Source: Vulcanimicrobiota bacterium
GTDB lineage: Bacteria; Vulcanimicrobiota; SpSt-956; JAKJGF01
Length of the DNA stretch: 38,110 bases
Direction: 5' to 3'
Assembly: GCA_040217695.1 (NCBI GenBank)
Contig: JBEHWO010000021.1
Span: 1-38,110 of the forward strand
Part shown: positions 1-38,110 of the stretch, piece after piece
How the letters are laid out: every line of letters begins with the position of its first letter
Position numbering within the stretch: the first letter of the stretch is position 1
Made by a program: the position numbers and the translations under genes
The notes under the pieces: generated by a model
What the model was told of the DNA's origin: nothing
Database searches by the model: none
The model's input: the letters and a program-made list of their open reading frames with translations, nothing else

Positions 1-240
1 CATTCTCACGTTATACTCAAGAACCTTTGACTGATCTTTTCTGGAATTTCTGGCCTCACTCCAGGATGCACTGTGAATAACTGCATCAAAACTGTGTTTC
101 TTTAGATATTTAGCCAATTCTTCTTCTTTAAGCAAATCAAGTTCTCTACTTGACGGGCTGTACAACAGATATTTTTCTTTTAGCTGTTCCTGTAAATTTC
201 TGCCTATAAAGCCGGTAACACCTGTAAGTAAAATTTTCAT
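1..240 (-). CDS. NAD-dependent epimerase/dehydratase (extended SDR) family protein, N-terminal fragment running off the window edge
   Basis: The reverse complement of 181-240 reads ATG AAA ATT TTA CTT ACA GGT GTT ACC GGC TTT ATA GGC = MKILLTGVTGFIGRNLQEQL. This is the GxxGxxG Rossmann N-terminus typical of NDP-sugar epimerases/reductases. A GAGGTG RBS lies about 10 nt upstream. The HAD gene stop (TAG, 255-257) is 15 nt upstream, so this gene continues the minus-strand operon. It is truncated at the window edge and therefore absent from the ORF track. Confidence 0.55.
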   Translation of the reverse strand, partial: MKILLTGVTGFIGRNLQEQLKEKYLLYSPSSRELDLLKEEELAKYLKKHSFDAVIHSASWSEARNSRKDQSKVLEYNVRM

Positions 241-254
241 AGTTTTACACACCT

Positions 255-833
255 CTAAAATGTCGATAACACATGAAGAATATCTTTTAAATTTTTTTTC
301 TCACTGTTCCACGGTTGCGGAATTAAGAGGGGTTTTACACCTGCCTCGCCGGCAGATTTTATATTTTCTTCACTGTCATCTATGAATATATCTACATTGC
401 CAATGTTCTTGAGAAAATCTCCTTTATTCTTATCATAGACAGGTAAATCTTCTCCTTCCCTTTTTGAAGGTACAAAGTGAAATGTCCTTATCCATTTGCC
501 GAAATGTGTAAAAAGCCATGATGAAGATATATGGCTTGCTTTTATCGGAACGGCAGTAAGAGCTATATGCCTGTATTCATGACCGTATGTTAAAAACCAT
601 TCCATTATGTCAGGAACAGGGGATATTAAATCCTTATATTTATTTAATCTGAAACTGTCAAGGCTTTCCAGATATTCTGTAAGAGATATGCCCAGCACCC
701 TGTGGGGAGGATTTTCTGTTAAATCTTCATATGTAACAGTACATTTATTATGTTCCGGAAGCCATTCTTCATTGAACCATATTCTCATAAGGTCATTCAT
801 TACGTCATCTATATCCCAGGCTATTGTTTTCAT
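255..833 (-). CDS. HAD-superfamily hydrolase (NT5C-like 5'-nucleotidase / sugar-phosphatase fold)
   Basis: The track ORF is 255..914. The start is more likely the internal Met (MKTIAWDIDDVMNDL), whose ATG at 831-833 overlaps the TGA stop (830-832) of the upstream TPP-enzyme gene as ATGA. This places HAD motif I (DxDxV, here WDIDDVM) at the extreme N-terminus as expected. A C-terminal FIDDSEEN motif resembles HAD motif IV. Confidence 0.5.
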   Translation of the reverse strand: MKTIAWDIDDVMNDLMRIWFNEEWLPEHNKCTVTYEDLTENPPHRVLGISLTEYLESLDSFRLNKYKDLISPVPDIMEWFLTYGHEYRHIALTAVPIKASHISSSWLFTHFGKWIRTFHFVPSKREGEDLPVYDKNKGDFLKNIGNVDIFIDDSEENIKSAGEAGVKPLLIPQPWNSEKKNLKDILHVLSTF

Positions 834-2647
834 ATAAGTTCCGAATTCTTGCTTTCTTCCAGCGGCGGAATAATCATATGTTTGAAAAATTCTTCTCTCG
901 GCAGAAAAGGCCATAAATCTTCCATAGGTAAAGTAACCATTGAACCGTCCGGTTTTACATGGGATTTTACCCGCGGCATAGTAGGCTGAAGAGGGGAGAC
1001 CATGACTTCACATATACATGGGCCTTCTGTCTCAATTACTTTTTTTACTTTTTTTTCTATATGGCTGTGATTTTCGATTTTTTCATTTTTTATAGAATAC
1101 GCTTCTGCTACTCTGAGTATATCGGGTAAGGTAAGGTTACTGCCTTTCTCGCTCCCTGTATACCGTCCGTCGAAATAGTTTCTCTGTGTTGCCATTATGG
1201 AACTGTACCCTCCGTTATTTATAATAAAAAACTTGATTGGGAGGTTTAATCTTCTGATGGTTTCCAGTTCCTGTATATTCAATTGAAACCCGCCGTCTCC
1301 GTTAATGCAGATAGTTCTTTTCCCTCCTGCAATACATGCTCCTATAGCGGCGGGCAATCCGAAACCCATAGCACCAAGTCCGGGATTAAATATAATTCTC
1401 TGACCTTTTTTTACACGAAAGGATTGCATGAATATTTCGACACCTGAACCGGAACTGCCGGGAATAATTATGTCTTCTGTCCTCAATAAGTCAGAGAGAA
1501 CATCCATAAGAACATAGAGGTTTACATGTTCTTTCTCTTCTCTGTACTCAGGCAGTATAACAGGATAATCTTTGTTCCATGCCCTGCATGTATTAAGCCA
1601 TGACATGTCCCTTCCCTTTACCAGATGGATATTATTCAGAAATTCTCTGATAAAATCCCCTCCGTCTGCTACCAGGGGAAGAGCAACTGGTATCTGTAAT
1701 TTGTTTATTTCTTTTTCATCAATATCAACTATAATTTTTTTTGAACTTCTTGCGAAATGTCTGTGATTATAAGCAGTCTGTCCGAAATCCAGCCTTGCCC
1801 CTATGGATAAAAAGAAATCGGCATTCTGCTGTATAAAATTTGCCCCTCTCTGTCCTATGGCTCCCGGTCTCCCTGCAAACAGAGGATGGTCGTTATCTAA
1901 AAGATCTATAATCTTCCATGTCGTTAAAACAGGAATTTTTAATATATCTATAAGTCTGAGAAATTCTTCTTCTGCTTTTGCCAGTCTTATGCCGTTACCT
2001 GCCAGAATGACAGGTCTTTCCGAATTGTTTAAAAGTTCTATTATTTTTATAATCTTTTCTTTTAAATGATTTTTCTTTTTTTCATCTTTTTCCGTAGGTA
2101 TAAAGGTTTTTAATGTATGTTCATCTACTATGGACGCCTGCACATCAAGTGGTATATCAAGCCATACAGGTCCAGGCCTTCCTGTTTTTGCAATATAAAG
2201 AGCTTTTTCAAGATGATATCTGATTTCTGTCGATTCAGTAACAGTTACGGCATATTTTGTAATAGATTTTACCATAGAGATTATATCGACTTCCTGAACG
2301 CCCATCTGTCTTACAGAGTATTTTGCCAGAAGATCAGATGTTTTGACCTGTCCCGATATAATCAGAAGAGGAGTTGAGTCGATCCATGCTCCTGCCACTC
2401 CCGTAATTGCATTTGTCCCTCCCGGCCCTGTGGTAACAAGAGCCACACCGGCATTATTGGTATACTGTCCATATGCATCTGCGGCTATTGCACAGGCCTG
2501 TTCATGAAGATTACATACATATTCAATTTTTTTACACTTTCCGACAGAATCAACAAGGTGCATACATCCCCCGCCTGATAGCATAAATATATGTTTTACA
2601 CCTGAAGCTGCTATAAAATTTATTATATAATCTGATAATTTAATCAT
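830..2647 (-). CDS. Thiamine-diphosphate-dependent enzyme, acetolactate-synthase-large-subunit-like (YerE-like candidate sugar-branching enzyme)
   Basis: 605 aa. The N-terminal ThDP Pyr domain is present (HIFMLSGGGCMHL...TTGPGGTNAITGVAGAW). The C-terminal ThDP-binding motif GDG-x24-NN is present (INGDGGFQLNIQELETIRRLNLPIKFFIINNGGY). An AAGGAGA RBS lies 10 nt upstream of ATG 2647. Its location in a CDP-3,6-dideoxyhexose cluster parallels YerE of yersiniose biosynthesis. The family assignment is from motif memory, not a search. Confidence 0.75.
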   Translation of the reverse strand: MIKLSDYIINFIAASGVKHIFMLSGGGCMHLVDSVGKCKKIEYVCNLHEQACAIAADAYGQYTNNAGVALVTTGPGGTNAITGVAGAWIDSTPLLIISGQVKTSDLLAKYSVRQMGVQEVDIISMVKSITKYAVTVTESTEIRYHLEKALYIAKTGRPGPVWLDIPLDVQASIVDEHTLKTFIPTEKDEKKKNHLKEKIIKIIELLNNSERPVILAGNGIRLAKAEEEFLRLIDILKIPVLTTWKIIDLLDNDHPLFAGRPGAIGQRGANFIQQNADFFLSIGARLDFGQTAYNHRHFARSSKKIIVDIDEKEINKLQIPVALPLVADGGDFIREFLNNIHLVKGRDMSWLNTCRAWNKDYPVILPEYREEKEHVNLYVLMDVLSDLLRTEDIIIPGSSGSGVEIFMQSFRVKKGQRIIFNPGLGAMGFGLPAAIGACIAGGKRTICINGDGGFQLNIQELETIRRLNLPIKFFIINNGGYSSIMATQRNYFDGRYTGSEKGSNLTLPDILRVAEAYSIKNEKIENHSHIEKKVKKVIETEGPCICEVMVSPLQPTMPRVKSHVKPDGSMVTLPMEDLWPFLPREEFFKHMIIPPLEESKNSELI

Positions 2648-2706
2648 CTGTAAAATGTCTCCTTACTGGTAACGGGTAATTGCCCACTGTTTTGAATTGC
2701 TTACCT

Positions 2707-4227
2707 CTACAAAATTTCCTTTGTCAGATAAACTTCTGTTTTTCTTTCTCTGTTTTCCATAATAGTCTGATCATCATAAAAGGAATCATTTTTGTAGTGA
2801 GTGGTTGATATTTCTTCAAAAACAGCCCCGTTAACAGTGCTGAAACTGTGGGACATATTCCTTTCCACAAGGATCATATCACCTCTGCCATAGGTTTTTA
2901 CGGAACCTCCAAGGTCTAGATTGAGGTCTCCGTATATTACATTAAAAGTTTCTTCTTTTAATTTATGACTATGAGACGGGTGTTTCTGGCCGGGAAGCAA
3001 TACAATAATTTTCTTGCAGTATTCTCTGTTTATACAATCAATAATAGTTGCGCCGAATTCTTTAAAGGTGTCTATACCATAGTGATGTGATAATTCACAT
3101 TTTGTATTGAAAGGAATTACTGTATTACTTTTCTTAAGAAGTTCTATGACTTTAGTTACATAGCCCTGTACCATCACTCTGATATCCTTTAATATTATAT
3201 TATCTTCCATGACAGGGCCATAAGTGTCTATATCTGCAGTGGCATAATAATACCTGTATTTGGACACGTCATTTGCCTGCAGTTGACCGACTCTGCATGG
3301 GATTGCATAAAAACTGTTGTTTCTATCCAGAATTTCTCCTTTTTTAACAGGCTTACTGACAAATATCCCTCTTCTCAGGGATTTTAAATCACCGATTTCT
3401 TTTTCTGTAAATTTATATCTTTCATTTTTAATACCACACATATCGAAAGCTTCTTTTGCAGATTTTAACCAGTTATAAACCTGCTGCGGATTTGCCGAAT
3501 AGGCATTCAGTTTAATATCTTCCGTTTCCACACCTATGTGTTTTTCAAATATTACTGCTCCCTTGGCAACAGCCAGTTTTATGGAAGTGTAGTTTCCCGG
3601 GTCTTCATGAGTTGAATAACCTATAGTTAAATCTTTATATCTATTTTTAAAAAGATCAATTTGATTTAACTGTAGATTTTCCGGCTTTGTCGGATATTCA
3701 GCAACACAGTGCATAATGGATAGATCTGCTTTTCTGTTCAGGAAAAAACTCACTACATTATCTATATCTTTTAATTCTATGCCTGCAGTGGAAGCTATAA
3801 CAGGTTTCTTCGCTTTTACAATTCTTTCCAGCAGAGGCCAGTCTGTAAAGGAACAACTCCCTATTTTGATTATATCATAATTGTGTTTTTCTATTAAATT
3901 TACAGATTCTTCATCAAAAGGCGTACATATTGCCTGAAAATGCAGTTTCTCCAGTTCGTCTCTTAATATTTTAAAATCTTCTTCTTTCAGCCGTGTCTGG
4001 GAAAATCTTTTTACATATTTAAATTCATTACTGTCTTTAAAATCAGGATGGATAAAAGTATCCAGATGTCTGTACTGAAGTTTAAAGGCAAAGTCAAAAT
4101 CAAAATTTTCAGATACTTTCTTTATTTCTCTTATAATGTTCAGGCCATGTTCCACACTGCCCTGATGATTATTTGCCATTTCAAAAATAAAAAGCGGTTT
4201 TCTTTCTCTCATAAAATGAAACCTCAT
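2707..4227 (-). CDS. NeuB/SpsE-family PEP-dependent sugar synthase (N-acetylneuraminate-synthase-like) fused to a C-terminal cupin domain
   Basis: 506 aa. The N-terminus LFIFEMANNHQGS matches the NeuB TIM-barrel start. A SAF-like segment (RRGIFVSKPVKKGEIL) lies near residue 300. About 180 extra C-terminal residues carry cupin motif 1, G-x5-HxH-x3-E-x6-G (GQKHPSHSHKLKEETFNVIYG), and a second conserved cupin segment (GDMILVERNMSHSF). Confidence 0.6.
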   Translation of the reverse strand: MRFHFMRERKPLFIFEMANNHQGSVEHGLNIIREIKKVSENFDFDFAFKLQYRHLDTFIHPDFKDSNEFKYVKRFSQTRLKEEDFKILRDELEKLHFQAICTPFDEESVNLIEKHNYDIIKIGSCSFTDWPLLERIVKAKKPVIASTAGIELKDIDNVVSFFLNRKADLSIMHCVAEYPTKPENLQLNQIDLFKNRYKDLTIGYSTHEDPGNYTSIKLAVAKGAVIFEKHIGVETEDIKLNAYSANPQQVYNWLKSAKEAFDMCGIKNERYKFTEKEIGDLKSLRRGIFVSKPVKKGEILDRNNSFYAIPCRVGQLQANDVSKYRYYYATADIDTYGPVMEDNIILKDIRVMVQGYVTKVIELLKKSNTVIPFNTKCELSHHYGIDTFKEFGATIIDCINREYCKKIIVLLPGQKHPSHSHKLKEETFNVIYGDLNLDLGGSVKTYGRGDMILVERNMSHSFSTVNGAVFEEISTTHYKNDSFYDDQTIMENRERKTEVYLTKEIL

Positions 4228-4238
4228 TTCATTTAAAT

Positions 4239-5177
4239 TTAATCAAAATTTATTCTTTCTTTTTCGATAACAAGGGGTCTTTTGCAAACCTGAGTATAAA
4301 TAGCTCCCACATATTCACCTATTATTCCGATAAAAAACAGTTGAACTGAAGTGAAGAAAAACATGCCTATAAGAAGAGGAGCAAATCCGATAGGATAGTT
4401 TGGCCACATAACAAGTTTAAGTATAAAATAAATAATAGAAAGAAATAAGCTCAGCAGTGCCATAGGAAAACTTATTAATGTAGCTATTCTGAGAGGAACT
4501 TTGGAATTGCTTGTAATGCCCAGCATGGCTGTATCATATAAAGCATAAAAATTATTTTTTGTTGCTCCTTTTTTACGCTGTTGTTGAATATATCCTATTT
4601 CCTTTATACTATAACCTATTTCACATATAAGACCTCTGAAATATGGATAGGGATCATCAATTGTTCTGAGAACATCAATAATTTTTCTGTCATACAAACC
4701 AAAGCCGGTGAAATTTTTAATTAATTCTGTATCTGATAAACTTGTAACAATATTATAATATAATCTCCTTGTGGCAAACATTATTTTCGATTCTTTACTG
4801 TTTGTCTTTACACCTATAACAATTTTATAACCCTTTTCCCATTCTGCTATGAATTCTTTTATTAATTCCGGCGGTTCCTGAAAATCACATGGTATGGCAA
4901 TTACAGCATCTCCTTTTGTCTGTAAATATGCATGAAATGGTGAACGCATATGGCCGAAATTTCTGGTGTTTACAATAATTTTTACATGTTTGTCGTTTTC
5001 TGCAACTTTTTTCAGCCGTGCAACAGTATTATCCTTTGATGCATTGTCAATAAAGATATTTTCATAATCGTAATCTTTTACTTCGTCAAAAATCTTCTTT
5101 ATTGCAATACACATGTCTTCAACGTTTTCTTCTTCATTATAACAGGGAATAACAACTGAGATTAATTTTTTATTCAT
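4239..5177 (-). CDS. Glycosyltransferase family 2, polyprenyl-phosphate sugar transferase (DPM1/ArnC/GtrB-like)
   Basis: 312 aa. The N-terminal VVIPCYNEEENV...IDNASKDNT motif indicates a GT-A fold with a DxD-type region (PCDFQEP). Two C-terminal hydrophobic helices (LISFPMALLSLFLSIIYFILKL and LLIGMFFFTSVQLFFIGIIGEYV) are typical of ArnC/GtrB-type bactoprenol-phosphate glycosyltransferases. Confidence 0.75.
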   Translation of the reverse strand: MNKKLISVVIPCYNEEENVEDMCIAIKKIFDEVKDYDYENIFIDNASKDNTVARLKKVAENDKHVKIIVNTRNFGHMRSPFHAYLQTKGDAVIAIPCDFQEPPELIKEFIAEWEKGYKIVIGVKTNSKESKIMFATRRLYYNIVTSLSDTELIKNFTGFGLYDRKIIDVLRTIDDPYPYFRGLICEIGYSIKEIGYIQQQRKKGATKNNFYALYDTAMLGITSNSKVPLRIATLISFPMALLSLFLSIIYFILKLVMWPNYPIGFAPLLIGMFFFTSVQLFFIGIIGEYVGAIYTQVCKRPLVIEKERINFD

Positions 5178-5205
5178 AACTTACTTTTTCCTGAAAAATC
5201 CGGGA

Positions 5206-6276
5206 TTATTTGATAAAATCATCCTGTGTAAATACTTCACAGCAAGGCACAGGAACAGGTTTACCATATATCTTTTTTGCTTCATAATCATTAATAAATT
5301 CTCTATCCTCTGCAATAAGACATGTATCAATATATTTCCCAAAAAATTTAATTTTCATACCTCTTTCTATAATATCTTTTAACGGTTCCTTGAAGAAATT
5401 TCCGAGAGAAACATGTATGTATGGGCATGGCATAATATCGCCGTATTTCGTGATGGATACCATTCTTTTAACGGCTATACAGCCTAAATTGAGACCGTAT
5501 GCCGGTGTCAGATGGGTGAATACATTATATTTTTTCTCCAGTTCCTTTATATAATCCATATCATCTTTTGTAATAAGTACATCATAGTTTCCTTCCCATT
5601 CTCCAACCGGTTTGGCGTATGTTACAAATACACCTACTTCTCTTTGTCTGGCAAATTCCAGAAATTCAATAAATTCCTCCGATCTTACTCTCTGTTTTGT
5701 AACTACTGTGGCCAGTATAATGTTTAATCCTGCTTCCAAAGAAGCATCAATAGCCCTTACTGCTCTTTCATGAGAGCCCTTCTTTCGCCTGAAATCATCG
5801 TGCTCGGAAGCAGAAAGGCTGTCAAGGCTTAACTGAATCTTATCGAGTCCTATAGCTTTTAAATGTTTTGCTTTTTTTATATCCAGAAACCATACGTTTG
5901 TATCGGATGTTATATAAAATTTCTGCGGATCTATATCTTTAACTATATCATCAAAATCAGGAAATATCAGTGGTTCTCCCCCTGTAATTACAATATGGCC
6001 GAGTCCCATTTCGTCAGCCTGCCTTGAAAGTTCTTTTACATCTTCAATAGTGAAGAATCTATCTGACCTGTTAGCCTGCAATCTGGTTATGTCACAGTGT
6101 TGACAGCGAAAATTGCAGGTATAATCATATTGAAATTGAAGAATAGCTATGCTTTCTCCTCTTTTTACTTTCTCATCATATTTCATAATTTTTTCATAAA
6201 CATAGGGTTTTTCTCTTTTTACCTGGTTTCTTTTTTCATTTTCTTCCGGTTTTATCAGATCTTTTGACATAATCAT
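5206..6276 (-). CDS. Radical SAM enzyme with Cys-rich C-terminal (SPASM/twitch-like) region
   Basis: 356 aa. The canonical CxxxCxxC motif is present (CNFRCQHC), followed by a glycine-rich SAM-binding stretch (IVITGGEPL). Additional C-terminal cysteines (CIAV...MPCPYIH...PVPCCEVF) suggest an auxiliary Fe-S domain. The substrate is unknown. The gene is embedded in the sugar operon. Confidence 0.7.
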   Translation of the reverse strand: MIMSKDLIKPEENEKRNQVKREKPYVYEKIMKYDEKVKRGESIAILQFQYDYTCNFRCQHCDITRLQANRSDRFFTIEDVKELSRQADEMGLGHIVITGGEPLIFPDFDDIVKDIDPQKFYITSDTNVWFLDIKKAKHLKAIGLDKIQLSLDSLSASEHDDFRRKKGSHERAVRAIDASLEAGLNIILATVVTKQRVRSEEFIEFLEFARQREVGVFVTYAKPVGEWEGNYDVLITKDDMDYIKELEKKYNVFTHLTPAYGLNLGCIAVKRMVSITKYGDIMPCPYIHVSLGNFFKEPLKDIIERGMKIKFFGKYIDTCLIAEDREFINDYEAKKIYGKPVPVPCCEVFTQDDFIK

Positions 6277-6392
6277 GAGTCTCCTTAATAAATGGTAAGG
6301 GCATTTTTAATAATAATGATAGAAAACATTTTGCGTCATAGTAACAGGCTATGGCATGAGCGTTTTTTGCTCTTATTGCATTCTCCAGTCCT

Positions 6393-7547
6393 TTAAATTA
6401 TTTCCAGACCAGAGTCTCTCAATATTGCAATATTTATATCTCTGTGAAATTTCTGCCGTATAATTTTGGCTACTTCATCGGAATAACTGGCTGCCATAAC
6501 AATAATGGCATCTACCGGATCAGAATTAAGTAATTCCGGAGGTACTATAGGAATATGTGTGGCAGGCGTATATTTCCCCTGTTTAAATGGCGCAGAGTCA
6601 ATCACATATTTTATTTTGCCTGCCAGCTCAGTTAATGAAATAACTGCAAGTGCCTGATGTCCGGCACCCCATACGGCCACTTTATCAAAAGGGCGGATAT
6701 ATTCTTCTATATGCTCTTTAAGTTTTTTCTGATGTTTATCAAAATCTGACAGAAATGTCTTGCTCCTTTTTCTTACTGTAGCAGAAATTATGTAATCATA
6801 CCACTCTTCATTACACTGAATGACTTCAAAGCCATTCAGGCATAATGTTGTATTTAAAGTTTCCATGGTAAAATAAAATAAATGATCACATATAAATTCA
6901 GAAAAAAGTTTCTTTCTCAAAATCATATCGAAATTCGGTACCTCTACGAGCCCTGTGGCACCATCAGAGAGATTGTTATATATTCCTCTCAGGGTGGAAT
7001 TCGGCTCGGGGAGATGTTCAAGAAAATTTAATATAAAGAATGCATCAAAAGGGGCATAATCCAATCTGTAATTACTATCATCAATAAACCCTTTCGAGAC
7101 CATGAGTCCATTTTTGATACAGTATTTTACAGCTTCTTCCGAATACTCAATACCATAGGCATCTACACCGGTTTCTTTCATAAGCGAGAGATATTCTCCA
7201 TGGCCACAACCTATTTCTACAATTTTTCTTACAGAAAATTTTTTTATAAAATCCTTAAATTGTTTTCTTCGAAAGTTTTTCATTTCCTCAGAAAAAGCGG
7301 CTGCTCTTATAACTTCTTTATAATAAGGAACAGGTTCATTACTTAACTGTACAAGCCCGCAACCTGAACACTGGTAGACTTCCATATCGATTCCTTTATC
7401 GTGTGCAAGTGATGATTCATCAGGCAAAAATTGAGCGGCTCCGGGCATATTTCTGTATTGCAGCAACGGTTCTTCGAAGAATATACGGTTACATATTCTG
7501 CATTTTTTTACTGACATAAAATAACACTTTCTATGAAAGGTAATCAA
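6393..7547 (-). CDS. NDP-hexose C-methyltransferase (TylC3/NovU-like) with N-terminal zinc ribbon
   Basis: 384 aa. An N-terminal 4-Cys zinc ribbon is present (CRICNR...CSGCGLVQ). A class I SAM-binding motif is present (VEIGCGHGEY). The C-terminal domain resembles the C-methyltransferase C-terminal domain of sugar 3-C-methyltransferases. The assignment is from family architecture recalled from memory. Confidence 0.65.
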   Translation of the reverse strand: MITFHRKCYFMSVKKCRICNRIFFEEPLLQYRNMPGAAQFLPDESSLAHDKGIDMEVYQCSGCGLVQLSNEPVPYYKEVIRAAAFSEEMKNFRRKQFKDFIKKFSVRKIVEIGCGHGEYLSLMKETGVDAYGIEYSEEAVKYCIKNGLMVSKGFIDDSNYRLDYAPFDAFFILNFLEHLPEPNSTLRGIYNNLSDGATGLVEVPNFDMILRKKLFSEFICDHLFYFTMETLNTTLCLNGFEVIQCNEEWYDYIISATVRKRSKTFLSDFDKHQKKLKEHIEEYIRPFDKVAVWGAGHQALAVISLTELAGKIKYVIDSAPFKQGKYTPATHIPIVPPELLNSDPVDAIIVMAASYSDEVAKIIRQKFHRDINIAILRDSGLEII

Positions 7548-7583
7548 TCAAATTATAATTTAAAATGTCGGTAAAGTCAAATT

Positions 7584-8078
7584 TTATATATAATTTCTAT
7601 ATATTTCGTGGACTTTTATCAGATTTTCAGGACATCTGTCATGCCACATGAGATATCCCTGATCTTTGTTTGATAAACCGGTATTTTGAGGAATGTAATT
7701 ACAGGAAATATTACATTTATATAATATCGATATAAAATGTCCTCTCGTGGTCAGGTTTTTATCTATAATCTGGTTTATTGCAAGTGGTACCGGGTCGAAG
7801 TCAACTGAAGCACCGATTTCTGTTTCTGAAACCTTTATTATTCTTTTTTCCAGAGTCTCCCTGTATCGTACAATACCTCCCGGAACATGCCAGCCTTCAC
7901 CTGCAAATCGATCATTCCTCCAGGCCAGAAGGGTTCGTCCCTTTTCGTCTTTTATCAGCAGATCTACGTTTATCATAGGAGTAACACGGCTGATGAAAAA
8001 AAACACTTCTTCAGGAAGTCCATATGAAGGGTTTGTTATATGGCTGTCCAGTATTTCTATTGCTTTATGTATATTCAT
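7584..8078 (-). CDS. NUDIX hydrolase (GDP-mannose mannosyl hydrolase / WcaH-like size and context)
   Basis: 164 aa. A Nudix-box-like stretch is present (GGIVRYRETLEKRIIKVSETEIG), roughly matching Gx5Ex7REUxEExGU. The ATG at 8076-8078 overlaps the upstream gene's TGA stop (8075-8077) as ATGA, indicating translational coupling. Confidence 0.55.
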   Translation of the reverse strand: MNIHKAIEILDSHITNPSYGLPEEVFFFISRVTPMINVDLLIKDEKGRTLLAWRNDRFAGEGWHVPGGIVRYRETLEKRIIKVSETEIGASVDFDPVPLAINQIIDKNLTTRGHFISILYKCNISCNYIPQNTGLSNKDQGYLMWHDRCPENLIKVHEIYRNYI

Positions 8079-9535
8079 TTCTTTTTATTCACAAAAATTT
8101 TGCATGTTGAAATTATAAATTCAATCATTTCTTCATTCATTCCGGGATAAACTCCCAACCAGAACGTATCATTCATTATCTTATCAGTGATGGTCAGTTC
8201 TCCGGGGACTCTGTATTCATCTTTTTTCATTTCATCAAAACATGGATGTTTTGTCAGATTGCCAGAAAAGAGCATTCTTGTCTGTATGTTGTTTTTTTCC
8301 AGATATGTCACTATTTCATCTCTTGTAAAAGCTGCATTTTCTCTTACTGTCAGTAAAAATCCGAACCAGCTCGGATCGGATTTTTCTGTAGCTTCCGGCA
8401 ATATAAATTTATCAGATAAATCGTTCAGACCTTCTCTCAATAATTTCCAGTTTTTCTTTCTTGCATGAATAAAATCAGGCAGTTTTTTCAGTTGGGCACA
8501 TCCTATGGATGCCTGAAGATCTGTTATTTTCAGATTATAACCGAAATGAGAGAAAACATATTTATGATCATATCCGAAGGGTAGTTTCCCGAATTGCTGG
8601 CTGAAGCGGTTTTTGCAGGTATTGTCATGGCCTGACATGCACCAGCAGTCTCTGCCCCAGTCACGAAAAGATTCTACTAGTCTTTTTAATTGTGTGTCCT
8701 GTGTATATACTGCTCCTCCTTCTCCCATGGTCATATGATGGGGAGGGTAGAAGCTTGATGTTCCCAGATGCCCTATTGTACCTGTATATTTCCATTCCCT
8801 GTTATATAAATATTTTGAACCAAGTGAATCACAGTTATCTTCTATAAGCCATAGATTGTTTCTGTCACAGAAATCTTTTACTCTCTGTAAATCAAAGGGA
8901 TTGCCCATAGTATGGGCAAGAAATACAGCTTTTGTTTTTTCAGAGAGTGCTTTTTCCAGTTTACTTACATCTATATTGTAAGAGGGGAGACTTATGTCTG
9001 CAAAAACAGGTATTGCTCCGTACTGTATTATCGGTGTTACGGTAGTAGGGAATCCTGCTGCCACTGTTATTACTTCGTCACCTTTTTTTATTCTTCTCGT
9101 GCCAAGCTCTTTTGATGTAAGAGCCATAAAGGCAAGCAGGTTTGCCGATGAACCTGAATTGGTTAGAGAACAGTGTTTTACTCCCATAAATTCGGCAAAT
9201 TCATGTTCGAATTTTTCTGCATATCTTCCTGTAGTAAGCCAGAAATCCAGAGATGAATCTATGAGGTTTATAATTTCTTTTTCGTCAAAAATTCTGCCTC
9301 CGTAAGAAATCCTGTCTCCCGGCTTAAAGGGTTCGTTTTTTTTATGTTTTACTTCATAGTGTTTCACTGCTGCTTCTACTGCCAGTTCTCTTAAGATTTT
9401 CTCCCGGCCGTCTTTTGACTCCTGTTCAATACAGGGAAGAATAATGACTTCGACTTTATTTCCCATTTCAGGAGGTATGTTAATATTTATACAGCCGTCC
9501 TGAGGTACTTCTCTTACAAGTTTTAAAGCATGCAT
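8075..9535 (-). CDS. ddhC: CDP-6-deoxy-D-xylo-4-hexulose 3-dehydrase (E1; RfbH/DdhC/AscC), PMP- and [2Fe-2S]-dependent
   Basis: 486 aa, DegT/DnrJ/EryC1 fold. The E1-specific signatures are present. The LDFWLTTGRY motif is present. The PLP-lysine is replaced by His-His (SFYPPHHMTMGEGG). The iron-sulfur cysteine cluster is present (RDWGRDCWCMSGHDNTCKNRF). The C-terminal EATEKSDPSWFGF motif is present. An AAAGGA RBS lies about 9 nt upstream of ATG 9535. The 486-aa length exceeds the roughly 437-aa RfbH I recall for Salmonella by about 45 N-terminal residues. A start at Met24 (9466) would give 463 aa but lacks the RBS that supports 9535. Confidence 0.85.
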   Translation of the reverse strand: MHALKLVREVPQDGCININIPPEMGNKVEVIILPCIEQESKDGREKILRELAVEAAVKHYEVKHKKNEPFKPGDRISYGGRIFDEKEIINLIDSSLDFWLTTGRYAEKFEHEFAEFMGVKHCSLTNSGSSANLLAFMALTSKELGTRRIKKGDEVITVAAGFPTTVTPIIQYGAIPVFADISLPSYNIDVSKLEKALSEKTKAVFLAHTMGNPFDLQRVKDFCDRNNLWLIEDNCDSLGSKYLYNREWKYTGTIGHLGTSSFYPPHHMTMGEGGAVYTQDTQLKRLVESFRDWGRDCWCMSGHDNTCKNRFSQQFGKLPFGYDHKYVFSHFGYNLKITDLQASIGCAQLKKLPDFIHARKKNWKLLREGLNDLSDKFILPEATEKSDPSWFGFLLTVRENAAFTRDEIVTYLEKNNIQTRMLFSGNLTKHPCFDEMKKDEYRVPGELTITDKIMNDTFWLGVYPGMNEEMIEFIISTCKIFVNKKK

Positions 9536-9558
9536 ATTATACTATTCCTTTCTTCAAT

Positions 9559-10977
9559 TTAAGCTCTCCGCTCTTCATGATATTCTGCGTCAATGTTAAT
9601 ATCCCATAAATTATAAGGACTTCCCGGCAGGTTCAGATAATTTCTTGCTGCCATAAGCCCGCTTAAAAGAGAATGGTCCTGATTATTATATTTATACATT
9701 CCGCCTCTGCCTGCAGGTTGAATATTTTCAAATTTATTTATCTCTTTTTGCAATCTATTATAGGGTTCCTTAAAGCCAAGGTAATAAGTGGGATAACTTT
9801 CTGTTTCTCTTATAACCCATGAATGTTCCACAGAATCTTCACATATGAGTTTTAATGTTACCAGCTCTTCCAGAGCCAGTTTTTTTAGTTCTTCATCAGT
9901 TTTATTCCAGAGCTCATCCTCTTTAAAGACAAAATATTCTACGCTCAGGGCGCTTTTCTTTTTATAATTAACCATAGCTTTTGAAAAATTACTATAATTG
10001 GCCAGTCTAGCCATGGACACTTCTGGAGAGTGTATATATATCCACTGATCCGGAAAAAGTTTCTCTCTGTCTGACAGCAAGTTTACCGTAATATGATCTC
10101 TGTAATACAAAGCCTGTACGGCTTTTTTTATCTCTTCCTCTTCCAGAGGGGGATTGAGTAATTTGAAGAAATGGGGCAGAGGTATAGTGCTGAAAAAATA
10201 AGAACCTTTTATGTTTATTTTTTCGCCACTCCTCAGTATATCAACTGATTCTATAGTATAATCCCTCCGGTTAAGAGACAGAACTTCTGTTTGAAGCATA
10301 ATATCAGCCTGTTTCATAATGTTTTCATACATAGTTTCATACATCTGTCCTGCACCGTTAGCAGGGTAATTAAATTCTTCAACAAGGGTCTTTACTTTAC
10401 CTTTACCTATACTAAGAGCATTTTTCAGGATTTCTATAATATCAAGGCCTTTTATTCTCTGGGCTGCCCACTCCGCTCCTATCTGATTGCATGGTATACC
10501 CCAGACTTTTTCCGTATAGGTTTTAAAAAAAGTTTTGTAAAGTTTCCATCCGAATTTCTGTACTATCCAGTCTTCAAAGGTTTCAGGATTGCTGTTCTTG
10601 TTTGTTCTGGCATAGACATAGGAGCAGAAGGCCTGAAATAATTCTATTGCGCCCAGTTTAAAAGCTACATCGAATGGTTTTATGGGATAATTAAAAAATT
10701 TGTTTTTATAGTAGATTCTTGTCAATCTTTTTACGGGGATAAATTCTTCTCCGAGGGTTTTATGCCACAGTTCATTGATTTCTTTATTTTTTGTAAAAAA
10801 ACGATGGGGGCCTATATCAAATTTTGTGCCGTCAAAGACTTCTGTTCTGGATAAGCCACCTATATATTTATTACGATCTATTATCAGGATATTATTTACT
10901 CCGTGCCGTGCCAGTTCCGTGGCGGCACCTAGACCTGCAGGGCCTGCACCCAGTATAATACAGTGATATTCTGTCAT
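9559..10977 (-). CDS. FAD/NAD(P)-binding oxidoreductase (amine-oxidase / protoporphyrinogen-oxidase-like fold)
   Basis: The track ORF is 9559..11049. The preferred start is Met25 (MTEYHCIILGAGPAGLGAATELA), with ATG at 10975-10977. This puts the GxGxxG dinucleotide-binding motif at the N-terminus and removes a 55-nt overlap with the upstream gene, whose stop is at 10995. A further motif reads IDRNKYIGGLSRTE. Confidence 0.6.
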   Translation of the reverse strand: MTEYHCIILGAGPAGLGAATELARHGVNNILIIDRNKYIGGLSRTEVFDGTKFDIGPHRFFTKNKEINELWHKTLGEEFIPVKRLTRIYYKNKFFNYPIKPFDVAFKLGAIELFQAFCSYVYARTNKNSNPETFEDWIVQKFGWKLYKTFFKTYTEKVWGIPCNQIGAEWAAQRIKGLDIIEILKNALSIGKGKVKTLVEEFNYPANGAGQMYETMYENIMKQADIMLQTEVLSLNRRDYTIESVDILRSGEKINIKGSYFFSTIPLPHFFKLLNPPLEEEEIKKAVQALYYRDHITVNLLSDREKLFPDQWIYIHSPEVSMARLANYSNFSKAMVNYKKKSALSVEYFVFKEDELWNKTDEELKKLALEELVTLKLICEDSVEHSWVIRETESYPTYYLGFKEPYNRLQKEINKFENIQPAGRGGMYKYNNQDHSLLSGLMAARNYLNLPGSPYNLWDINIDAEYHEERRA

Positions 10978-10994
10978 AATGTTTATTATTCTTC

Positions 10995-12083
10995 TTAATG
11001 AAATCTCTGTTCCGGTGAACCGGTATATGCCCTTATCTGTTTCAGGCATATGTCTCTTAAATCCCCGGATTTTTTATAGACTTTTGTCCATTCAATGATT
11101 TTGTCTATAGCTTCCTCCAGATTCCAGCGGGGATACCACCCGAGTCGAGCTTTTACTTTTGAACAGTCCAGTTTAAGATAATGAGCTTCATGAGGATGTC
11201 TCCCTTTATCTATTTCGTAGTCTGCTCCATAACCCCATTTCTCACATATTTTCCTTACAATCCACTCTACGGGTTTTGCATCTTTATCTTCAGGCCCGAA
11301 ATTCCATCCCTCCGAGTATTTAGAGCCATTTTTATAAAGTTTTTCTGCCAGTAGTATATAACCGCTCAGAGGTTCCAGCACATGCTGCCATGGCCTTATA
11401 GAGCCAGGATTTCTTATGATTATTTTCTCTTTCTTCAGAATTGATCTTATACAGTCAGGTATCAGTCTGTCTTTAGCCCAGTCTCCTCCGCCTATGACAT
11501 TACCTGATCTTGCCGAAGCCAGTCCTACTTTATGAAACTTATAATCTTTTTGATTGAAAAAGGAATTTCTGTAGGAAACTGTTACAAGTTCCGAACAGGA
11601 CTTGCTGTTTGAATAGGGGTCATAACCGCATAGAGGGTCATGCTCTCTGTAACCCCAGAGCCATTCTTTATTTTCATAGCATTTATCTGTAGTCACATTT
11701 ATGACTGCCCTCACAGTCTTACAGGCTCTTACCGCTTCCAGCATATTTACTGTGCCCATGACGTTTATTTCATAGGTCTCAACCGGATTTATGTAGGATT
11801 CTCTCACGATTGGTTGTGCTGCCATGTGTATAACTATATCGGGCTCTGATCCAATCATTTTTTTCTTCAATGTATCTCTGTCTCTTATATCAGAGATTAT
11901 GGAATTAACGAGTTTATCAATCCGGCATAGATTGAATAAAGCCGGTTCTGTCGGAGGATTGAGAGCATATCCTGTTATATCTGCGCCAAGGGAAGAAAGC
12001 CAGAGACAAAGCCATGAACCTTTAAAACCTGTATGGCCTGTTAAGAAAATTTTCTTTTTTTTCCAGAAGTTTTTGTTTATCAT
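10995..12083 (-). CDS. ddhB: CDP-glucose 4,6-dehydratase (RfbG/DdhB)
   Basis: 362 aa. The N-terminus FWKKKKIFLTGHTGFKGSWLCLWLSSLGADITGYALNPPTEPALF matches the characteristic RfbG start. The extended-SDR YxxxK region is present. ATG at 12081-12083. Confidence 0.8.
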   Translation of the reverse strand: MINKNFWKKKKIFLTGHTGFKGSWLCLWLSSLGADITGYALNPPTEPALFNLCRIDKLVNSIISDIRDRDTLKKKMIGSEPDIVIHMAAQPIVRESYINPVETYEINVMGTVNMLEAVRACKTVRAVINVTTDKCYENKEWLWGYREHDPLCGYDPYSNSKSCSELVTVSYRNSFFNQKDYKFHKVGLASARSGNVIGGGDWAKDRLIPDCIRSILKKEKIIIRNPGSIRPWQHVLEPLSGYILLAEKLYKNGSKYSEGWNFGPEDKDAKPVEWIVRKICEKWGYGADYEIDKGRHPHEAHYLKLDCSKVKARLGWYPRWNLEEAIDKIIEWTKVYKKSGDLRDICLKQIRAYTGSPEQRFH

Positions 12084-12089
12084 AGGTTA

Positions 12090-12138
12090 GTGAAAAGTGA
12101 AAAGTGAAAAGTGAAAATTCACTCTTCACTTTTCACTC
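12090..12138. repeat. (GTGAAAA)4 heptamer array folding back on its own reverse complement (hairpin); T-run follows on plus strand
   Basis: gtgaaaagtgaaaagtgaaaagtgaaaa-ttcactcttcacttttcactc. It sits between the PFOR stop (12147) and the ddhB start (12083). Confidence 0.8.
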
Positions 12139-12146
12139 TTTATTTT

Positions 12147-15100
12147 TTAATACTGCAGCCCTGCAAGCTTTTTATAATATTCATACCTTCGCTTTGCATC
12201 TTTTTCTGCTGCTTCAAAGAGGCTGTCAGCTTCGCCGGGGCAGATACGTTTCAGGGTCTGGTATCTGTTTTCATTTTTTAGATATGTGCTGAAAGCTTCT
12301 TTTGGTTCTTTGGATTCGAATATGAGAGGATTTTTGCCCTCTGCGGAAAGTCTGGGATCGTAACGATAAAGCGGCCAGTAACCGCATTCTACGGCAATTC
12401 TCTGTTCTTCCTGTGGTTTACTCATATTAATGCCATGATTGATACAGGGCGAATAGGCAATAACAAGTGATGGCCCGTTATAGGATTCCGCCTCAAGTAA
12501 TGCCTTGAGTGTCTGAGGTTTGTTTGCTCCCATAGAAATAGAAGCCACATATACATAACCATAGGCCATTGCCATAAGCCCTAAATCTTTTTTGCCTGTA
12601 CGCTTTCCTGCTGTGGCAAATTTTGCCGTCGATGCAAGAGGCGTTGCTTTGGAAGACTGTCCGCCTGTATTTGAATATACTTCCGTATCAAGGACCAGTA
12701 CATTTACATTCTCATTACAGGCCAGGACATGATCCAGTCCGCCGTAACCTATATCATAAGCCCATCCGTCTCCGCCGAAAGCCCAGATACTCTTGTCAAC
12801 GAAATAATCCTGAAGTTCTATAACCTTCTTTATAAAAGGAAGACTTTCGCTTTTTGCAGATTTTAAAGCTTCAGGAAGTAATGCTTTTATCTTTTCAGCA
12901 TTGTCTTTTGCTTCAGTATTTACAGATTTCCATAATTCTTTACCCTTCTTTAAAACTTCTTCAAGGGCAGGAGTTGTTCCGATTTCCAGTAATTTATCCA
13001 CATTAAAGGCAAGCTGTTTTCTGTTTGCATTTACAGCAAGACGGAAACCGAAGCCATATTCTGCATTGTCTTCAAAGAGAGAATTTGCCCATGCAGGACC
13101 TCTACCGGATTTTGTTACAGCATACGGAATGGTCGGGAAGGTTCCTCCGTAAATGGAAGAACAACCTGTTGCGTTGGCCACAATCATTCTGTCTCCGAAT
13201 AACTGTGTTACAAGTTTGACATAGGGAGTTTCACCGCATCCGGCACATGCTCCGGAAAATTCAAAGAGTGGCTGCAGGAACTGACTGCCTTTAAGTGTAC
13301 CGGGATCAATACCGTCAACTACATTGTCAGGGAGCCTGTCAAAGAATTCTGCATTCTTTGCTTCTCCTTTTTCTCTTTCTTCCGAAAGAAGTTTCAGCTC
13401 AAGAGCTTTTGTCTTTGCAGGACATGTATTGACACAGGAACCGCATCCCACGCAGTCTTCTATATATATCTGAACTTTGTATTTCAGATCTCTGGTGTTT
13501 TTGGTGTTAGATTTCAGTGTATTGAACGTTTTGGGAGCATCTTTCAGATCTGCCGGATCAATCTGTTTTGCCCTTATGGTAGCATGAGGACAGACATAGG
13601 AACACTGGTTGCACTGTATACAGTTTTCTGCTATCCAGTGAGGCACGAAAGGTGCAACACCTCTTTTTTCCAGCCTGGTTGTGCCGGTAGGAGTATATCC
13701 GTCAAGAGGCATTTTGGATACCGGTATATCGTCTCCCTTGAGTCTCATAATCGGTTCTATCACATCATGGGCAAAAGCTATGGCATCATCAGGGATTAAT
13801 TTTGGTGCTTTTGCGGATTTTGTAATAGTTCCGGGAACTTTAACCTGAACAAGGGCTTCTGATGTTTTATCCACACAGTCCCAGTTCATTTTTACAATAT
13901 TTTCACCTTTTTTGCTGAAGGTTTTCTTGATGGCACCTTTTACAAGGTCTATGGCTTCTTTCTCATCCAGAACGCCTGAAATCTTGAAGAAGGCAGCCTG
14001 CATAACAGTGCTGATACGGTTGCCGAGTCCTACTTCTTCTGCAATCTTCAGGGCATCAATATTATAGAATTTAAGTTTTTTATCTATAATGGTTTTCTGC
14101 AGATCTTCCGTCAGACGGTCAAATACTTCTTCTGATTTCCATGGGGAATTGAGAAGGAATGTTCCTCCATCAACAATACCTTCCAGAAGGTCATATCTTC
14201 CTATATAGGCAGGATTATGGCATGCTACAAAATCGACTTCTTTAAGTAAATAGGTAGACTGTATTGGTTCTTTACCGAAACGGAGATGTGATACTGTAAT
14301 GCCTCCTGATTTCTTTGAATCATAGGAGAAATAGGCCTGACCGAACATATCTGTATGATCGCAGATAATTTTTATGGAGTTTTTATTGGCACTCACAGTT
14401 CCGTCTGAACCGAGACCCCAGAATTTACATCTTACTATGCCTTTCTGTTCTGCAGAGATTTCTTCTCTTATCTTTACAGATCTGTGTGTTACATCATCTG
14501 TAATACCTACTGTAAAGTCATGGAAACATTCATTGTCGAGATGATCGTATACTGCTTTTACCATAGTCGGTGTAAATTCTTTTGAAGAAAGACCGTATCG
14601 GCCTCCTATGATAACAAGGTTTTTATCTGAGAGGGCAGTTTTTACATCCATATAGAGAGGTTCTCCTATGGAACCGGGTTCTTTTGTTCTGTCAAGGACT
14701 GCTATTTTCTTTACACTTTCCGGTATGGCTTTCTTAAGAGCTTCTACGGAGAATGGTCTGTAGAGTCTGACTTTTATGGCACCGACCTTTTCTCCTTTTT
14801 TAGTGAGATAATTTACACATTCTTCAATGGCTTCACAGCCGCTGCCCATGGCAATAATTATCTTTTCTGCATCTTTTGCTCCTATATAATCAAAGAGATG
14901 ATACTGGCGGCCAAATTTTTCCGCTACTTTATCCATATATTCCTGAACTATGGCAGGTGTAACTTCATAATATTTATTGCTTGTTTCTCTTCCCTGGAAA
15001 TAAACGTCGGGATTCTGTGCGCCTGTTTTTGCATAGGGTTTGTCAGGTCTCAATGCTCTGTCACGGAATTCCAGTATATAATCCATCTCTAAAAGATCTT

Positions 15101-15677
15101 TTATATCTTTATATTCCGGCACATTAATCTTCATAATCTCATGAGATGTTCTGAAACCGTCAAAGAAGTTCAGAAATGGCACTCTTGATTTAAGAGTGGC
15201 AAGATGTGACACAATGGCAAGATCCAGTGTTTCCTGAACAGAACCTGCTGCCATTAAAGCAAAGCCTGTACCTCTTGCTGCCATAACATCAGAATGATCT
15301 CCGAATATGGACAGTGATTGACATGCAAGAGAACGGGCAGATACGTGAAATACTGTGGGAAGCATTTCTCCTGCGATTTTAAACATATTGGGGAACATAA
15401 GTAACAGTCCCTGTGATGCTGTATAGGTTGTAGTCATGGCGCCTGCGCTGAGGGAACCATGTACTGCTCCTGCTGCTCCTCCTTCTGACTGCATCTGAAC
15501 GACCTTTAACACCTGATCGAACATATTTTTTCTGCCCTGGGCAGCCCATTCGTCTGCCAGTTCGCCCATCACGGATGACGGTGTAATCGGATATATTGCT
15601 GCCACTTCACTGAATGCATAGGCAACATAACTGGCTGCAGTATTACCGTCAAAGGGCTCCATTTTTTGTTTAACCAT
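12147..15677 (-). CDS. nifJ: Pyruvate:ferredoxin (flavodoxin) oxidoreductase, single-polypeptide type
   Basis: 1176 aa. The N-terminus MVKQKMEPFDGNTAASYVAYAFSEVAAIYPITPSS is the classic PFOR start. Two ferredoxin-type Cys clusters are present (CIQCNQCSYVCPHA and CVGCGSCVNTCPA). The C-terminal ThDP domain motif is present (GGDGWAYDIGYGGLDH). An AAAGGAG RBS lies upstream. Confidence 0.95.
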   Translation of the reverse strand: MVKQKMEPFDGNTAASYVAYAFSEVAAIYPITPSSVMGELADEWAAQGRKNMFDQVLKVVQMQSEGGAAGAVHGSLSAGAMTTTYTASQGLLLMFPNMFKIAGEMLPTVFHVSARSLACQSLSIFGDHSDVMAARGTGFALMAAGSVQETLDLAIVSHLATLKSRVPFLNFFDGFRTSHEIMKINVPEYKDIKDLLEMDYILEFRDRALRPDKPYAKTGAQNPDVYFQGRETSNKYYEVTPAIVQEYMDKVAEKFGRQYHLFDYIGAKDAEKIIIAMGSGCEAIEECVNYLTKKGEKVGAIKVRLYRPFSVEALKKAIPESVKKIAVLDRTKEPGSIGEPLYMDVKTALSDKNLVIIGGRYGLSSKEFTPTMVKAVYDHLDNECFHDFTVGITDDVTHRSVKIREEISAEQKGIVRCKFWGLGSDGTVSANKNSIKIICDHTDMFGQAYFSYDSKKSGGITVSHLRFGKEPIQSTYLLKEVDFVACHNPAYIGRYDLLEGIVDGGTFLLNSPWKSEEVFDRLTEDLQKTIIDKKLKFYNIDALKIAEEVGLGNRISTVMQAAFFKISGVLDEKEAIDLVKGAIKKTFSKKGENIVKMNWDCVDKTSEALVQVKVPGTITKSAKAPKLIPDDAIAFAHDVIEPIMRLKGDDIPVSKMPLDGYTPTGTTRLEKRGVAPFVPHWIAENCIQCNQCSYVCPHATIRAKQIDPADLKDAPKTFNTLKSNTKNTRDLKYKVQIYIEDCVGCGSCVNTCPAKTKALELKLLSEEREKGEAKNAEFFDRLPDNVVDGIDPGTLKGSQFLQPLFEFSGACAGCGETPYVKLVTQLFGDRMIVANATGCSSIYGGTFPTIPYAVTKSGRGPAWANSLFEDNAEYGFGFRLAVNANRKQLAFNVDKLLEIGTTPALEEVLKKGKELWKSVNTEAKDNAEKIKALLPEALKSAKSESLPFIKKVIELQDYFVDKSIWAFGGDGWAYDIGYGGLDHVLACNENVNVLVLDTEVYSNTGGQSSKATPLASTAKFATAGKRTGKKDLGLMAMAYGYVYVASISMGANKPQTLKALLEAESYNGPSLVIAYSPCINHGINMSKPQEEQRIAVECGYWPLYRYDPRLSAEGKNPLIFESKEPKEAFSTYLKNENRYQTLKRICPGEADSLFEAAEKDAKRRYEYYKKLAGLQY

Positions 15678-15807
15678 AATTAGATAAAACTCCTTTCCTT
15701 TGTTTTATAAAAAATTATTATAAGTTTTCTCTAATTCATGGGTAACTCCTTCTTCAGAAAAAAAAATCTACAATTTGACACTCTCTGTTAATTGAGCTAA
15801 AATATTT

Positions 15808-15836
15808 ATCAGCTATCAGCTATCAGCTATCAGCAG
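15808..15836. repeat. (TCAGCTA)n heptamer tandem array, about 4 units
   Basis: The sequence atcagctatcagctatcagctatcagcag lies in the divergent PFOR-glgC intergenic region. Confidence 0.85.
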
Positions 15837-15872
15837 TAAGTTTGTTTCAATGTTTTAAATAAAAATATATAC

Positions 15873-15978
15873 TTATTGACCTGAGCATAAGCATGTAATA
15901 AAGGTCTTCTTCCCGTCACGCGTTACGCGTCACGGGTCACGAGAGCAGTTATGTATTATTTATGCTCACCTCAGTAAT
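15873..15978. repeat. About 105-bp dispersed intergenic element, copy A (CCTGAGCATAAGCATG ... CGTNACG heptamer core ... TTATTTATGCTCACCTCAG)
   Basis: It is near-identical to 37763-37868 and its 5' end matches 37988-38010. The ends are imperfect inverted repeats (GAGCATAA / TTATGCTC). An internal array CGTCACGCGTTACGCGTCACGGGTCACG is present. Confidence 0.8.
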
Positions 15979-16001
15979 TACTAAAGAAAGGCGATGGTAT
16001 A

Positions 16002-17282
16002 ATGGCAAGAATTCCTATGGATCAGATACTTACGGTAATACTCGGAGGCGGAAGAGGGACGAGACTTTTCCCTCTTACAAAAATGCGATCCAAACCGGCA
16101 GTTCCCCTTGGAGGTAAATACAGACTCATAGATATTCCGATTTCAAACTGTATTAATTCGGGTATAAGAAAAATTCTTATTCTGACTCAATTTAATATGG
16201 CATCACTTGCCAAACACATATATGAAGCCTATAGATTTGACAGTTATTCGAAAGGTTTCCTGGAAATACTTGCAGCAGAACAGACACCTGAAAATCTGGA
16301 CTGGTTTCAGGGCACAGCAGATGCAGTGAGGAAACAGATCAGCCATATAAAAACAAGACAGGGCAATTATATCCTCATTCTTTCCGGTGATCATCTCTAT
16401 AAGATGAATTACAGAGACTTCCTTCAGACCCATATAGAAAACGGTGCAGAATTGACTATAGGCGTTCAGCCTGTAGCTGAAGAACTTATTAAAGAATTCG
16501 GTATAATGCAGGTCAACAATAAAGGTAGGGTTACGGGCTTTGTGGAAAAGCCCAAAGAATCGTCTGTTTTTGAGCCCTTCAGAGTACCGAAAGAAATGTT
16601 CTATGAAAAATTCGGAAGTTATGAAGGAAAAGATTTCCTGGCTTCTATGGGTATATATATTTTTAACAGGGATCTGCTTTTTGATATACTGGACAATACT
16701 GATTTAATAGATTTCGGAAAAGACATAATTCCTAAATGTATAAAAGATAATAAAGCAGTATATGGTCATTTCTTCAACGGCTACTGGGAGGATATCGGAA
16801 CAATAAAGGCCTTTTTTGATGCAAATCTTGCCCTCACAGACGAAAGAGCCAGATTTAAAATGTATGATATAGACTTCCCTGTATATACAAACTCACGATA
16901 TCTGCCTGCATCTAAATTTCATGACTGTGTCATAAAAAATTCCATTATCTCAGACGGCTGTATTATATTTAAAGCCAGTATAGAAAGAAGTGTTATAGGC
17001 ATAAGAAGTTTTATAGAGCCTGACTGCGAGATAAAGAACGCCATAATCATGGGAGCGGATTATTATGAATTCGGCCCGAGAGACACAAAACAACTGCTTG
17101 GCATAGGGGAGAAGAGTATTTTACACAACTGTATCATAGATAAGAATGTTTGCATAGGCCATAATGTTAGGCTCATAAATAAAGATAATGTTTTCGAAGG
17201 TGACAGAGAGAATTTTTATATAAGAGACGGTATCATTGTTGTGCCGAAAAATGCCATAATACCTCATAATACGGTAATTTAA
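16002..17282 (+). CDS. glgC: Glucose-1-phosphate adenylyltransferase
   Basis: 426 aa. The sequence ILGGGRGTRLFPLTKMRSKPAVPLGGKYRLIDIPISNCINSGI is present. The C-terminal region is compatible with a left-handed beta-helix. Confidence 0.9.
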   Translation: MARIPMDQILTVILGGGRGTRLFPLTKMRSKPAVPLGGKYRLIDIPISNCINSGIRKILILTQFNMASLAKHIYEAYRFDSYSKGFLEILAAEQTPENLDWFQGTADAVRKQISHIKTRQGNYILILSGDHLYKMNYRDFLQTHIENGAELTIGVQPVAEELIKEFGIMQVNNKGRVTGFVEKPKESSVFEPFRVPKEMFYEKFGSYEGKDFLASMGIYIFNRDLLFDILDNTDLIDFGKDIIPKCIKDNKAVYGHFFNGYWEDIGTIKAFFDANLALTDERARFKMYDIDFPVYTNSRYLPASKFHDCVIKNSIISDGCIIFKASIERSVIGIRSFIEPDCEIKNAIIMGADYYEFGPRDTKQLLGIGEKSILHNCIIDKNVCIGHNVRLINKDNVFEGDRENFYIRDGIIVVPKNAIIPHNTVI

Positions 17283-17285
17283 GGT

Positions 17286-17378
17286 AAGTGAGTAGTGAGT
17301 AGTGAGTCGTGAAAAGTGAAAAGTGAAAAATGCTCAGGCTTGCCATACGCATCACGCGTCACGCGTCACGCGTCACGA
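17286..17378. repeat. Composite repeat block L: (GTGAGTA)2 GTGAGTC (GTGAAAA)3 - ATGCTCAGGCTTGCCATACGCATCACG - (CGTCACG)3
   Basis: Its reverse complement recurs at 18544-18686. It overlaps the 3' end of hemW, whose last about 4 codons are encoded by the repeat. Confidence 0.8.
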
Positions 17379-18535
17379 TTATACTGAGTGGCTTGCTGCT
17401 CACCTTTTATATTCAGACAAATTGCTTCATAAAGGTCAACAATGGCAGTATTTGACATAAGGAAACCTTCTGCTGTAAGGCAAAGGCTGTTGTTCCTGTA
17501 ATAATAAAGTTCTTCCGGTAAAAAAGCATGAAATTTTTCAATTATATTGTCAGGGTTAAAATTATATTCTTCTGAAAGTTTTTTTAAATCGAGGCCGGAA
17601 TTTTTTCTTAACGAAAGAAAGATTTTTTCGAGGAGTATGTCTTCTCTGTTCCTGTTTTCCGGTTCTTCTATGGCAAGTTTTTTGTTTTCTATATTTTTTA
17701 TATATTCTCCCAGAGAATCAGGATTTTTAAATCTTTTGCCCTCTATATACGAAGAACCTGACGGCCCCAGGGCAAGATATTCGCTGAAATCCCAGTAAGA
17801 CCAGTTGTGCCGGCACAGATAGCCGGGTTTGCAGAAATTTGATATCTCATAGTGCTCATATCCCATTTCTTTCAGCTTTTCCGAGATCCTTAAATACATA
17901 TCTCTGTAAAGATCTTCATCTGTTTTTTGATTGTACATATTAAAAAAACATGTGTCTTCTTCCAGGATGAGTCCGTAAAAAGAAAGATGTTGTGGATTAT
18001 ATATTTTTATAAAGTCAAATTCCCTGTTCAGTTCGTCCAGAGTTTGCCCCGGTATATTATAGATAAAATCGAAATTTATATTTTTAAAGTCCAGTCCGTA
18101 GATATAATCAAGTATTTTATAAATCTGAGAGACTCTGTGATTTCTTCCGAGAACACAGAGATTTCTGTCAAGACATGACTGAACGCCCACACTCAATCTG
18201 TTTATGCCTGATTCTTTATAGAATTTAAGTTTTTCCTGTGCAAGGGATTCCGGGTTTGTTTCGATAGTAATTTCAGTGTTTTTATTTACATGAAGGATGT
18301 CCAGAATATTCTCCAAATGGTGCGGGGAAAGCAGGGAAGGAGTACCTCCTCCTATATAGATTGACTCTATATGGTTGAAATCAAACAAAGAAGAATAGAG
18401 ATTGATCTCTTCTGTCAAGGTTTTAATATAGGCTTCGACAGAGTCAAGATCTTCTATGGAGTAAAAGGCGCAGTAGGGACATTTATTTTTACAGAAAGGT
18501 ATGTGTATATAAAGATAGAGTTTTTTATGTTCCAT
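17366..18535 (-). CDS. hemW: HemW/HemN-like radical SAM protein (oxygen-independent coproporphyrinogen-III oxidase family / heme chaperone)
   Basis: The track ORF is 17366..18640. Its first 35 codons are read through the repeat array. The real start is MEHKKLYLYIHIPFCKNKCPYCAFYS, with ATG at 18533-18535, carrying the CxxxCxxC motif (CKNKCPYC). The protein is about 389 aa. The lepA-hemW adjacency is conserved synteny. Confidence 0.8.
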   Translation of the reverse strand: MEHKKLYLYIHIPFCKNKCPYCAFYSIEDLDSVEAYIKTLTEEINLYSSLFDFNHIESIYIGGGTPSLLSPHHLENILDILHVNKNTEITIETNPESLAQEKLKFYKESGINRLSVGVQSCLDRNLCVLGRNHRVSQIYKILDYIYGLDFKNINFDFIYNIPGQTLDELNREFDFIKIYNPQHLSFYGLILEEDTCFFNMYNQKTDEDLYRDMYLRISEKLKEMGYEHYEISNFCKPGYLCRHNWSYWDFSEYLALGPSGSSYIEGKRFKNPDSLGEYIKNIENKKLAIEEPENRNREDILLEKIFLSLRKNSGLDLKKLSEEYNFNPDNIIEKFHAFLPEELYYYRNNSLCLTAEGFLMSNTAIVDLYEAICLNIKGEQQATQYNRDA

Positions 18536-18543
18536 TATAATTT

Positions 18544-26721: not shown

Positions 26722-27363
26722 TTATAATGTTACGCTATTTGCTTCATTTCTTGCTACATAATAATGGACAGGAACGCTATTGTTAAAAGAATTACTTTCT
26801 CTCATTACTTTATTTGTTTTACCTATATTATTTATCATAGGATTCTCAGATGGTTCATAACCGGGACGAACTGTTGCCACATGGCCGTGTCCTTTTTTAT
26901 TTGCCTGTGTACCCACTACAGGGAGTCCATTATTTGCATATTCCTGGGCTTTTTTCGGATCTACTTCACTCCAGTAGCCATTTTCTTCTTTTGCAGAAGC
27001 TGCCAGATTTTTTGCTATAACATTTGCCGTAAGGGCACACCCGCTTTTATGGGCAACCCCTGCTTCTTCTACAGGAACTCCCAGTTGTTTTAACGTACTA
27101 TTTAATCCTTCGTTACAGAAGGTTTTTCCGTCACGTGGTTTGAAGCGTTTGTTTTTTATCGCTTTATCCTGTGCAGTTGTGAGCGATTCTAATCTTGCTT
27201 TTTTCAAATCTTCTTTAGATAAAGTGCTGTCTCCAGGTGCTGTTGTCTCCTGGCCGGCAGGGGGAGTAATAGCCTTAAAAGGAACTTTAGGCTGTGTGAT
27301 CTGCGTATTTATGATGTTATTATATGGAAGATTATAAGGAAAAGATGTCTTTAAACTATCCAT
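26722..27363 (-). CDS. Hypothetical protein with putative papain-fold Cys/His hydrolase domain (NlpC/P60-CHAP-Tae4-like), no signal peptide
   Basis: 213 aa. The N-terminal 90 aa are low-complexity and Pro/Thr/Gln-rich. A candidate catalytic Cys lies in KTFCNEGLNSTLKQLGV. A candidate catalytic His lies in a GHGHVATVRPG motif, similar to the GHV(A/G)xV motif of NlpC/P60 and CHAP amidases. This is motif-level only. Confidence 0.3.
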   Translation of the reverse strand: MDSLKTSFPYNLPYNNIINTQITQPKVPFKAITPPAGQETTAPGDSTLSKEDLKKARLESLTTAQDKAIKNKRFKPRDGKTFCNEGLNSTLKQLGVPVEEAGVAHKSGCALTANVIAKNLAASAKEENGYWSEVDPKKAQEYANNGLPVVGTQANKKGHGHVATVRPGYEPSENPMINNIGKTNKVMRESNSFNNSVPVHYYVARNEANSVTL

Positions 27364-27483
27364 TTATTTAAGCCTTCTTTCATTCTGAATATATGTTTAT
27401 ATTTACAAATATTATATATTTTTAAATTATTAATGTCAATTATTTGATAACTTAAGAAATATGACGTATAATATATTATAGTC

Positions 27484-27608
27484 GTAACGCGTTACGGGTT
27501 TAATCCCTGCGCATCACGCATTACGCATTACGCATTACGCATTACGACGTTATTATGTTTATATATAAAATAAACCATCGCGTCACGCGTCACGCGTCAC
27601 GCGTCACG
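27484..27608. repeat. Cluster of heptamer arrays: CGTAACG/CGTTACG, (CATTACG)4, (CGTCACG)4
   Basis: The sequences are gtaacgcgttacgg ... gcatcacgcattacgcattacgcattacgcattacg ... cgcgtcacgcgtcacgcgtcacgcgtcacg. The last array ends 7 nt before the histidine kinase ATG, leaving no room for a Shine-Dalgarno sequence. Confidence 0.85.
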
Positions 27609-27615
27609 AATTACT

Positions 27616-29343
27616 ATGAATATACGTAAAAAAACACTTATCGTTATAATAATTACATTTATATTTTTAATTATATTGCTTTATATAATTTCAAGAGTAA
27701 TACTTCTGGGAGGCTTTATTGATTTAGAGAAAAAAACCGTTACAAGGAATGTAGAAAGAGCTGTAAATGCATTGCAGGATGAATATATCTCTCTGGCAGC
27801 CATTACAGGAGACTGGGCTCCCTGGGATGAGACCTATAAATTTATTGAAGATTTAAATAAATCCTATATAAATGATAATCTCAACAGGGCAACTCTTGTG
27901 AATTTAAGGGTTAATCTTATATTTTTTATTAATTCTTCAGGGGAAATGGTTTTTTCTAAAGGAGTTGATCTTGTATCAGGTAAAGAGATACATGCCGGAA
28001 GTCTGAATGGTTTTTTAAGTGACACTTCGCCGCTTTTAAACCACCAGAGCACGACCAGCAGTGTTGTAGGTATTATTATGTTTCAGGGAAGGCCTATGAT
28101 TGTTTCCTCCCGTCCTATTCTTACGAATGAATGGAAAGGCCCTTCGAGAGGTACACTGATTATGGGGAGATTTATCGATGATGCAGAGGTTAACAGGCTC
28201 AGAGATATTACATCTCTTTCGATTAATATCTATAAACTGTCTGCACTGGATCTGCCTTATGATGTCCGGCAGGTAAAGGATCATTTCTTGAAAGAAACAG
28301 GTATTTTTGTGAGACCTCTTAACAGAGATTATACGGCAGGTTACATTATGTTAAAAGATATTTACGGACAACCTGTCCTTATATTAAAGGTAGATATGGT
28401 AAGAGAGATTTACCTTCAGGGAAAGAGGAGTCTCTACTATTTTATACTGTCCTTTCTCGTAGTTGCAATTGTACTTGGCATGGTAAATATGTTACTCCTG
28501 GATATGACAGTTCTTTCCCGTCTTTATCTTTTGAGTAACAGTGTTGACAATATAGGTCTTATAAAGGATCTTTCCCTGAAGAAATTACTCCCCGGAGAGG
28601 ACGAAATTGCTTCTCTTGCCTGTACCATTGACAGCATGCTTGAAAGACTGGATGCGTCAAGTGAACAGATAAGACATGCAGACAGACTGGCCACTATAGG
28701 AAAATTTGCTTCAGGCATAGCCCATGAATTAAATGAACCGCTGGGAAATATACTTGGTTTTGCACAGCTTGCAAAACAGTATCCGTCTCTCCCGGAACAG
28801 ACTGTAGCAGATCTTGAAAAAATAGAAAAATCTTCTCTTTATGCAAGAGAGATAGTAAAAAAACTGCTCCTCTTCGCCAGACAGGTACCTTCTCATAAGG
28901 TTACTCTGAATATTAATGAGATAATTAAAGACAGCCTTTATTTTTTTGAAGGAAAATGCGAACAGTCCGGTATAGAAGTGATTATTCAGCTTTCAGAAAC
29001 TCTTCCTCCTGTTACAGCAGATCCTTCTCAGATGACACAGATACTGATTAATCTTGTAACCAATGCCATTCATGCTATGCCAGACGGAGGAATGCTTGAA
29101 ATAAAGACTTATTCATCTGAAGATTCTATCTCTCTTATTGTAGCAGATACAGGAAAAGGCATGAATGATGAGACTAAAAAACATATATTCAATCCTTTCT
29201 TTACTACAAAAGATGTTGATCAGGGAACAGGTCTGGGGCTTGCCGTGGTACATGGTATAGTTTCTTCTCATGGAGGACATATTAAGATTGACAGTAAAGA
29301 GGGTAATGGAGCAAGGTTTGAAATACAGATACCTTTAACGTAA
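27616..29343 (+). CDS. Sensor histidine kinase with periplasmic CHASE(4)-like domain, HAMP, HisKA and HATPase domains
   Basis: 575 aa. TM1 is IVIIITFIFLIILLYII. A periplasmic domain of about 250 aa follows. TM2 is YYFILSFLVVAIVLGMV. The H-box is GIAHELNEP. The G2 box is GTGLGLAVVHGIV. The sensor-domain class is assigned from memory of CHASE4 architecture. Confidence 0.85.
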   Translation: MNIRKKTLIVIIITFIFLIILLYIISRVILLGGFIDLEKKTVTRNVERAVNALQDEYISLAAITGDWAPWDETYKFIEDLNKSYINDNLNRATLVNLRVNLIFFINSSGEMVFSKGVDLVSGKEIHAGSLNGFLSDTSPLLNHQSTTSSVVGIIMFQGRPMIVSSRPILTNEWKGPSRGTLIMGRFIDDAEVNRLRDITSLSINIYKLSALDLPYDVRQVKDHFLKETGIFVRPLNRDYTAGYIMLKDIYGQPVLILKVDMVREIYLQGKRSLYYFILSFLVVAIVLGMVNMLLLDMTVLSRLYLLSNSVDNIGLIKDLSLKKLLPGEDEIASLACTIDSMLERLDASSEQIRHADRLATIGKFASGIAHELNEPLGNILGFAQLAKQYPSLPEQTVADLEKIEKSSLYAREIVKKLLLFARQVPSHKVTLNINEIIKDSLYFFEGKCEQSGIEVIIQLSETLPPVTADPSQMTQILINLVTNAIHAMPDGGMLEIKTYSSEDSISLIVADTGKGMNDETKKHIFNPFFTTKDVDQGTGLGLAVVHGIVSSHGGHIKIDSKEGNGARFEIQIPLT

Positions 29344-29373
29344 CATGTGACGCGTGACGGGAGAATTGTAATG

Positions 29374-29390
29374 TGACGCATAATGCGTCA
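29374..29390. promoter_or_regulatory. Perfect palindrome TGACGCAT-A-ATGCGTCA centred on the annotated response-regulator ATG
   Basis: Seen directly in the sequence: 8-bp arms with a 1-nt centre. Upstream lies GTGACGCGTGACGGGAG, a heptamer repeat boundary. Confidence 0.5.
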
Positions 29391-30759
29391 TAAACACAGG
29401 GAAGGTGTGTATAAAGTGTCTGATAAGGAACGCATATTAATTGTAGATGATTCAATAAATACCCTGGAGGTTCTTCAGAGAAATCTTACTTCTCAGGGAT
29501 ATAAAGTATTCACTGCTTCAGGTGTGGGAGAAGCAATCAAGCTTCTTGAAACATTAACACTTGATCTGGTAATAACGGATCTCCGTATGCCAAAAGTAAG
29601 CGGTATGGATCTGATAAGGCATGTAAGGGAAAATTTTAAAGATACGGAAATTATGATGATTACCGGTTATGCCTCTATTGAAAGTGCTGTCGAAGCGGTA
29701 AAGATTGGTGCAGAGGAATACCTTTCCAAACCCTTTACATCTGAAGAACTTTTTGCGGCAGTAAGACGTACTCTGGACAAACTCATACTCAGGAGAGCCA
29801 GAAATAAATCAACTGATATTGCCCCTGCTCCCTATGGTATAATAGGCCAGTCTGTAGCAATTAAAAAGATTTTTTCCGATATAGAGAAAGCTGCTTCAAC
29901 ATCTGCTACTGTTCTTATCACCGGTGAAAGCGGTACAGGAAAAGAGCTTGTTGCCAGAGCGATACATTATACCGGCCCCCGTGCATCTTCACCCTTTGTC
30001 CCGGTAAATTGCGGCGGCATACCGGAAGGTTTACTGGCAAGCGAGCATTTTGGCCATGTAAAAGGTTCTTTTACCGGTGCTACGGAAACAAGAGCAGGTT
30101 TTTTTCAGACTGCAGACGGAGGAACTATATTCCTTGATGAAATAAGTGATACAGGCCTTTCCATGCAGGCAAAACTGCTCCGTGTTCTTCAGGAAAAAGA
30201 AGTCTGTATGGTAGGTTCCACAAAAACAAGAAAAGTGGATGTAAGGGTTCTTGCTGCGACCAATAAAGATCTCCGGTTACTATCTAACAAAGGTGTCTTC
30301 CGGGAAGATTTATATTTCCGCCTTAATGTTATTACTATCGATCTCCCGCCACTCCGTGAGAGAGGAGAAGATATTGTATTATTAACATATTATTTTGCCG
30401 CAAAATTTGCCGGAGAAGCAGGCAAATCAGTTCCGTCTTTTTCGGATAATGCTCTTCAGGTTATAAAAAACTATCACTGGCCCGGAAATATAAGAGAACT
30501 TGAGAATGTAATCAACCGCCTTGTAGTTATGACAGACGGAAATTTGATCGAAGTTCCTGATTTACCGTCTCTTATGCGCTTCTCTGCCCTCAGAACAGCA
30601 GGCCTTAACAGACCTCTTGCAGAGGTAGAATTAGAATATATATCCAATGTTCTGTCGAGTGTGGGAGGAAATAAAACACAGGCGTCGGAAATACTGGGAA
30701 TTGACAGGAAGACACTCAGAGAAAAATTGAAAAAATTTAAGCTCGATGATGAATCGTGA
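29383..30759 (+). CDS. Sigma-54-dependent response regulator (NtrC/PilR family: REC + AAA+ sigma-54 activator + Fis-type HTH)
   Basis: 458 aa. The REC domain carries ILIVDDS...DLVITDLRMP. The Walker A is GESGTGKELVARAIH. The GAFTGA-equivalent is GSFTGA. The C-terminal HTH is KTQASEILGIDRKTLREKL. An alternative start is the in-frame GTG at 29416, 11 nt after a GGGAAGG RBS. The annotated ATG lies inside the palindrome at 29374-29390. Confidence 0.9.
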   Translation: MRHKHREGVYKVSDKERILIVDDSINTLEVLQRNLTSQGYKVFTASGVGEAIKLLETLTLDLVITDLRMPKVSGMDLIRHVRENFKDTEIMMITGYASIESAVEAVKIGAEEYLSKPFTSEELFAAVRRTLDKLILRRARNKSTDIAPAPYGIIGQSVAIKKIFSDIEKAASTSATVLITGESGTGKELVARAIHYTGPRASSPFVPVNCGGIPEGLLASEHFGHVKGSFTGATETRAGFFQTADGGTIFLDEISDTGLSMQAKLLRVLQEKEVCMVGSTKTRKVDVRVLAATNKDLRLLSNKGVFREDLYFRLNVITIDLPPLRERGEDIVLLTYYFAAKFAGEAGKSVPSFSDNALQVIKNYHWPGNIRELENVINRLVVMTDGNLIEVPDLPSLMRFSALRTAGLNRPLAEVELEYISNVLSSVGGNKTQASEILGIDRKTLREKLKKFKLDDES

Positions 30760-30840
30760 GTAGTGAGTCGTGAAGGGTGAATTTTACGCGTCACCCGTCA
30801 CGCGTTACGCGTCACGATTATAACGCATCACGTCTCACGG
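30760..30840. repeat. Heptamer arrays (GTGAGTA/GTGAGTC, CGTCACG/CGTTACG/CATCACG)
   Basis: The sequence is tgagtagtgagtcgtgaagggtgaattttacgcgtcacccgtcacgcgttacgcgtcacgattataacgcatcacgtctcacgg. Confidence 0.8.
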
Positions 30841-31000
30841 ACCATGCAAAAAATCGGGTAATTTTTCCCCACCGAGGTATATTTCCCCGAAAAAAACAGT
30901 CTTTTTTATGTGGATTTTCCTTCTTTAAAATTTTTTATTTTTTATTCAATTCCTTATTCCATAAAGAAAAAATCACGCCTCTATATCTTTAAAATTCCTG

Positions 31001-31017
31001 TTGGTACAGAACCTGCT
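31001..31017 (+). promoter_or_regulatory. Candidate sigma-54 (-24/-12) promoter: TTGGTACagaacCTGCTA
   Basis: It matches TGGCACG-N4-TTGCW at 10 of 12 specified positions. The invariant GG and GC are at the correct 10-bp offset. The predicted transcription start near 31028 lies 60 nt upstream of the small Cys-rich ORF and the kinase and pilin genes. The site is immediately downstream of an NtrC-type activator gene. Confidence 0.45.
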
Positions 31018-31087
31018 ATTATAGTAATTGAAACACTGAATGTATAATCTTCAAAGGTATAATCTTTCCGGTAAAAGGAGAAATTCG

Positions 31088-31312
31088 ATGTTAAAAAGCA
31101 GAGATTACAGTTATGATAATAAATGTCTCTATCTTACTTCATGTGATCTCTGTAACCCCGGAATAACAGAGGAGAATAATCTTATTGTTCACAATAATGT
31201 AAGAGATTATACTGAAGGCCTGTGTGCTCATTGCGTAAAAACTGGTACATGTGCAATTGCCAGAGCAGAAGGCGGTATCTGGCGTTGCAGTGATTATATA
31301 GAAAATGAATAA
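31088..31312 (+). CDS. Small Cys-rich protein (74 aa), putative zinc-ribbon-like, unknown function
   Basis: The track ORF starts at 31040. The preferred start is ATG 31088 (MLKSRDYSYDNKCLY...), with an AAAGGAG RBS 7 nt upstream. It has seven Cys with mirror-symmetric spacing: C-x5-C-x2-C, then 23 residues, then C-x2-C-x5-C, plus a C-terminal Cys. Confidence 0.45.
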   Translation: MLKSRDYSYDNKCLYLTSCDLCNPGITEENNLIVHNNVRDYTEGLCAHCVKTGTCAIARAEGGIWRCSDYIENE

Positions 31313-31353
31313 TTTAAAGTTTAACCGAAAAGGATGTGGGAAAGGTGAAAGTT

Positions 31354-33327
31354 ATGAGAGAAACAGCCCGATTATCTAAAGATACTGTTCTTGGTGATAA
31401 ATATAAAATTGTTCAGGTTTTATCAGGTGAAGGTGAAGAAAATGATCTTACATATATAGCCTTTGATATTTATAACCCTGAAAAAAATGTGTTAATAAGG
31501 GAACTTGTATTTTCTATATCCGATGATAAATTCAGGAAAGAAGTTATAGATTCTCTTGAAGAAAGAATTAAACATATTATTAATATAAGTCATGAAAACC
31601 TGAGCCCTGTATTTGATATTTTTACGGAAGATGAAAAGGAATTCCTGAAATACAGGGTTTATATTGTTACTGAGGCGGAAAACGCAGGCAGACTAAACCT
31701 GGTTCAGGCTATAAAAGAATATAATAATGAAGAAATACCCTTTGATAAAATTAAAGAGTGGGGAGAACAGATATGTGATGCCCTTTCTGCCCTTCATAAT
31801 TCTGCCGGAGGGCCAATCATATTTTATGATCTCAGACCTGAAAATATACTTTTGACAGGTGAAGGCAAAATAAAGCTGACAGATTACGGACTTTCAAGAA
31901 TGTTAGATAAAGGATTCTCTCATAATAAATATATGGGAACCCCCGGATATTCGGCACCTGAACAGTATGGTTTAAAGCCTGTTGATACCAGAGCTGATAT
32001 CTTCGGTGTGGGAGCTTTATTATATTATATGCTGACAAAGGAAGATCCGAGAAATAATCCCCTGAATTTTTCTCCCCTGAGAGGTAAGAAAGAACTGGGC
32101 GAGATTGCTACAAAGTGTATAGATTTCAATCTGGATAAAAGGATACAGAAAATTGATGAAGTCAGGGCATTACTCGGAAATATTTCTCCTGACATATCTC
32201 AGGCACGATCTGTGACTATAAAAATGAAGCAGAAGATTGAAACGGGAAAAACTCTGGATGCCAGGCCCCAATCTTTCATAGGAGAAATCTGCAATTCTAT
32301 ATCCTGGAATTTGAAAAAATTCTGGTATGCCCATATGAATCAGTTAATAGCCATAGGTGCAATATGTTTATTATGCCTGGCAGGTGTTGCCATAATGTTT
32401 GCCACTTCAAGGGGAGGAGGCATGGAGAGGGTTATAGTTATAGGAGGAAATGGCCCTGAAATAGTCTCAATGGATATAAAGAAACCTGAAAACCTGGAGC
32501 TTTTTAAAACAAAAAATAAACTCGTTGGTGAAGCGGTGCTGAGCAGGAACGGCAAATATATTTATGCAGCTTCAAGCCCTGACCTTCTGGGATGTTTTGA
32601 TCTGGAAAAAAATCAGATGGCAACACATATAAAAGTAGGCACTGAACCCAGAGGTATGTGTTTTTCTCCTGTTCAGAATTATCTTGCCGTGACAGGGAGT
32701 GCTTCAGACTGTGTAACTCTTGTAGACACAGATTATAATAATCCTGTTGCTACATTGAAAAGTAACGGTAAAGGGCCTGTAGCAGTATGTTTCTCTTCTA
32801 CAGGACAGGAGCTTTTTGTTGTGAATAAAACCTCTGCAACTGTAGATTCTATGGAAATTACAGGTAATTTAACAGGTTCAATAAAAATTAATGGTTCTCC
32901 TGTAGATATTATTAATCCCGATTATAATAATAAATTGTACCTATCGGTATGGGATAAGAATCAAATTCTTGTTATAGATGGAGATAAAAGACAGATTATT
33001 TCAGAAATAAAAACCAGCGATGGCCCCGGAAAAATAGCTTTTTCCAGAGACAGGAAAATGATTGCCGTAGCATGCGGAAAATCTCAGGAAGTTATTCTTG
33101 TATCAATTGTGGATGACAGGGTTATAGATAAAATTAAATTTCAAAATATACCATGCAGTCTTACTTTTTCTAAAGACGGAAAACAGCTTTATACCGGAAC
33201 AACTACCTTCGATCATGCTTTAAATTATATTTATGTATGGGACCTTGATAACAGGACTAGCAGGAAGGTTGCAAGCCCTGCTATTACTGCTACAAATCTT
33301 ATATTTGTTGCTTCTGATGTGAAATAA
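31354..33327 (+). CDS. Membrane-anchored Hanks-type Ser/Thr protein kinase homolog (atypical catalytic motifs) fused to extracytoplasmic YVTN-type beta-propeller
   Basis: The track start is GTG 31336. The preferred start is ATG 31354, with a GGAAAGGTG RBS 6 nt upstream. The kinase subdomains present are YDLRPENILL (HRDLKPEN position reads FYD-LRPEN), DYG in place of DFG, and GTPGYSAPEQ (APE). The Gly-rich loop is degenerate (LSGEGEEN). No clear VAIK lysine is present. A TM helix is LIAIGAICLLCLAGVAIMFATS. Repeated C-terminal beta-propeller blades carry YVTN-like motifs (YIYAASS, YLAVTGS, LFVVNK, LYLSVWD, MIAVACG). Confidence 0.75.
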   Translation: MRETARLSKDTVLGDKYKIVQVLSGEGEENDLTYIAFDIYNPEKNVLIRELVFSISDDKFRKEVIDSLEERIKHIINISHENLSPVFDIFTEDEKEFLKYRVYIVTEAENAGRLNLVQAIKEYNNEEIPFDKIKEWGEQICDALSALHNSAGGPIIFYDLRPENILLTGEGKIKLTDYGLSRMLDKGFSHNKYMGTPGYSAPEQYGLKPVDTRADIFGVGALLYYMLTKEDPRNNPLNFSPLRGKKELGEIATKCIDFNLDKRIQKIDEVRALLGNISPDISQARSVTIKMKQKIETGKTLDARPQSFIGEICNSISWNLKKFWYAHMNQLIAIGAICLLCLAGVAIMFATSRGGGMERVIVIGGNGPEIVSMDIKKPENLELFKTKNKLVGEAVLSRNGKYIYAASSPDLLGCFDLEKNQMATHIKVGTEPRGMCFSPVQNYLAVTGSASDCVTLVDTDYNNPVATLKSNGKGPVAVCFSSTGQELFVVNKTSATVDSMEITGNLTGSIKINGSPVDIINPDYNNKLYLSVWDKNQILVIDGDKRQIISEIKTSDGPGKIAFSRDRKMIAVACGKSQEVILVSIVDDRVIDKIKFQNIPCSLTFSKDGKQLYTGTTTFDHALNYIYVWDLDNRTSRKVASPAITATNLIFVASDVK

Positions 33328-33349
33328 TTATACAAAGGGGGGGATATAT

Positions 33350-33787
33350 ATGGCTAAAGAGAAAGGTATCACTTTGATGGATGCCATGATTTCCGTTACA
33401 GTTCTTGCTATTGGATTTTTAATGATTTTAACGGTTATTCCCGGCACAGGAATCTTTATAAAAAATTCTGAAAATAAACTTGTTGCAAAACAGCTTGCTC
33501 AGACTTATCTGGAATTATATTCCAGTCCCCAGCACTGGTCAGAGATAAATACGTCAGGATTTAATATTACAAGAACTGAAACCGTCACTACCACTATAAA
33601 CGGAAGAATTACTTCTATGAACTATACAGTATATGTAACATCTTATCCGTATGCAGGTGCTACTGGTGAACTTTACAATCTGAATGCCAGAGTTACATGG
33701 CAGGAACAGAATCTGGGTAAATCCCTTACTGCAGCAGGTAAGATTAAACAGATAGAACTCGTTACGATTGTTATAAATCCCAATTAG
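33350..33787 (+). CDS. Type IV pilin-like / pseudopilin (minor pilin) protein
   Basis: 145 aa. The N-terminus MAKEKG|ITLMDAMISVTVLAIGFLMIL is a class III (prepilin) signal with Gly at -1 and an acidic Asp at +5, followed by a hydrophobic helix. An AAAGGGGGGGA RBS lies upstream. Confidence 0.6.
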   Translation: MAKEKGITLMDAMISVTVLAIGFLMILTVIPGTGIFIKNSENKLVAKQLAQTYLELYSSPQHWSEINTSGFNITRTETVTTTINGRITSMNYTVYVTSYPYAGATGELYNLNARVTWQEQNLGKSLTAAGKIKQIELVTIVINPN

Positions 33788-33801
33788 AAAAGAGGTGTGT
33801 T

Positions 33802-34476
33802 ATGTTTAATAAATTTAAAGGTGTTACAATAACTGAACTTCTTGTTACCATTGCTGTTATGGGTCTTATGTTCAGTATGATACTTGCCATCATGGTTCTT
33901 CTTAAAAGAAGTTATAGTGAAGAAGACAGCCGTTCTGCCATGCAGCAGAATGCTGCAGTGGCTCTGGCAAAACTTACGAGAGAACTTATGGAATCTTCTT
34001 ATAAGACTACAACCATATATAATCCTTCAAGTTCCAGTCCTCCTACAGGCATAATATTTGCTTCTGCCAGGCAGATTTCTAATTATAATAAATTTGATCT
34101 CGACCCGAATAATTCTCTATGTGTATGGCATAAATATGTATGTTATTATATAGATACAGACCCCGAACGGGCGTCACAGAAAGCTCTTTTCAGAAGAGAA
34201 ACCTATATAAATGAACCTTCCGGAACTACAACAAAAGGTGCCTCCAGTTTAAGTACTAGTAACTTTGTGACCGGCGGTACGGGATATTCACCGGCAATAG
34301 TTATAGCCCACAGGGTAGAAGATCTGGATTTCCCTGATCTCGGTGTCGGTAATTTCGGGCCTGCACAGATCGGTAATGTTCTGCCTTTGAAAGTATCACT
34401 GAAAATTGCCGAAAAATCAGCCACACAGAATTATAACGCCGTGACTCTTACTTTTACAATGAATATGAATAATTAA
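33802..34476 (+). CDS. Type IV pilin-like / pseudopilin (minor pilin) protein
   Basis: 224 aa. The N-terminus MFNKFKG|VTITELLVTIAVMGLMFSMILAI is a canonical prepilin peptidase site with Glu at +5. An AGAGGTG RBS lies upstream. Confidence 0.7.
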   Translation: MFNKFKGVTITELLVTIAVMGLMFSMILAIMVLLKRSYSEEDSRSAMQQNAAVALAKLTRELMESSYKTTTIYNPSSSSPPTGIIFASARQISNYNKFDLDPNNSLCVWHKYVCYYIDTDPERASQKALFRRETYINEPSGTTTKGASSLSTSNFVTGGTGYSPAIVIAHRVEDLDFPDLGVGNFGPAQIGNVLPLKVSLKIAEKSATQNYNAVTLTFTMNMNN

Positions 34477-34503
34477 GCTTATAAATAAAAAGGAGGGAAA
34501 GAC

Positions 34504-35877
34504 ATGTATAAAAAATATATCAAAAATCAGAAAGGCATAGGAGTTGCCATTACTCTTCTTGCCATAATGATTATTTCAATTTTAGGTATGGCCCTTCTTA
34601 TAAGAAGCACATCCCTTGCAGGAGTCATTACACAGAAAAATTATACCATTACTGCTACGGAAGCAGCAAAAGCAGGTATATCTCATGCCATACACATGGT
34701 TGAAGCAGACCTTTACTATACCACTCCTATTTCTTATACTCCTCTTTCAACCTATACAGTTACAAACCATGTTGAAAGAGGCTACTACAAAGTAGATCTA
34801 TTAAATAATCTGGAAGGTACCGTTCCTCTGACTTCTCCTTACAGCGGTTATGTCGTTCCTCCGGGAGTGATTGAAGTGGTATCCACCGGATATGCAGGTA
34901 ATCCCGTTTTAAACGAACAGAAGAGAACCATGAAGATTGTTGCAATGGGAAACAGACTGGATGTTCAATTTAATCCCTGGAGTAATGCTCTTACACTGGG
35001 GGGAACTATTAATCCCGGCGGTGATGCAGGAGGTAATGAAATCCTTACGGACAGTTACGATTCTTCTGCAGTTCCACCTCGTTATTCAGGAGGTACAGAA
35101 GGAGATATTGCAATATTAAACCTTGATCAAACTGTAGACCTGGGCTCCAGAAACATACAGGGAGAAATAAAAGTGCCTGAGGGCGCCAGTGTGACCGGAA
35201 CGGGCACATATCTGGATGCAAACGGTGTTCAGCATGACCTTGATGACCCGAACCGGTATTTTACTTCTATGACAGACCCATTTGTTATGACTTCTGTTAT
35301 GCAGAAGACTCCCGGAACTGTTGATGTTAAAAATAACGCCACTTTGTCTCCGGGAGCATACCGCGATATGTTCCTGGAAAGTAACAGGACCATAGTGCTG
35401 GAACCTGGCACTTATATATTCAGAGATATTATCAACAGCGGAGGAGGATCTTCCAAAGGACGTGTAAATCTCAAGCTTAACGGACCTGTGAAGATCTTTG
35501 TTACCGGTAATATCTCTATGACCGGAAATGTCAATATTAATTCTATTCAGGAAGCAGATGGTACATGTCATCCCGATCGTCCCGCTTCTTATCTTAAGGT
35601 TTTTGGAACAGAAACCTGTACCAGTGTAACTATTGGAGGTTCTGTATGTTTCTGTGGCGGTGTATATGCTCCCGATGCCACATTTACCTTTAATGGCCTG
35701 GGTGGCAATAATGAAAAAGTAAAATCTGATCTATGGGGGTCTTTCGCAGGAAATAATGCCGTATTTTCAGGTGCTAAAGTAAGTATTCATTATGATGAAA
35801 TGCTTAACGACGGAAATATTGAAACATTTTATACAGGTATTGCAAAGGATAGTATGAGGTGGGTTTACGGATACTAA
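34504..35877 (+). CDS. PilX-N-like minor pilin / putative pilus tip adhesin, paralog 1
   Basis: 457 aa. The N-terminus NQKGIGVAITLLAIMIISILGMALL is a PilX_N-type hydrophobic segment with no Glu5. A large Gly/Thr/Asn-rich C-terminal region carries GNVNINSI-type beta-rich repeats. An AAGGAGG RBS lies upstream. Confidence 0.6.
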   Translation: MYKKYIKNQKGIGVAITLLAIMIISILGMALLIRSTSLAGVITQKNYTITATEAAKAGISHAIHMVEADLYYTTPISYTPLSTYTVTNHVERGYYKVDLLNNLEGTVPLTSPYSGYVVPPGVIEVVSTGYAGNPVLNEQKRTMKIVAMGNRLDVQFNPWSNALTLGGTINPGGDAGGNEILTDSYDSSAVPPRYSGGTEGDIAILNLDQTVDLGSRNIQGEIKVPEGASVTGTGTYLDANGVQHDLDDPNRYFTSMTDPFVMTSVMQKTPGTVDVKNNATLSPGAYRDMFLESNRTIVLEPGTYIFRDIINSGGGSSKGRVNLKLNGPVKIFVTGNISMTGNVNINSIQEADGTCHPDRPASYLKVFGTETCTSVTIGGSVCFCGGVYAPDATFTFNGLGGNNEKVKSDLWGSFAGNNAVFSGAKVSIHYDEMLNDGNIETFYTGIAKDSMRWVYGY

Positions 35878-36165
35878 TATTGTAATATCATAAACAGGAA
35901 GGAAGATTATTATAGATATTATTATTCGGAAAGATACATCTAAATTAAAACAATGTGCCTGGTGCAAAAAGATAAAAAACGCTGATACAGGCATATGGAA
36001 GGAAACAGGAGAACTTATTCAGGGGATCAGTCATACTGTCTGCCCTGAGTGTAATAAACAGTTATGGAAAAACTATCTTGAAACATGTGAGGCTGAGGAA
36101 GAATAAGTTGAAGTGAAAGCTAATTACCGAGACAGGTAAATTCGTAACTATTTATGAATTATTTA

Positions 36166-36335
36166 TATGAGAATCGTGACGCGTAACGCGTAACGCGTGA
36201 CGGGAGGAAGACAAAATCACAGATTGTCCGGTGTTATATTTTTCTCTGTCACCCTGGGACTGACCGAAAAATACCTCCGGCAGTTATTATAACGATCAGT
36301 ATCCTCGCGTAACGCGTCACCCGTTACGCGTTACG
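36166..36335. repeat. Inverted heptamer arrays flanking a 100-bp unique core
   Basis: The left array is tatgagaatcgtgacgcgtaacgcgtaacgcgtgacgggagg (36166-36207). The right array is cgcgtaacgcgtcacccgttacgcgttacg (36306-36335), which is approximately the reverse complement of the left. The left array is near-identical to 20960-21000. Confidence 0.8.
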
Positions 36336-36359
36336 ATATTACGGTACTCAGCGGAGCAT

Positions 36360-37748
36360 TCACTCGAAGATCCATCTCATAGAACCCTTTGCTATACCTG
36401 CATAATAACGTTCCCCTTCTGAGTCCAGGGCTTTATCGTAGTGAATACTTATTTTTGCTCCGTTAAATGTAGCACTCTTCCCGGCAAAGGAACCCCACAG
36501 GTCAGAGTTTGTATTACCCATGCCATGAAATATAAAATCAGCATTGGGGGCATATATGGATCCGCAAAAGCTTCCTCCCCCTCCCATTTCTACAGAGGTA
36601 CAACTGCTGGTTCCGAAGATCTTCAGTTGAGAAGCCGGTTCGTCCGGATGGGTAACAGTTTTATTACCATGTTCCTTTTCTTCTCTGATAGTATTGATAT
36701 TTACATTTCCCGAAAGATTAATACTTCCTGTGACATAAAGAGTCACATTTCCGTTAACCTTCAGATTTATATCTGCATTACCTCCTCCTGAAAGGGTAAG
36801 ATTCCTGAAAATATAGGCACCTTCATTTAATACTGTAGTAATGTTACCACTTATTAATAAATCTCTGTAAGCACCTCCGCCGGTCAGGGTCTGGCCGGGA
36901 TTTACGTCAGCAGTCCCGGGAATCTTTTCCTGCACGGGAGGCAGAACAATTGGTTCCGCCATAACAGTATAATTTGTGTCAGGCAGGGTACGGGAAATAC
37001 CGTTCGGGTCGAGATAGTTGCCGCTGCCGCTTACAGCAGTTCCAGGAGGAACCTTTATTTCTCCTTTAATATTTCTGTCACCGAGCTCAACGGCTGGATT
37101 GCTGTCGGGATCATTGGGATCTGATTTTACACCGTTTGCCGCAATATCTCCGTCATTACCTCCTGAATAAACACCGGGTTCTACGGAAGAATCGTAACTG
37201 TCTGTAAGAATGGAATTACCTCCTGCACCGCCGCCGGGAGTAATCTTTCCGCTCAGGGTAATAGCATTGCTCCATGGATTGAATGTTGCATCCACCCTGT
37301 TTCCCATTGTAATAATTTTTATAGTTTTTTTCTGGTTACCTGCAGCAGGATTGCCCGAATATCCGGTAGAGATTACCTCGATTACTCCCGGAGGAATAAC
37401 ATAACCACTCCTGGGAGAGGTCAGGGGAGAAGCTCCTGACAGATTATTTGTTATATCCACTTTATAGTATCCTCTTTCACTATCCGGCGTAATAGTATAG
37501 GTTGACAGAGGAGTGCAAGAAATAGAAGCGGAATAGTAAAGATCCGTTTCAACCCGGTGTATGGCATGAGATATACCAGCTTTTGCAGCTTCCGTAGCAG
37601 TGATGGAATAATTTTTCTGTGCAATTACTCCTGCCAGAGATGAACTTCTGATAAGAAGGGCCATACCTAGAATTGAAATAATCATTATGGCAAGAAGAGT
37701 AATAGCAATCCCTATACCTTTCTGATTTTTGATATATTTTTTATACAT
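36360..37748 (-). CDS. PilX-N-like minor pilin / putative pilus tip adhesin, paralog 2 (convergent with paralog 1)
   Basis: The track ORF is 36360..37784. Its first 12 codons (MLMLRSVKGANK) are read from repeat element B. The real start is MYKKYIKNQKGIGIAITLLAIMIISILGMALL at about 37748. The first 70 aa are about 90% identical to the 34504 gene. The architecture is collinear and the C-terminal halves diverge. Confidence 0.6.
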   Translation of the reverse strand: MYKKYIKNQKGIGIAITLLAIMIISILGMALLIRSSSLAGVIAQKNYSITATEAAKAGISHAIHRVETDLYYSASISCTPLSTYTITPDSERGYYKVDITNNLSGASPLTSPRSGYVIPPGVIEVISTGYSGNPAAGNQKKTIKIITMGNRVDATFNPWSNAITLSGKITPGGGAGGNSILTDSYDSSVEPGVYSGGNDGDIAANGVKSDPNDPDSNPAVELGDRNIKGEIKVPPGTAVSGSGNYLDPNGISRTLPDTNYTVMAEPIVLPPVQEKIPGTADVNPGQTLTGGGAYRDLLISGNITTVLNEGAYIFRNLTLSGGGNADINLKVNGNVTLYVTGSINLSGNVNINTIREEKEHGNKTVTHPDEPASQLKIFGTSSCTSVEMGGGGSFCGSIYAPNADFIFHGMGNTNSDLWGSFAGKSATFNGAKISIHYDKALDSEGERYYAGIAKGSMRWIFE

Positions 37749-37762
37749 TTTATTTGCCCCCT

Positions 37763-37868
37763 TTACTGACCTGAGCATAAGCATGTAATAACAGTCTTCC
37801 TCCCGTGACGCGTCACGCGTTACGCGTCACGAGAGCAGATATTTATTATTTATGTTCACCTCAGTAAC
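37763..37868. repeat. About 105-bp dispersed intergenic element, copy B
   Basis: The sequence is actgacctgagcataagcatgtaataacagtcttcctcccgtgacgcgtcacgcgttacgcgtcacgagagcagatatttattatttatgttcacctcagtaa. It is near-identical to 15873-15978. Confidence 0.8.
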
Positions 37869-37987
37869 ATAAATTCTGTTGTATCCGGGGATGTTGAAGA
37901 GAAAATTTTGGTAGGATGTTATGTAATTCCCACAAAAGCTGACTGCTGATAGCCGAAGGCTTACGTAAAATTTTTCTGTTAAAGCTA

Positions 37988-38010
37988 TTACTGACCTGAG
38001 CATAAGCAAT
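37988..38010. repeat. 5'-end fragment of the same element (copy C, truncated)
   Basis: The sequence ttactgacctgagcataagcaat matches the first about 22 bp of copies A and B and then diverges. Confidence 0.6.
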
Positions 38011-38054
38011 TAATATTTTAATATGTTATAAACCAGATTAGATAAGGTTTTCTG

Positions 38055-38085
38055 GCTTTTCACTTTTCACTACTCACTTCAGTAA
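38055..38085. repeat. Heptamer-derived array (CTTTTCA/CTACTCA units, the reverse complement of GTGAAAA/GTGAGTA)
   Basis: The sequence is ggcttttcacttttcactactcacttcagtaa. Confidence 0.7.
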
Positions 38086-38110
38086 TTAAAAAATAATAAA
38101 TTTACCTACA

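Follow-up and report, generated by a model that had tools for sequence, protein, structure and literature searches.

A predicted operon for a branched CDP-3,6-dideoxyhexose with a NeuB-cupin fusion in a Candidatus Eremiobacterota genome

Introduction

The closest described systems are the pathways for yersiniose, erwiniose, caryophyllose and gastriose, which use DdhA-D together with YerE, ErwE, MMAR_2332 or MyGE and a YerF-type reductase. YerE-like enzymes use hydroxylated C3-C8 2-oxo acids that aldolases produce, and some clusters of the yersiniose class, for example that of R. palustris, also carry a SAM methyltransferase (PMC9306805). Two other systems resemble parts of the locus studied here. 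SpnQ, from the spinosyn forosamine pathway, is a PMP/[2Fe-2S] 3-dehydrase that is encoded without an E3 gene and is reduced by general ferredoxin/flavodoxin systems (PMC8987622). HS41.17, encoded in the ddhA/ddhB-type cluster of C. jejuni HS:41, belongs to the UDP-galactopyranose mutase (UGM) superfamily and was shown experimentally to be a flavin-dependent CDP-6-deoxyhexopyranose/furanose mutase (PMC12369002); a mutase of this kind, wbyH, is predicted in the ddh modules of Yersinia (Y. pseudotuberculosis; PMC5399914).

The operon described here is like the yersiniose class in uniting a CDP-glucose 4,6-dehydratase, the E1 3-dehydrase, a YerE-like ThDP-dependent carboligase and an SDR reductase in one cluster. 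It differs from that class in lacking E3 and ddhA, in having a NeuB-lyxose-isomerase fusion instead of the pyruvate aldolase for the donor acid, and in its additional NUDIX, radical SAM/SPASM, HAD-like, UGM-like and polyprenyl-phosphate GT2 genes. Our best explanation of the full gene set, to which we assign a probability of roughly 0.6, is that the operon makes a CDP-activated, C4-acyl-branched, C-methylated 3,6-dideoxyhexose of the yersiniose/erwiniose/caryophyllose class for delivery on polyprenyl phosphate.

Results and discussion

Operon structure

The window, that is, the whole stretch of DNA analysed, is an entire contig of 38,110 bp from the metagenome-assembled genome of an uncultured anaerobe of Candidatus Eremiobacterota. 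Eleven close-packed genes, separated by -4 to 116 nt, form a single operon on the minus strand (Table 1), and every gene named in a first-pass annotation of the sequence, from ddhB through the NeuB-cupin fusion, the ThDP gene and the GT2, was found within it. The operon is truncated at position 1, which is the left end of the contig. A sister contig (L116), 96% identical to the window in nucleotide sequence across the operon locus, completes it with one further gene only, a 294-aa SDR that can be read there in full and is a candidate YerF-type reductase; HAD-IIA phosphatase, DapF and Kup genes follow.

Table 1. Genes of the operon, their positions in the window and the basis of each assignment
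Feature	Position	Strand	Basis
Truncated RmlD-like SDR (5' end)	1..240	-	Pfam Epimerase + RmlD_sub_bind
HAD-like protein	255..833	-	Motifs only
YerE-like ThDP-dependent carboligase	830..2647	-	Three ThDP domains; JanthE/PpYerE closest
NeuB-like synthase + D-lyxose-isomerase-like cupin fusion	2707..4227	-	Pfam NeuB, Cupin_2
Putative GT2 polyprenyl-phosphate glycosyltransferase, GtrB/ArnC/PgfS type	4239..5177	-	PgfS + ArnC models, sub-cutoff
Radical SAM/SPASM enzyme	5206..6276	-	Pfam Radical_SAM, Fer4_12, SPASM
Sugar C-methyltransferase, TcaB9/KijD1/TylC3 type	6393..7517	-	Pfam Methyltransf_13, _23, _14
NUDIX, GDP-mannose mannosyl hydrolase-like	7584..8078	-	Pfam NUDIX
E1 (ddhC/rfbH), PMP/[2Fe-2S] CDP-4-keto-6-deoxyglucose 3-dehydrase	8075..9535	-	NF011936
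UGM-fold flavoprotein, NF005548/PRK07208 family, 472 aa	9559..10977	-	NF005548
ddhB, CDP-glucose 4,6-dehydratase	10995..12083	-	TIGR02622

E1 and its electron supply

Family models confirm the initial identification of ddhB and E1 above their cutoffs, with 510 bits against 278 for ddhB (equivalog TIGR02622) and 734 bits against 423 for E1 (NF011936, RfbH). Residues 48-481 of E1 align with the crystal structure of the Yersinia E1 (3BCX) at 534 bits, and in this alignment His220, which stands in place of the PLP lysine, and the four [2Fe-2S] ligands Cys193, Cys251, Cys253 and Cys261 are all kept. The signature motifs on which the first identification had been based, PPHHMTMGEGG and RDWGRDCWCMSGHDNTC, were read in the translation. 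The true start of E1 is probably at 9466 and not at 9535. The N-terminus of the longer reading frame is homologous to a 71-aa ORF of another locus (L001), and its first 36 or so codons are the remnant of a MazE/AbrB-like small gene.

The observation that both ddhA and ddhD are missing from the locus also holds beyond the contig edge, as judged from L116. No ddhA was found in the window, where the sole nucleotidyltransferase is GlgC (16002-17282), and we infer that CDP-glucose for the operon is supplied by a ddhA elsewhere in the genome. Likewise, the window contains no FNR-like gene; ORFs with the FNR signature number zero in the window and in about 119 related loci, and neither the window nor L116 nor any related locus has an E3 reductase beside E1. 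The plant-type 2Fe-2S motif occurs in only two ORFs of the window and related loci, both encoding unrelated proteins. E3 is also missing in cultured anaerobes: Pelosinus UFO1 has ddhA-ddhB-E1-GtrA-ThDP-SDR-GT2 and Geotalea Rf4 has ddhA-ddhB-E1, in each case with no ddhD within 10 kb. Since E3 is absent from all of these loci, including those of Pelosinus and Geotalea, E1 is probably fed by a general ferredoxin or flavodoxin, by analogy with SpnQ, and not by a dedicated E3. SpnQ itself is an actinomycete enzyme acting on a dTDP-2,6-dideoxy sugar, whereas the E1 of the window is a close relative of the CDP-specific Yersinia enzyme.

The flavoprotein between ddhB and E1

The flavoprotein gene is separated from ddhB and E1 by 17 and 23 nt; an alternative start at 11049 is also used by gene callers. 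Its product scores 536 bits (cutoff 389) with NF005548, a family annotated 'hypothetical protein', and only 57 bits, far below the cutoff of 304, with the canonical UGM model TIGR00031. It aligns over its full length with eukaryote-type UGMs (phmmer, E = 4e-24), with matching catalytic motifs. An AF2 model of the protein (pLDDT 87.8) gave UDP-galactopyranose mutases at ranks 1-34 in Foldseek, with TM values of 0.79-0.82 and E about 1e-31, followed by protoporphyrinogen oxidase at 1e-26. The catalytic set aligns with that of AfUGM and comprises the His loop, the mobile-loop Arg, the second Arg, two Tyr that bind diphosphate and a C-terminal YxNxD motif. Among 30 family members H58, Y154-TEK-W-G160, R174, R324, Y395-P396, Y430, N431/432 and D434 are invariant.

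Fold model and sequence thus agree on a putative nucleotide-sugar pyranose/furanose mutase of the UGM type, which probably contracts a nucleotide-sugar pyranose to the furanose. Identity to HS41.17 is 23-27% and confined to the motif regions; HS41.17 is a short bacterial-type UGM of about 376 aa, whereas the flavoprotein of the window has the eukaryote-type architecture. Homologues elsewhere adjoin SDR, GT2, GtrA and GT-C genes and not E1, and these neighbours suggest that the normal substrate of the family may be a different nucleotide sugar. From its distribution (see below) the gene would be a lineage-specific accessory.

The ThDP enzyme and the NeuB-cupin fusion

The translation of the ThDP enzyme shows HEQ and GDG motifs. 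Among solved proteins it is closest to JanthE (8RPH, 411 bits), followed by PpYerE (5AHK, 303 bits), compared with at most 234 bits for acetolactate synthases, and it falls below the cutoff of every acetolactate synthase model. These scores support the YerE-type assignment proposed at first reading. The gene shares one operon with ddhB, E1 and the SDR. Its YerE-like product assigns the core to an established class of pathways, that for acyl-branched 3,6-dideoxyhexoses.

What is new in the locus is a NeuB-like domain fused to a D-lyxose-isomerase-like cupin. Both domain identities given by the first-pass annotation were borne out by Pfam (NeuB and Cupin_2). The NeuB domain matches 3G8R of Chromobacterium violaceum at 390 bits and true NeuB at only about 65 bits, and it stays under the equivalog cutoffs of TIGR03569 (132 against 400 bits) and TIGR03586 (131 against 340 bits). 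With NeuB, PseI, LegI and 3G8R it shares the TIM-barrel PEP-condensing fold, the metal ligands His215 and His236, and Glu25 and Lys129; S132 is conserved as well. In contrast to NeuB, PseI and LegI, however, Glu134 is replaced by Ser, the ManNAc-binding Arg314 is lost, a cupin is fused to the domain and its genomic partner is a ThDP enzyme, not a CMP-synthetase. The AF2 model of the cupin (pLDDT 92.9) has D-lyxose isomerases as its best structural matches (TM 0.72), and by these matches the domain resembles free-sugar D-lyxose/mannose isomerases.

The gene for the fusion directly adjoins a ThDP gene in 46 of 57 loci. Of 22 long NeuB-cupin loci, each with 6 kb or more of sequence on either side, 21 contain the ThDP gene, 17 DdhA and 14 E1. 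A CMP-ulosonate-synthetase-like gene was detected in only two related loci, by a probe of limited sensitivity (a KdsB sequence plus a regular expression); one of the two is the sole long locus without a ThDP gene. E1 is missing from about a third of the loci with NeuB-cupin and ThDP genes, which means that some acceptors are not 3,6-dideoxy sugars. The gene neighbourhood leads us to suggest, tentatively, that the product of the fusion may be the 2-oxo-acid donor for the ThDP branching step.

Remaining genes of the operon

The other enzyme types read from the sequence at the outset, namely the TylC3/TcaB9-type C-methyltransferase, radical SAM/SPASM and NUDIX proteins, held up, as did, at sub-cutoff scores, the polyprenyl-phosphate-type GT2. 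The closest solved relatives of the C-methyltransferase are TcaB9, KijD1 and the D-mycarose 3-C-methyltransferase (E = 1e-16), and those of the radical SAM/SPASM enzyme, which is kept in 34 related loci, are BlsE and MoaA. The NUDIX protein (kept in 32 related loci) reaches a sub-cutoff 45 bits with NF011963 and is closest to the solved GDP-mannose mannosyl hydrolases 1RYA and 2GT4 (E = 3e-8). The GT2 consists of an N-terminal GT2 domain and two C-terminal hydrophobic segments (residues 230-258 and 263-287), and scores 195 bits with the PgfS model (cutoff 500) and 126 with the ArnC model (cutoff 529). The HAD-like protein gave no Pfam or PDB match; its DxDDV and DD motifs are conserved across a 12-member family.

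Proposed pathway and alternatives

Homology supports six individual steps of the proposed pathway. DdhB would convert CDP-glucose to CDP-4-keto-6-deoxyglucose, E1 would remove the C3 hydroxyl, and the YerE-like ThDP enzyme would decarboxylate a 2-oxo acid and attach the remainder at the C4 ketone. The terminal SDR would reduce a ketone, the TcaB9-type enzyme would C-methylate next to the 4-keto group, and the GT2 is predicted to move the sugar onto polyprenyl phosphate. The NeuB-lyxose-isomerase fusion may join PEP to a free aldose and so give a polyhydroxy 3-deoxy-2-oxo acid, perhaps assisted by the GDP-mannose-hydrolase-like NUDIX protein and the HAD-like protein. The earlier remark that this combination lacks a characterised counterpart is too broad, as the core of ddhB, E1, YerE-like enzyme and reductase is known (PMC9306805, PMC12247030). 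It stands for the NeuB-cupin, NUDIX and radical SAM additions, which make up a widespread module without prior characterisation.

The position of the flavoprotein gene directly between ddhB and E1 had led to the proposal that the protein replaces E3 (DdhD/AscD) and reduces the [2Fe-2S]/PMP centre of E1. Eukaryote-type UGMs do bind NAD(P)H (entries 5VWT and 5VWU), and UGM-like genes are found inside ddh/YerE clusters of two other lineages (L057 and L100). However, in fold and motifs the protein is of UGM type and unrelated to E1: it has the amine-oxidase/UGM fold and not the FNR-type FAD/NAD domains joined to a plant-type [2Fe-2S] domain that characterise E3, the full set of mutase residues, and no Cys cluster or iron-sulfur motif. 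Furthermore, relatives with an 81-85% identical E1 have no such gene at the ddhB-E1 junction. Just 2 of 85 related loci carry it although E3 is absent from all, and only one of 31 genomic homologues has E1 nearby. Fold, catalytic residues and distribution lead us to reject the flavoprotein as the electron donor, a role that we regard as highly improbable.

The two remaining alternatives concern the NeuB-cupin fusion. The operon might make two products, in that the NUDIX protein frees a sugar from a CDP-sugar or another NDP-sugar, the NeuB domain joins PEP to this sugar, giving a nonulosonic or octulosonic acid for a separate glycan residue, and the ThDP enzyme uses pyruvate like YerE. A NUDIX protein, a HAD-like protein and a NeuB-like synthase that keeps its metal and PEP ligands are together reminiscent of the Leg, Pse and Kdn pathways, and in one locus (L075) the NeuB-cupin gene adjoins the CMP-ulosonate-synthetase-like gene. 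We nevertheless consider this unlikely, given that such a synthetase is absent from the window, from the complete L116 locus and, by the probe of limited sensitivity, from all but two of the related loci, and that independent products leave the near-obligate adjacency of NeuB-cupin and ThDP genes unexplained. This adjacency, which persists even where E1 is missing, would also fit a ThDP enzyme that merely decarboxylates the NeuB product, so that an aldose gains two carbons and becomes a 2-deoxy higher sugar that has no link with the CDP-keto sugar. Such a role seems quite improbable to us, as the closest characterised relatives, JanthE and PpYerE, are ketone-accepting carboligases and not decarboxylases, and the occurrence of DdhA in most of the long loci shows that the system nearly always includes a CDP-sugar.

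Organization of the operon and its end

The contig, complete at 38,110 bp and assigned to a Candidatus Eremiobacterota MAG, carries eleven genes on the minus strand of positions 1-12083, with intergenic spacing from a 4-nt overlap up to 116 nt. Each gene named in the first-pass annotation was found and its gene calls were mostly correct. Pfam and PDB searches gave no match for the small HAD-like protein, which is assigned from its motifs, and a promoter and terminator scan gave a result not above chance.

Features of the window and of related loci (window positions unless a locus is named; operon genes in transcription order)
Feature	Position	Strand	Remark
Operon gene 1, ddhB		-	TIGR02622, 510 bits
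Operon gene 2, FAD protein, 472 aa	9559-10977	-	
Operon gene 3, E1/RfbH		-	NF011936, 734 bits
Operon gene 4, NUDIX protein		-	
Operon gene 5, C-methyltransferase		-	zinc-finger, methyltransferase and C-terminal domains, TylC3/TcaB9 type
Operon gene 6, radical SAM/SPASM protein		-	
Operon gene 7, GT2		-	two membrane helices at C-terminus
Operon gene 8, NeuB-cupin fusion		-	
Operon gene 9, ThDP enzyme		-	three domains
Operon gene 10, small HAD-like protein		-	motifs alone
Operon gene 11, SDR		-	initial 80 codons only; gene leaves contig
PFOR	12147-15677	-	
MazE/AbrB-like segment	9430-9535		first ~36 codons of long E1 ORF
Indel relative to L116	~6277-6392		L116 6132-7888
Major vault protein-like protein, 819 aa	21337-23796	+	PF11978, E = 4e-27; PF17795
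Apparent pilus-like cluster	33350-37784		
MazE/AbrB-like ORF, 71 aa	L001 9805-10020		
PemK/MazF-E1 fusion	L001 10001-11635		
CMP-ulosonate-synthetase-like gene	L075 6696-7409		
Tepiditoga spiralis locus (L117)	AP018712.1, 834598-856115		

The sister contig L116, with 96% nucleotide identity over the entire locus, keeps the gene order of the window, FAD gene included, and has one additional B12-radical SAM gene. Its operon closes with a 294-aa RmlD-like SDR, beyond which lie a HAD-IIA phosphatase, DapF, Kup and a beta-helix protein; L005, a related contig whose NeuB-cupin is 84% identical to that of the window, has a matching operon end except that the SDR is missing. It follows from these two operon ends that no canonical ddhA-ddhD pair continues the operon past the contig edge, and the reported absence of both genes from the locus stands. 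The additional gene of L116, encoding a 546-aa B12-binding radical SAM protein between the C-methyltransferase and radical SAM/SPASM genes, occupies a clean 1.7-kb indel and is missing from the window, so that the sugar is probably modified differently in different strains.

The FAD protein is related to UDP-galactopyranose mutases

The first-pass annotation had proposed the FAD protein encoded between ddhB and E1 (the DdhC/RfbH 3-dehydrase) as a new partner substituting for E3, the usual reductase DdhD/AscD. Its best solved relatives are eukaryote-type UDP-galactopyranose mutases (UGMs), matched at full length with E = 4e-24, and the UGM signatures (GPH loop, YTEKVWG...R, second arginine, YP tyrosine and C-terminal GR...Y.NNQD) all align in it, at positions that are invariant across 30 family members from many phyla. 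Foldseek matches 1-34 of its AF2 model (pLDDT 87.8) were UGMs with TM ~0.8, protoporphyrinogen oxidases coming next. Furthermore, relatives with an E1 81-85% identical to that of the window share its layout of pyruvate:ferredoxin oxidoreductase (PFOR), ddhB and E1 but have a 71-aa ORF alone where the FAD gene lies in the window, and just 2 of the 85 loci related through the NeuB-cupin fusion encode a member of the family. Only one of 31 genomic homologues lies near an E1; the genes that recur beside these homologues encode SDR epimerase/dehydratases, GT2, GtrA and PMT-like GT-C proteins.

Taken together, motifs, modelled fold, absence from close relatives and rarity among related loci are four agreeing lines of evidence, drawn from sequence and predicted structure, that the FAD protein does not stand in for E3. 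By motifs and fold it is instead the UGM-type enzyme that the annotation had itself named as the opposing outcome, its gene is a lineage-specific accessory gene, and the tempting idea of a new flavoprotein partner for E1 is removed. Campylobacter jejuni HS41.17, a flavin-dependent mutase interconverting CDP-fucopyranose and CDP-fucofuranose (PMC12369002), provides a direct precedent for such an enzyme within a CDP-6-deoxyhexose cluster, although the FAD protein is only distantly related to it in sequence. Yersinia ddh modules making paratofuranose likewise include a predicted mutase, wbyH (PMC5399914).

A separate observation concerns the same interval. In close relatives (P0005, P0006, P0009 and P0020) E1 is fused in frame with a ~95-aa N-terminal PemK/MazF-like domain, and this fusion is preceded by the 71-aa MazE/AbrB-like ORF, mapped here in L001, a contig of the window's lineage. 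The start of the long E1 ORF in the window is homologous to that small ORF. From these homologies it looks as if a toxin-antitoxin-like pair once lay between ddhB and E1 and was partly deleted in the window.

E1 and its electron supply

In a full-length alignment with the Yersinia pseudotuberculosis E1 crystal structure 3BCX (534 bits), the window E1 has His220 in place of the PLP lysine and keeps Cys193, Cys251, Cys253 and Cys261 of the published [2Fe-2S] motif. As judged by these features it is a genuine E1, and given the conserved histidine and cysteines it is expected to depend on one-electron donors, in which it would differ from ColD. Neither an ORF with an FNR signature nor an E3-like ORF with a plant-type [2Fe-2S] motif was found in the window or in ~119 related loci; the only two ORFs that carry such a motif, one in L059 and one in L112, do not resemble E3. 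Two cultured organisms, Pelosinus sp. UFO1 (ddhA-ddhB-E1-GtrA-ThDP-SDR-GT2) and Geotalea uraniireducens Rf4 (ddhA-ddhB-E1-SDR-SDR), have no ddhD within 10 kb; the Pelosinus cluster is of the simple YerE type and does not include the NeuB-cupin fusion. Hence E3-less E1 is common in this group of organisms, and across a large set of bacteria, most of them anaerobic and uncultured, it is the normal arrangement, which bears on how radical C3-deoxygenation is powered outside enterobacteria. By contrast, 31 of the ~119 loci do carry the cytidylyltransferase gene ddhA (TIGR02623, above cutoff). In the window, GlgC is encoded beyond PFOR on the opposite strand, 4 kb upstream, but it does not qualify as a stand-in for ddhA, being an equivalog-level glucose-1-phosphate adenylyltransferase with only 31 bits to the cytidylyltransferase model.

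The E1 homologue SpnQ functions with general ferredoxin or flavodoxin reductase systems (PMC8987622). By analogy, the window E1 is probably reduced by general ferredoxin or flavodoxin, which is the most economical model. PFOR is encoded next door, on the ddhB strand and 63 nt upstream, and may be the source of reduced ferredoxin or a coincidence. Its adjacency to ddhB is kept in all contigs of the window's lineage (L001-L004 and L116) and not in other lineages, so that as evidence for a dedicated E1 electron source it is at most circumstantial.

A NeuB-isomerase module joined to a YerE-type core

The ThDP enzyme scores 411 bits against JanthE (8RPH), described as a YerE-like enzyme (PMC12188165), compared with 303 bits against PpYerE and <=234 bits against acetolactate synthases, and falls below all acetolactate synthase model cutoffs; an exact database look-up of the protein gave no match. 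YerE, ErwE, MMAR_2332 and MyGE transfer C3 to C8 2-oxo acids, in decarboxylated form, onto CDP-4-keto-3,6-dideoxyglucose, a YerF-type reductase acts after the YerE-like step and a methyltransferase lies alongside in R. palustris (PMC9306805). In-silico prediction has yielded >200 YerE-type clusters (PMC12247030). In view of these known clusters, ddhB, E1, the YerE-like enzyme, the SDR and the C-methyltransferase are a variant of the YerE-type scheme. The first-pass statement that no characterised pathway has this combination is to be qualified: the core is of a known kind, and it is the conserved NeuB-isomerase/NUDIX/radical SAM module that is uncharacterised and merits experimental work; a full-text literature search gave no match to the gene combination, the in-silico survey of YerE-like clusters lying outside its reach. 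Taken as a whole, the locus represents a new form of acyl-branched dideoxyhexose pathway.

The NeuB domain of the fusion gives 390 bits to the structural-genomics protein 3G8R and ~65 bits to true NeuB. Glu25, Lys129, His215 and His236 are kept, Ser replaces Glu134 and the ManNAc-binding Arg314 is absent. The fused cupin (AF2 pLDDT 92.9) is matched over its full length by D-lyxose isomerases (TM 0.72), and next by other free-sugar isomerases and phosphomannose isomerases. The closest relatives of the NUDIX protein are GDP-mannose mannosyl hydrolases, enzymes that release free sugar.

The fusion is very widespread, occurring in Thermotogota, Bacillota, Omnitrophota, Patescibacteria, Spirochaetota and other phyla. 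Among 22 NeuB-cupin loci having at least 6 kb on each flank, 21 contain the ThDP gene, 17 ddhA, 15 the radical SAM/SPASM gene, 14 E1 and 12 NUDIX, and the ThDP gene directly adjoins NeuB-cupin in 46 of 57 loci. In L075, the sole long locus lacking it, the gene immediately upstream of NeuB-cupin is CMP-ulosonate-synthetase-like, which suggests that the NeuB product can have either of two fates; such genes were found in 2 loci only, with a probe of limited sensitivity, and are hence a lead.

The simplest reading of this neighbourhood, put forward tentatively, is that NeuB-cupin would condense PEP with a free aldose to a hydroxylated 3-deoxy-2-oxo acid that the ThDP enzyme would consume. Whereas the erwiniose, caryophyllose and gastriose clusters have pyruvate aldolases, the window locus has NeuB-cupin, which would substitute for them. 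For the pathway as a whole we propose, at a probability of about 0.3, that the NeuB-lyxose isomerase, NUDIX and HAD-like proteins, resembling free-aldose routes, make a Kdn/Kdo-like polyhydroxy 2-oxo acid from PEP and a free aldose, and that the YerE-like enzyme decarboxylates this acid and joins it to the C4 ketone of a CDP-deoxyhexose, giving very large branched sugars of 13-14 carbons with an E1 working without a dedicated reductase. If true, this would be a widespread, uncharacterised route to higher-carbon sugars in many uncultured phyla. The NeuB-lyxose isomerase and YerE-like ThDP pair is conserved and testable, and could explain how acyl-branched sugars obtain their long, hydroxylated side chains where an aldolase is missing.

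Among cultured organisms, Tepiditoga spiralis and Marinitoga have the fusion, the YerE-like ThDP gene being confirmed only in the Tepiditoga locus, which offers a possible experimental host for the module. This locus (L117, Thermotogota) holds in one run ddhA, NeuB-cupin, an FkbM methyltransferase, four radical SAM genes, Fe-ADH, a C-methyltransferase, an SDR and the ThDP gene.

Other genes in the window

Outside the operon, one protein shows matches to the eukaryotic major vault protein in the latter's shoulder and repeat domains, which is unusual for a bacterium. Genes with N-terminal prepilin-type methylation motifs, together with two DUF7305 proteins, make up a group that resembles a pseudopilin or type IV pilus-like cluster.

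Follow-up and report, generated by a model that had tools for sequence, protein, structure and literature searches.

Heptanucleotide tandem arrays in the intergenic DNA of an uncultured Vulcanimicrobiota bacterium

Array census and heptad units in the window

The window, the whole 38,110-nt stretch of contig JBEHWO010000021.1 analysed here, comes from an uncultured anaerobe and begins with a tightly packed sugar-biosynthesis operon (1-12,083). Arrays were detected with Tandem Repeats Finder and with our own period scan, and those scoring at least 10 were counted. The period scan returned 23 period-7 arrays, against a chance expectation of 0.10 on average and 2 at most in 200 first-order Markov simulations. 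At the same cut-off, periods 6, 9, 11 and 12 gave one array each and periods 4, 5, 8 and 10 none. All 23 arrays lie between 12,089 and 38,079; together they occupy 688 of the 3,683 intergenic nt (19%) from 12,084 to 38,110. Every intergenic region of at least 38 nt in the 12-38 kb stretch (12 of 12) contains at least one array, and none was found in the operon; therefore the statement of an earlier note on this DNA, that the arrays occupy almost every intergenic region, is true only of 12-38 kb. A period-7 array was found at every site listed in that note, with some corrections. The array placed at 15900 starts at 15914, and site 29346 holds only two units and a short palindrome. AGCTATC, described as recurrent, forms an array at one site only (15807-15834), and CATTACG forms one clean array (27510-27546).

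The common units, GTGAAAA, GTGAGTA/C, GTGACGC (= CGTGACG), GTAACGC, GTGATGC and GTAATGC, are a single heptad varied around a GT[GA]A core, a kinship that the earlier note had missed. Hereafter, an array is called R-sense when its GT[GA]A strand is the sense strand, and Y-sense when its T[CT]AC strand is. CGTNACG runs in the window consist of two (5 runs), three (6), four (10) or five (1) units; the peak at four is not predicted by free slippage and needs either inheritance from a four-unit master copy or a length constraint. Within these arrays ACGCGT is spaced every 7 bp, and arrays account for 28 of the window's 30 ACGCGT sites. The fixed order of concatenated units reported previously was recovered as GTGAGTN-GTGAAAA-linker-CGCATCACG-CGTCACG at 17286-17377, as its reverse complement at 18544-18690 and in degenerate form at 30757-30816.

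For comparison we used three independent assemblies, L098 (GCA_964431735.1; 91% DNA identity to the window) and the JGI metagenomes L100 and L101 (85%), all of them syntenic with it. Each carries 13-14 arrays at orthologous places, which shows that the observation is genuine and no artefact.

Features between 12 and 38 kb

A 22-bp hairpin, in which (GTGAAAA)4 faces (TTCACTY)3 (12089-12140), fills the 63 nt that separate the pyruvate:ferredoxin oxidoreductase stop codon from the start codon that follows. A promoter-like TTGACA-17-TAAAAT (15775-15803, plus strand) is followed directly by (TATCAGC)4 (15807-15834), an array missing from the orthologous leader in L100. The glgC leader contains the first copy of Element A, a MITE of about 105 nt (15873-15978, plus strand) with inverted ends TTAYTGACCTGAGCATAA and TTATGCTCACCTCAGTAA and the core CCCGTCACG CGTTACG CGTCACG GGTCACG (15914-15941); its fold has a z of -5.4, and the element is missing at the orthologous site in L098 and L100. 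Directly 3′ of the glgC stop lies a composite (17286-17377, plus strand) of (GTGAGTA)2 GTGAGTC (GTGAAAA)3, the linker ATGCTCAGGCTTGCCAT, ACGCATC and (ACGCGTC)3, the last units of which extend into the convergent HemW-like gene at its 3′ end. The orthologous sites hold other units in other copy numbers. An inverted copy of this composite (18544-18690, minus strand) extends from the lepA stop (18679) to the probable HemW-like start (18535) and reads, on the minus strand, GTGAGTC GTGAATC (GTGAAAA)3, linker, CATYACG units, (CGTYACG)3, CGCATCACGGATCACG, ATG; it is 93% identical to the reverse complement of 17309-17363.

A degenerate relative of Elements A and D, TATGAGAAT-array-GGAGAA (20955-21035, minus strand), carries (CGTAACG)3 CGTTACG at 20969-20996. 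On the plus strand, 21190-21256 comprises CGTAATG-like units, the linker GGACAGTGCTTAAACC and (CGTCACG)2 CGTAACG CGTCACG (21229-21256); this last array stands 80 nt upstream of the vault-protein-like gene start and has (GGTCACT/GATCACT)n as its counterpart in L100. Two consecutive hairpins lie 3′ of the vault-protein-like gene (23792-23925, plus strand), the first with GTGAGTA (GTGAAAA)3 paired with (TTCACTT)3 and the second with GTGAGTG/TACTCAC. Between convergent genes (25218-25298), (GTGAGTC GTGAGTA)2.5 GTGAAAA GTGAGTA runs into the stem AGTGAGTAGAA/TTCTACTCACT and then a T-run; the L100 counterpart has the stem AGTGAGCAGAAG/CTTCTGCTCACT and a T-run.

The histidine-kinase gene leader (27444-27608, plus strand) begins with a promoter-like TTGATA-17-TATAAT (27444-27472), followed by CGTAACGCGTTACG (27484-27497), GGTTTAATCCCTG, (CGCATYA)5 (27510-27546), an AT-rich spacer and (CGCGTCA)4 (27579-27608). 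Between the histidine-kinase and response-regulator genes, the remnant TGTGACG CGTGACG GGAG precedes the palindrome GTGACGCATAATGCGTCA (29346-29382, plus strand). At 30757-30840 (plus strand), GTGAGTA GTGAGTC GTGAAGG GTGAATT is followed by (ACGCGTC-like)4 (30786-30816) and ACGCATCACGTCTCACG. A copy of Element D, TATGAGAAT-(CGTGACG CGTAACG CGTAACG CGTGACG)-GGAGGAAGAC (36166-36206, plus strand), is 95% identical to 20960-21000, and a partial Element C contains CAGTATCCTCG-(CGTAACG CGTCACC CGTTACG CGTTACG)-ATATTACGG (36270-36345, plus strand). The second copy of Element A (37763-37868, plus strand; core CGTGACG CGTCACG CGTTACG CGTCACG at 37804-37831) is 90% identical to the first, and a variant (37988-38085, plus strand) has the same left end, with TTTTCAC/TACTCAC units (38056-38079) as interior and right end.

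Orientation, hairpins and leader arrays

In sequence not selected by pattern, arrays abutting stops were R-sense in 14 of 15 cases and arrays abutting starts were Y-sense in 10 of 11. A larger set gave 32:16 in favour of R-sense near stops and 41:10 in favour of Y-sense near starts, with GTGANNN arrays at a median of 4.5 nt from the stop. This orientation rule relative to gene ends had gone unnoticed in the earlier note. Each unit on the GT[GA]A strand contains TGA or TAA, so that stops are found in all three frames and often provide the gene's own stop. Overlap of arrays with stop codons, as described before, was confirmed at 18679, 23794 (TGA) and 30757 (TGA of the response-regulator gene), where the stop lies inside the first unit. 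On the T[CT]AC strand, all three frames are free of start and stop codons. The stop-side bias is partly forced, because a stop-free array would read as coding sequence.

From the orientation rule follow the facing order of GTGA-arm then TCAC-arm (R then Y; 28 cases vs. 3 in the opposite order) and the long, REP-like hairpins of 20-30 bp, which sit between the stop of one gene and the promoter of the next. That arrays juxtaposed with their own reverse complement give hairpins is borne out by the RNA folds of 12084-12146 (dG -29.8, z -8.6) and 23790-23860 (dG -31.4, z -8.3). Hairpin arms change in step, as in GTGAAAA/TTTTCAC of the window vs. GTGAGTA/TACTCAC of L100, or in the terminator stem, GTGAGTA/TACTCAC vs. 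GTGAGCA/TGCTCAC, respectively. Array-bearing intergenic regions fold more strongly than array-less ones (-0.263 vs. -0.192 kcal per nt). Folding energy did not differ between the strands of the former (31 vs. 29), whereas the sense strand was favoured in the latter (43 vs. 22); there is therefore no G-U signature of RNA-level selection. A role in transcription termination, suggested previously, is unproven, as most array hairpins have no U-tract and only 25218-25298 contains a canonical, bidirectional terminator-like hairpin (intrinsic terminator 25261-25286).

Some leader arrays reach to 0-11 nt from the ATG without a Shine-Dalgarno sequence, and in three conserved genes this sequence has been lost beside arrays. 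For the histidine-kinase gene we confirmed that (CGCGTCA)4, ending at 27608, is separated from the ATG at 27616 by 7 nt (AATTACT) without a Shine-Dalgarno sequence, an arrangement conserved in two related genomes. Conserved as well is the promoter-like site upstream of its leader arrays. Where a conserved promoter-like site with near-consensus -35 and -10 hexamers precedes an array, as it does in some cases, the array probably belongs to the 5′ untranslated region; such motifs and their conservation suggest that the arrays are probably transcribed. A recurrent promoter-like module immediately follows Y arrays on the 3′ side.

Turnover, spread and origin of the arrays

The earlier note had considered that the arrays might be confined to this window or show no positional bias; we found them in relatives and in other phyla, with a strong bias in position and also in orientation. 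Related sequence totalling 432 kb contains 229 period-7 arrays vs. 1-16 at other periods; 182 of the 229 fall between genes and 31 at gene edges, with 86% of the sequence coding. Comparison of orthologous loci, a check proposed earlier, revealed length polymorphism by indels of exactly 7 nt (CGTGACG 3 vs. 2, CGCATYA 5 vs. 6 and CGTRACG 2 vs. 4 units), which shows that whole units are gained and lost. Units drift from GTGAAAA through GTGAGTA to CAGTGAT with place and orientation kept. In the glgC leader, L100 has no array and L098 a different element, where the window has an array together with a MITE. Of the relatives with 77-81% LepA identity, L103, L105 and L107 lack arrays and L106 has other units. 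CAYSLJ01, DAIOEN01 and JBEHWP01 are rich in arrays, and the relative GCA_964632485.1 is free of them. The array (CGTNACG)4 is also present in MAGs of many phyla, an occurrence absent from the earlier note; in unrelated phyla it has the same strand purity and the same place after stop codons. Slippage within a lineage does not explain this distribution.

Many (CGTYACG)~4 arrays are cores of small MITE-like mobile elements, which the earlier note had not recognized. Element A, a MITE of 105 nt, has inverted ends and a (CGTYACG)4 core and duplicates TA on insertion; its 31 copies have cores of 1.5 to 5 units. Its spread is shown by a clean empty site, TTAA, in the window (~20680) and the filled site, TTA-[element]-TAA, in L050. 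Likewise, the element is present in L094 and missing in L028, with flanks 95% identical. A search for an autonomous transposon matching Element A found none.

We consider the arrays to be STRR-like heptanucleotide microsatellites from which the repetitive extragenic DNA of this lineage is built up, a REP/BIME-like mosaic in untranslated regions; we give this reading about an even chance of being right. Arrays would arise by replication slippage and MITE transposition, and selection would retain only translationally harmless orientations. The hairpins may act as REP-like barriers at 3′ ends that protect transcripts or insulate genes from one another, rather than as classical intrinsic terminators, and leader arrays may impose Shine-Dalgarno-independent initiation on their genes.

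It is possible, but unlikely, that the arrays are cis-elements for a dedicated factor, one molecule of which would occupy the 7 nt of each heptad on DNA or RNA; the arrays would then flag the limits of genes for insulation, termination or translational control. On RNA, the model would be the cold-shock-domain or S1-type proteins that MacGregor reportedly proposed for TAACTGA. On DNA, it would be the ribbon-helix-helix protein omega/ParB of pSM19035, which binds contiguous WATCACW heptads and reaches full activity only on four or more of them with the core TCAC (PMC9499535). Such a factor would fit the GT[GA]A/T[CT]AC core, kept while the other three positions drift, the mode of four contiguous units in CGTNACG arrays, the near-deterministic orientation by gene ends, the Y arrays directly upstream of the promoter-like module and the same heptad and placement in several phyla; the equal folding of both strands fits recognition at the DNA level. 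However, no candidate protein was found, nor anything of the kind in the window, the preferred facing order is the opposite of omega's preference, and the arrays are chromosomal, about one per gene, unlike plasmid operators. Arrays also come and go at orthologous housekeeping genes, as in the glgC leader, which argues against an essential regulatory site. Equally improbable is selfish or neutral DNA, that is, microsatellite-prone MITE families and their debris, oriented only by purifying selection against harmful insertions. MITE hallmarks, presence/absence polymorphism, fast turnover of units and copy numbers, the sporadic distribution among relatives and folding energy without strand asymmetry agree with it, yet place and orientation are kept in three species despite sequence replacement, reading frames do not dictate the start-side bias (10 of 11), and three conserved genes have no Shine-Dalgarno sequence beside arrays.

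Exact 7-nt indels between close relatives, and arrays between a promoter-like site and the start codon, could point to contingency loci in which slipped-strand changes of copy number switch adjacent genes. Such phase variation, raised in the earlier note, is in its classical form very unlikely, as the arrays are found at nearly every gene, and in neither reading frames nor the -35/-10 spacer. They flank housekeeping genes (pyruvate:ferredoxin oxidoreductase, glgC, lepA and HemW-like genes), not surface or virulence genes, and the variable ones lie in untranslated regions of such genes, glgC, lepA and pyruvate:ferredoxin oxidoreductase among them. Least probable of all are clustered targets of a restriction-modification or methylation system, a link also suggested earlier from ACGCGT. 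The concentration of this hexamer in arrays agrees with it, but outside arrays it shows neither depletion nor enrichment (2 observed vs. 4.5 expected from composition and 0.8 under a Markov model), the GTGAAAA and GTGAGTA families show the same behaviour without containing it, and the window has no methyltransferase or endonuclease gene.

The likeness to the heptameric STRRs of cyanobacteria, drawn in the earlier note, holds for the period of 7, the strongly intergenic location, the genome-wide occurrence in relatives and the several unit families. Heptamer repeats are known from cyanobacteria, Beggiatoa and Xanthomonas and are still unexplained. One unit of the window, CTGATAG (the rotated reverse complement of the 15807 unit), is one base off the Beggiatoa TAACTGA. 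According to Mrazek (2007), as cited in PMC4679880 and PMC4692102, no other long simple repeats of bacteria are as over-represented as heptamers, an excess for which polymerase slippage was put forward as a cause. The arrays described here are a very dense new case of these unexplained heptamer repeats.

Period-7 arrays in the window and in other genomes

Tandem Repeats Finder detected period-7 arrays at all of the sites named in the earlier note. A strict self-match scan of the window returned 15 arrays at period 7 and none at the other periods from 4 to 12; with a looser score there were 23 arrays at period 7 and at most one at other periods, and Markov simulations of the window gave a mean of 0.10 period-7 arrays. 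The heptamer-array feature is real and robust. The arrays range from position 12,089 to 38,079, where they account for 19% of the intergenic DNA, and each of the 12 intergenic regions of 38 nt or more has them. The claim that they occupy almost every intergenic region holds for this part of the window and fails for the first 12 kb: unlike the rest, positions 1-12083 contain no heptamer array at all.

The genes adjoining arrays are ordinary housekeeping and signalling genes, encoding pyruvate:ferredoxin oxidoreductase, GlgC, a HemW-like radical-SAM protein, LepA, a vault-protein-like protein, a CHASE4 histidine kinase and a sigma-54 response regulator. Several details noticed earlier were reproduced. 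The ordered composite GTGAGTN-GTGAAAA-linker-CGCATCACG-CGTCACG was found three times in the window, very stable hairpins were confirmed with z-scores of -8.3 and -8.6, and the kinase ATG lies only 7 nt past the end of (CGCGTCA)4. A scan of the whole window against Rfam at gathering thresholds gave zero matches, so the repeated elements are not known RNA families.

Some of the genes deserve a separate mention. Positions 1-12083 form a compact operon on the minus strand, with a role in sugar or polysaccharide biosynthesis or in sugar modification; its genes encode a TPP enzyme, a NeuB-cupin protein, a family-2 glycosyltransferase, a radical SAM protein, a C-methyltransferase, a DegT aminotransferase, an amine oxidase and an epimerase/dehydratase. 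The vault-protein-like gene (21337-23796) encodes an 819-aa bacterial protein with major vault protein shoulder and repeat domains and an SPFH-like region. L098, L100 and L101, three loci of relatives described below, have it too, conserved and in synteny. Two small cysteine-rich ORFs with CxxC pairs (31040-31312 and 35909-36107) have no Pfam match; their neighbours are two DUF7305 paralogues and a Ser/Thr kinase that has a beta-propeller domain.

The earlier note had taken confinement of the arrays to this window as the mark of an assembly or synthetic artefact. They are not confined to it, being carried by other MAGs as well as by the following sequences. A Logan contig from SRR21798919 matches 1,374 nt of the window exactly, array sequence included. 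The closest homologues of the window's LepA (97% and 95% protein identity) are encoded on contig CAYSLJ010000099.1 of GCA_964431735.1 (L098) and in two JGI metagenomes (L100 and L101). These three loci are syntenic with 15.9-30.6 kb of the window at a DNA identity of 91% (L098) and 85% (L100 and L101), and they hold 13-14 period-7 arrays apiece, with none at periods 5, 8 or 9. The occurrence of arrays in the Logan contig, the NCBI MAG and two JGI metagenomes rules out an assembly artefact. Upstream of the lepA region, L100 also carries facing (TGGGTGT/TGGGTTT)n and (ACCCAAC)n arrays (9600-9682 of that locus), G-rich heptamers reminiscent of the quadruplex-forming GGGNATC repeats of Xanthomonas and Nostoc.

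We scanned 185,579 species genomes once for (CGTNACG)4 and obtained at least 93 loci. At least 35 of them, counted as separate 8-kb blocks, belong to MAG CAYSLJ01, labelled Synergistia, and at least 24 to two MAGs labelled Vulcanimicrobiota (DAIOEN01 and JBEHWP01). The genes of the Synergistia-labelled and Vulcanimicrobiota-labelled MAGs are 91-95% identical at the DNA level and their repeat repertoire is identical; the conflicting labels therefore refer to one lineage, and at least one of them is wrong. Among named relatives, those with the closest LepA (68% identity) are Zixibacteria, Ignavibacteria and Calditrichota of the Fibrobacterota-Chlorobiota-Bacteroidota (FCB) group. In 432 kb of sequence from this lineage, which is 86% coding, we counted 229 period-7 arrays, against 1-16 at other periods; 182 were intergenic, 31 lay at gene edges and 16 within ORFs, most of the last in ORFs with over-extended starts.

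The matches listed include MAGs from other phyla, namely Aminicenantes, Acidobacteria, Bipolaricaulota, Bacteroidales, Clostridia, Chloroflexi, Kiritimatiellales, Verrucomicrobia, Patescibacteria and Nitrospirota, and many of these listed MAGs have a GC content above 60%. Among relatives with 77-81% LepA identity the picture is uneven: L103, L105 and L107 contain zero arrays and a fourth locus (L106) contains six, made of other units including TCAGCTA and TAGTTAT, which indicates a sporadic trait. GCA_964632485.1 is one array-free relative. A sporadic distribution has also been described for other heptamer repeats (PMC4679880). Since (CGTNACG)4 was found in only 3 of 2.9 million viral contigs, phage carriage is not an obvious route of spread.

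Two further observations concern the other phyla. In GC-rich Aminicenantes and Acidobacteria MAGs (L002, L034, L035, L074, L088), a purine-rich GGAAGAA tract comes after (CGTRACG)4, and AAATTCC heptamer arrays come next. The whole forms a second composite, built on the same heptad and specific to that lineage. Between L042 (1165-1290) and L058 (520-640), a GTGTTTATATGTTCGGGATTTTYGTGGGAAT-(CGTRACG)4-GGAGG segment is about 97% identical and the flanking genes only 78%, and the segment may be either a recently spread element or a conserved leader.

A common core and an orientation rule

When rotated, the common units GTGAAAA, GTGAGTA/C, GTGACGC, GTAACGC, GTGATGC and GTAATGC all share GT[GA]A and vary at the remaining three positions; AGCTATC, which reads CTGATAG on the opposite strand, does not fit this pattern. 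The strand carrying this core, here called R, contains GTG plus TGA or TAA in each unit, and, since 7 cannot be divided by 3, an R array gives stops in all three frames. As read from the sequence, the complementary T[CT]AC strand, Y, has zero start or stop codons in any frame. Although CGTNACG looks palindromic, its central base is a pyrimidine all along one strand in most arrays, namely 83 of 108 from the lineage and 34 of 39 from other phyla among the matches listed. The commonest pattern is C,T,T,C, and fully self-complementary CGTNACG arrays are rare (7 of 115 among the matches listed). Run lengths of CGTNACG have their mode at four units (two units in 5 runs, three in 6, four in 10 and five in 1). 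The motif CCTC[CG] stands immediately 5′ of 42 of 108 lineage arrays vs. 0 of 39 other-phylum arrays among the matches listed, which makes it a trait of local MITE families and not of the array. The idea that CCTCC next to Y arrays is an anti-Shine-Dalgarno device was set aside on the same 0 of 39 in other phyla.

Positional bias was one of the points raised earlier, and it was found to be strong both in the preference for intergenic DNA (182 of 229) and in orientation. In a pattern-selected set from the lineage, CGTNACG arrays nearest a start were Y-sense in a ratio of 41:10, and those nearest a stop R-sense in a ratio of 32:16; GTGANNN arrays nearest a stop were forward in a ratio of 19:9, at a median of 4.5 nt from it. 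A set not selected by pattern was made up of the arrays within 30 nt of a gene end in the window, L098 and L100, with curated gene calls. In this set, R-sense was observed for 14 of 15 arrays next to a stop, several of which contain the stop codon itself, and Y-sense for 10 of 11 arrays next to a start. Neighbouring arrays of opposite orientation were arranged R to Y in 28 cases and Y to R in 3. For other phyla, intergenic CGTNACG arrays near stops among the matches listed were R-sense in a ratio of 17:3, mostly 4-18 nt past the stop. Arrays scored as intra-ORF among those matches lie mostly at the extreme 5′ end of over-extended ORFs, and this position indicates that they too are Y-sense arrays ahead of a start. 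The orientation rule is near-deterministic. Its stop-side part is partly forced: an array without stops, placed directly against a gene, would simply be taken for coding sequence. No such constraint accounts for the start-side bias.

Composite elements and turnover of the arrays

The arrays are embedded in longer repeated elements with conserved linkers. Element A is a non-coding repeat of about 105 nt with inverted ends CTGACCTGAGCATAA and TTATGCTCACCTCAG and a heptamer-array core; its ends were defined in 31 copies, in which the core has 1.5-5 units. Element C has the form ...CAGTATCCTCG-array-ATACAAATCG... and Element D the form TATGAGAAT-array-GGAGGAA...ATTCTCATA. A fourth composite reads CGTRATG-CGCAGGGATTAAACC-CGTYACG, and a fifth, GTGAGTN-GTGAAAA-linker-CGTYACG, occurs as an inverted pair around the HemW-like gene. 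The ~90-bp inverted composites flanking this gene raised the idea of a transposon or invertible segment, which we rejected: the gene is a radical-SAM housekeeping gene whose order and orientation are identical in all relatives.

Element A is a mobile element and a genuine MITE family. One locus, L094, has a copy that is missing at the orthologous site of L028. The window holds the empty site ACATTTAT-TTAA-TTTACAAATT and L050 the corresponding filled site ...TTA-[CTGACC...CCTCAG]-TAA..., a pair that reveals a TA duplication. Such a duplication is a hallmark of IS630/Tc1-mariner elements. Like the MITEs of these TA-duplicating families, Element A is short and non-coding, has inverted ends and many copies, and is polymorphic for presence and absence; unlike them, it has a variable heptamer array as its core. 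The two ends are consistently unlike (CC vs. GG) in almost all copies, a pattern more readily explained by a transposase recognising them than by selection for base pairing. A search for an autonomous partner in about 0.5 Mb of lineage sequence found no pair of Element A ends enclosing an ORF.

A second MITE-like element of about 215 bp was noticed at 20558-20779 of the window. It has inverted ends AGAGCYTATCCGAAAAGT / ACTTTTCGGATAGGTTCT and an internal inverted repeat CCGGGGGGTGAG...CTCACCCCCCGG, and it is missing at the orthologous site of L098. A copy in L050 is 77% identical and hosts an Element A insertion.

A four-way alignment of the orthologous region was the basis for comparing arrays site by site. 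In every aligned intergenic region, the place and orientation of the arrays are kept and their units and copy numbers vary. After the glgC stop, the window has (GTGAGTA)3 (GTGAAAA)3, L098 a longer mix with about twelve CGCATCA units, and L100 (GTGAATA)2. After the lepA stop, the corresponding arrays are GTGAGTC GTGAATC (GTGAAAA)3 in the window, (GTGAGTA)4 (GTGAAAA)3 in L098, and (CAGTGAT)4 with a GC hairpin in L100. Length polymorphism between orthologous arrays, for which the earlier note had suggested looking, was found as exact one- or two-unit differences at three places: CGTGACG units number 3 vs. 2 in L028 vs. L094, where the flanks are 95% identical, and in the kinase leader orthologues differ by 5 vs. 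6 CGCATYA units and by 2 vs. 4 CGTRACG units. The arms of hairpins co-vary, as in GTGAAAA/TTTTCAC of the window vs. GTGAGTA/TACTCAC of L100 and in a convergent-terminator stem where GTGAGTA/TACTCAC becomes GTGAGCA/TGCTCAC. In the glgC leader, arrays and MITEs come and go among three species. Together these data are direct evidence for two turnover mechanisms, slippage and transport by MITEs.

Possible roles and comparison with known systems

Since the rule sets R arrays after genes and Y arrays before them, arrays face each other in intergenic regions and form stems of 20-30 bp. The folding energy was -0.263 kcal per nt for array-bearing vs. -0.192 kcal per nt for array-less intergenic regions. 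Ten array hairpins were inspected and generally had no U-tract after the stem; the only canonical intrinsic terminator is at 25261-25286. Judged by position and shape, the closest functional analogue of the array hairpin is the REP/BIME hairpin, and the array hairpin would probably serve, like it, as a 3′-end barrier or insulator separating a stop codon from the promoter that follows. In the kinase leader, a promoter-like TTGATA-17-TATAAT, conserved in 3 of 3 genomes, lies upstream of the arrays, so that the arrays are probably transcribed. They extend to 7-11 nt from the ATG and a Shine-Dalgarno sequence is absent; at least seven other starts are likewise abutted by arrays and have none. The vault-protein-like gene retains a strong Shine-Dalgarno. 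A promoter-like module, TTCTAATAAGTTATGAAATACACTATAAT, occurs 19 times (e.g., L017 at 3370, L056 at 5460, L057 at 296 and L065 at 775), usually directly 3′ of a Y array or of the 3′ arm of a hairpin and 30-75 nt before a Shine-Dalgarno and ATG. This arrangement suggests that intergenic regions share a portable hairpin and promoter unit.

The function of the arrays is inferred, and the evidence points away from two extremes. Array-bearing regions fold equally well on both strands (31 vs. 29), whereas array-less regions favour the sense strand (43 vs. 22); this equality, together with the turnover of arrays and MITEs in the glgC leader, argues against a finely tuned RNA function. The persistence of place and orientation through replacement of the sequence, and the peak of run lengths at four, argue against pure junk. 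Two roles proposed in the earlier note found no support. For a restriction or methylation system linked to ACGCGT, a test of ACGCGT avoidance gave no signal, and phase-variable contingency loci are made unlikely by the location of the arrays in untranslated regions of housekeeping genes, outside -35/-10 spacers. A more ambitious reading treats GT[GA]A heptad arrays as a conserved gene-boundary signal in several uncultured phyla. A putative factor would bind with a single molecule on each 7 nt, four units making up the functional quantum, and would recognise the stop-rich strand behind genes and its complement ahead of them; it would set 3′-end formation, insulation and Shine-Dalgarno-independent initiation. 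The signal would have been taken up by MITEs and carried horizontally by them. As in omega-type heptads, the T[CT]AC core recurs every 7 bp, most often in runs of four units; no ribbon-helix-helix gene was found in the window. We consider this reading improbable as a whole.

The kind of feature is already known; the variant is new and very dense. What it adds is the common core, the orientation rule, the direct evidence of two turnover mechanisms and a heptad that crosses phyla, along with a preferred four-unit length and co-changing hairpin arms, all of them constraints that earlier cases lacked. Together they turn a vague question into specific ones about the strand that matters, a heptad-reading factor and the effect of inverting an array. 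With roughly one array per gene, the lineage may be the densest case yet, and extrapolation of 0.6-0.9 arrays per kb would give thousands per genome. On the practical side, the arrays will break short-read assemblies, mislead ORF callers, since the stop-free strand lengthens ORFs, and flag genes that must start translation without a Shine-Dalgarno.

The STRR units of heterocystous cyanobacteria are CCCCAGT, TTGGTCA and CAACAGT, and to our knowledge the function of the heptamer repeats of cyanobacteria, Beggiatoa and Xanthomonas is still unknown. The present arrays share with STRR heptamers and with the heptanucleotide long simple sequence repeats (LSSR) of Mrazek et al. 2007 a tandem period of 7 above chance, short arrays, several unit families per genome, intergenic bias, genome-wide dispersal with presence in relatives, and a phylogenetically sporadic occurrence. 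They differ in sequence, none of the units (GTGAAAA, GTGAGTA/C, CGTSACG, CGTWACG, CATTACG, AGCTATC) being identical to STRR1-3 or TAACTGA, and in their GT[GA]A core, their host, a low-GC uncultured anaerobe, their much higher density, their near-deterministic orientation and the location of many arrays on MITEs. A full-text literature search for the array sequences themselves found no paper. Heptamers are cited as the most over-represented long simple repeats in bacteria, with polymerase slippage as the proposed cause (Mrazek 2007, as cited in PMC4679880 and PMC4692102).

TAACTGA repeats are known from marine Beggiatoaceae, some cyanobacteria and Bacteroidetes, and for them MacGregor, too, made the point of stops in all three frames (MacGregor 2015, PMC4679880). 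As here, they form intergenic arrays of 2-6 copies with stops in every frame of one strand, abut starts that have no ribosome-binding site, and are common to unrelated phyla. The window's (AGCTATC)4, as CTGATAG, is one base off CTGATAA and is the only unit so close. In Beggiatoa, however, the stop-rich strand faces the start, whereas here the stop-free strand faces the start and the stop-rich strand follows stops; Beggiatoa has essentially one unit and only one inverted pair, against many units and regular inverted pairing in the present lineage. The omega (ParB) protein of pSM19035, a ribbon-helix-helix dimer, reads one TCAC-core heptad and needs at least four contiguous ones for full activity (PMC9499535). 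Its contiguous 7-bp heptads, direct and inverted, resemble the present ones, but they are plasmid operators of a known protein, whereas these are chromosomal and genome-wide with the opposite preferred inverted arrangement.

The GGGAATC and GGGGAYT repeats of Xanthomonas and Nostoc (Rehm et al. 2015, PMC4692102) are likewise intergenic with a mode of four units, combine conserved core positions with variable others, form inverted pairs with stem-loop potential, and vary in length and sequence at the same loci between close species; their units are G-rich and quadruplex-capable, which the units here cannot be. The arrays also build extragenic mosaics of imperfect palindromes with recurring linkers and hairpin z-scores near -8, as REP/BIME elements do. 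An enterobacterial REP is one imperfect palindrome, about 35 nt long, that has a 5′ GTAG motif and is moved by RAYT transposases. Both kinds consist of extragenic palindromic units in alternating orientation with conserved linkers, located after stops and between operon genes in hundreds of copies. Here, unlike in REP/BIME, the palindrome arms are heptamer microsatellites, and in the window no RAYT (tnpA-REP) gene was found and the GTAG-type motif is absent. The present case belongs to the heptamer repeats of the Xanthomonas GGGAATC kind, with a REP/BIME-like architecture and a genuine MITE family contained within it.

Follow-up and report, generated by a model that had tools for sequence, protein, structure and literature searches.

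We consider it fairly probable that the six co-directional genes downstream of a two-component system in the 38,110-nucleotide stretch of DNA analyzed here (the window), from an uncultured Eremiobacterota bacterium, form an operon under signal control that encodes an alternative tip (priming) complex of a type IV pilus and a membrane partner dedicated to it. The distinctive feature of the locus is the conserved partnership of pilins with a kinase-propeller protein, here called KinProp, and with small Cys4 proteins; the pairing of a kinase-propeller protein with minor pilins is repeated across the lineage, and we found no published account of it. The operon genes are, in order, mini74, KinProp, the PilV-like, PilW-like, and PilX/ComZ-like pilin genes, and small2 (Table 1).

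An earlier note on this DNA had located seven genes and their domains correctly and had described a five-gene operon. Those five genes are indeed co-directional, but the sixth, small2, had been missed. The gaps among the first five operon genes are 41, 22, 14, and 27 nt, rather than the 22 to 45 bp given before, and each operon gene has a Shine-Dalgarno sequence (gaps of 14 to 41 nt). No terminator-like site was found in the intergenic gaps of the six genes, nor any sigma-70-like match of at least 10/12 on the plus strand from 30760 to 35900. The short gaps, the lack of a terminator-like site, and the lack of a strong internal sigma-70 match support the operon reading, and the six genes would thus be carried on a single transcript.

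Table 1. Features of the two-component system, the predicted operon, and the convergent gene in the window
Feature	Coordinates	Strand	Description and basis
Sigma-70-like promoter, TTGATA-17-TATAAT	27444..27472	+	11/12 consensus match only; ahead of sensor kinase gene
Sensor histidine kinase	27616..29343	+	TM, periplasmic CHASE4, TM, HisKA, HATPase_c (Pfam)
NtrC-family sigma-54 activator	29383..30759	+	REC, AAA+ with GSFTGA loop, HTH_8 (Pfam, NCBIfam)
Candidate activator-binding site (UAS), CGGGTA-N5-TCCCCACCGAGGTATATTTCCCCGA	30855..30890	+	Conserved block in six-promoter alignment
IHF-like site, TTCAATTCCTTAT	30945..30957	+	Partly conserved block in six-promoter alignment; between UAS and promoter
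Predicted sigma-54 -24/-12 promoter, TGGTAC-AGAAC-CTGCT (TGGTACAGAACCTGCT)	31002..31017	+	Pattern match; conserved in related promoters
mini74	31088..31312	+	Predicted 74-aa cytoplasmic protein; invariant GLC-x2-C-x5-C-x5-EGGIW-x-C-x2-Y
KinProp	31354..33327	+	657 aa; degenerate Hanks kinase, linker, TM, 7-bladed YVTN propeller
PilV-like minor pilin	33350..33787	+	145 aa; leader end MAKEKG, then ITLMD; Asp at +5
PilW-like minor pilin	33802..34476	+	224 aa; leader end MFNKFKG, then VTITE; Glu at +5
PilX/ComZ-like tip pilin	34504..35877	+	457 aa; DUF7305; pilin fold plus beta-solenoid
small2	35909..36106	+	About 65 aa; CAWCKK...GIW...SHTVCPEC, Cys4 motif; conserved in relatives
Convergent DUF7305 paralogue, putative alternative solenoid tip pilin	36360..37748	-	462 aa from MYKKY; Pfam DUF7305

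KinProp, its pilin neighbors, and the small Cys4 proteins

The ATG start of KinProp agrees with that of NCBI protein P0001. A cytoplasmic kinase region (approximately residues 1 to 275) is followed by a linker, a TM segment (residues 331 to 349), and an extracytoplasmic propeller (residues 357 to 654). The predicted topology, N-in with one TM segment, and the structural model agree with the earlier description: the kinase is atypical, and the propeller faces outward. The kinase fold is supported by the Pfam Pkinase match (101.3 bits against a cut-off of 31.7, over profile positions 43 to 198 only), by matches to the PDB kinases 4eqm and 9ymt, and by the AF2 model. The motifs of an active kinase (GxGxxG, VAIK Lys, HRDxKxxN, and DFG) are altered: SGEGEEND takes the place of the G-loop, VLIRE has Arg for the beta3 Lys, FYDLRPEN corresponds to HRDxKxxN, and DYG corresponds to DFG. 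Judged by these motifs, this is a degenerate Hanks domain. The propeller is of the generic 7-bladed YVTN type, with 1l0q as the closest structure. A role for KinProp as a PilY1/PilC tip adhesin was considered and rejected, given the TM-tethered YVTN propeller, the lack of a PilC/PilY1 Pfam domain, and top 50 Foldseek matches that include no PilY1.

Prepilin genes adjoin KinProp in all 11 distinct loci, which represent four module types and arrangements. On the related contig L004, KinProp begins inside the large pilin gene, with an overlap of 8 nt; at L002, the pilin trio forms a separate convergent unit, with another copy of the promoter and upstream element ahead of it. The fusion of KinProp and pilins at the operon level is specific to the window sub-lineage.

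The strongest competing explanation, which we nevertheless regard as unlikely, is that KinProp acts independently as a receptor kinase of the PknD type with an extracellular ligand of its own, phosphorylating cytoplasmic targets and co-regulated with the pilins without contacting or monitoring them. Receptor Ser/Thr kinases share the kinase-TM-propeller architecture (NCBIfam matches to PknD and PknB), the L010 module has a SpoIIE/PP2C phosphatase gene ahead of it, and larger double-kinase propeller proteins occur in type B and D modules. Moreover, three residues are intact in KinProp of the window, namely Asp and Asn of the catalytic loop and the Asp of DYG, and some residual kinase activity may therefore persist. 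On the other hand, the change of the beta3 Lys to Arg and the loss of the Gly-rich loop extend through the whole window clade, and the pilin trio stays beside KinProp at every locus despite rearrangement, once with a gene overlap. Furthermore, a sister clade with FYY..PDH and NFG/NYG, which lacks the Asn and both Asp residues (catalytic and DFG), keeps the window-type neighbors, pilin genes and small2; from these motifs, it plainly appears to be a pseudokinase. Preferring a KinProp dedicated to the pilins, we infer its function only, and it may contact the pilins or the Cys4 proteins.

The Cys-rich mini-protein of the earlier note, mini74, does have 74 aa and a Cys4 motif, but only C46, C49, C55, and C67 are conserved. 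No relatives of mini74 were found in Pfam, NCBIfam, or PDB, and the L007 module is without it. It probably binds metal. Homology to WhiB-like Fe-S proteins was considered but not detected: hhalign, run with a WhiB1 sequence, aligned the mini74 motif with the Wbl core, C-x2-C-x5-C...G[VI]WGG, at a probability of only 1.4%, and there was no Pfam match. The second small protein, small2, has AUU as its apparent start, after an AGGAAG Shine-Dalgarno sequence. It is kept 3' of the DUF7305 gene in L001, L007, L008, and L015 to L017 and 3' of KinProp in L004, L009, and L010; its motif also terminates PAS and REC proteins. Both mini74 and small2 look like zinc-finger-like proteins.

Three pilins and a convergent paralogue

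All three pilin-like proteins carry class III leaders, with KG followed by ITLMD, VTITE, and IGVAI and with hydrophobic segments at residues 12 to 30, 14 to 32, and 15 to 33, respectively. The 145-aa protein matched NCBIfam PilV (E 9e-5) and ComGE (E 1e-3), both under cut-off, and scored 13.2 bits against the Pfam N_methyl cut-off of 21.2; its top PDB profile matches were full-length type IV pilins (E 0.05). The 224-aa protein scored 15.0 bits for N_methyl against the same cut-off, showed weak NCBIfam matches to ComGE, HpsC, and Verru_Chthon-C, and had pilins as its top PDB profile matches (E 0.007). The pilin calls for these two proteins therefore rest on N-terminal features and sub-threshold matches; the L012 paralogue reaches the N_methyl gathering score (24.1 versus 21.2 bits). 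In the 457-aa protein, the acidic residue at +5 is absent, as expected for a PilX-type pilin. Its model, of only moderate confidence (pLDDT 70, 11 sequences), has a solenoid resembling those of ice-binding proteins and matches GspK and ComZ, the closest pilin being the tip pilin ComZ of Thermus. The beta-solenoid PilX/ComZ type is recognized here by the fold, the missing Glu5, and the PilV- and PilW-like genes alongside. The leaders, the hydrophobic segments, and the 457-aa model thus bear out the pilin nature first proposed for these genes, and together the three make up a core minor-pilin set of PilV/PilW/PilX type. They would be processed as prepilins and located at the tip.

No FimT/FimU-type fourth core pilin is present in the operon; apart from one PilX paralogue, the window has only three pilin genes, and L007 has an additional 220-aa PilW-like gene. 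The DNA of the convergent paralogue is 94% identical to that of the 457-aa pilin gene over the first 90 nt and about 50 to 60% identical in the 3' half. Relatives also hold two DUF7305 paralogues. No -24/-12 match was found upstream of the convergent gene.

Core minor-pilin sets, including those of the beta-solenoid PilX/ComZ type, are commonly encoded away from machine genes (PMC6561018; bioRxiv 10.64898/2026.02.12.705559). The missing major pilin, ATPase, and secretin, previously taken as signs of a non-standard pilus locus, are therefore normal for a minor-pilin set and are not evidence of a non-pilus module. The three proteins could instead be a GspI/J/K-type pseudopilin tip for type II secretion-like or Hps-like export of protein or polysaccharide, with no extended pilus, which we judge improbable. 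The window itself contains no prepilin peptidase or assembly machine genes. At L004, two PilT/PilU genes (382 and 463 bits; cut-off, 319) directly precede a paralogous module, which links such minor-pilin sets with a type IVa pilus machine capable of retraction.

Regulator genes and promoter

In the sensor kinase, CHASE4 (Pfam E 3.4e-42) lies between two TM segments (residues 7 to 25 and 277 to 295) and is followed by HisKA and HATPase_c, in line with the view that the sensor is CHASE-type rather than PilS-like. Orthologues are present in L001, L007, and L008; in L003, the CHASE4 portion is a separate ORF. The response regulator matches Pfam Response_reg, Sigma54_activat (223.8 bits, E 1.4e-66), AAA_lid_14, and HTH_8, and GSFTGA was read from the translation as its sigma-54 contact loop. 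Its best NCBIfam matches, AtoC, NtrC, and ZraR, are each under their own cut-off; its placement in the NtrC family follows from REC, AAA+ with a GAFTGA-type loop, and HTH beside a histidine kinase. Orthologues scoring 702 to 889 bits occur in L001, L003, L007, and L008. The sigma-70-like promoter match in front of the sensor kinase gene would allow the regulators to be expressed without a need for sigma-54.

The predicted promoter, found where it had been placed before, is the best-supported part of the analysis: TGGTACAGAACCTGCT has the -24 GG and -12 GC at the correct spacing, 5' of the target and with a putative upstream activator site. It is the sole TGGYAY-N5-YTGCW match in the window, where 0.27 matches are expected, and is weak evidence taken alone; it is convincing because it is conserved in five further promoters. 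The six-promoter set comprises those of the window, L001, L008, L007, and L002/L003, plus that of the separate pilin unit of L002. Across these orthologous and paralogous modules, TTGG(T/C)AC-N5-YTGC is invariant, even where the downstream kinases share as little as 47% protein identity, while the spacers have otherwise diverged. The possibility of a fortuitous match, with transcription starting at sigma-70 promoters or running on from the regulator genes, is already disfavored and very remote: a lone match in 38 kb is not significant, since one or more occur in 25 of 100 shuffles, but six promoters share the element at an equal relative position, together with a conserved upstream block, and in five of the six it lies directly 3' of a sigma-54 activator gene. 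A regulator with every bEBP domain and a conserved promoter thus support the two-component/sigma-54 wiring proposed earlier, and from the conserved activators and promoters, rpoN is presumably present in the genome.

The candidate UAS, about 115 to 145 bp upstream of the -24 element, includes a direct repeat, ATTTTTCCCC and ATATTTCCCC, at a distance of 18 bp; conservation of the UAS suggests that the regulator may bind there. The IHF-like site was compared with the IHF consensus WATCAANNNNTTR. No -24/-12 match was found for the type C and D modules, and sigma-54 control is therefore not a property of the whole family.

Proposed mechanism and comparison with known systems

In the mechanism that we propose, an extracytoplasmic cue would act on the CHASE4 kinase, leading to phosphorylation of the NtrC-family regulator. 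The regulator, on the direct-repeat element and probably assisted by an IHF-type bend, would activate sigma-54 RNA polymerase at TGGTAC-N5-CTGCT, and the one transcript would yield both Cys4 proteins, KinProp, and the three pilins. Cut by a prepilin peptidase encoded elsewhere, the pilins would make a cap that primes a filament from a type IVa pilus machine and a major pilin, also encoded elsewhere, with the solenoid at the tip as an adhesin or plug; the convergent DUF7305 paralogue or paralogues would provide alternative tips on a shared conserved N-terminal stem. KinProp would sit in the cytoplasmic membrane, with the propeller outside beside the pilin globular domains and the degenerate kinase inside. 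Most likely, it would bind or monitor its cognate tip set and signal inward by scaffolding, not phosphotransfer, with mini74 and small2 as candidate partners.

A bolder and doubtful extension is that KinProp represents a novel class of accessory proteins for type IV pili: it would be a TM pseudokinase whose periplasmic YVTN propeller docks the PilV/PilW/PilX tip complex at the machine base and which reports the tip state (assembled, retracted, or loaded) via the kinase-like domain and mini74/small2. If so, KinProp would fill, in a lineage with solenoid-PilX tips, the surface-sensing role that PilY1 plays in Proteobacteria, and each paralogous module would be a self-contained tip-plus-receptor cassette.

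Compared with known systems, KinProp shares domain order and predicted topology with PknD-type receptor Ser/Thr kinases but differs in its degenerate catalytic motifs, its 7-bladed YVTN propeller, and the constant association with pilin genes. As in PilS-PilR, a histidine kinase and a sigma-54 activator would act on pilin genes via a -24/-12 promoter; however, where PilS is multi-TM, the window sensor combines two TM segments with a periplasmic CHASE4 domain, and the targets are minor pilins, no major pilin-like gene being present in the window operon. Myxococcus xanthus offers a precedent for such control, in that its NtrC-like HsfBA phosphorelay exerts differential control over three minor-pilin/PilY1 clusters (PMC7541494, PMC9109919). 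These clusters and fimU-pilVWXY1E-type operons resemble the window in their NtrC-family-controlled alternative tip sets and in a beta-propeller co-encoded with minor pilins, whereas the window propeller is of the YVTN type and TM-tethered to a cytoplasmic kinase-like domain, in contrast to the secreted PilY1. A pilin fold combined with a beta-solenoid has been described for ComZ of Thermus thermophilus (PMC6561018) and cyanobacterial PilX (bioRxiv 10.64898/2026.02.12.705559). Like the window operon, the ComZ/PilA2 set of T. thermophilus and the cyanobacterial PilV-PilW-PilX-FimT sets combine small or medium pilins with a large Glu5-less solenoid pilin, are encoded apart from machine genes, and occur as several sets or paralogues per genome. 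Unlike them, the window operon is without a FimT/FimU-type fourth pilin, shows no detectable sequence similarity beyond DUF7305 and sub-threshold N-terminal matches, appears to be controlled by sigma-54 and a two-component system versus CRP/cAMP, and co-encodes the kinase-propeller and Cys4 proteins.

Recurrent pairing of a kinase-propeller protein with minor pilins

The window is an entire MAG contig of 38,110 bp, labelled Candidatus Eremiobacterota. The core of the operon is the gene for a 657-aa membrane protein with a kinase-like domain and a beta-propeller (here KinProp), followed by a trio of genes encoding PilV-like (145 aa), PilW-like (224 aa) and PilX/ComZ-like (457 aa, with DUF7305) proteins. 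All seven genes of the earlier note, with their claimed domains, were found in the window by gene calling and Pfam/NCBIfam searches; the table below collects the features. Related loci were gathered by exact look-up of homologues and one genome-collection scan; relatives of the window MAG include DAIOEN01 and CAYSLJ01, and L015 to L017 stem from anaerobic digester or wastewater samples. By that scan, the KinProp family is confined to three or four MAGs, each of which has three or four paralogous loci. A metagenome scan with the kinase-family alignment, which carries generic kinase motifs, returned nearly exclusively unrelated kinases and one short close relative (L018).

Four arrangements were distinguished. 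Type A (window, L001 and L008, with L007 as a variant) comprises the CHASE4 kinase, the regulator, a 74-aa Cys protein (mini74), KinProp, the trio and a second small Cys protein (small2). Type B (L002/L003) has regulators, mini74, KinProp and a 1272-aa double kinase-propeller protein, with the trio convergent. In type C (L004, L009 and L010), the trio, KinProp and small2 lie downstream of genes for a PP2C-type phosphatase or PilT, and there is an 8-nt overlap between the large pilin gene and the start of KinProp. In type D (L011 and L012), KinProp faces a unit of double kinase, pilins and PD40 propeller. Prepilin genes adjoin KinProp in 11 of 11 distinct loci. That the two stay together while the gene order changes is our chief reason to think that KinProp and its trio are functionally connected; the kind of connection is inferred. 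The double proteins of types B and D (1270 to 1290 aa; a YVTN propeller plus a pair of kinase-like domains) also adjoin pilin genes and might act as catalytically active partners to the degenerate KinProp proteins. The contig of L001, also entered as L006 (CAYSLJ010000099.1), is labelled 'uncultured Synergistia bacterium'; it is fully syntenic with Eremiobacterota/Vulcanimicrobiota contigs, with a kinase 78% identical, and this MAG has probably been assigned to the wrong taxon or binned in error.

Coordinates of features in the window and, where stated, in related loci
Feature	Position	Strand	Remarks
Heptamer repeats	15914-15941, 17347-17377, 18551-18623, 20969-20996, 21226-21256, 27483-27608, 29346-29359, 30786-30832, 36175-36202, 36305-36335, 37804-37831		(ACGCGTN)n
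Vault protein homologue	21337-23796	+	819 aa
Radical-SAM-like and 213-aa genes	25278-27363	-	divergent from sensor kinase gene
Sigma-70-like promoter	27439-27411		TTGACA-17-TATAAT
Sensor kinase	27616-29343		CHASE4 (E 3.4e-42) flanked by two hydrophobic segments; then HisKA, HATPase_c
Regulator	29383-30759		REC, Sigma54_activat, AAA lid, HTH_8
-24/-12 element	31002-31017		TGGTACAGAACCTGCT
mini74	31088-31312	+	74 aa
KinProp	31354-33327	+	657 aa
PilV-like	33350-33787
PilW-like	33802-34476
PilX/ComZ-like	34504-35877		DUF7305
small2	35909-36106	+	L001 14686-14898; L008 14776-14991
DUF7305 paralogue	36360-37748		convergent to operon
21-nt repeat, TGCTTATGCTCAGGTCAGTAA	~38005-37985, ~37782-37762	-	region 37785-38010; upstream of DUF7305 paralogue
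Double kinase-propeller proteins	L002 3017-6835; L011 17820-21632; L012 17592-21464	L011 and L012, -

Promoter and operon layout

The regulator carries GSFTGA as its sigma-54 contact loop, and a near-consensus sigma-70-like promoter precedes the sensor kinase gene. The genes of the operon are separated by 14 to 41 nt, with a Shine-Dalgarno sequence at each; on the plus strand of 30760-35900, neither a terminator-like site in the intergenic gaps nor a sigma-70-like match of at least 10/12 was found. Scans for Rfam families and tRNAs found none in the window.

The TGGYAY-N5-YTGCW pattern matched once in the window, where 0.27 matches are expected by chance and 25 of 100 shuffles contained at least one. 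By itself this match is weak promoter evidence; the case was decided by comparison of loci. TTGG(T/C)AC-N5-YTGC recurs at the equivalent position in L001 and L008 (78% kinase identity), in L007, a paralogous module that shares its MAG with L008, and in L002/L003 (47% kinase identity); the trio of L002, a separate convergent unit, has its own copy upstream too. In the alignment of six promoters, the spacers have diverged and a CGGGTA-N5-TCCCCACCGAGGTATATTTCCCCGA block is kept about 115 to 145 bp upstream of the -24 element. Conservation of the -24/-12 element across the six, together with this second block, bears out the sigma-54 promoter proposed in the earlier note. The block, at 30855-30890 in the window, holds a direct repeat, 18 bp apart, and is a natural candidate for the activator-binding site. 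Between it and the promoter lies an IHF-like sequence, TTCAATTCCTTAT. Because promoter and block precede both L002 units, these two appear to form one regulon, and the window arrangement would represent such units merged into one operon. The -24/-12 promoter had no match in type C and D modules, and no such site was found upstream of the convergent DUF7305 paralogue; upstream of this paralogue, a 21-nt sequence occurs twice.

The gene pair divergent from the sensor kinase gene encodes a B12-binding radical-SAM-like protein (weak TIGR04072 and Radical_SAM matches) and a 213-aa protein that matched no family, and has a perfect sigma-70-like promoter. It is syntenic in L001 and L008 and, since it is absent near the other module types, probably lies outside the module. 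The window also encodes a bacterial protein homologous to the major vault protein of eukaryotes (MVP_shoulder, 95 bits; Vault_3, 31 bits; both above cut-offs), conserved in L001 and L008. Tandem heptamers occupy nearly every intergenic region, often immediately 5' of start codons; ACGCGTNACG, with at most one mismatch, matched 79 times in the window versus 1.0 expected. Similar repeats occur between genes of L001 and L008, and translated repeats form spurious N-terminal extensions of some ORFs (e.g., 17366-18640). They resemble cyanobacterial STRR heptamer repeats.

Predicted properties of the encoded proteins

The window KinProp is 100% identical to an NCBI protein (P0001). Its model shows a kinase fold (residues 1 to 275), a disordered linker, a long helix with the sole TM segment (331 to 349) and a confident seven-bladed propeller (357 to 654) closest to the YVTN propeller 1l0q, Lp49 and YncE. 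A PilY1-like propeller was rejected, with no PilY1 among the top 50 structural matches or in the Pfam search. As KinProp has this single TM segment and lacks a signal peptide, its propeller is expected outside the cytoplasm, in agreement with the outward orientation claimed earlier. The kinase is atypical, as had also been claimed: the Gly-rich loop reads SGEGEEND, Arg replaces the beta3 Lys throughout the window clade, HRD has become FYD, and the catalytic-loop Lys position holds Arg, Lys or Ser, depending on the member. In the sister clade (P0008 to P0012), Tyr replaces the catalytic Asp, His the Asn and Asn the DFG Asp, by which its members are pseudokinases. Given these degenerate motifs and a P+1/APE region invariant in both clades, phosphotransfer is unlikely as the conserved role of the family.

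All three trio proteins begin with a short, basic leader that ends in Gly, and a hydrophobic helix some 20 residues long comes next; the cleavage contexts are G|ITLMD, G|VTITE and G|IGVAI. N-terminal family matches (PilV, ComGE and HpsC) were below cut-off, as was N_methyl (13 to 15 bits; cut-off, 21.2), which an L012 paralogue exceeds; in profile searches of solved structures, full-length type IV pilins ranked top, weakly. The 457-aa protein has nine relatives in 5.8 billion clusters, all with DUF7305, for which a literature search returned no paper. In its AF2 model (pLDDT 70), a pilin sheet and a beta-solenoid accompany a long N-terminal helix. This fits the architecture of cyanobacterial PilX proteins and ComZ, in which an ice-binding-protein-like solenoid is joined to a pilin fold and Glu5 is lacking; these proteins are found together with PilV and PilW, and a role as tip plug in place of PilY1 has been proposed for them (PMC6561018; bioRxiv 10.64898/2026.02.12.705559). 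These features mark the trio as a core minor-pilin set for priming or the tip; a fourth member of FimT/FimU type is absent from the window set. Since such sets are often encoded apart from machine genes, there is nothing unusual in the lack of a major pilin, an ATPase and a secretin, and the earlier reading of their absence as a sign against a standard type IV pilus locus is not supported. In L004, a paralogous module lies directly 3' of two PilT/PilU genes, both above family cut-off, which favours a retractile type IVa pilus machine over type II secretion as the setting of these sets. Close relatives have two DUF7305 paralogues; in the window, the two copies share 94% DNA identity over the first 90 nt and about 50 to 60% in the solenoid-coding half, a pattern that would fit a shared stem on which tip domains can be exchanged. 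A 105-aa ORF called upstream of the L015 paralogues looks spurious.

In mini74, only four Cys are invariant (GLC-x2-C-x5-C...EGGIW-x-C), and no relatives were detected outside the lineage. Comparison gave no support for a WhiB-like protein, nor was a paralogous relationship between mini74 and small2 supported (hhalign probability 3.7%), and PDB profile searches with either returned nothing significant. Small2, which the first reading missed, had no significant Pfam match and is conserved in type A and type C modules. Type A copies lack an in-frame ATG, GTG or TTG start and share a conserved ATT-ATA 4 to 8 nt 3' of the Shine-Dalgarno sequence, which suggests AUU initiation; those of L007 and type C start with ATG. 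Gene callers miss or shorten the gene (a 45-aa call in L017). Its CxWC...GxW...SH-x-I/V-C-P-x-C motif also terminates PAS and REC signalling proteins, which fits small2 as a candidate signalling partner.

Comparison with known systems

Two-component and sigma-54 control of pilin genes is established for PilSR. Regulation of alternative minor-pilin/PilY1 clusters by the NtrC-like HsfBA is established as well (PMC7541494, PMC9109919) and is a precedent for the control of a minor-pilin set by an NtrC-like regulator, as proposed for the window. For this almost unstudied phylum, the locus supplies a sigma-54 promoter cleanly footprinted by conservation and a candidate activator site. Solenoid PilX tips are recently recognised and already described (PMC6561018; bioRxiv 10.64898/2026.02.12.705559), and Eremiobacterota join the users of ComZ-like solenoid tip pilins. 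Where such tips occur, PilY1 is generally absent, as stated for cyanobacteria (bioRxiv 10.64898/2026.02.12.705559). For the signalling of tip contact from a retractile pilus to the cell, PilY1 of Proteobacteria is the best-studied case. The constant pairing of a tip set with a membrane-spanning propeller/pseudokinase makes the module of this lineage a concrete candidate for a tip-to-cytoplasm link, testable with recombinant proteins although the organism is uncultured. Literature searches, including pseudokinase with pili and Eremiobacterota with pilus, found no report of pilin sets paired with pseudokinase-propeller and Cys4 proteins. Compared with the known systems, three things are new here: the lineage, the CHASE4 input and, most of all, that the pilin set is obligately paired with Cys4 proteins and a membrane pseudokinase-propeller.
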